From: Candidatus Saccharimonadota bacterium | GTDB lineage: Bacteria > Pseudomonadota > Gammaproteobacteria > Enterobacterales > Enterobacteriaceae | Reading direction: 5' to 3' | DNA length: 32,000 nucleotides | Assembly: GCF_964059045.1 (NCBI RefSeq) | Contig: NZ_OZ060402.1 | Span: forward strand, 330,001-362,000 | Part shown: in pieces, positions 1 through 32,000 of the stretch | Position numbering within the stretch: the stretch's first letter is position 1 | Layout: each line of letters begins with the position of its first letter | Translations under genes and position numbers: made by a program | Notes under the pieces: model-generated | What the model was told of the DNA's origin: nothing | Seen by the model: the letters and a program-made list of their open reading frames with translations, nothing else | The model's database searches: none

Positions 1-39
1 TAAAAATATTATTTTAATTAAAACACCAGGAAGTATGAA

Positions 40-1800
40 ATGCGTACTGCATATTGTGGAAAATTACGATTAAATCATGTCAATGAAACAGTAAGATTAT
101 GTGGATGGGTTCAAAATATTCGTCATTTTAAAAAAATTATTTTTATTAATATGCGTGATTGTAATGGTATAGTTCAAATTATAATTGATAATCGTGAATT
201 GCAATTATTTGAAAAAGCTAAAACACTAAGAAATGAATTTTGCATACAAATAACTGGTATTGTTCAAGAAAAAAATGCAAAGAATATATCTATACAAAAT
301 GGTGATATTGAAGTATTAGTTTCTGAATTAATTATTATTAATTCTTCCAATCCTCTTCCTTTAGACCAAACTAAAAAAAATAAAAAAAATGTTAGTTTAA
401 AATATAGATATTTAGAATTAAGAAATTCAAACATAATCAATAATCTTAAAATTCGAAATGATGTTATAAATTTTATTCATAACTTTTTATATAAAAATAA
501 TTTTTTATATATTGAAACACCTATTTTAACACAATCAACACCTGAAGGTGCTCGAGATTATTTAGTGCCTAGTCGTATTCATAAAAAAAAATTTTATGCT
601 CTTCCACAATCTCCTCAATTATTTAAACAATTGTTAATGATAGCCGGAATCGATCGATATTATCAAATAGCAAAATGTTTTAGAGATGAAGATTTAAGAT
701 CAGATCGACAACCGGAATTTACACAAATTGATCTAGAGTTATCTTTTGTGAATGCTATTCAAGTTCAAAATATCATTGAATTGATGATATGTAATTTATG
801 GATGAAAATCAAAAATATAAATTTACCAAAATTTCCTAAAATAACTTTTAAAGAATCAATAAAATTATATGGAACAGATAAACCGGATTTACGTAATCCA
901 ATCATGATGACAAATATAAAAACATTATTTTCATCAACGATATACCATGAATTTACACCATTTATGAAAGATGAAAATAGTCGAATTGTAGCAATAAATA
1001 TTCCTGATGGAAATAATTTAAGTGATATTGAAATTCAAAAATATCAAATAGAAACTGAACAATATCATAATTCAATTTTTTTATGCATAAAAAATAATCA
1101 ATTACAATTTATTAATAAAAATTTTAAACATTCAATAAAAAAAATTTTTACATTAAACGTTGTTCAAGAAATTATAAAAAAAACGTGTTCAAAAAAAAAT
1201 CATGTGATTTTTATTATAGCTAATAAAACAAATATAATTCATGAAGTCTTTAATAAAATAAAAAAATCAATAGGAACACTATTAAAAATTATTCAAAATA
1301 ATGTTTATAAACCAATTTGGATCACTGAGTTTCCTATGTTTTATGAAGAAATAGATGGCACACTTTCTTGTATGCATCATCCTTTTTCAGCACCTCTAAA
1401 TATTACAATTGAAGAATTAAGATCCATGCCAAAAAAAACAATTTCAAATTCATACGATTTAGTTATTAATGGATATGAATTAGGAGGAGGTTCAGTACGT
1501 ATTCATGACCCTGTTATGCAAAAAACAGTGTTAGATATAATTTCTATCAATAAACCAGAAGAACAAAGATCAAAATTTGATTTTTTTATTAATGCATTAG
1601 GATATGGAACTCCTGTACATGCAGGAATTGCTTTAGGATTAGATAGATTAATTATGTTATTAACTAATAATCATGATATAAAAGATGTTATTGCTTTTCC
1701 TAAAACGACTACAGCATCTTGTTTAATGACTAACGCACCTAATAAAATAAATGAACAAACATTAAATGAATTATTTATACAATATAATAAAGAAAATTAA
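40..1800 (+). CDS. aspS: Aspartate--tRNA ligase
   Basis: 586-aa ORF. The N-terminus MRTAYCGKLRLNHVNETVRLCGWV is collinear with E. coli AspS ([24 protein letters not shown]). Class II motifs are present (FRDEDLRADRQPEFTQID-like, GGGSVRIH, GLDRL). AGGAAG lies 7 nt upstream of the ATG. Confidence 0.95.
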   Translation: MRTAYCGKLRLNHVNETVRLCGWVQNIRHFKKIIFINMRDCNGIVQIIIDNRELQLFEKAKTLRNEFCIQITGIVQEKNAKNISIQNGDIEVLVSELIIINSSNPLPLDQTKKNKKNVSLKYRYLELRNSNIINNLKIRNDVINFIHNFLYKNNFLYIETPILTQSTPEGARDYLVPSRIHKKKFYALPQSPQLFKQLLMIAGIDRYYQIAKCFRDEDLRSDRQPEFTQIDLELSFVNAIQVQNIIELMICNLWMKIKNINLPKFPKITFKESIKLYGTDKPDLRNPIMMTNIKTLFSSTIYHEFTPFMKDENSRIVAINIPDGNNLSDIEIQKYQIETEQYHNSIFLCIKNNQLQFINKNFKHSIKKIFTLNVVQEIIKKTCSKKNHVIFIIANKTNIIHEVFNKIKKSIGTLLKIIQNNVYKPIWITEFPMFYEEIDGTLSCMHHPFSAPLNITIEELRSMPKKTISNSYDLVINGYELGGGSVRIHDPVMQKTVLDIISINKPEEQRSKFDFFINALGYGTPVHAGIALGLDRLIMLLTNNHDIKDVIAFPKTTTASCLMTNAPNKINEQTLNELFIQYNKEN

Positions 1801-2126
1801 TTTATTAATTTATTTCATAAATATTTTTTTACAAAAATATCAATTATCATTGAATCTAATATATATAAAAATATATATTATTAAAAATGAATTTAAAAAA
1901 TTAATTTAAAAAATAAAACAATAATCAAATTTTGATTATTAGATATTGAAGAATTCTGTCAAATAATAAATATAAAATATATATTTTAATAATAAAAATC
2001 TTTTGTAAATATATTATGTTTTTTAATATTTAGTATATTTAAATTAATTAAAAATAAACTATAAAAACAATACTTAATTATTTTTTAAATTTACTTTTGT
2101 ATTTTTAAATTCATTATTTATAAATT

Positions 2127-3569
2127 TTATTCTACAACTAAAATTCTAATTGTATTAGTTTTTCCTATTGAACTCATAACATCTCCTTGAGTAACAATAA
2201 CCAAATCATTTTTAACTAAAAATTTTTGTTCTTTAAGAAGAATAATTGCTTCAGTAGCAGCCACTACTCCTTCTTGATTACTATTAAAATAAACAGGTGT
2301 AACACCACGATATAAAGCTGCTAATTTTAATGTACTATGATGACGAGACATTGCAAAAATTGGCAACCCTGAAGTAATACGCGATGTCATTAAGGCTGTT
2401 CTTCCTGATTCTGTCATAGTAATAATTGCTGTTACACCTTCTAAATGATTAGCTGAATACATTGCTGACATTGCAATAGCTTCTTCGATACTATTAAATT
2501 GTAAATCTAGTCGGTGTCTGGAAACATTAATACTAGGAACTTTTTCCGCACCTTTACAAACTTTTGCCATTGCAATAACAGTTTCTACAGGGTAATTTCC
2601 AGAAGCAGTTTCTGCAGATAGCATAACAGCATCGCTTCCATCTAAAACAGCATTGGCAACATCCATTACTTCTGCTCGGGTAGGTAGAGGATTAATTATC
2701 ATTGACTCCATCATTTGTGTAGCAGTAATGACTACTCTATTTAATTGTCTTGCTTTTCGTATTAAAGTTTTTTGGATTCCAGCGAGAGCTGGATCTCCTA
2801 TTTCCACACCTAGATCTCCTCTTGCAACCATAATAACATCAGATGCTAAAATAATACTTTCCATCACAGATTCTGTTAAAACAGCTTCAGCTCTTTCTAT
2901 TTTTGCTACAATTTTTGCATTACTTCCAGATTCGATTGCTAACTTTCTTGCTTCATTAATATCATCAGCTGATCTTGGAAAAGAAACAGCAAGATAATCT
3001 ACACCTATACTAGCTGCTAATATTATGTCTTTTTTATCTTTTTTTGTTAATGATTTAGCAGATAGTCCTCCATTTAATTTATTAATTCCTTTATTTTTAG
3101 AAAGAAAACCTCCTATTATAACTTTAGTATATATCTTTTGTTTAGTAGATTTAATAACTTTTAATTGTATTCTTCCATCATCTAATAATAAATGATCCCC
3201 TGAAAAAACATCAATGGGCAGTTGTTTATAATCTACTCCAACTTTTTTCTCCGTTCCTTCATATATTCCTAATGTAGAATCTAGCAAAAATTGATCTCCA
3301 ACATTTAAGAATACTTTTTCTGATTTAAAACCTGTAATTCTAATTTTAGGTCCTTGTAAATCTCCTAATAAAGCTACATGACATTTTAGTTTATTCATGA
3401 TTTCAAAAACTTTTTTAGCTCTATTCTGATGTTCTTCTGGAAGACCATGAGAAAAATTCAATCGTAATACGTTTACACCTGATTTTATAATTTTTTCAAG
3501 ATTATTATCTCTATCTGTAGCTGGACCTAAAGTAGCGACAATTTTTGTTCTTCTAAATCTTCTTATCAT
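2127..3569 (-). CDS. pykA: Pyruvate kinase II
   Basis: 480-aa [31 protein letters not shown] matches the E. coli PykA N-terminus almost residue for residue, and similarity runs the full length. Confidence 0.95.
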
Positions 3570-4327
3570 AAATTTATCTCGGTTAATTTTTAAAATATAT
3601 TATAAAAAAAAATAAAAATTATTAAAAAATGACTTAATAATAAGAATTTTTATTTTTATTATTGTTTACATAAATTCATTAATATTATGAATATTCATTA
3701 AAGAATAAAATAACAAGTCTTCTTAATATAATAAAAGTAATATATGATTGCAATAAATCTTATTTTTATTAATTTTAAAAAATATAATTTTTATCAAATA
3801 GATTTAAAAACGATCAAACCTTATTAATCTTATAGATATAGATGAATAAATATAATAAAACAAATTATTGTTTATTCATGGTATATATTTTATGCTCTTA
3901 CTATGTATTACAATAATTTTTTATAATATATAATTATATATCATAACAAAAAAAAAAATATCAATATCAATATCAAAATTCAACTAATGTATATAATATT
4001 AAATTAAATGTTTGTGTATATTTTGACAAGAAAATTATATATATAAAATATATATATAAATTCTCATTAAATAATTTATATAAAAAATAATATATTTATA
4101 TATACAATATATTGATATAAAAAAAAAAAATTATTATTTTTTATCAACTTTTTAAATTTATTTAAATATATATATATATTTATTTTAAAAAAATGAAATT
4201 ATTTTATTTTAATTTTGCAATATGTAAGGAAAATAATAGATTCAAAATTATTTCTATAATCTTATTAAATATATATCATGAATAAAATTTTAAATTTTAT
4301 TTCATATGAAAGGAAAGATGTTAAAAA

Positions 4328-5794
4328 ATGGTAAAAAATATAAAAAAAGGACATGATCTAATTATTTTTGGTGCTAAAGGAGATCTGGCGAAAAGAAAAC
4401 TTATCCCTTCTCTTTATCAGCTAGAAAAAGCAAATAAACTTAATCAAGATACTAGAATCATTGGTGTTGGTCGTGCAGATTGGGATAAACAATATTATAA
4501 ATATATTGTAAGAAAAGCTTTAGAAAATTTTATGACAGAAAAAATAGAAGAATCATTATGGAATAGATTACATAATCGACTAGATTTTTGTAATTTAGAT
4601 GTGAATGAAACAAAAAATTTTTTAAAACTAAAAAATTTATTAGATCAAAAAAAAAGAATTACTATAAATTATTTTGCAGTGCCTCCTAGTATTTATGGAG
4701 CTATTTGCAATGGTTTGGCTTCAGCAAAGCTAAATCTACCTCCTGCAAGAATAGTTATAGAAAAACCTTTAGGTACATCTTTAAAAACATCACAAGAAAT
4801 AAATAATCAAATAGGAAAATATTTTTCAGAATCACAAATTTTCCGTATTGATCATTATCTTGGTAAAGAAACTATACTAAATTTGCTATCTTTAAGATTT
4901 GCGAATCCAATTTTTTATAAAAATTGGAATAATCAAACAATTGATCATATTCAAATTACCGTAGCTGAAGAAATAGGAATTGAAGGAAGATGGGATTATT
5001 TTGATAAAACTGGACAAATGCGTGATATGGTTCAAAATCATTTATTACAAATATTAAGTATTATTGCTATGTGTCCTCCAAATAATCTCAATGCTGATAG
5101 TATTAGAGATGAAAAAGTAAAAGTATTAAAATCCTTACGACTTATTGATGAAACTAATATACAAAAAAATACTGTCCGAGGACAATATACTTTTGGGAGT
5201 ATAAATGGTATATATGTTCCAGCGTATATTAATGAAGAAGGAGCTGAAACAAATAGTAATACTGAAACTTTTGTTGCTATTCGAGTTGATATCGATAATT
5301 GGAGATGGTCAGGTGTGCCATTTTATTTAAGAACTGGGAAAAGATTACCTCAAAAGTATTCTGAAATTTCAATTTTTTTTAAAAATATATCAATGAATTT
5401 ATTTAAAGAATCAATGCCTATTCTGCCTCAAAATAAATTAATTATTCGATTACAACCTAATGAAGGAATTGATATTCATATTTTAAATAAAATACCAGAA
5501 TTAAGTTCTACTAATAATTTAACTAATACAAAATTAAGTTTTAATTATGTAGAAAATTTTAAAAAAAATTGTTTAATCGATGCTTATGAACGTCTATTAC
5601 TAGAAAGCATGAGAGGAGTTCAATCTTTGTTTGTTCGTAGAGATGAAGTAGAAGAAGCCTGGAAATGGGTTGATTCAATTATTCATGCATGGGATCAAAA
5701 ACAAACTCAACCTGAATTATATCAAGCAGGAACATGGGGGCCAATTTCATCTAATAAAATGATTGAAAAAGACAAACGTAATTGGAATGAATAA
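4328..5794 (+). CDS. zwf: Glucose-6-phosphate 1-dehydrogenase
   Basis: 488-aa ORF with the GAKGDLAKRKL NADP motif, RIDHYLGKE active-site motif and EKVKVLKSLR. It is collinear with E. coli Zwf. AAGGAAAG lies upstream of the ATG. Confidence 0.95.
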   Translation: MVKNIKKGHDLIIFGAKGDLAKRKLIPSLYQLEKANKLNQDTRIIGVGRADWDKQYYKYIVRKALENFMTEKIEESLWNRLHNRLDFCNLDVNETKNFLKLKNLLDQKKRITINYFAVPPSIYGAICNGLASAKLNLPPARIVIEKPLGTSLKTSQEINNQIGKYFSESQIFRIDHYLGKETILNLLSLRFANPIFYKNWNNQTIDHIQITVAEEIGIEGRWDYFDKTGQMRDMVQNHLLQILSIIAMCPPNNLNADSIRDEKVKVLKSLRLIDETNIQKNTVRGQYTFGSINGIYVPAYINEEGAETNSNTETFVAIRVDIDNWRWSGVPFYLRTGKRLPQKYSEISIFFKNISMNLFKESMPILPQNKLIIRLQPNEGIDIHILNKIPELSSTNNLTNTKLSFNYVENFKKNCLIDAYERLLLESMRGVQSLFVRRDEVEEAWKWVDSIIHAWDQKQTQPELYQAGTWGPISSNKMIEKDKRNWNE

Positions 5795-6406
5795 TACTTA
5801 TTTTTTTTTTATGAATATTAATTTTAAATTATATTCTAAAATTATAAAAATATAATTATTAATTATAATATTAAATTTTATATATTGAATATAATTAAAA
5901 AAATTATTTAATAAAATTTTTTATAGAATGTTATATAATTCAAATAAAATTTTTATAGTTTCTAAAATTGATCAAGCATTATTTTATTGTTTGATCAATA
6001 AATGTAATTTTTATTGTTTTTAATAAAACATATATTCTATCTATTATTTATTTTAGTTTCTTTAATATAATCATAATAAATAAATAATTATTTAAAAAAA
6101 TAAATAATAGATCAAAATATATATTTTAAAAATTGATTTATATTGTTAGATTGTATTTTACAAAAATAATTTTTTATATTTATGATATTATGCATATAAA
6201 TATTCAATAAAAATATTAAACTAATGGTTTACTATGAATATTTTATTTATTTTTTTTAAATAAATTTTTATATAAAAAAATTTTATAAAATGATTAATAA
6301 TATAATTATTAAATAATTATATTCACAAACATAAATAATATTAATTAATAAATTTATTTTTATAATTTATATTAATTTATTCACTATCTAGGACATAAAA
6401 AATTAT

Positions 6407-7282
6407 ATGATTAGAATAATTATTTTTTTATTCACTAATTTATCAGTAATGTTAATTTTTGGATTAATATTAAGTTTTACATCAATAGATATAAATAGTC
6501 TCTATGGTTTAATGATTATTTCTGGTTGTTTTGGATTTAGTGGATCATTGATTTCATTATTTATGTCAAAATGGATTGCTTTATATTCTGTTGGAGGTCA
6601 AATTATTTCCAAACCTAGTAATCCTAATGAAGAATGGTTAATGAATATTGTAAAGAAACATGCTGATAAAATGGGGATTATGACTCCTGAAATAGCTATT
6701 TATCCTGCTCTAGATATTAATGCATTTGCAACTGGTCATAGTAAAAATTCAGCATTAATAGCAATTTCTTTAGGATTGTTAAAAAAAATGAATTTAAATG
6801 AAGCAGAAGCTGTTATAGCACATGAAATGTGTCATATTTATAACGGTGATATGATTACTATGACATTAATACAAGGTGTAATAAATACAATAGTTATTTT
6901 TACATCTCGTGTTATTGCTAAAATTATTTCTACTAACTTCATTTCTAACAAAGAAGAAAATGAAAACAATCAAACTTCAATGATTTATTTTATTATATCT
7001 ACGATATTAGATATATTATTTGGAATTTTAGCTAATATAATTGTTTTGTGGTTTTCTAGAAATCGTGAATTTTATGCTGATGCAGGATCTGCTAAATTAG
7101 TTGGAAAATATAAAATGATTGCAGCATTAGAAAAATTAAAAACTAGTTATGAACCAGAAGAACCTAATAATATAATTGCATTTTGTATTAATGGTAAATC
7201 TAGTGCTATTTTAAAATTATTTAGATCACATCCTTCATTAGAACAAAGAATTACAGCTTTATATAATGAAAAATATATGTAA
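6407..7282 (+). CDS. htpX: Membrane zinc metalloprotease HtpX
   Basis: 291-aa ORF with the HEMCH (HExxH) motif, N-terminal TM helices and REFYADAGSAKLVG. It is collinear with E. coli HtpX. Confidence 0.93.
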   Translation: MIRIIIFLFTNLSVMLIFGLILSFTSIDINSLYGLMIISGCFGFSGSLISLFMSKWIALYSVGGQIISKPSNPNEEWLMNIVKKHADKMGIMTPEIAIYPALDINAFATGHSKNSALIAISLGLLKKMNLNEAEAVIAHEMCHIYNGDMITMTLIQGVINTIVIFTSRVIAKIISTNFISNKEENENNQTSMIYFIISTILDILFGILANIIVLWFSRNREFYADAGSAKLVGKYKMIAALEKLKTSYEPEEPNNIIAFCINGKSSAILKLFRSHPSLEQRITALYNEKYM

Positions 7283-7382
7283 TATATAAGTTTTTATTAT
7301 TTTTTACAAGATAAAATCTGTTTATTGAGACAATCTCAATAAACAGATTTTATCTTGTAAAAAATAATAAAAACATATATAA
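7282..7382. repeat. 101-bp near-perfect palindrome at the htpX 3' end (giant hairpin; possible terminator or 3' stabiliser)
   Basis: Checked base by base. 7290-7330 is the exact reverse complement of 7334-7374 (41 bp, 3-nt loop 7331-7333). After one A/A mismatch (7289/7375), 7 more pairs follow (7282-7288 with 7376-7382). The outermost pair uses the last base of the htpX stop codon. Confidence 0.85.
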
Positions 7383-7436
7383 TAAATTGTTAATTTTATT
7401 ATATTATTATTTTTAATAGTATTTATAAATATTTTT

Positions 7437-7488
7437 TTTGTTTTAATTATAAAAAATTTTTAAAAAAAAATATTTTATAATTAAAACA
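7437..7488. repeat. Inverted repeat with 17-bp perfect arms between htpX and cspC
   Basis: ttgttttaattataaaa (7437-7453) is the reverse complement of ttttataattaaaacaa (7472-7488), with an 18-nt A/T loop. It lies immediately upstream of the GC-richer cspC leader. Confidence 0.5.
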
Positions 7489-7489
7489 A

Positions 7490-7640
7490 GTAACAATTTC
7501 TGTTTATGAAAGGCATTATCAAGTTAAAAAATTCAGAGTAAAGACGTTGATTCAACTGATCTTGCCGAATCTTATATTTATGCCTCATGCAGTTATGTTT
7601 CTAATTTTTATAAAAACAATATTTTAAGGAAATTGCAAAA
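7490..7640 (+). promoter_or_regulatory. Putative structured 5' leader of cspC
   Basis: About 150 nt directly upstream of cspC is visibly richer in G/C than every other spacer in the window, for example gaaaggcat...gacgttgattcaactgatcttgccgaatc...atgcctcatgcag. Enterobacterial csp genes are known to carry long regulatory 5' UTRs. No TSS can be seen in the sequence. Confidence 0.35.
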
Positions 7641-7850
7641 ATGGCAAAGATTAAAGGTCAAGTAAAGTGGTTCAATGAATCTAAAGGTTTTGGTTTTATA
7701 ACTCCATCAGATGGTAGCAAAGATGTATTTGTACATTTTTCTTCTATACAAGGAAATGGATTCAAAACACTTTCTGAAGGTCAAAATGTTGAATTTGAAA
7801 TTCAAGATGGACAAAAAGGTCCTGCTGCAGTTAATGTGTTTGCAATATAA
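7641..7850 (+). CDS. cspC: Cold-shock-domain protein CspC
   Basis: The 69-aa [72 protein letters not shown] is nearly identical to E. coli CspC, and closer to it than to CspE. The RNP1 and RNP2 motifs are present. Confidence 0.95.
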
Positions 7851-7890
7851 CTTTATTCAACCTAATTTAAAAAAAACTTGATATATAAAT

Positions 7891-7946
7891 AATAATATTA
7901 AAAAAGCCTTTGCTGAAAAATTTGCAAAGGCTTTTTTAATATTATT
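7891..7946 (+). terminator. Rho-independent-type terminator hairpin after cspC (hairpin A)
   Basis: The 23-bp perfect stem pairs aataatattaaaaaagcctttgc (7891-7913) with gcaaaggcttttttaatattatt (7924-7946). The core gcctttgc/gcaaaggc is followed by TTTTTT and preceded by AAAAAA, giving a bidirectional form. Confidence 0.75.
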
Positions 7947-7995
7947 CAAACTAAATTATTTTTCAGCATAATTTAGTTTGAATAATATTAAAAAA
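7932..7995. repeat. Second hairpin (B) that overlaps the 3' arm and U-tract of the cspC terminator
   Basis: 28-bp perfect arms at 7932-7959 and 7968-7995 flank an 8-nt loop, ttttcagc. The left arm reuses 7932-7946 from hairpin A. aataatattaaaaaa occurs as a direct repeat at 7891-7905 and 7981-7995. Confidence 0.6.
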
Positions 7996-8159
7996 TAAAA
8001 TAAAAATAATCGATAATTCATTTATTAAAATAAGATATTATTTATATATATTTTATATAAAAAATATAAATATAAATTTATAATATATATGTTTATTTTT
8101 TAATTATAGTGAATAAAATTACTAATATTAATATATATTTATATTTTACAGAGATTATA

Positions 8160-9704
8160 ATGGAATTTTTTTTAGATACATCACGTGTAGCAGGATTATT
8201 CACACTAATTATTTTAGAAGTAGTATTAGGTATAGATAATTTAGTATTTGTATCAATTTTAACAGAAAAATTACCACCACTTCAACGTGATAAAGCACGT
8301 TTAATTGGTTTAAGTTTAGCATTATTCATGAGATTAAGTCTATTATCATTAATTTCCTGGATTGTTACTTTAGTAAATCCTATAATTCAGAATAAATATA
8401 TCAGTTTATCAGGAAGAGATTTAATTTTATTGTTTGGAGGATTTTTTTTATTATTTAAATCAACTATTGAATTACATGAAAGATTAGAAAATCACCAACA
8501 TAAACATTTAGACAATAAAAACTATGCTAGTTTCTGGCCTGTAGTTATTCAGATAGTAATTTTAGACGCTGTATTTTCATTAGATTCAGTAATTACTGCT
8601 GTTGGAATAGTTAATTCTTTGTTGATGATGATGATAGCTGTTATTGTAGCCATGAGCCTGATGTTGTTGGCTTCTAAAACGATAACATCATTTATGAATT
8701 TACATCCAACTGTTGTAGTATTATGTCTTAGTTTTTTATTAATAATTGGTTTATCATTAGTAGCAGAAGCTTTAGGTCTGGATATACCTAAAGGATATTT
8801 ATATGCTGCAGTAGGTTTTTCAATTATTATTGAATTGTTTAATCAAATAGCCCGTCATAATTTTATTAAACATCAATCAAAAATACCAATGAGACAACGT
8901 GCTGCAGAAGCAATATTAAGATTAATGATTCGAGAACGACAAAATAATAAAGAAGATAATATTTCTGAAAAAAACAATACTATCCCATTTGTTGAAAAAA
9001 TAGCATCCAATGCATTTCAAGAAGAAAAATACATGATTAATGGTGTTTTAACATTAGCAGCACGCTCTATTAGAAGCATTATGACACCAAGAAGAGCAAT
9101 ATCATGGGTAAATATTGAAAAAAATAGAGAAGAAATTAGAGTACAATTACTAGATACTCCACATAGTTTATTTCCAATTTGTAAAGGAGAATTAGATGAA
9201 ATTATTGGAATTGTTAGAGCTAAAGAATTATTAGTAAAATTAGAACAAAATATTAATGTTTCAGAATTTGCATCTCGAACACCACCTATTATTATTCCAG
9301 ATACTTTAGATCCAATTAATTTATTAGGCGTTTTGAAAAAATCAAAAGGAAGTTTAGTAATTGTGAGTAATGAATTTGGTGTTATTCAAGGACTTATTAC
9401 ACCATTAGATTTATTAGAAGCTATCGCAGGAGAATTTCCTGATGCAGATGAAACTCCAGAAATAATTATTGAAAAAAATAGTTGGTTAGTGAAAGGAAGC
9501 ACTGATTTACATTCATTACAACAATTATTTGATATAGAACATTTAATAAAAGAAAATCATTATGCTTCTTTAGCTGGACTTCTTATCGCTCAGAAAGGTC
9601 AATTGCCTCTTCCTGGAGAAATAATTTATATTCATCCACTACAATTTCATATTTTAGAATCAAATGAATATCGCATTGATTTAGTCCGTATAAAAAAAAT
9701 ATAA
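8160..9704 (+). CDS. yoaE: TerC-family integral membrane protein with CBS pair and CorC/HlyC C-terminal domain (YoaE)
   Basis: Collinear with E. coli YoaE from MEFF(L/M)D. Conserved runs include GIDNLVF, DKARL(I/L)[24 protein letters not shown](V/I)[22 protein letters not shown] and YR(I/V)DLVRI. The track ORF begins at an upstream GTG (8109). The ATG at 8160 matches the orthologue start. Confidence 0.9.
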
Positions 9705-9821
9705 TTGTAAAAAAAATAATTCTTTTTAAAATTTATTAAATAAAAATTAATATATTTTAAAAATTTATATTACAAAAATAATTAATTTAATTAATAAGGT
9801 ATAAAAAATAAAAATTATATT

Positions 9822-10496
9822 ATGAATAAAACAATTTTATCTATAGATACATCTATGCAAGCATGTTCAGTGGCTTTATTAATAAATGATCATATCGATT
9901 ATTTATATGAGGAATCTATTAAAAATCATACTAAAAAAATATTAACAATGATTCAAAACATTTTAATACGTAATAAATTGTTATTAAAAAAAGTTGATTT
10001 GTGTGCTATTACAAAAGGACCTGGTACATTCACTGGAATAAGAACAGGAATCTGTATTGCTACAGGTTTATCTATAGGATCAGATATTCCTGTTATTACT
10101 TTTTCTACATTAGAAATCTTAGCAGAGCAAGCATGGCGTGTCAAAAAAATTAAAAAATTAATTATAGCTATAAAATTAAATAAAAAATTAATATACTGGA
10201 ATATGTATATTAGAAAAAAAAATGGATTATGGGAAAAACAAACTAAAGAATTCATTTCAACACATCAAGAATTATATAATCAAATTTTAACAATAAAATC
10301 TGATTGGACAAGAATTGGAGATGGATGGAAAAATATTAATTTAAATTATAATATTCCTAATATAAAATATATAAAAATTATTCAACCTCATGCACAAGAT
10401 ATAATTATTTTGTCAAAAAATTTTTTAAAAAATAATCCATTTCCGATTAATACAATTATTCAACCAGATTATTTTTGTAATTATTTTGAATCATAA
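9822..10496 (+). CDS. tsaB: tRNA t6A37 threonylcarbamoyltransferase complex dimerisation subunit TsaB (YeaZ)
   Basis: The 224-aa ORF begins ILSIDTSMQACSVAL and contains GPGTFTGIRTGICIATGL, collinear with E. coli YeaZ (ILAIDTATEACSVAL...GPGSFTGVRIGIGIAQGL). Confidence 0.88.
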   Translation: MNKTILSIDTSMQACSVALLINDHIDYLYEESIKNHTKKILTMIQNILIRNKLLLKKVDLCAITKGPGTFTGIRTGICIATGLSIGSDIPVITFSTLEILAEQAWRVKKIKKLIIAIKLNKKLIYWNMYIRKKNGLWEKQTKEFISTHQELYNQILTIKSDWTRIGDGWKNINLNYNIPNIKYIKIIQPHAQDIIILSKNFLKNNPFPINTIIQPDYFCNYFES

Positions 10497-10590
10497 AAAA
10501 TTATTTTACAAGACAAAATTGAATTAAAATAATTTATGATATTTTAAAAATTATTTTTTATTCATTAAATAATAATTAAAAAAATCATTT

Positions 10591-10842
10591 TTATTCAGGT
10601 ATTGTAATATTCAATTCCAATATAGAAATATTTTTCTTGTTATATTCTAAATTAATTTGAATCATATTTGGATTTACATTAACATATTTTGATAAAATTA
10701 ACAAAATTTCATTTTTTAAAGTTGGAAAATAATCAGGTTCTTGATTATTTTTTCTATGTTCTGCAATAATAATTTGCAATCTTTGTTTTGCAATATTAGC
10801 TGTCTGCTTTTTATTATATAAAAAAAAATCTAACAATGCCAT
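10591..10842 (-). CDS. minE: Cell division topological specificity factor MinE
   Basis: MALLDFFLYNKKQTANIAKQRLQIIIAEHR matches E. coli MinE from residue 1. The track ORF is 5 codons longer. The ATG at 10842 has GGAGA 8 nt upstream and does not overlap the minD stop (10848-10850). Confidence 0.93.
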   Translation of the reverse strand: MALLDFFLYNKKQTANIAKQRLQIIIAEHRKNNQEPDYFPTLKNEILLILSKYVNVNPNMIQINLEYNKKNISILELNITIPE

Positions 10843-10847
10843 ATATG

Positions 10848-11660
10848 TTATCTCCAAAATAATCGTTTAAAAAAACTTTTTTTTTCTTCCTTCAGGAACC
10901 GAAATGGACAAGTATTACCAAGTAAACGATTAACTGAATCTAAATAAGCTTTTCCAGCATTAGAATGATGATCTAATATAATAGATTTTCCTTGATTAGA
11001 AGACTTTAAAACACAAATATCTTCAGGGATAACTCCTATTAATGGTATTCTAAGAATATCTAATACATCTTCTACACTTAGCATATCTCCTTGGTTAACT
11101 CTTTTTGGATCATAACGAGTTAGCAACAAATATTCTTTTATCGGTTCTTCTTTTTTTTCTGATCTTTGTGATTGAGAAGATAAAATACCCAACATTCTAT
11201 CTGAATCTCTAACAGAAGAAACTTCTGGATTGGTTATAACTACTGCTTCATCAGCAAAATAAATAGATAACATTGCCCCATTTTCAATACCAGCAGGAGA
11301 ATCACAAATAATATATTCAAATTTCATATTAATTAATTCTTGAAAAATTTTTTTTACACCATCTTTTGTCAGATATTCTTTATTTCTAGTTTGAGAAGCA
11401 GGTAATATAAATAAATTTTTAGTAATTTTATCTTTAATTAAAGCTTGATTCAAAAGAGCATCTCCTTGAATAACATTAATTAAATCATATACTACTCTCC
11501 GTTCACAACCCATAATTAAATCTAAATTTCTTAATCCTATATCAAAATCAATAACAATAGTTTTTTTCCCTTTTAAAGCAAAACCAGTTGCTAAAGCTGC
11601 ACTAGAAGTTGTTTTTCCTACACCTCCCTTCCCTGATGTCACTACAATAATACGTGTCAT
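10848..11660 (-). CDS. minD: Septum site-determining ATPase MinD
   Basis: The 270-aa ORF has the deviant Walker A GKGGVGKTT and is highly similar to E. coli MinD along its whole length, including the C-terminal amphipathic helix (KKSFFKRLF). Confidence 0.97.
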   Translation of the reverse strand: MTRIIVVTSGKGGVGKTTSSAALATGFALKGKKTIVIDFDIGLRNLDLIMGCERRVVYDLINVIQGDALLNQALIKDKITKNLFILPASQTRNKEYLTKDGVKKIFQELINMKFEYIICDSPAGIENGAMLSIYFADEAVVITNPEVSSVRDSDRMLGILSSQSQRSEKKEEPIKEYLLLTRYDPKRVNQGDMLSVEDVLDILRIPLIGVIPEDICVLKSSNQGKSIILDHHSNAGKAYLDSVNRLLGNTCPFRFLKEEKKSFFKRLFWR

Positions 11661-11684
11661 ATAAATATCCTATCTAATTATGAT

Positions 11685-12389
11685 TCAATCAATTAATTTA
11701 ATTTTTAATAATCCATTTTTTAAAAAAATTATTACTGTTTTTCCAATATAATTTAATGGAATATGATCTATTAACCAATATTCACCAGAAATAGAAATTA
11801 ACTCTGCAAAAAAATTAGTACAAAAAATTTGTCTACTTGTATCCCCTTTAGCTCCAACTAATACTCTACCTCTCATAATACCATAAATGTGTACATTTCC
11901 ATCTGCAATTAACTCAGCACCGGAACTGACATGACTAGTAATAATTAAGTCTCTATTTTGTGCATATATTTTTTGTCCTGAACGAATAGGTGTGTTAATT
12001 ATTAATGTTTTTTTTGTTCTTTTTTCTTGATCATTTGCATTGTTATTAACAGATTTGATATATTTTTTTTTAAAAAAATAATTATTATAATTAGATAGAA
12101 TAGGTAATCCTGAATTAATAATCATTTTTTTTAATTTTTCGTCATGACATTCCATGACACCTATAATATATATTCCTGTAGACAATATTGCTTTTTTCAT
12201 TTCAATCCAATTTACCTGATTAGATAACGAAGATACATTTAATACAATAGGTAAATTAATGAATTTATAGGGTAATTGATTGATTTTAATTTGTATCGCT
12301 GTTTTTACTAGATTGACATTATAACTGAATAAATAAAGAATTAAAAAAGTAAAACAACTACTATTTAATTTTATAGGAGCAGATTGCAT
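11685..12389 (-). CDS. minC: Septum site-determining protein MinC
   Basis: The C-terminal domain RSGQKIYAQNRDLIITSHVSSGAELIADGNVHIYGIMRGRVLVGAKGD is collinear with E. coli MinC. The start is set at MQSAPIKLNSSCFTF (12389) to match the orthologue. The track ORF is 13 codons longer. Confidence 0.9.
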   Translation of the reverse strand: MQSAPIKLNSSCFTFLILYLFSYNVNLVKTAIQIKINQLPYKFINLPIVLNVSSLSNQVNWIEMKKAILSTGIYIIGVMECHDEKLKKMIINSGLPILSNYNNYFFKKKYIKSVNNNANDQEKRTKKTLIINTPIRSGQKIYAQNRDLIITSHVSSGAELIADGNVHIYGIMRGRVLVGAKGDTSRQIFCTNFFAELISISGEYWLIDHIPLNYIGKTVIIFLKNGLLKIKLID

Positions 12390-12723
12390 ATTTATTAACT
12401 CTATTAAATATTTTTTTATATTATACAAATTGACAAAATATATATATGAAAATATTATTATTATATAAAATCAATATATATATAATATATCAATATAATA
12501 ATCAACAATATTTAATTAATTATTAATAATTTCGAATATATATAAAAAAAATAAAAATATTCTATAAAAACTTTTTAGGATAAACATTTGATATGAATTT
12601 TATTAAAATATATGTATAAATATTTTATTTTTATACAATAATAATTATATTGTGTGAATCATTAAATTTTAAATTAATATTTTTAGAAAAACATTAATAT
12701 TCAATATTATTTTTTAATAAATA

Positions 12724-12755
<32 letters not shown>

Positions 12756-13033
12756 AAGATAATTTGTCTCAATAAAAATAATACCAAAGTAATATTATAC
12801 CATTTTTTGACAGAAAACAATTTATAAATCAATTTTTAATATTCAATATAATATATTATATATAGTAATTATTTTCACAAGAATATTTTAATAATTAATA
12901 TATAAACTTGTAACATGCAATATTAAAATTAAAAATCATCAATCATAATTATTTTTATATATCAATAAAAAATATTTTCTATATTAATTTAATTTTATTT
13001 TTATTAACTTTTTATTCACATATAAAAAATCTA

Positions 13034-14050
13034 ATGATGCATAAATTGAACAACGAAAGTCAATTATTAAATAAACATAAACACTTTTTAAAAAATAAAA
13101 ATATAATTTTTTATGGCGATATAAAAGATTGTTTTCCAATACTCTTTTCTAGTCAAAATACTAAAATATATACTACAAAATATAATATATGGACATTATT
13201 AACTAAGACTAACAAAAATATTTTTTTTAATTTTAAAATTCAAAAACAACATTGTATTAATACTAATTTAATTATTTATTATTGGCCAAAAAATAAAAAA
13301 GAAGCCAAATTTCAATTAAAATATTTATTTTCATGTCAATTTTTAAATTGTCAATTATTAGTAGTAGGAAAAAATAATAGTGGAGTTCGTAGCGTTCAAA
13401 ATATTTTAAAAAAAATGGTCAAAATAGAAAAATTAGATAGTGCAAAACATTGTTCTTTGTTTTTAGGTAATATACAAAAAAAAAATACAATAAATCTAGA
13501 AAAAATATTTAGTACACATATTTTAAATAATATAGTAATAAAAACATTACCAGGAGTTTTTGGTCATTCAGGATTTGACTCAGGAACTTTGTTTCTCGCT
13601 TCGACATTTACAAAAAAAACTACAGGAAAGGTATTAGATATTGGTTGTGGAAGTGGTATTTTGTCTATTTTGTTACACCAAAAATCAGAAAAAGTCAATT
13701 TAACTTTAATCGATATTGATTTATTAGCTATAAAATCAAGCAAAAAAAATTTTGAAATAAATAATATTAAAGGCAAAATATTAGCTAGTGATTTATTTTC
13801 AAATATTCACATTCATGAAAAATTTGATTTAATAATTTCTAATCCACCTATACATGAAGGAATAAAATTCACAAAAAAAATAATTAAAAAAATTATTTTA
13901 GAATCTTGTAAATATTTAAAACCTAAAGGAGAACTAAGATTTGTAACTCAATCATCTTTATTATTTTTTGAAATTCTTAAAAAACAATTCTCAATAATAA
14001 AAATATTAAAAAAAAATAATTCTTTTATAATATATCAAGCTTGGATTTAA
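13034..14050 (+). CDS. rsmC: 16S rRNA (guanine1207-N2)-methyltransferase RsmC
   Basis: The 338-aa ORF contains IIYYWPKNKKEAKFQL, VVGKNNSGVRS, KTLPGVFGHSGFD, the SAM motif VLDIGCGSGILS and the catalytic NPPIH. It is collinear with E. coli RsmC. A second in-frame ATG at 13037 is equally possible. Confidence 0.85.
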   Translation: MMHKLNNESQLLNKHKHFLKNKNIIFYGDIKDCFPILFSSQNTKIYTTKYNIWTLLTKTNKNIFFNFKIQKQHCINTNLIIYYWPKNKKEAKFQLKYLFSCQFLNCQLLVVGKNNSGVRSVQNILKKMVKIEKLDSAKHCSLFLGNIQKKNTINLEKIFSTHILNNIVIKTLPGVFGHSGFDSGTLFLASTFTKKTTGKVLDIGCGSGILSILLHQKSEKVNLTLIDIDLLAIKSSKKNFEINNIKGKILASDLFSNIHIHEKFDLIISNPPIHEGIKFTKKIIKKIILESCKYLKPKGELRFVTQSSLLFFEILKKQFSIIKILKKNNSFIIYQAWI

Positions 14051-14085
14051 ATATTGTTTTTATTATTTAAAAATATTTTTTAAAA

Positions 14086-14169
14086 TACCCGGAGCGGGAC
14101 TTGAACCCGCAAAGCTGTACAGCCGAGGGATTTTAAATCCCTTGTGTTTACCAATTTCACCACCCGGGC
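14086..14169 (-). tRNA. leuZ: tRNA-Leu (anticodon UAA), class II long variable arm, no encoded CCA
   Basis: The reverse complement is GCCCGGGTGGTGAAATTGGTAAACACAAGGGATTTAAAATCCCTCGGCTGTACAGCTTTGCGGGTTCAAGTCCCGCTCCGGGTA. It is near-identical to E. coli leuZ, with anticodon loop TTTAAAA and a GGTTCAAGTCC T-arm. Confidence 0.92.
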
Positions 14170-14186
14170 TTAAATAATTATTTTTA

Positions 14187-14257
14187 AGGCGCATTCCGGA
14201 ATTGAACCGAACTAAACGGATTTGCAATCCGTCGCATAACCAATCTGCCAATGCGCC
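14187..14257 (-). tRNA. cysT: tRNA-Cys (anticodon GCA), no encoded CCA
   Basis: The reverse complement is GGCGCATTGGCAGATTGGTTATGCGACGGATTGCAAATCCGTTTAGTTCGGTTCAATTCCGGAATGCGCCT. It folds as a cloverleaf with anticodon loop TTGCAAA. The cysT-leuZ order is the same as in E. coli. Confidence 0.92.
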
Positions 14258-14588
14258 CAATATCTTCTATATTAAACTAAAACTAGAACATTTATCAAGA
14301 TATTATATGATATTTTTTTTTTTTTTTAATATTATTAAAATTATTCATTTTAATGGTTTTTATGTATTATTTTATTAAAAATATGAATTATATATTTAAT
14401 AAATGACAAAAAATAATAAAATATAAAAATTTTCATGTGAAGTAATTTAAAAAATAAAATATTTATATGAAAAAATAAAATATAATATAATTTTAAAATC
14501 TAAATATTTATCAAAATTCAAAACTAAATCAAATCAAAATGTATTACAATTACTATTGTAATTCCATTGTTTTAAAAATAGTATTTAT

Positions 14589-14673
14589 GGAGGGATGGCC
14601 GAGAGGCTTAAGGCAGCGGTCTTGAAAACCGCCGATGAGCAATCATCCGAGAGTTCGAATCTCTCTCCCTCCA
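14589..14673 (+). tRNA. serT: tRNA-Ser (anticodon UGA), class II, no encoded CCA
   Basis: The sequence is GGAGGGATGGCCGAGAGGCTTAAGGCAGCGGTCTTGAAAACCGCCGATGAGCAATCATCCGAGAGTTCGAATCTCTCTCCCTCCA. The acceptor, anticodon (CTTGAAA), variable (gatga/tcatc) and T (gagag/ctctc) stems all pair. It is similar to E. coli serT. Confidence 0.92.
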
Positions 14674-14738
14674 AAAATTAATTAAATAATAAAATATAAT
14701 ATTATTATATATTTTAAATTTTATAATAATCTATATTA

Positions 14739-15824
14739 TTATTTACCATGAACGTTAATTTCAACTCTACGATCTGGAGCTAAACAACTCATTAATAAGG
14801 GTTTTTGCTGAATATTTTTACAAAATTGATTTACTAATGATTTTTCTTCCAATTCTTTTTCATTAATATATTTTTTTAAAACACCTCTTTTGGTTAAATA
14901 TTTTATAACAGATTTGATACGATCACGAGATAAATTTTTGTTGATATCTTTATTTCCATATTGATCAATATATCCTGTAATATTGTATTTTACACTGGAA
15001 AAATTCATTTTTTTAATTTTTGAATTCAATTTTTCTAATGCCATTTTAGATGATGAATTTAATTGAGCGCTTCCAAAAGGAAATAAAATTGTTTCTTTTA
15101 TATTTTTTAATGGATGCATAATAAAAGAATTTTTGAATTCATTATTATAATCATTTATATTTTTAAATTTAAAAATTAAACTCATACTTAATAATCCATT
15201 TTTAAATAATCTATTATGCAATAATCCATTTTTGAATAATTCATTATGCAATAATCCATCTTTAAATTTTATTAAATCGTTATATTTGAGATTTAATAAA
15301 TCTTTTTTCCATGAATAATCCAATTGATATGAAATATTATTTATGATTTCTTTTTTAATACCAATAGAAAAAATTGGCATAATTTTTATTTTATTATGAA
15401 GAATTTTCCCAAATAAATTTTTATTGATATTGATATTAGAATTAATTTCACTACCTATACGATTATAAATTGAAAACCTACTACTAATTGGATAAGAAAA
15501 TTTAATTCCTGAACTTAAATTGATAGTATTTAATTTAATTTGATTGATATTTTGATTATAATTTTTATAACCAATGCTATCATAACAAAACTCAAAGCTT
15601 AAATATGGATTTTGTTCATAACCTAAAATAAAAGATATTGGAATTTTATTTATAAATTTATTTATATTATGTTTTTTTTTTAATAATTCAGGATGAACAG
15701 AAAAATTAAAATCATATAAATTTAATTTAGATCCTAAATATAATGCTGATTCGTTATTTTCATGTGCTTCTACAGTAAAAGAAAAAAATAACAAAAATAT
15801 AATACAAAAGACTGAATATTTCAT
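14739..15824 (-). CDS. ompA: Outer membrane protein A (OmpA-like porin with C-terminal peptidoglycan-binding domain)
   Basis: The 361-aa ORF has a signal peptide (MKYSVFCIIFLLFFSFTVEA) followed by YLGSKL as in OmpA. The C-terminal OmpA_C motifs are present (FPFGSAQL, ITGYIDQYGN, LSRDRIKSV, LAPDRRVEI). Confidence 0.85.
   Translation of the reverse strand: MKYSVFCIIFLLFFSFTVEAHENNESALYLGSKLNLYDFNFSVHPELLKKKHNINKFINKIPISFILGYEQNPYLSFEFCYDSIGYKNYNQNINQIKLNTINLSSGIKFSYPISSRFSIYNRIGSEINSNININKNLFGKILHNKIKIMPIFSIGIKKEIINNISYQLDYSWKKDLLNLKYNDLIKFKDGLLHNELFKNGLLHNRLFKNGLLSMSLIFKFKNINDYNNEFKNSFIMHPLKNIKETILFPFGSAQLNSSSKMALEKLNSKIKKMNFSSVKYNITGYIDQYGNKDINKNLSRDRIKSVIKYLTKRGVLKKYINEKELEEKSLVNQFCKNIQQKPLLMSCLAPDRRVEINVHGK
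15188..15267 (-). repeat. 30-bp in-frame tandem repeat (about 2.6 copies) inside ompA
   Basis: The plus-strand units are ataatccatttttaaataatctattatgca (15191-15220), ataatccatttttgaataattcattatgca (15221-15250) and ataatccatctttaaa (partial). They encode DGLLHNELFK / NGLLHNRLFK / NGLL between the barrel and C-terminal domains. Confidence 0.85.
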
Positions 15825-16775
15825 ATTACCTCTACCCTAAATTATGGTCGAAATAAAAGATTATTAAAAAATTACATTTATAGATTTTTTACTAAAAAAA
15901 GCAAAATATATAAAATATGTTATCTGTATAATAAATATTATGTTAATTATTAATATTTTATTTTATTAAAATAAAATTTTTATTTTTTTAACTAATCAAA
16001 CAGATTTAATTAAAAAAATTCAATAAAAGATATTTATGATATGAAGAAGATTTATATTTATATAAAATCATTAACATAAAATATACTATGTATAAAAATA
16101 TAATATATATTTTTTAAAAAATAATAATAGAACATAAAATATTTTCTATAAAAATTAATTATATATTTAAAAAATTTAAAATAAAAATTTATAGATAAAT
16201 ATTTTTATTATATATTGAAATATATATTAAAAAATTTTCAATTTTTGAAATAATATTTTTAAAAACATATAACAATATATATAAAAAATATATGAATTGA
16301 ATGTATTTTTCAATCATAATTGAATATATTAAAAAAATAATTATATATTGAAATTAAATTCATTATTCTTCAAAATCAGTGAAAACAAAATTATTTCTTT
16401 TTATTTAAATAAAAATAAAAATTTTTATTAAATCAAATATTAATACATTTCAACAATATTATTGATATAATATTTTTAAGATCAATACATATTCAAACAA
16501 TTAAGAAAATATTTTTTAAAATGGTTATTTAAGATAATATAGATTCATAATCAGTTATAGATGCATAATTAAAGAAAATAATTGCATTATATAATTATAT
16601 TGTGACATTCAAAATGTTACAAAATCATAAAATTAATTTAGATACACATTTATTTAAAAAATTATCCTGAATGATATATTTTAAAAAAATTCTTGTTTTA
16701 TTATTTTTTGATCTTTATCAAAAATAAAATATTTATTAAATATAGTTTTAAAAAAATATTTATACTTGAATAAAT

Positions 16776-17468
16776 TCAATTTGATATTATAATTTTCCCA
16801 TTAGCATTCACTACTCCTGCAATGATTTTCCCATTATCTAAAGCAATATTTATTTTATCATTATAAAAAGCATTGCTTAAAGCTTTTCCTTCTGACATTA
16901 TTGTAAAACCACAACCTTTAATTAATATAGCTACACGTTGATAAATCTTTACTAACCAAGGTTTATGAAACATAGAAAATACAATTGGTTCATTTTTTTG
17001 AATATTACGGGAAGTTACATTATTTATTATTTCATTTATATTTAAACATATATTTGAAGATAAGGTATCTAATCTTCCTGTCACAATTGTTAGATCATCT
17101 AAAGAAATATTTTTACCAAATATAAGATATTGTTTTGCTATAAAATATTTTCCATACATTTGAAGATCAAATTGAATTGATTGACGATGTTTGTTACAAG
17201 TAATAATAGCATTAATTCTACCCCACATCGGTGAATGAGGAGATAAAATAATCTTTGGATGATCACACGTTATTTTTATATCTTGTATGTTTTTTATAAT
17301 TATTTTAAAATTATCAGAATGGACAGGATCTCTTTTTTTTAATAAAGAAAGTAATTTTTGATGAATCAATTTAGAAGTATCAAAATGTTTAACACAAGTT
17401 TCATGTCCTATTACTTGTGATATATTGCAAGATACAAGAAATACAATAAAGTATATTATAAAACGCAT
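16776..17468 (-). CDS. flgA: Flagellar basal-body P-ring formation chaperone FlgA
   Basis: The 230-aa ORF has a signal peptide. Its C-terminal region GFTIMSEGKALSNAFYNDKINIALDNGKIIAGVVNANGKIIISN is collinear with E. coli FlgA (GFSANAEGQALNNAAVAQNARVRMVSGQVVSGVVDADGNILINL). It is divergent from flgB, as in enterics. Confidence 0.85.
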   Translation of the reverse strand: MRFIIYFIVFLVSCNISQVIGHETCVKHFDTSKLIHQKLLSLLKKRDPVHSDNFKIIIKNIQDIKITCDHPKIILSPHSPMWGRINAIITCNKHRQSIQFDLQMYGKYFIAKQYLIFGKNISLDDLTIVTGRLDTLSSNICLNINEIINNVTSRNIQKNEPIVFSMFHKPWLVKIYQRVAILIKGCGFTIMSEGKALSNAFYNDKINIALDNGKIIAGVVNANGKIIISN

Positions 17469-17738
17469 AAAGTTTTTCCTTAATTAAATTATAATTATTT
17501 ACTATATTTAAAAGTAGATAAATTAAACATACATATTTTAAATATTGAGGCATAATTAATAATTATAAAATCTATCTCTTGATAGAATTTATAAAATTGA
17601 ATTAGAATAAATAAAAATATACGTTTTATGTTGTATTTTTGAAAATTTACATTGAAATAATTTAATTATAGTTGAATATTAATATAATTTAAATTATATT
17701 ATATCTTCAAAAAAAATTTTTATTGATACAGAGGTGTT

Positions 17739-18149
17739 ATGTTTAATAAAATACAAAGTGCATTTCAATTTAATAATACCGCTTTAGATTTAATTACCTA
17801 TCGACAAGAAATATTAGCATCCAATATAGCTAATTCCGAAACTCCAAATTATAAATCTAAAGATATAAATTTTACGATGGAATTAAAAAAAGCAACGAAT
17901 GAAAAAATAAATACTCCATCTCTTAAATTATATCAAACATCTGCACATCATATTAGTCATAAATATAATCATACATTACAAAATGTAAAAATAATTAACA
18001 ATAATATAAAAAATAAAACATTTAACAATAATTCTGTTAATATGAATGTTGAAAGAGTAAAATTTTTAGAAAACACGATGGCATATCAAACAATATTAAC
18101 ACTTTTAAATCATCAAATAAAAAACATGTTTAATGTAATACAAGGATAA
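17739..18149 (+). CDS. flgB: Flagellar basal-body rod protein FlgB
   Basis: The 136-aa ORF contains RQEILASNIANSETPNYKSKDI and a C-terminus of NMFNVIQG, collinear with E. coli FlgB. Confidence 0.9.
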   Translation: MFNKIQSAFQFNNTALDLITYRQEILASNIANSETPNYKSKDINFTMELKKATNEKINTPSLKLYQTSAHHISHKYNHTLQNVKIINNNIKNKTFNNNSVNMNVERVKFLENTMAYQTILTLLNHQIKNMFNVIQG

Positions 18150-18154
18150 TATTT

Positions 18155-18565
18155 ATGACATTATTTAATATTTTTAATATTTCAGGTTCAGGTATGAATG
18201 TTCAATCAAAAAGAATCAACCTAAATGCTACAAACATAGCTAATATTGACACATATACCATTAAAAATAAAATACCATATCCATATGTTGCGAAACAATT
18301 TTCACTGAAATTTGATAATAAAAAAAATGCTTTTATTGGAGGTGTTAAAATAGATAAGATACTATCTGATCCAACACCATTAAAGGTAATATATAATCCT
18401 AATAGCCCTATGTCAGATAAAAATGGTTATACTAAAATATCTAATGTTAATGTTATATCTGAAGTAATTGATAGTATTGCCTCAGCACGTAATTATCAAG
18501 CTAATATTGAAGTGATCAATACTGTAAAACAATTACTTATAAAAACATTATCAATAGGACAATAG
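18155..18565 (+). CDS. flgC: Flagellar basal-body rod protein FlgC
   Basis: The 136-aa ORF has an N-terminal FNISGSGM and a C-terminal SARNYQANIEVINTVKQLLIKTLSIGQ, which matches E. coli FlgC ([27 protein letters not shown]). Confidence 0.92.
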   Translation: MTLFNIFNISGSGMNVQSKRINLNATNIANIDTYTIKNKIPYPYVAKQFSLKFDNKKNAFIGGVKIDKILSDPTPLKVIYNPNSPMSDKNGYTKISNVNVISEVIDSIASARNYQANIEVINTVKQLLIKTLSIGQ

Positions 18566-18814
18566 TTCAAAAATGTGAATCAATTGTTTAGGTTATTTAG
18601 GTCAATAATTGATTCTCAAAAATAAAATTATACAATATTTATCAAAAAATAATATTGTTAATATAAAATGGTAAATTTAAAATTTATATAAATAATAATG
18701 AATTATTAATTATACCAAAAAACATTTATATAATTTATATTTGCTATATCTTAATTAAATTAATTTTGCATAAATATTTTTATATTAAATAAATATTTTA
18801 TCAGGATATTATAA

Positions 18815-20023
18815 ATGAATTATTCCGAATCTATTAACGGATTACAGATGACATTAGATCAAATTAAAACTATTAGTAACAATATCGCTAACTCCGCTAC
18901 CAATGGTTTTAAATCTAATAAAATATATTCAAAAGATATCATAACTGAAACTGATCAAAATAATAATGAAAAACATGGATTAGGAGCTATTCAATCTCGA
19001 ATTCATTCAAATTATTTACCAGGAGATATAAAAAAAACTGGAAAAAATTTAGATTTTTTTATTAATCAAGATGGTTTTTTTCGTTTAGAAGATATTGATG
19101 GTTCAATTTATTATACAAGAAATGGAGAATTTTATATTGACAATAAAAATAATTTAGTTAATATGAATGGAATGTATTTAACAGGGTATTTAACAATAGA
19201 TGAAAAATTTAAAAAAGAACCAGAAATAATTAATTTAAATAAATTTTCAATAATGCCTGCTAAACAAACTACATCAGTCAATGTATCTGCATCACTTAAT
19301 AAATCAGAACCAATTATAAAACAAAATCTTCAAATTAACAAATCAAACACTTATAATCATAAAAATGATATGATCATATTCGATAATAAATCTCAAATGC
19401 ATATAATAAGGTTATATTGGAAAAAAATATTTCCGACCGCATGGGATGTCTATTTTTTTGATGAAACAGTAAAAAATAAACAAATAGCAAAATGTACTGT
19501 TGAATATAACACAGATATTACTTCAATTGCAAGTAATAATTTTGTTGGTAAAATATTAGAATATAATGGATCAAAAGAATCTAATTTTGAAATTAAATTT
19601 GATAATTTTACCCAAAATAATAAAGCAAGTGAATTTGATTTAACGCAACAAAATGGATGTCGCTCTGGTGCATTATATTCATATACTGTTTTAGAAAATG
19701 GTAATATAATAGGCAAATATTCTAATCAAAAAAATAATATAGTTGGTAAAATTTCTATAAATAAATTTGCTAATTTAGATGCATTAATTAAAACAAAAGA
19801 TAATTTATGGAAAATTGATAAGAATTTTTATTCTAATAATTCTAATATTACAGAAGAAAATGATTTACACAGTTTAACTATAGGTGCTTTAGAAACTTCT
19901 AATGTTAATATAAATAATGAATTAATTGATCTCATTTCAGCACAAAAAAACTATCAAGCAATCATACAATCAATTAAAATAAAAGATAAAATGATTGGAA
20001 CATTGATCAATAATTTAAGCTAA
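18815..20023 (+). CDS. flgE: Flagellar hook protein FlgE
   Basis: The 402-aa ORF is the same length as E. coli FlgE. Matches include NNIANSATNGFKS, QDGFFRLEDIDGSIYYTRNGEF, NLVNMNGMYLTGY, GALETSNVNINNELIDLISAQKNYQA and a C-terminal LINNL. Confidence 0.88.
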   Translation: MNYSESINGLQMTLDQIKTISNNIANSATNGFKSNKIYSKDIITETDQNNNEKHGLGAIQSRIHSNYLPGDIKKTGKNLDFFINQDGFFRLEDIDGSIYYTRNGEFYIDNKNNLVNMNGMYLTGYLTIDEKFKKEPEIINLNKFSIMPAKQTTSVNVSASLNKSEPIIKQNLQINKSNTYNHKNDMIIFDNKSQMHIIRLYWKKIFPTAWDVYFFDETVKNKQIAKCTVEYNTDITSIASNNFVGKILEYNGSKESNFEIKFDNFTQNNKASEFDLTQQNGCRSGALYSYTVLENGNIIGKYSNQKNNIVGKISINKFANLDALIKTKDNLWKIDKNFYSNNSNITEENDLHSLTIGALETSNVNINNELIDLISAQKNYQAIIQSIKIKDKMIGTLINNLS

Positions 20024-20051
20024 ACAATTAATTTTTGAGGATCATATAATA

Positions 20052-20807
20052 ATGGATAATACAATACAAACCGCTAAAATAGCAGCTAATCAAACTATTG
20101 AAAAACAAGCAATTACAGCAAATAATTTAGCTAATGTTTCTACACCTGGTTTTAAAGCTCAATTGCAATCTTTATTAAAAACTATATCTAATCCTGATGA
20201 AACAAACAAATTAATATTAGATTCATTTCAATATGATTTATCTCATGGTGTAATTAGACATACAGAACAACCATTAGATTTAGCTTTACCAGAAAATGGC
20301 TGGTTTGTTCTTAGAAATGATCAGTTTGAAGATTTTTATACAAGAAATGGTCATTTTGAAGTTAATGAAAAAGGAGAATTAAACATGAAAGGATTGCATG
20401 TGATGGGTCAAAATGGTACAGCAGTCAAAATTCCAGTAAATTCTATTCCGTCTTTTAATAACAAAGGTGAATTTACTACACTAGTAAAAGATAAAAATAA
20501 AAGTAAAGAAATCATACTAGGAAGATTAAGAACTGTAAATATATTAGATAATAGCTATTTATATAAACATCCCAACGGATTCTTTAAATTAAAAGATGAT
20601 TCAGCATCAGTTTGTTCTCAAATTGTTCAAAATAATAAAAAAATTAAACTTTTGCAAGGTGCTTTAGAAGAAAGTAATGTTAATCCTGCTGAAAATGTAA
20701 TTAATATGATTAATAATACTAGACAATTTGACATGCAAATGAAAATGATATCTGATTGTAGTGATAATGAACAAAAAGCAAATTCAATTTTAAATGTAAA
20801 TAATTAA
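20052..20807 (+). CDS. flgF: Flagellar basal-body rod protein FlgF
   Basis: The 251-aa ORF is the same length as E. coli FlgF. Matches include [23 protein letters not shown], and GALEESNVNPAENVINMINNTRQFDMQMKMI. Confidence 0.9.
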   Translation: MDNTIQTAKIAANQTIEKQAITANNLANVSTPGFKAQLQSLLKTISNPDETNKLILDSFQYDLSHGVIRHTEQPLDLALPENGWFVLRNDQFEDFYTRNGHFEVNEKGELNMKGLHVMGQNGTAVKIPVNSIPSFNNKGEFTTLVKDKNKSKEIILGRLRTVNILDNSYLYKHPNGFFKLKDDSASVCSQIVQNNKKIKLLQGALEESNVNPAENVINMINNTRQFDMQMKMISDCSDNEQKANSILNVNN

Positions 20808-20831
20808 AAATAATTACAAGGATAAAATTTT

Positions 20832-21614
20832 ATGATTCCATCTTTATGGATAGCAAAAACTGGTCTAGATGCTCAGCAAATTAACATGAATGTAATCTCT
20901 AATAATTTAGCCAACGTGAGTACAAATGGTTTTAAAAAATCTCATGCAATATTTGAAGATCTGATGTATCAAACTCTTCGTCAACCTGGTGTTACATGTT
21001 CTAATAATTCAAATATACCTTCTGGACTGCAATTAGGAACAGGAGTGAGACCAATTGCAACCGAAAGAATTCATACTCAAGGAAATTTGTCAAAAACTGG
21101 TTCTTCAAAAGATTTAGCTATAAACGGACAAGGTTTTTTTCAAGTTCAATTACCTAATGGTAATATAGCATATACTAGAGATGGTTCTTTTCAAATCGAT
21201 AAAAATGGTCAATTAGGAACAAGTAGTGGTTTTGCTCTTCAACCTACAGTTAATATTCCATTGCATGCCGTCAATATACATATTGGTAGAGATGGAGCGA
21301 TTTTTGTTACATTACAAGGTGAAGTGAATCAAAATCAAATTGGTCAATTGAATTTAGTTAATTTTGTAAATAATGCTGGTTTAGAAAGTTTAGGTGAAAA
21401 TTTATATAAAGAAACTAATGCTTCAGGAAGTCCAGTAGAAAGCGCTCCTGGTTCTAATGGAGCTGGTTCAATTTATCAAGGATTTGTTGAAACTTCCAAT
21501 GTTAATGTTGCTGAAGAATTAGTTAATATGATACAAACACAAAGAGCATATGAAATAAATAGTAAATCAATAAATAGTTCTGATCAAATGTTACAAAAAT
21601 TATCTCAATTATAA
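20832..21614 (+). CDS. flgG: Flagellar basal-body distal rod protein FlgG
   Basis: The 260-aa ORF is highly conserved relative to enteric FlgG. Matches include [50 protein letters not shown], and [26 protein letters not shown]. Confidence 0.95.
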
Positions 21615-21702
21615 TATATTATAAAAATCACAAAATTTATTATCCATTTAATAAGACAATGTATATTATAAATAACATATGATAATTTAAGGTAATTTTA
21701 CT

Positions 21703-22395
21703 GTGTCCAAGTCGTTTATTTTAAAAACTAAAATCTTTTTAGTATTTAGTTTAATACTATTTTTGAATGGTTGTTCATCTATTCCTTATGATCAAAGATT
21801 AGAAACAACCATTCAAAATCCAAAAAATATTTATTCATCAATTCCTAATGATGTTAATGTTCAAGAAAAAAATAATTATTCTTTATTCGAGGATTATAAA
21901 GCTCATAATATTGGGGATACTATGACAGTTGTATTACAAGAAAATGTTAGTGCTAGTAATAGTTCTTCTTCAAATATTACTCGTAATGGCAACAGTAATA
22001 TTGGTGTAACTGCTTTTCCTAATCCATTTAATTTAATTGGCAATAATCATAAAAATCAAGCTGAATTTAACACTGTTGGAAAACATGATTATTCCGGGAA
22101 AGGTAGTAGTACTGCTAAAAATATTTTTACCGGTATTATTACAGTTACTGTTAGTAATATATTGCCTAATCGAAATATGCAAGTATATGGAGAAAAAACT
22201 ATTACTATTAATAAAGGAACAGAAAAAATTATTTTTTCTGGAATAGTTAACCCCCAAACAATAGGAAGTAATAATTCAGTTATTTCTACTCAAGTAGCAG
22301 ATGCTCATATTGAATATATTAGTAATAATTATGTAAATAATACAAATCATATGGGTTGGTTACAACGTTTATTTTTTAAAATATCACCAATGTAA
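21703..22395 (+). CDS. flgH: Flagellar L-ring lipoprotein FlgH
   Basis: The 230-aa ORF starts at GTG and has a lipoprotein signal with lipobox LNGC. Matches include LFEDYKAHNIGDTMTVVLQENVSASNSSSS, IIFSGIVNPQTI, STQVADAHIEY and a C-terminal MGWLQRLFFKISPM, as in E. coli FlgH. Confidence 0.92.
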   Translation: MSKSFILKTKIFLVFSLILFLNGCSSIPYDQRLETTIQNPKNIYSSIPNDVNVQEKNNYSLFEDYKAHNIGDTMTVVLQENVSASNSSSSNITRNGNSNIGVTAFPNPFNLIGNNHKNQAEFNTVGKHDYSGKGSSTAKNIFTGIITVTVSNILPNRNMQVYGEKTITINKGTEKIIFSGIVNPQTIGSNNSVISTQVADAHIEYISNNYVNNTNHMGWLQRLFFKISPM

Positions 22396-22530
22396 AATTA
22401 TTTTATGTTGAATATAATATAGTTGTAATAAATTATCTGTATAATATAATTTATGAAATATTTAGTATATTTACTGATTGAATATAAATTAAAATATTTT
22501 CTTATTTTAATTATTAAATTTTTACATTTA

Positions 22531-22617
22531 ACTACATAAACCTAATATTTTTAATTTTATAATTATTTTAAATGATTATAATAAAATATTATTTAATTAA
22601 TTTATTAGGTTTGTAGT
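22531..22617. repeat. Imperfect stem-loop in the flgH-flgI spacer
   Basis: actaca(ta)aacctaata (22531-22547) pairs with tattaggtttgtagt (22603-22617). That gives 15 bp with a 2-nt bulge, and the arms contain the only G/C residues of this spacer. The roughly 55-nt interior holds a smaller tataat/attata repeat. Confidence 0.4.
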
Positions 22618-22696
22618 AATTATTAATTAAAAATATATTTTTATTATTATTATAATATTCAAAATATTATTTTGCATTCATTTGTAAAGGTATATT

Positions 22697-23809
22697 ATGC
22701 GTAATTTATTTTTAAAATCTTTTGTATCTTTGTTAATATTATTTTATAGTTCAATTACTTATGCTGATAGAATTCGAGATTTAACTACTATTCAGGGGCT
22801 ACAAGAAAAAAAACTAATTGGTTACGGATTAATTATTGGTTTAAATGGTACTGGAGATGAACTCAATCAATCACCATTAACTAGTCAAGCTATTACAAAC
22901 ATGTTGTTCAAATTAGGTATTGCAACATCGAATGAATCTAATACTAGATTAAAAAATACTGCTTCTGTCATAGTAACTGCTACATTACCTCCTTTTATCC
23001 ACAAAGGACAAAAAATAGATATTTTAGTTTCTTCATTAGGAAATGCTAAAAGCATTAATAAAGGAAGGTTACTCATGACTTCTTTAAAAGGAAATGACAA
23101 TATTACATATGCATTAGCTCAAGGTCAAGTATCATGTAATGAAACCGATGATTTGGAAGCTAAAAATGTTTTTTTAAGACCATTTCAAAATATGAATGGA
23201 GGAACCATCAGACAAGGTGCTGTGATTGATGTAGAATCAAACACCAATTTTGGTGATAATGGTATTATTGATCTTCAATTAAATGAAGAAGATTTTAGTT
23301 TGTCGCAAAATATTAGTGATTCTATTAATATAAAATATCCAGATACAGCTATTCCATTAGATTCTAGAACAGTACAATTAAGCACTCCAGAAAACAGAGC
23401 AGCCCAAATTAGAATGTTGTCTAATATTCAAAATATAGATATAAATATACCTATTCAAGATGCTAAGATTGTTATCAATTCAAAAACAGGTTCAATAGTT
23501 ATCAATCATGATGTCACCTTGGGAAATTGTGCTATTTCTCATGGTAATTTTTCTATAGTTATTGAAAAAGATGAATTGTTACTTCATAAAAATAAAAATG
23601 TAACCAATAATCAAACATGGCAATCTCCTGAAGAAAATAATGAATCAATTCCTGATAATCAAACTATCAAACGAAATCAAAAAAATAATTTAAACAATAT
23701 TATTCGTGCTTTAAACTCATTAGGTGCCAAACCATATGAATTAATTTTAATTTTACAATCAATGAAAGATGCAGGTTGTTTACATGCAAAACTGGAGATT
23801 ATTTCATGA
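22697..23809 (+). CDS. flgI: Flagellar P-ring protein FlgI
   Basis: The 370-aa ORF has a signal peptide followed by RIRDLTTIQG. Matches include L(I)GYGLIIGLNGTGD and a C-terminal LNNIIRALNSLGAKPYELILILQSMKDAGCLHAKLEII, collinear with E. coli FlgI. It ends in TGA. Confidence 0.92.
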   Translation: MRNLFLKSFVSLLILFYSSITYADRIRDLTTIQGLQEKKLIGYGLIIGLNGTGDELNQSPLTSQAITNMLFKLGIATSNESNTRLKNTASVIVTATLPPFIHKGQKIDILVSSLGNAKSINKGRLLMTSLKGNDNITYALAQGQVSCNETDDLEAKNVFLRPFQNMNGGTIRQGAVIDVESNTNFGDNGIIDLQLNEEDFSLSQNISDSINIKYPDTAIPLDSRTVQLSTPENRAAQIRMLSNIQNIDINIPIQDAKIVINSKTGSIVINHDVTLGNCAISHGNFSIVIEKDELLLHKNKNVTNNQTWQSPEENNESIPDNQTIKRNQKNNLNNIIRALNSLGAKPYELILILQSMKDAGCLHAKLEIIS

Positions 23810-24132
23810 AAAACATATTATCAATAATGGAATCACCAAGTGATATCATTGTTCAAAAAACATTTAATTTATTTCAAAACCAAAAGACGATAAATGCGTC
23901 AAAACAACTAATTGAATCAGGAAAACAAATTGAAAGTATATTTTTAACAATGATTTTAAAAAGTAGCTATTCTTCAGAATTATTTAAAAATAATTTGTTT
24001 CATAGCGATCAATCAACAATGTATTCAGAAATATATAATCAAACAATATCTCAAAATATCAGTGAAAAAGGTTTAGGATTAGCAGAATTTATAGAAAAAC
24101 AAATGTTAATATTACAACCGAATATAAAATAA
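23806..24132 (+). CDS. flgJ: FlgJ, rod-binding N-terminal domain only (no muramidase domain)
   Basis: The 108-aa product aligns to E. coli FlgJ residues 1 to about 105. Matches are QIESIFLTMILKS with QVEGMFVQMMLKS and KGLGLAEFIEKQM with KGLGLAEMLVKQM. The ATG at 23806 overlaps the flgI TGA (ATGA) and has GGAGA 7 nt upstream. The track ORF starts at an upstream TTG. Confidence 0.8.
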   Translation: MKNILSIMESPSDIIVQKTFNLFQNQKTINASKQLIESGKQIESIFLTMILKSSYSSELFKNNLFHSDQSTMYSEIYNQTISQNISEKGLGLAEFIEKQMLILQPNIK

Positions 24133-24211
24133 AGAAAATTGTATAATATATTTATCAATACATATTAATATATTTTAATTGTATTATTTGTGTAATAATT
24201 TAAGGAAAGAA

Positions 24212-26005
24212 ATGAATACAGTAATCAATTCATCAATTAATGCAATACATGATATACAAATGTCTTTAAATAAAAATATTAAAAATGTAGAAAATATTAA
24301 TACATCTAACATTAATATTAAAAATGTAAATAATGATCCAAAAAATGAAAAATCAAACATTGATAGAACAAATTTAGATAAAAATCGCAATCCTATCTAC
24401 TACTCAGAATCTCCTAAAAAAATAAACGATCCTGACCAAGAAGAAGAAATGAATGAAATCGATGAAGAAGAAATGAATTTTACTGATGAAGAAGAAATCA
24501 ATGAATATAGTGAAAAAAATGATAATACTGAATTATTAATAAAAAATGTATATCATTTAAATTCTATTCAACAATCTGAAGAAGCAGAATGTATTAAGAT
24601 AAATGAACTTAATACAATATTAGAAAAACACCAAAATATATTTTATAAATTTATCCCAGAATTTCATTCTTGTGTTAAAGCGGCAATTAAAGACAAGATT
24701 GGTACGCATTTTAGTCCAAACACAATATCATCTGCTCAAAAAGTTATACAAGAATTTCAAAGTCTTAATAAAGATTTAAATTTTTTATATAATAAAATTA
24801 ATTATAGTATAAATTATTATGTTATGAGAATCAATCAAATTATTAATTCTATTATCAATATCAATAAATCTATTCAAGATAATTTATATTTAAAACAATC
24901 AAAAGACATTGATAAATCGAATGATTTACAAAAATTTTTACAATTAAGAACAAATAAAATTAATCAATTAAATAAAATTATTGGAACTGAAGAAAAAATA
25001 CAAGATAATAATTATATTTTGACTATTAATAATAAATTTAATTTAATTCATAATTTACACACCAATAAATTAATTGTTGCTGAAGATGAATACTATGATA
25101 ATCAATTTAGTATAGGATATATTGAACCAAAAAATGAAAAAATCATATTAATAGAAAGATTAATAACTACCGGTGTATTAGGTGGACTATTAAAATTTCG
25201 TCATGATACATTAAGTCACGCAAAAAGTAAAATTGGTCAGTTAATAGTTAATTTTACATATAGTTTTAACGATCAAAATAAATCTGGTTATGATATTAAC
25301 AATCGTGATGGAAACAATTTTTTTTCCAAGATTGTGCCTGATGTTAAACCTAATAAAAATAATCAATCAGATATATTATTAATTTCTGCATGGAATGATT
25401 CTAGTATTGCTAAACCAGAACAATATAAATTAACATTTGTTAATTCTAATCAATGGAACATCAAAAAAATTTCTGATAATAAAAATATTGATTATATAAA
25501 AATTGATTTAAATAAAAATACATCATGTATCATATTTGATGGAATAAAAATAAAATACCCAAAAGATAAATTAATTAATAATGATCAATACATTGTAAAA
25601 ACTCAAGATGATATCATTAATAAATTACATGTAGGAGCAACAACTTCTACTAAAATTGGTTTATATAAAAATTTTTTTGATACTGAAGATTATTCATTTA
25701 ATGCTCAAAATATAATTGCTTTAAATGATGGAATATTAGTAGAACACAAAGAAACATTAAATGATTCATATGATAATTTGAAAAATCAAATACAAAAAAA
25801 AATAGCAATATTAAGTTTAAATCATAAACAAAAAAAATCAATGACAAAAGTATTAAAATATCATAAAGTTAAAAAACCTAATCCTATTAATTTAGATGAA
25901 ATATATAAAGACACTACTGATTTACATAATAGTTATATGGCTAATACAAAAGTATTAAAAATCGAAAATAATATTGAAGATCAAATAATAAATATATTTA
26001 ATTAA
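24212..26005 (+). CDS. flgK: Flagellar hook-associated protein 1 FlgK (divergent, with an insertion)
   Basis: The central TTGVLGGLLKFRHDTL...IGQLIVNFTYSFNDQNKSGYDINNRDGNNFF and the C-terminal LDEIYKDTTDLHNSYMANTKVLKIENNIEDQIINIF are collinear with E. coli FlgK. The start is set at the ATG at 24212, which has AAGGA 5 nt upstream. The track ORF starts at TTG 24179. Confidence 0.8.
   Translation: MNTVINSSINAIHDIQMSLNKNIKNVENINTSNINIKNVNNDPKNEKSNIDRTNLDKNRNPIYYSESPKKINDPDQEEEMNEIDEEEMNFTDEEEINEYSEKNDNTELLIKNVYHLNSIQQSEEAECIKINELNTILEKHQNIFYKFIPEFHSCVKAAIKDKIGTHFSPNTISSAQKVIQEFQSLNKDLNFLYNKINYSINYYVMRINQIINSIININKSIQDNLYLKQSKDIDKSNDLQKFLQLRTNKINQLNKIIGTEEKIQDNNYILTINNKFNLIHNLHTNKLIVAEDEYYDNQFSIGYIEPKNEKIILIERLITTGVLGGLLKFRHDTLSHAKSKIGQLIVNFTYSFNDQNKSGYDINNRDGNNFFSKIVPDVKPNKNNQSDILLISAWNDSSIAKPEQYKLTFVNSNQWNIKKISDNKNIDYIKIDLNKNTSCIIFDGIKIKYPKDKLINNDQYIVKTQDDIINKLHVGATTSTKIGLYKNFFDTEDYSFNAQNIIALNDGILVEHKETLNDSYDNLKNQIQKKIAILSLNHKQKKSMTKVLKYHKVKKPNPINLDEIYKDTTDLHNSYMANTKVLKIENNIEDQIINIFN
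24434..24508 (+). repeat. In-frame roughly 24-bp tandem repeat (3 copies) encoding acidic D/E-E-E-E-(M/I)-N units inside flgK
   Basis: The units are gaccaagaagaagaaatgaatgaaatc, gatgaagaagaaatgaattttact and gatgaagaagaaatcaatgaatat. Together they encode DQEEEMNEI DEEEMNFT DEEEINEY. Confidence 0.75.
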
Positions 26006-26040
26006 TAACATTGATTAAAATTCAATTCTCAAAAATAAAA

Positions 26041-26080
26041 TTGTCATATATATTAATTCTTTAATTAATATATATGACAA
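26041..26080. terminator. Hairpin between convergent flgK and rne (candidate bidirectional terminator)
   Basis: The 18-bp perfect stem pairs ttgtcatatatattaatt (26041-26058) with aattaatatatatgacaa (26063-26080) around a 4-nt loop, cttt. A-rich sequence flanks both sides. Confidence 0.6.
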
Positions 26081-26158
26081 AACTATCAAATTTAAAAATA
26101 AAATATAATCATGATAATCATATTTTTAATTTTTAAATTTTATTATAATAATTTATTT

Positions 26159-29083
26159 TTATATTTTAAAAATTGGAGAACTTGAACGATTTTTTGCTAC
26201 ATGTCCTCCTGCAGCTCTATATTTTTTGTTGATTAATATTGAATATGATTTTATTTGATGAATATATAATTTTTTATTTTGCATATAAAATGAAATTTTT
26301 GTGACTGGAGCACTAGATTGTTCTTTTTTTTTAATTTTTTTAAAACATTTTTTTTTAGAAATTGATAATATTGATTTATTTGAATTTTTTTTTATAAAAT
26401 TTAATCGATTACAATGATTAACTGGATAATTATTTAAAAAAAATAATTTTTTTTTGTTATTATTTATTAATGGTTGAAAGAAATTCTTTTGATAACCATT
26501 ATTTTTAATAATTTTTTTATTTGATAAAATTAAATTTGTTTTTTTTTGAATTACACTATTTTTGATTTTTTTTAATACTAAATTAATTTGATAATAATAT
26601 ATCTCTAGTAAAATTAATAAACTAATACAATCTAAATTATTTTTTAAACAAGATTTAATAAATGATAATTGAGGATATTGTATCAATGTCAGTGCTAATT
26701 TTTGTTCAGGAGATAATACAGAAAGCATACTAGATGATATGACCTTTTTTAATTGTTTTTTATAATAATTTTTATTTTCATAACGGATATTTAATAAAAT
26801 ATTTTTTAATAAATTAAATTGATTAAAAATAATATTTATAGAATTGATATTATTATAATTTCTTTTTTGATTTATTTTTTTAATTTTTAATTTTTTAGAT
26901 ACTATTGATGAATTTATTAGTAATGGAAAACCATTATTTTTTGTTACTAATTGTAATTGTTTGCTTTTTAATATATTATTTTTTTTAAAATATTTTTTTT
27001 TATGTGCTATTAAAAATAAATTATATTCTTTAAGTGTATTTAAATATTTTAAAATATTATAATTTTTTTCCAATGAAAAATATTTATTTTTTAATATTTT
27101 TTTATAAAAATTATTTTTTTCAAAATTATTAATATAATTTATTTTTTGTACATCATTTAAATCAAATATTTTTGCATGTATTTTAAATGGATTTTTTTGA
27201 TTGGATTGAATAATTAAATTTTTATTTTGATATTGTTTTTTACTTTTAAAAAAAATAATTTTTTTCCAATTAAATTTATGTAATAAATATTTTTTATGTT
27301 TTTCTATATTTTTATTTTTAATTTTTTTTATATTAAAAAATAATATATTATTAAATAATAATAATATTTTTTTTATAATTTTATTTTTAAAAATAATATT
27401 TTGAATACCAAAAAATTGTTTAATAATTTTTTGGTATTTTATTTTAAAAAAATTTTTTTTAATATTGAATTGCATATTAGAAATAGTTTTATCTGAAAAC
27501 ATTTGATATTGTTGTTGTTTTTTTTCTAACATTGATTGTGTTGAATAACTATTTTGTTTATGATAATATAATTTTGATAAATTATAACTAATTTTTTTTA
27601 TATTTTCTCCTTTTCGAATACGAGTAATAGAATAATTAGGTGTTTCAATATGTTTGCTAGGAACAATAATAGTTCTTCCACCTAGTTGACGTTTTTCAAT
27701 ATTATTAACTTCACTTCGTTTCTCATTTAATAAATAACATGCGATTTCTATAGGAACAATAGCATGAACAGCATAAGTATTTTCTTTAATAGCTTCTTCT
27801 TCTATTAATCTTAATATAGATAGAGATAATGATTCATTATCTCTAATAGATCCAGTGCCACTACATCTGGAACAAACATGATAACTAGATTCTCCTAAAG
27901 ATGGACGTAATCTTTGACGAGACATTTCCAATAATCCAAAACGAGAAATATCACTAATTTGAATACGTGCTCTATCATGTTTAACAATTTCACGTAATTT
28001 GTTTTCAATAGATTTTTGATTCTGAAATAATGTCATATCAATAAAATCAATAACTATTAATCCTCCTAAATCCCGTAATCTTAATTGACGAGCAATTTCA
28101 TAAACAGCTTCTAAATTTGTATTAAAAGCAGTTTCTTCAATATCTAATCCTTTAGTCGAACGAGATGAATTAACATCAATTGCAGTTAATGCTTCTGTAT
28201 TATCAACAACAATTTCACCTCCTGAAGGTAATCTCACTTCTCTTTTAAATGCTGAGCTAATTTGTGATTCAATTTGATAATAACTAAACAAAGGTATTGA
28301 ACCCTTATATAACTTTATTTTACTAGAGAAATCTAACCTTCCTAATAAATGAATATATTGATAAGCAAATTCTAGAATTTTAGGGTTATCAATTATAATT
28401 TCACCTATATCTTGACGTAAATAATCTCGAAAAGAACGTAAAATAATATTACTTTCTTGATGTAATAAAATAGGGGATGAATTTATTTTCGCTAGATCTT
28501 GAATTGAATTCCATAATTGTAATCTAAAATTTAAATCCCATTGTAAAATTTCAATTGATTTATTCAATCCTGCTGTACGAATAATAATTCCCATATTTTG
28601 AGGTATAGATAATGATAGTATGATTTCTTTTAATTTTATTCTATCAAGTCCTGTAATTCTTTTCGATATTCCTATTGTTTTATTATTATTTGGCATAAGT
28701 ACTAAATAACTGCCAGCTAAACTAATAAAAGTAGTTAATGCTGCTCCTTTATTACCTCTTTCTTCTTTATCAATTTGAACTATTATTTCTTGTCCTTCTT
28801 TTAAAAAATTTTTTATATTAAAATTTGAATCTAATGAATAATCTTGAGATAAATAACTATGAGAAATTTCTTTTAATGGTAAAAATCCATGTTTTTCTAA
28901 TCCATAATCAACAAAAACAGCTTCTAAACTAGGTTCAATTCTAGTAATTTTACCTTTGTAAATATTAGATTTTTTTTTCTCTTGACCTGGAATTTCAATA
29001 TCTAAATCGTATAATCGTTGTCCATCTACAAGAGCAACTCGTAATTCTTCTTTTTGAGTAGCATTAATTAACATTCTTTTCAT
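26159..29083 (-). CDS. rne: Ribonuclease E
   Basis: The N-terminal half is collinear with E. coli RNase E from MKRMLINATQKEELRVALVDGQRLYDLDIE. It includes the S1 domain, the catalytic region (VIDFIDM) and the Zn-link CSRCSGTG. The start is set at the ATG at 29083. The track ORF carries a 33-codon upstream extension with no homology. The C-terminal half is N/K/I-rich low complexity. Confidence 0.92.
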   Translation of the reverse strand: MKRMLINATQKEELRVALVDGQRLYDLDIEIPGQEKKKSNIYKGKITRIEPSLEAVFVDYGLEKHGFLPLKEISHSYLSQDYSLDSNFNIKNFLKEGQEIIVQIDKEERGNKGAALTTFISLAGSYLVLMPNNNKTIGISKRITGLDRIKLKEIILSLSIPQNMGIIIRTAGLNKSIEILQWDLNFRLQLWNSIQDLAKINSSPILLHQESNIILRSFRDYLRQDIGEIIIDNPKILEFAYQYIHLLGRLDFSSKIKLYKGSIPLFSYYQIESQISSAFKREVRLPSGGEIVVDNTEALTAIDVNSSRSTKGLDIEETAFNTNLEAVYEIARQLRLRDLGGLIVIDFIDMTLFQNQKSIENKLREIVKHDRARIQISDISRFGLLEMSRQRLRPSLGESSYHVCSRCSGTGSIRDNESLSLSILRLIEEEAIKENTYAVHAIVPIEIACYLLNEKRSEVNNIEKRQLGGRTIIVPSKHIETPNYSITRIRKGENIKKISYNLSKLYYHKQNSYSTQSMLEKKQQQYQMFSDKTISNMQFNIKKNFFKIKYQKIIKQFFGIQNIIFKNKIIKKILLLFNNILFFNIKKIKNKNIEKHKKYLLHKFNWKKIIFFKSKKQYQNKNLIIQSNQKNPFKIHAKIFDLNDVQKINYINNFEKNNFYKKILKNKYFSLEKNYNILKYLNTLKEYNLFLIAHKKKYFKKNNILKSKQLQLVTKNNGFPLLINSSIVSKKLKIKKINQKRNYNNINSINIIFNQFNLLKNILLNIRYENKNYYKKQLKKVISSSMLSVLSPEQKLALTLIQYPQLSFIKSCLKNNLDCISLLILLEIYYYQINLVLKKIKNSVIQKKTNLILSNKKIIKNNGYQKNFFQPLINNNKKKLFFLNNYPVNHCNRLNFIKKNSNKSILSISKKKCFKKIKKKEQSSAPVTKISFYMQNKKLYIHQIKSYSILINKKYRAAGGHVAKNRSSSPIFKI

Positions 29084-29202
29084 GATATCAATCTCTCGTA
29101 TTATTTTAAAATTATAATACATTTTAACAAACAAAATATTATTTAATTCAAGTCTAAATATTGAATGTTTTAAATAATACAATTATATATTTTTATTGTA
29201 TT

Positions 29203-29354
29203 ATTTTATTATTTTTTTAAAAAATTATTTTTGAAAAAGTAGAATACTAATAATATGCTCTCTAGTAATATAATTTTAAAAAATTACATTACTAGAGAGC
29301 ATATTATTAGTATTCTACTTTTTCAAAAATAATTTTTTAAAAAAATAATAAAAT
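29203..29354. repeat. 152-bp near-perfect palindrome in the rne-rluC divergent spacer
   Basis: Verified base by base. 29203-29277 is the reverse complement of 29280-29354 with a single mismatch (A29270 opposite C29287). That gives 67 perfect bp, one mismatch, then 7 bp, with a 2-nt apex. Confidence 0.9.
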
Positions 29355-29615
29355 TTATCTTTTTAAATTATATAAAATATTAAATATCAATAATAACATT
29401 ATTTATTAACCAAATAAGAATTGTTAATATTTTTTATTAATCAATTGATTTTTTTCAATAAAAATATTGCAATAATTAATTAAATTTTAAATTTGACTTA
29501 AATTAATTAATTGAATATTATAAAAGACATATTGTAAAATATTTATATTAAAAACAATACTAAAATGAAAATTTTTTATTTGAAATATACATATTTTTAT
29601 AAAAATTAAATATAT

Positions 29616-30572
29616 ATGAAAAAAATAACTAGTAAAGTAGTTTTTATAAATGTTACTGAAGATATGACACCACAAAGAATTGATAATTATTTATTTTCTA
29701 AATATAAAAAAATACCAAAAGATATGGTTTATAAAATTTTAAGAAAAGGTAGAATTAGAATTAATAAAAAAAGAATACTACCAAGTTATAAATTAAAAAA
29801 AGGAGATATTATTCGCATTCCTCCTATTCAAACCAATGATATAAAAACATATCCAAAAATAATAAACAATCATGAAATAATAAAATTATCAAATCAAATC
29901 TTATTTGAAGATGATTATTTAATTATTATTAATAAACCATCTGGAATTGCAGTACATGGAGGCAGTGGTGTGAGTAATGGAGTTATAGAAAAATTTAGAT
30001 TATTAAGACCTGATTCAAAAAAATTAGAATTAGTACACAGAATTGATAAAGAAACTTCTGGAATTTTAATTATCTCTAAAAAACATTTTGCTTTAAAAGA
30101 ATTACATCAACAATTAAGAGAAAAAAAAATAAAAAAAAAATACATTACATTTGTTCATGGTCAATGGCCATATAATACTAAAATAATAAAAGTCCCTTTA
30201 TTAAAAAAAAAGGGTATCTCAACAATGAATAAAAACCAAGTATATGTAAATAATTCCGGAAAAATTTCAGAAACATATTTTAAAATTATAAAAAATTATC
30301 CAAAAACTACTCTAATTTCTGCTTTTCCAAAAACTGGACGTACTCATCAAATTCGCGTACATGCTTTACATGCAGGCCATCCAATAGTATTTGATCATCG
30401 ATATGGTTCCAGTCAGTTAGATTTAGAAATCAATAAAAACAATCATTTATCTAAAAGATTATTATTACATGCACAAAGTATAACGTTTATACATCCTTAT
30501 TCAAAAAAAAAAATGTATATAGAAGCTCCATTAGATCATACATTTAAACAATGTTTTGATCTATTTAATTAA
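29616..30572 (+). CDS. rluC: 23S rRNA pseudouridine synthase RluC
   Basis: The 318-aa ORF has an S4-like N-terminus (QRIDNYL...YKILRKGRIRINKKR) and the catalytic HRIDKETSGILII. TGRTHQIRVHALHAGHPIVFDHRYG is also present. It is collinear with E. coli RluC and divergent from rne, as in E. coli. Confidence 0.92.
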   Translation: MKKITSKVVFINVTEDMTPQRIDNYLFSKYKKIPKDMVYKILRKGRIRINKKRILPSYKLKKGDIIRIPPIQTNDIKTYPKIINNHEIIKLSNQILFEDDYLIIINKPSGIAVHGGSGVSNGVIEKFRLLRPDSKKLELVHRIDKETSGILIISKKHFALKELHQQLREKKIKKKYITFVHGQWPYNTKIIKVPLLKKKGISTMNKNQVYVNNSGKISETYFKIIKNYPKTTLISAFPKTGRTHQIRVHALHAGHPIVFDHRYGSSQLDLEINKNNHLSKRLLLHAQSITFIHPYSKKKMYIEAPLDHTFKQCFDLFN

Positions 30573-30625
30573 AATGGATATGATTGAAATTCTTATAATA
30601 TTATTTACTTATTTCAGGGGGAAAA

Positions 30626-30796
30626 ATGGCTGTTCAAAAAAATAAACCTACTAGATCAAAAAGAGGAATGCGAAGATCACATGATTCTATTCAATTACCA
30701 ACATTATCTATAGATAAAAAATCTGGTGAAATTCATCGCAGACATCATATAACTCAAAAAGGATATTATAAAGGTAAGAAAGTTATTGAAAAATAA
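30626..30796 (+). CDS. rpmF: 50S ribosomal protein L32
   Basis: This ORF is not in the supplied track because it is only 56 aa. I translated it manually as [76 protein letters not shown] is the canonical L32 N-terminus. GGGGGA lies upstream of the ATG. Confidence 0.93.
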
Positions 30797-30951
30797 TTTA
30801 ATAAAATTTATATATATATTTATTAAGATATATAAAATTTATGCAAAAAAAAATATATAAAAATATTTTATATATTAATATAAAAAATAATTTTTTAATA
30901 TTCATTTTTATAAATATTATAAAAGTATGATTTTATCAAAGGACACTTAAT

Positions 30952-31893
30952 ATGACTTTTGCAATGATTTTTCCAGGACAAGGGTCACATAATTTTGATT
31001 TGTTAAAAAAAATATCATTATATAATTCTATAATTAAAAAAACGTTTGATGAAGCTTCTTATTATATCAATTTTAATTTATGGAAATTAATCCAGAAAAA
31101 AAATTTAGATATAATGAATTATAATAAATATATTCAAGCAATAATATTAACTACTTCCGTATCTATTTATAGATTATGGAAAAAAAAAATAAAAATAAAT
31201 CCAAATATAGTAGCTGGTCATAGTCTAGGTGAATATTCTGCTTTAGTATGTGCAAAATGTATTCATTTTTGTGATGGATTAAAAATAGTAATGATTAGAA
31301 ATCAACTAATGAAAGATGCTATGATTAGAAAACCAGGAAGAATGATCGCTATAATTGGTTTAAAAATAAATATCATAAAAAATATATGTTATAAATTTTC
31401 AAAACAAGAAATAGTTTCTATAGCATGTATTAATTCTGAATTAGAAGTTGTGATTTCAGGAAACAAAAAAAGTGTACAATTAGCTGGAGAAGAGTGCAAA
31501 AAATATGGTGCTAAAGCAATATTTAAATTATCTATGCACATTGCTTCACATTGCCAATTAATGAAATCTGCCGCAATTAAGTTATTGGATGTAATAAAAA
31601 AAATAATATTCCATAAACCATTATTTCCAATAATCAACAATATTGCAGTTAAGTGTGAAACCTCTGGTGAAAAAATTAAAATTGCTTTAATAAAACAATT
31701 ATATCAACCTGTTTTCTGGAAACAAACAATTGAATATATTATTTCCAAAAAAATACCATTAATATTAGAAATAGGTATAAGTAACGTTTTAACTAATTTA
31801 AATAAAAACTTAATAAATATACTTTCTATATCTTTATCAAATCAAAACAATTTTTTAAAAGCAAAAAAATATCTAAAAAAGGAGAATTATTAA
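30952..31893 (+). CDS. fabD: Malonyl-CoA:ACP transacylase FabD
   Basis: The 313-aa ORF contains FPGQGSH, the active-site GHSLGEYSALV, and VKCETSGEKIKIALIKQLYQPVFW, which aligns with E. coli VKCETNGDAIRDALVRQLYNPVQW. AAGGA lies upstream of the ATG. Confidence 0.92.
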   Translation: MTFAMIFPGQGSHNFDLLKKISLYNSIIKKTFDEASYYINFNLWKLIQKKNLDIMNYNKYIQAIILTTSVSIYRLWKKKIKINPNIVAGHSLGEYSALVCAKCIHFCDGLKIVMIRNQLMKDAMIRKPGRMIAIIGLKINIIKNICYKFSKQEIVSIACINSELEVVISGNKKSVQLAGEECKKYGAKAIFKLSMHIASHCQLMKSAAIKLLDVIKKIIFHKPLFPIINNIAVKCETSGEKIKIALIKQLYQPVFWKQTIEYIISKKIPLILEIGISNVLTNLNKNLINILSISLSNQNNFLKAKKYLKKENY

Positions 31894-31894
31894 A

Positions 31895-32000
31895 TTGAAA
31901 AACAACATTGCTTTAGTTACAGGAGCAAATAGAGGAATTGGCAAAGTTATAGCAGAAAAACTAAAAAAAAAGTAAAAATGGTTATTGGAACAGCTACTAC
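31895..32000 (+). pseudogene. fabG: 3-oxoacyl-ACP reductase FabG, 5' end, reading frame broken in an A9 tract (partial at window edge)
   Basis: The TTG start at 31895 has GGAG 10 nt upstream. It encodes LKNNIALVTGANRGIGKVIAEKLKKK and then TAA at 31973. The continuation VKMVIGTATT (E. coli AKVIGTATS) is in the +2 frame from 31972. One extra A in the A9 run (31963-31971) would give AEKLKKKVKMVIGTATT, which aligns without gaps to E. coli AETLAARGAKVIGTATS. Confidence 0.7.

Follow-up and report, generated by a model that had tools for sequence, protein, structure and literature searches.

Unrelated perfect palindromes in the intergenic DNA of a Buchnera lineage, with a probable origin in local template switching

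Introduction

What produces long and perfect palindromes in the spacers of a symbiont chromosome, and what keeps them there? The question is raised by a 32-kb segment of the chromosome of the aphid symbiont Buchnera aphidicola that runs from aspS to fabD (the window, meaning the whole stretch of DNA analysed here), which carries palindromes spanning 40–152 bp. The template-switch mechanism as such is already known, and its lineage of ideas includes the Ripley model and the E. coli quasipalindrome (QP) reporters of Lovett and co-workers. A four-point model is reportedly due to Loytynoja and Goldman, and further work in 2022 is attributed to Monttinen and Loytynoja. Here, the palindromes are compared with the syntenic DNA of other Buchnera lineages, and their probable origin in repeated, local template switching is weighed against the alternatives.

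Results

Palindromes of the window

An exhaustive search for perfect stems, with the loop limited to 20 nt, yielded six perfect inverted repeats whose arms measure 67 (+7), 41 (+6), 28, 23, 18 and 17 (+6) bp and whose loops measure 2–18 nt (Table 1); a separate repeat search of the window gave the same set. All six lie outside the coding sequence given by the open reading frames of the window; the htpX stop codon is touched only by the outer, imperfect part of the 7277–7387 palindrome. The original prediction had described the repeats as intergenic with short loops, which is correct, and its coordinates are off by a few bases at most (the 41-bp perfect arm begins at 7290, 7282 being the outer, imperfect start). 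Four of the six cluster around a single gene, cspE, and the events behind them may have depended on this local context. Four (7290, 7891, 7932 and 26041) lie within ~100 nt downstream of a stop codon, and the palindrome at 7438 lies between htpX and cspE. A seventh, minor hairpin of 14 bp (27404–27438) is located within the low-complexity 3' half of rne.

Table 1. Palindromes and conserved upstream blocks of the window.
Feature	Position	Strand	Perfect arm (bp)	Loop (nt)	Extended form	Location and remarks
Largest palindrome	29203–29277 / 29280–29354		67	18	75-nt arms, one mismatch, 2-nt centre	divergent rne/rluC spacer
Palindrome after htpX	7290–7330 / 7334–7374		41	3 (CAA)	7277–7387, 54-nt arms at 94%	extended form starts at the htpX stop codon
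Second hairpin after cspE	7932–7995		28	8	none	downstream of the cspE terminator
cspE intrinsic terminator	7891–7946	+	23	10	none	core GCCTTTGC/GCAAAGGC, A-tract and T-tract
Hairpin between flgK and rne	26041–26080	-	18	4	none	convergent flgK/rne spacer; followed by TTTTATTTTT on the rne strand
Palindrome before cspE	7438–7489		17	18	24-nt arms at 96%, 4-nt loop	over the putative cspE promoter
Conserved cspE 5' leader	7478–7640	+				7490–7640 is 86% identical to both Eriosoma Buchnera
rne-proximal upstream block	29084–29165	-				~65 nt nearly identical to E. lanigerum Buchnera, alignable to ~105 nt

Excess over chance and over other lineages

The GC content is 21.6% for the whole window (A.41, T.37, G.11, C.11) and 11% for its spacers, which total 6.9 kb. 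In dinucleotide shuffles of the whole window (n = 60), the longest arm was 15 bp, and arms of at least 14 bp numbered 0.08 on average against seven observed. When each spacer was shuffled separately (n = 300 each), arms of at least 17 bp averaged 0.023 against six observed, and the longest arm in any shuffle was 19 bp. Taken singly, the 17- and 18-bp arms are only ~2%-per-window events; the set of six, as well as each arm of at least 23 bp, is far beyond chance. That arms of 23 bp or more are not chance events had been argued from base frequencies that are near the window values, but the spacers are more AT-rich, so that the chance of pairing per base rises to ~0.40; the conclusion is unchanged, and both kinds of shuffle bear it out.

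The 32-kb window has six such hairpins; the syntenic regions of seven other Buchnera lineages with similar GC content, 188 kb in total, have three, which puts the density in the window ~12-fold higher (Poisson P = 1.6e-5). The genome-wide scan called for in the original prediction was run on the scale of the window and these 188 kb of relatives. The nearest relatives in the databases share 74% (HtpX) and 60% (RluC) protein identity. The Buchnera of Eriosoma lanigerum, the nearest relative, offers an independent replicate in a perfect palindrome of its own at a different locus (60-bp arms, L083:1387–1516; z-score of the minimum free energy against shuffles, z, -19.5), which is missing in the Buchnera of E. 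harunire (z +0.1) and whose arm homology looks mosaic.

The htpX–cspE spacer

The conservation of the cspE leader (Table 1) implies that parts of these spacers are constrained and can be aligned. The right arm of the 7277–7387 palindrome is collinear with, and 69–74% identical to, the sequences of the E. lanigerum and E. harunire Buchnera, and shares an exact 14-nt block, TTATCTTGTAAAAA, with the latter, whereas the left arm, with 46–52% identity, is at the level of unconstrained spacer. The 7438–7489 palindrome displays the same contrast: its right arm (7473–7489), which includes TATAAT and in which the conserved cspE leader starts, is 76–88% identical to the relatives, and its left arm 41–53%. 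The contrast is drawn from ~50 nt per arm and two outgroups, with a Fisher P of ~0.02 per comparison that is a rough estimate and not a computed value. Because the left arms are exact reverse complements of right arms that match the relatives, the left arm must be the copy in each of these two palindromes, and, as judged from the alignments, only one arm is ancestral.

The 7277–7387 palindrome folds with a z of -15.4, versus -0.3 and -0.6 for the htpX-3' segments of the relatives, which fold no better than shuffles. The whole spacer comprises 358 nt in the window and 336 and 328 nt in the relatives. Since this gain of 22–30 nt is smaller than one 41–48-nt arm, the event was mostly a replacement, not an insertion; replacement-type events form part of the four-point template-switch model (PMC5453318). 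The sequences outside the perfect 41-bp core include complementary TATATA/TATATA stretches, both of them ancestral, which could plausibly have served as a microhomology seed.

Hairpins that elaborate terminators

The hairpin at 7891 lies ~40 nt after cspE and has the organization of an intrinsic terminator, that is, a stem-loop followed by a U-tract after the stop codon (GGCTTTTTT). Its core, AAAAAGCCTTTGC..GCrrrGGCTTTT, is kept ~70 nt after cspE in the E. lanigerum and E. harunire Buchnera, in both of which the stem is shorter and, as DNA, imperfect; the z of the region is -9.5 in the window versus -4.4 and -3.9 in the relatives. Some of the changes that perfect the cspE stem are G-to-A and could also result from AT-biased point mutation.

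The left arm of the 7932–7995 palindrome overlaps 15 nt of the right arm of this terminator, which results in the layout X-hairpin1-X'-hairpin2-X, where X is AATAATATTAAAAAA. This second hairpin was found in neither Eriosoma Buchnera.

The hairpin at 26041, which meets the same description on the minus strand (Table 1), is likely the terminator of rne (and flgK), as suggested by its position and T-run. Its ortholog in the E. lanigerum Buchnera has 11 bp with the same core, GTCATATATA; with respect to it, the window gains 11 apical nt and shows one compensatory outer pair (C:G to T:A), and the z is -8.0 versus -3.5. A terminator consensus scan returned none in 7200–8200 or 25950–26200, partly owing to its loop and GC rules.

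The rne upstream region

The largest palindrome is positioned 120–271 nt upstream of the rne ATG (29083), with a predicted RNA minimum free energy of -91.6 kcal/mol and a z of -21.9. At the corresponding place 5' of rne in the locus L082 of a relative there is no hairpin, and the segment folds no better than shuffles (z -0.8). The rne/rluC spacer of the E. lanigerum Buchnera is 200 nt shorter than that of the window, and no homologue of the 29203 region is recognisable in it beyond the conserved ~105-nt rne-proximal block. From its conservation and position, this block is probably the promoter with a short 5' UTR.

The palindrome is located where Enterobacteria have the structured rne 5' UTR element (RF00040, rne5), but it lies beyond the conserved proximal block, and the E. 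lanigerum Buchnera is without a recognisable counterpart. With an E threshold as high as 10, an Rfam search of the window returned nothing but chance miRNA-hairpin models and no match to rne5; the Buchnera loci gave no match either, and the positive control, the Erwinia locus L001, scored 210 bits.

Discussion

Template switching as the origin of the palindromes

We consider it probable that the palindromes arose by template switching during replication, repeatedly and locally, in the spacers of this Buchnera lineage. They are not random, have no sequence in common and are for the most part missing in the nearest relatives; their arms of 17–67 bp are exact reverse complements of adjacent sequence. 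A derived state is indicated for each: four (7290, 7438, 7932 and 29203) have no hairpin in the relatives examined, and the other two are shorter and imperfect there. One-arm orthology is found at 7277–7387 and 7438–7489; the spacer is saturated around 29203 and 7932. These comparisons were made with the Eriosoma and other Buchnera.

From these patterns we infer the replication mechanism itself. The nascent strand would fold back, copy nearby sequence as its reverse complement, and then rejoin the template. Each event would either replace a neighbouring stretch by the exact reverse complement, giving new perfect hairpins at 7290, 7438, 7932 and probably 29203, or lengthen and perfect an existing terminator hairpin, as proposed for 7891 (after cspE) and 26041 (between flgK and rne). 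The comparison with the nearest genomes thus favours the recent, repeated and local inverted copying that the original prediction had suggested as one of two possibilities, but not its framing of the repeats as one uniform class, because two of the six elaborate conserved intrinsic-terminator hairpins.

Template-switch and quasipalindrome-associated mutations (PMC8794818, PMC5453318, PMC7202029) likewise copy adjacent sequence as an exact reverse complement in one event, create perfect stems or perfect imperfect ones, and can be near length-neutral; they need no recombination proteins, and the one-arm-ancestral pattern of the window matches them. Unlike the quasipalindrome events described, the tracts of the window are long (28–75 nt copied) and concentrated in one endosymbiont lineage. 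To our knowledge, the bacterial QP events and most evolutionary template-switch mutations that have been described involve a few to a few tens of nt.

Alternative explanations

The palindromes could instead be RNA elements under selection (terminators, either intrinsic or bidirectional, 3' stabilisers, or processing sites for RNase III or RNase E). Purifying selection on pairing would then hold the arms perfect, and how they first arose would matter less, a reading that we regard as unlikely for the set. It draws on the canonical terminator at 7891, with its GC core and T-tract conserved in relatives, on the 26041 hairpin with its compensatory pair and its T-run on the rne strand, and on the htpX stop codon being the start of the 7290 palindrome; the position of four palindromes near 3' ends and of 7438 between genes means that selection on RNA hairpins may explain their retention. 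Stronger terminators could also be advantageous, as those of Buchnera APS are predicted to be weak (PMC3091783). In their positions, and as conserved hairpins in relatives, 7891 and 26041 do resemble intrinsic (Rho-independent, often bidirectional) terminators. However, the stems of the window are far longer and almost pure A/T, with 41–75 bp far exceeding the needs of termination. No U-tract follows the stem at 7290, 7932, 7438 or 29203, and two of these four are not at a 3' end: 7438 lies over a promoter, and 29203 is upstream of the conserved rne-proximal block, in a region that the E. lanigerum Buchnera does without. Four of the six are missing in relatives, the arms pair perfectly as DNA although RNA function would accept G-U pairs and mismatches, and selection in Buchnera is weak.

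It is quite improbable that the palindromes are old and held identical by continuing, conversion-like correction of one arm by the other. The six perfect stems contain zero mismatches in 194 paired positions, all mismatches being confined to outer or apical extensions, and unconstrained spacer is at near-random identity between the window and its nearest relative; moreover, the outer 13 nt of the 7277–7387 palindrome are complementary at 10 of 13 positions (77%), which is how a once larger, older palindrome would look if it decayed from its ends. Against this, both Eriosoma Buchnera lack four of the six, which are, therefore, not older than that split. Because Buchnera lacks RecA and nearly all recombination proteins (PMC1193525), any conversion would itself be template switching, and the idea amounts to a version of the explanation preferred here.

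It is very unlikely that the palindromes are artefacts of sequencing or assembly (fold-back joins, for example, or the hairpin artefacts of graph assemblers). The 54- and 75-nt arms are close to common assembly k-mer sizes, but the six palindromes have six sizes and are placed within otherwise collinear spacers, five being flanked by conserved sequence on both sides and 29203 demonstrably on the rne-proximal side only. One palindrome replaces sequence with little change in spacer length, two extend hairpins present in independent assemblies, and a similar palindrome with 60-bp arms occurs in the independent assembly GCA_964059125.1.

Searched with blastn-short against the window and the loci of the relatives, each arm retrieved only itself, its partner and generic AT-rich words, in line with the original view that the repeats share no common core and are not copies of a mobile element. 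The direct-repeat families of the window are all of low complexity (70–78%). It is hardly credible that the repeats belong to a family of mobile or selfish hairpin elements (REP, MITE or RHE-like). They are palindromic, intergenic and clustered, and two of them carry the 14-mer TTTTATTATTTTTT near their outer ends, but this 14-mer is a generic AT word that recurs at 14408 and 16696. No arm has a further copy in the window or the 188 kb of relatives, the palindromes share no core or termini and are without target-site duplications, and in two of them one arm is orthologous local sequence. The REP/BIME of Enterobacteria, the Rickettsia palindromic elements and the mitochondrial repetitive hairpin-forming elements (PMC2800124) are also intergenic hairpins of compact or AT-rich genomes, but they are multi-copy and share sequence, whereas each palindrome of the window is unique and derives from its own neighbourhood.

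Persistence in a recombination-poor symbiont

The products of template switching proposed here resemble the long perfect palindromes studied in E. coli (PMC4245961, PMC3315005) in their short loops and their capacity to form hairpins or cruciforms during replication. Those of E. coli are engineered, measure 246–460 bp and are cleaved by SbcCD; those of the window are natural, measure 40–152 bp and are apparently stable. Tolerance of cruciforms, as put forward in the original prediction, would be in keeping with the lack of RecA and nearly all recombination proteins that the literature states for Buchnera (PMC1193525). Most of the latter would be neutral by-products and not selected elements, and they may persist because a recombination-poor symbiont destroys hairpins and cruciforms inefficiently.

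Palindrome inventory

An exhaustive search for perfect stems with loops of at most 20 nt, with which a separate repeat search agrees, recovered the same six palindromes that the original prediction had listed from the sequence. All six lie in intergenic DNA, as had been claimed, within 4 of the 27 spacers. The perfect stems contain no mismatch across 194 paired positions, and mismatches are confined to the outer or apical extensions. In dinucleotide shuffles of the whole window, the arm length never exceeded 15 bp. When each spacer was shuffled separately (6.9 kb, 11% GC), 0.023 arms of at least 17 bp were expected against the six observed, and the longest arm in 300 such trials was 19 bp. The two shortest palindromes are marginal when taken singly; the whole set, and every arm of at least 23 bp, are not the product of chance. 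The observation is thus real and significant, and the non-chance origin that had been proposed is borne out. Short perfect hairpins (arms of at least 10 bp) are also more frequent in the spacers than in shuffles (24 versus 10.1, an approximately 2.4-fold excess).

Palindromes of the window, named by their start coordinates, with arm identities from the alignment to the two Eriosoma Buchnera
Feature	Position	Perfect arm (bp)	Loop (nt)	Extended form	Identity to relatives
Palindrome 29203	29203-29354	67	18	75-nt arms, one mismatch, 2-nt centre	
Palindrome 7290	7290-7374	41	3	7277-7387, 54-nt arms at 94%	
Right arm of 7277-7387					69-74%, collinear; exact 14-nt block in E. harunire
Left arm of 7277-7387					46-52%, the level of unconstrained spacer
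Palindrome 7932	7932-7995	28	8	none	
Palindrome 7891	7891-7946	23	10	none	
Palindrome 26041	26041-26080	18	4	none	
Palindrome 7438	7438-7489	17	18	24 nt at 96%, 4-nt loop	
Right arm of 7438-7489 (TATAAT and start of cspE leader)					76-88%
Left arm of 7438-7489					41-53%
cspE leader	7490-7640				86%
AATAATATTAAAAAA, copy X	7891-7905				
AATAATATTAAAAAA, copy X' (inverted)	7932-7946				
AATAATATTAAAAAA, copy X	7981-7995				

When each arm was used as a blastn-short query against the window and the loci of the relatives, only the arm itself, its partner and generic AT-rich words were returned, in line with the claim that the palindromes share no common core. A 14-mer at the outer ends of two palindromes (TTTTATTATTTTTT) was considered as a shared terminal motif and dropped as a generic AT word, as it recurs elsewhere in the window. 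Direct-repeat "families" proved to be low-complexity noise at 70-78%, and no target-site duplications are visible at the palindromes. A plasmid search with 7200-8200 (megablast) gave only a cspE coding match.

Comparison with other Buchnera

The window (32 kb, 21.6% GC) carries, in order, aspS, pykA(-), zwf, htpX, cspE, yoaE, tsaB, minE/D/C(-), rsmC, tRNA-Leu/Cys/Ser, ompA(-), flgA(-), flgB-C, flgE-K, rne(-), rluC, rpmF and fabD. The gene names were inferred from the Pfam families of syntenic genes in relatives and from named protein matches. The 27 spacers, 6.9 kb in all, have only 11% GC versus 21.6% overall. The top named matches of RluC and HtpX are Buchnera aphidicola proteins, and the nearest relative, the symbiont of Eriosoma lanigerum, shares only 60% (RluC) and 74% (HtpX) identity. 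A protein database search that included JGI and Logan data found no close relative of the window lineage. The window is therefore part of a divergent Buchnera lineage that has no near relative in the databases.

Some further features of the window were recorded. The flgD gene is absent between flgC and flgE, where a 249-bp spacer (18566-18814) contains no ORF of at least 25 aa; the Buchnera of OZ060372 retains a FlgD of 227 aa. The RNase E C-terminal half (rne 3' half, 26159-27600) is extremely Lys/Asn/Ile-rich and of low complexity, and the sole coding perfect hairpin with arms of at least 14 bp (14 bp; 27404-27438) lies in it. The ORF finder places the rne start 33 codons further upstream (TTG, 29182) than the conserved MKRMLINAT start at 29083.

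A genome scan with an RluC alignment listed mostly free-living Gammaproteobacteria and at least one Buchnera locus. Syntenic 21-kb loci of seven other Buchnera lineages (188 kb in total, 21-25% GC) were obtained, with HtpX and RluC homologues from Buchnera used for exact look-ups. They comprise the symbionts of E. lanigerum (L081/L083), E. harunire (L085), Tetraneura akinire (L053), Baizongia pistaciae (L086) and Kaburagia rhusicola (L087), the Buchnera OZ060372 (L082/L084) and an APS-like strain (L088). These 188 kb contain three perfect hairpins with arms of at least 17 bp, versus six in the 32-kb window, whose density is therefore about 12-fold higher (Poisson P = 1.6e-5 on the relatives' rate). 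In three relatives, the orthologous regions (rne-rluC and flgK-rne) contain no perfect hairpin with arms of at least 14 bp.

One of these three belongs to the E. lanigerum symbiont, which has a perfect palindrome of its own in the divergent serS/trxB spacer (L083:1387-1516, OZ060395.1), with 60-bp arms, a 10-nt loop and an RNA folding z-score (z, minimum free energy against shuffles) of -19.5; at the same site, the E. harunire symbiont has no hairpin (z +0.1). Long perfect palindromes therefore emerge now and then, and independently of one another, in this branch of Buchnera, and the window has unusually many of them. The ancestry of the serS/trxB palindrome looks mosaic, with its right-inner part best conserved.

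Other hairpins and gaps were seen in these loci. In L084 (OZ060372.1), gene calling gives no cspE in the htpX-yoaE interval (10880-11541), where a putative cspE-like remnant is seen by eye, and no min gene in the tsaB-rsmC interval (13853-15327); a GC-containing 19-bp perfect hairpin lies in the gap left by minE (14000-14041). In L088, a perfect hairpin with 22-bp arms lies between ompA and murJ (18876-18936), and a 14-bp hairpin stands 12 nt past the htpX stop (10894-10933). At least one distant lineage thus also has a hairpin directly after htpX, of unrelated sequence.

Elaborated terminators and probable de novo palindromes

The six palindromes had been proposed to form a class. They are real but heterogeneous, with two elaborated terminators and four that probably arose de novo. 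Both Eriosoma Buchnera carry, about 70 nt 3' of cspE, the hairpin AAAAAGCCTTTGC-loop-GCrrrGGCTTTT (z about -4), predicted to be a short terminator of the canonical kind in which one or two positions are G·T. Palindrome 7891 keeps this core, made perfect and lengthened to 23 bp. In the convergent flgK/rne spacer, the E. lanigerum symbiont has an 11-bp hairpin with the core GTCATATATA (z -3.5). The window hairpin at this place, palindrome 26041, shares that core and has 11 extra apical nucleotides (z -8.0). In addition, one outer pair has changed in a compensatory way (C:G to T:A), and a run of T lies on the rne strand. Consensus promoter and terminator scans were uninformative, since at 11% GC matches are about as frequent as in shuffles.

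The remaining four, palindromes 7290, 7438, 7932 and 29203, lack a U-tract after the stem and are probably not canonical terminators. The palindrome 3' of htpX has a z of -15.4, versus -0.3 and -0.6, the level of shuffles, in the orthologous segments of the two Eriosoma Buchnera. The region upstream of rne has a z of -21.9, versus -0.8 in L082; there, a 42-nt, 71% repeat was considered as the ancestor of palindrome 29203 and discarded, as it folds no better than shuffles. A reading of palindrome 29203 as an rne 5' UTR sensor was likewise abandoned. Rfam gives no match in the window or any of the Buchnera loci, in contrast to Erwinia, where rne5 is found at 210 bits; the palindrome lies beyond the conserved proximal block, and E. 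lanigerum has no recognisable counterpart. In E. lanigerum, the rne-rluC spacer is shorter by 200 nt, and only the rne-proximal block of about 105 nt can be aligned.

Palindromes 7891 and 7932 overlap in the layout X-hairpin1-X'-hairpin2-X, where X is the 15-mer AATAATATTAAAAAA. Such a layout would result if a neighbouring arm were copied in inverted form in successive rounds. No second hairpin 3' of the cspE terminator was found in the relatives examined. The loop region of the cspE terminator (7911-7921, TGCTGAAAAAT) is complementary over 11 nt to that of the next hairpin (7958-7968, ATTTTTCAGCA), and the X, X', X arrangement allows three mutually exclusive helices. In E. lanigerum, ATTTTTCAG stands straight after the cspE terminator stem.

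Origin of the arms

Orthologous spacers were compared, as had been suggested, with the cspE-yoaE and rne-rluC spacers reliably alignable only within conserved blocks. The hairpins are lacking or shorter in the relatives, and in the htpX-cspE spacer, aligned three ways with the two Eriosoma relatives, homology is seen for one arm only of palindromes 7277-7387 and 7438-7489. In both palindromes the left arm reproduces the right arm exactly in reverse complement, so that the left arm must be the copy. This spacer measures 358 nt in the window and, in the relatives, 336 and 328 nt; the gain of 22-30 nt falls short of one arm, and the sequence was therefore mostly replaced rather than inserted. The 41-bp perfect core is flanked by TATATA/TATATA complementarity, ancestral on both sides, which is a plausible microhomology seed. 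The long cspE 5' leader (7478-7640) is 86% identical to that of Eriosoma Buchnera, far above the remaining spacer, and matches no Rfam family at the gathering score.

The footprint agrees with quasipalindrome-associated mutations in E. coli (PMC7202029), and the mechanism itself is already known. The template-switch origin originally proposed is the best-supported explanation, which we hold with moderate confidence only. Assembly artefacts are a very improbable source: the spacers around the palindromes are collinear, and the flanks are conserved, as shown on both sides for five of the six; two of the palindromes lengthen hairpins that other, independent assemblies also contain; and a similar palindrome occurs in an independent assembly.

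Discussion

Unconstrained spacer has near-random identity between the window and its nearest relative. The perfect arms would reflect either recent events with fast turnover or repeated re-copying. Buchnera lacks RecA and nearly all homologous-recombination proteins (PMC1193525), so that homogenisation of the arms, if it occurs, would be template switching as well. In E. coli, template switching is limited by RecBCD, which degrades regressed forks and resets them (PMC6357072), and palindrome hairpins are cut by SbcCD (PMC4245961). Speculatively, a loss of RecBCD/SbcCD-type functions in the lineage would account for both birth rate and persistence. It is conceivable, if rather doubtful, that this lineage, and less so its Eriosoma-associated relatives, switches templates within a strand over long tracts at an elevated, heritable rate. 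Behind this could stand a lost or weakened safeguard, either one that normally stops such switching (ExoI/SSB, or fork resetting by RecBCD) or one that destroys hairpins (SbcCD). In that case, perfect palindromes of 40-150 bp would keep appearing in the spacers and disappearing from them, a rare source of new sequence, new terminators and promoter-overlapping structures in a genome for which only shrinkage is otherwise known.

Buchnera genomes serve as the classic example of stasis, with spacers believed to evolve only through point mutations, small slippage indels and deletions (PMC3091783). Here, stretches of 28-75 nt would have been rewritten in single steps to perfect hairpins, some at gene ends or over a promoter. 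It has been proposed that RNA stems originate by template switching (PMC8794818). An excess that is not genome-wide would be a minor oddity of the cspE and rne neighbourhoods; if it is genome-wide, it would indicate a lineage-specific change in replication or repair and provide dated "before and after" cases of terminator birth. Having neither RecA-dependent recombination nor mobile DNA, the lineage would offer an unusually clean natural setting in which to watch template switching make and extend RNA and DNA hairpins.

Follow-up and report, generated by a model that had tools for sequence, protein, structure and literature searches.

A lineage-specific 152-bp palindrome beside rne in the Buchnera of Eriosoma grossulariae, probably formed by template switching

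Our analysis of a 32,000-nucleotide (nt) stretch of endosymbiont DNA (hereafter, the window) established that a 152-bp near-perfect palindrome in the spacer between the divergent genes rne and rluC is genuine and lies far outside chance expectation. We consider it probable that this palindrome is a young, most likely neutral inverted duplication, specific to the Buchnera of Eriosoma grossulariae, which was created by template switching during replication and is tolerated in a repair-poor genome.

The RluC protein encoded in the window (GC content, 22%) matched RluC of the aphid symbiont Buchnera aphidicola (Eriosoma grossulariae) at 100% identity. Pfam domains supported the gene identities and the divergent arrangement assigned in the original prediction, namely, rne, encoding RNase E (26159-29083, minus strand; 974 aa from a conserved ATG; domains S1, RNase_E_G, and RNase_E_G_Thio), and rluC, encoding 23S rRNA pseudouridine synthase C (29616-30572, plus strand; domains S4 and PseudoU_synth_2), with flgK upstream and rpmF and fabD downstream of the pair. 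RluC identity to the nearest relatives was 60% for E. lanigerum and about 60% for E. harunire and Tetraneura ulmi, and HtpX identity to E. lanigerum, the best value among the available relatives, was 74%. When a genome collection was scanned with the N-terminal domain of Rne, only free-living relatives were found among the matches listed, at ≤75% identity.

By repeat search and direct reading, the palindrome was found to consist of a left arm of 75 nt on the rne side (29203-29277) and a right arm of 75 nt on the rluC side (29280-29354), which are 99% complementary across a 2-nt gap and differ at a single position (A29270/C29287), exactly as had been described from the sequence at the outset. 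The earlier distances of 120 nt to the rne ATG (29083-29081, minus strand) and 262 nt to the rluC ATG (29616) were likewise correct. The two central nucleotides (AA, 29278-29279) lie within the run TTTTAAAAAA, and such a center would be compatible with a palindrome that initially had no spacer and then underwent a 2-nt homopolymer slip. Complementarity ends abruptly at 29202 and 29355, and direct reading of the flanks revealed no target-site duplication. GC content is native (12.5% in the palindrome versus 10.3% in the remaining spacer). At the nucleotide composition of the spacer itself (89% A+T; pairing probability, 0.403), at least 74 of 75 pairs are expected with P ~2.7e-28 per center and ~1e-22 across the whole window. 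The hairpin score of the palindrome was 70, whereas the maximum in 100 block shuffles of the window was 21.

We compared the orthologous rne-rluC spacers of six other Buchnera (E. lanigerum, E. harunire, Tetraneura ulmi, strain APS, and two further Buchnera), and the palindrome was absent from all six, including the three nearest available relatives. The longest stems in these spacers were ≤21 nt and contained mismatches. Spacer length ranged from 331 to 616 nt, compared with 532 nt in the window; the longest, that of Buchnera OZ060372.1 (616 nt; 2385-3000 of the retrieved segment), carries no palindrome, so spacer length at this locus varies widely and independently of palindromes. The blocks that the window does share with its closest relatives all lie outside the palindrome, i.e., the rne start region, the Shine-Dalgarno block, and the likely rluC promoter. 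More specifically, MKRMLINA and ATGAAAAGAATG in the rne start region are kept in the alignments of seven Buchnera (window included), and the Shine-Dalgarno sequence GAGAG (29097-29093, minus strand) with its adjoining small hairpin GTATTAT..ATAATAC (29098-29120) is the sole part of the rne leader kept in relatives, AATAATACGAGAGA being common to the window, E. lanigerum, and E. harunire. For the rne leaders of E. lanigerum and APS, folding gave no advantage over shuffled controls (z = +1.0 and -0.94, respectively), and a consensus fold of the start-proximal leader across seven Buchnera yielded no consensus pairs. The original prediction had named this comparison of orthologous spacers as a check, with absence from close relatives counting against a regulatory role, and the palindrome is indeed lacking from the nearest available genomes, themselves distant. 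As these relatives share only about 60% (RluC) or at best 74% (HtpX) protein identity with the window, the absence denotes non-conservation and does not date the event.

Two observations concern the rne gene itself. The C-terminal, noncatalytic half of rne (window 26001-28000) has a GC content of 14 to 18%, versus about 22% window-wide, a composition equal to that of noncoding spacer, yet its frame is open. The rne gene is called at 974 aa in both the window and E. lanigerum, 447 aa in E. harunire, and 417 aa in Tetraneura ulmi; in E. harunire, flgK is separated from rne by 1.4 kb without a gene call, and in Tetraneura ulmi the flgK-rne gap is just 162 nt. The two loci lie at 2777-5567 and 4254-5669 of the respective retrieved segments. 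From these short calls, RNase E appears to have a degraded or deleted C-terminal scaffold half in some Eriosomatinae Buchnera. In addition, the convergent flgK-rne spacer of the window contains a perfect hairpin (26041-26080) with 18-nt arms (TTGTCATATATATTAATT) and a 4-nt loop; its score of 18 equals the chance ceiling, and it could terminate both genes.

The rne-rluC palindrome has company. Four further hairpins in the window exceed chance (7283-7381, 7438-7489, 7891-7946, and 7932-7995), and all are absent or much shorter in relatives. Hairpins scoring at least 19 numbered 5 in the 32-kb window, versus 1 in 101 kb of related Buchnera sequence of equal GC content (binomial P = 0.004). To compare these siblings, we used the htpX-cspE-yoaE region of E. 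lanigerum and E. harunire. The palindrome at 7283-7381, located right after the htpX stop codon, has arms of 48 nt if 1 mismatch is allowed and of 54 nt if 3 are allowed. The distal block of its right arm and the adjoining flank (TTATCTTGTAAAAA..AAAAC(C)ATATATA) occur in both E. harunire and E. lanigerum at an equal distance from the htpX stop, with a similarity score of 27 against a shuffle maximum of 23, whereas the region of the left arm is unrelated in the two genomes; the left arm would thus be a new reverse-complement copy, one that evidently replaced older sequence of similar length. The palindrome upstream of the cspE leader (7438-7489) has 24-nt arms with 1 mismatch, and the end of its right arm (TAATTAAAACAA) is also found in relatives. 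Further downstream, the cspE terminator (7891-7946; 23-nt perfect arms) adjoins a second hairpin (7932-7995; 28-nt perfect arms). The terminator is the sole structure shared with relatives, in which its stem is ~13 nt rather than 23 perfect pairs. In the second hairpin, the loop (TTTTCAGC) corresponds to ancestral ATTTTTCAG, and the stem arose from an insertion of 22 nt, not present in E. lanigerum or E. harunire, whose sequence is reverse-complementary to a downstream stretch. At both 7283-7381 and 7932-7995, then, an ancestral arm is accompanied by a reverse-complement copy, which on this alignment evidence is the footprint of replication template switching.

Two features of the cspE locus deserve mention in their own right. 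The terminator shares its 3' arm with the hairpin with 28-nt arms, so the 15-mer AATAATATTAAAAAA occurs three times in alternating orientation (window 7891-7995). The cspE gene together with its long 5' leader (7498-7854) matches the Rfam cspA thermoregulator family RF01766 at 50.7 bits (E = 8e-12), short of the gathering score of 78, and the leader is strongly conserved in the three Eriosoma Buchnera, unlike the spacers around it.

Such palindromes also arise elsewhere. In the Buchnera of E. lanigerum (OZ060395.1), the divergent serS-trxB spacer contains a perfect 130-bp palindrome with 60-nt arms and a 10-nt loop (1387-1516 of the retrieved segment). It is missing from the orthologous spacer of E. 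harunire and is unrelated in sequence to the rne-rluC palindrome, which indicates recurrent births rather than an inherited or mobile element. Its distances to the flanking start codons (141 nt to serS and 265 nt to trxB) are similar to those in the window (120 nt to rne and 262 nt to rluC). The two largest palindromes both lie in divergent spacers with similar geometry, a hint of preferred positioning for which neutrality offers no explanation.

In the mechanism that we favor, the nascent strand would briefly change template during replication and copy ~75 nt as reverse complement, whether from the complementary strand or from itself, and a switch back would complete a perfect palindrome in one event. 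Subsequently, one substitution (29270/29287), probably joined by slippage of 2 nt within the A run at the center, would have produced the present sequence. As template switching requires, the reverse-complement copy adjoins its source, with 2 nt between the arms, and the edges are sharp; that perfect stems can be made in a single step by this route has been described previously (Monttinen and Loytynoja 2022, PMC8794818). No ancestral arm of the rne-rluC palindrome was found, its similarity to its own flanks and to relatives' spacers being at background level, so a template-switch origin is assigned to it by analogy with the sibling palindromes. A likeness of CTCTCTAGTA to the rne Shine-Dalgarno block was dismissed as chance (p about 0.02 to 0.03, uncorrected, among six tests), and the signal was not reproduced against the window's own rne leader (p = 0.15).

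Taking the Buchnera substitution rate of 1.1e-7 per site per year that is cited in PMC3276549, 1 mismatch in 75 pairs would put the age of the palindrome at about 6e4 to 1e5 years, or 1e4 to 1e5 years as an order of magnitude, provided that it is neutral. At that cited rate, the estimated age is far below that of the split from relatives whose HtpX is merely 74% identical. Alternatively, the arms could have been kept near-perfect by selection for pairing or by repeated correction, in which case they need not be young.

The argument that long palindromes are a liability at the DNA level is taken from E. coli. Published gene inventories suggest that Buchnera, being devoid of RecA and of most functions in recombination and hairpin processing, would tolerate a 152-bp palindrome that would be borderline-unstable in E. 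coli. In the genomes surveyed in 2005, both Buchnera and Blochmannia lacked RecA and nearly all homologous-recombination proteins (PMC1193525). The original prediction had proposed that persistence of the palindrome reflects the repair repertoire of the genome, a proposal that fits both this published RecA loss (PMC1193525) and the palindromes of Blochmannia (PMC3017870).

Whether the palindrome could affect rne depends on where transcription starts, and the candidate sites differ in their consequences. A likely rluC promoter (TTGACT-N17-TATTAT; 29493-29521, plus strand), found by consensus scan, lies beyond the palindrome toward rluC, and its hexamers and spacing recur in E. lanigerum (5922-5950 of the retrieved segment); being downstream of the palindrome, it would give rise to an rluC mRNA that does not include it. 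In the rne direction, a promoter-like sequence upstream of the palindrome (TTAACA-N18-AATAAT; 29427-29398, minus strand) has 10 of 12 consensus matches and is not conserved; if used, it would place the palindrome inside an rne leader of ~300 nt. Another promoter-like sequence, a consensus match within the right arm (TTGAAA-N17-TATGCT; 29326-29298, minus strand; mirrored on the plus strand at 29231-29259), would, if used, lead to transcription of a single arm, and the long hairpin would not form. A perfect TATAAT, resembling a -10 hexamer, is present between the palindrome and rne (29187-29182, minus strand), with no good -35 hexamer to accompany it; its use would leave the palindrome untranscribed. 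At 89% A+T, a consensus promoter scan is uninformative, and the sole site shared with E. lanigerum is the rluC promoter. Our literature search on transcription starts near rne and on RNase III in Buchnera returned nothing usable.

The original prediction envisaged that the palindrome, if part of the rne leader, forms a duplex of about 75 bp resembling an RNase III substrate. In the full scenario, an upstream promoter would yield an rne leader of ~300 nt whose duplex RNase III would cut, thereby making rne expression RNase III-dependent. We regard this scenario as unlikely. An RNase III substrate calls for at least about 20 bp of perfect dsRNA in a transcript of a cell that has the enzyme. The E. 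coli leaders of rnc and pnp contain long stems that are RNase III targets; rnc persists in Buchnera strain APS; and a perfect stem of ~75 bp resembles an RNase III substrate more than an RNase E-sensing hairpin. Folding in silico of a putative rne leader containing the palindrome (-108 kcal/mol, z = -16) produced the fully paired stem, independent of the Shine-Dalgarno-proximal hairpin, as anticipated for a transcribed element, and the promoter-like sequence at 29427-29398 is suitably placed above it. But equally good promoter-like sites occur within the arms, and the perfect TATAAT lies below them. Moreover, Rfam gave no match to rne5 (RF00040), either at the gathering threshold or, over 28950-29700, at E values up to 10; the matches obtained were sub-threshold miRNA-hairpin models, which merely mirror a perfect hairpin and represent no relevant family. 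With the palindrome missing from all six other Buchnera, the relatives' leaders unstructured, and rne5 unmatched, the proposed regulatory role for rne was unsupported. Judged from these comparisons, the palindrome is evidently no conserved rne regulator, and any effect on rne would be a by-product that depends on the transcription start. Were rne transcription to start above 29354, the leader would gain an autonomous 75-bp stem, with RNase III cleavage expected; a start within the palindrome or on its rne side would leave the element as untranscribed DNA upstream of the promoter.

A broader proposal is that the E. grossulariae and E. lanigerum lineages recurrently make palindromes of 130 to 152 bp, preferentially about 120 to 140 nt upstream of one divergent gene, and that these are retained, either as supercoil-driven cruciforms or as an RNase III-cleaved module of the rne leader. 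We view such retention as quite improbable. Neither possibility, transcribed stem or cruciform, is backed by conservation across the six Buchnera spacers.

Taken by itself, a DNA-level cruciform between divergent promoters that absorbs supercoils or couples rne and rluC expression seems to us very unlikely. Divergent transcription generates negative supercoiling, as established in the twin-domain model, and under such supercoiling an AT-rich perfect palindrome could extrude as a cruciform. The palindrome is situated between the conserved rluC promoter and rne, its center is all A/T, its single-stranded DNA form folds at -67 kcal/mol (z = -20), and the 130-bp palindrome of E. lanigerum likewise sits in a divergent spacer. 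These are two examples only, however; the other sibling palindromes of the window sit between codirectional genes, and the rne-rluC palindrome is not conserved.

An origin of the inverted copy in faulty assembly or sequencing is highly improbable. Both genome assembly and Sanger sequencing can be disturbed by palindromes (PMC3017870), but this palindrome is internal, with collinear conserved sequence on both flanks, and its one-base arm difference and asymmetric center are not expected from an artefactual fold-back. Furthermore, the window contains four more palindromes, two of them with an ancestral arm, and the Tetraneura ulmi assembly, apparently from the same project by its accession series, has none in 13 kb.

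Finally, a miniature mobile element, a REP/MITE-type repeat, or an intrinsic bidirectional terminator is barely credible: hairpin-shaped repeats are common in bacterial spacers and the innermost 20 bp were picked up, on the minus strand, when terminators were scanned for, but within the window the arm core occurs in the two arms only, the arm is absent from metagenome and viral collections and gives just a weak AT-rich match in a plasmid collection (76 nt at 78% identity), the palindrome is unrelated to that of E. lanigerum and lacks a target-site duplication, and no U-tract flanks the stem. Thus, REP/BIME/MITE or foreign origin failed on the uniqueness of the arm within the window, the lack of duplication, and the lack of collection copies beyond the weak plasmid match; an intrinsic terminator, which should have a short GC-rich stem, a 3- to 8-nt loop, and then a U-tract, behind a gene, failed on its weak T-run, a stem that runs for 75 bp, and flanking genes that diverge and leave nothing to terminate.

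The usual picture of a Buchnera genome is one of stasis and freedom from repeats. If the palindrome is, as we favor, a young template-switch duplication, then a lineage-specific cluster of palindromes with traceable ancestral arms suggests that template switching still reshapes the spacers of a ~600-kb genome, and the rne-rluC palindrome would be a concrete case of a long stem arising beside essential genes in a single step. The finding reveals no new mode of RNase E regulation. Proof that the palindrome is transcribed and processed would raise the importance of the finding, as would a genome-wide mutational burst traceable to the loss of one particular exonuclease or hairpin nuclease. Should the retention of such palindromes be true, a genome without almost all transcription factors would be creating new cis-regulatory structure via template switching.

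Comparison with known systems places the palindrome apart from the leader elements of ribonuclease genes. The rne 5' UTR element of E. coli (RF00040) is likewise upstream of rne, in the same divergent rne-rluC layout, but it consists of several imperfect hairpins, whereas the palindrome is one perfect 75-bp stem and is not conserved among Buchnera. If transcribed, the palindrome would resemble the leader stems of E. coli pnp and rnc in forming a long duplex in the 5' leader of a ribonuclease gene; those stems are conserved, in contrast to the Buchnera palindrome. A further parallel is the template-switch correction of quasi-palindromes (Ripley model; PMC8794818), in which a reverse-complement copy of adjacent sequence likewise creates or perfects a stem with sharp edges. 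Both a replacement (7283-7381) and an insertion (7932-7995) are represented among the sibling elements; the events in that literature mostly involve a few to tens of bases (PMC8794818), compared with the 75-nt copy here. In a bacterial survey, Buchnera aphidicola BCc had the top density of short inverted repeats (PMC10434271), and our literature searches found no report of such long intergenic palindromes in Buchnera.

The most similar elements are those of Blochmannia, which carries 6 to 20 intergenic palindromes of 62 to 136 bp per genome (Williams and Wernegreen 2010, PMC3017870). When the definition used there is applied (arms ≥30 bp, gap ≤20 bp, ≤3 mismatches, intergenic), the rne-rluC palindrome qualifies, having 75-nt arms, a 2-nt gap, and 1 mismatch, and lying wholly in the spacer. 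Both hosts are obligate insect endosymbionts with AT-rich genomes, and the Buchnera host, like the Buchnera genomes surveyed in 2005, presumably shares the lack of RecA; the Blochmannia palindromes are nearly all intergenic, amount to a handful per genome, and differ between related genomes. Williams and Wernegreen reasoned that such palindromes should decay without selection (PMC3017870). At 152 bp, the palindrome described here is longer than any listed for Blochmannia, and the direction of copying, a point not addressed in the Blochmannia paper (PMC3017870), could be traced for the sibling elements in Buchnera.
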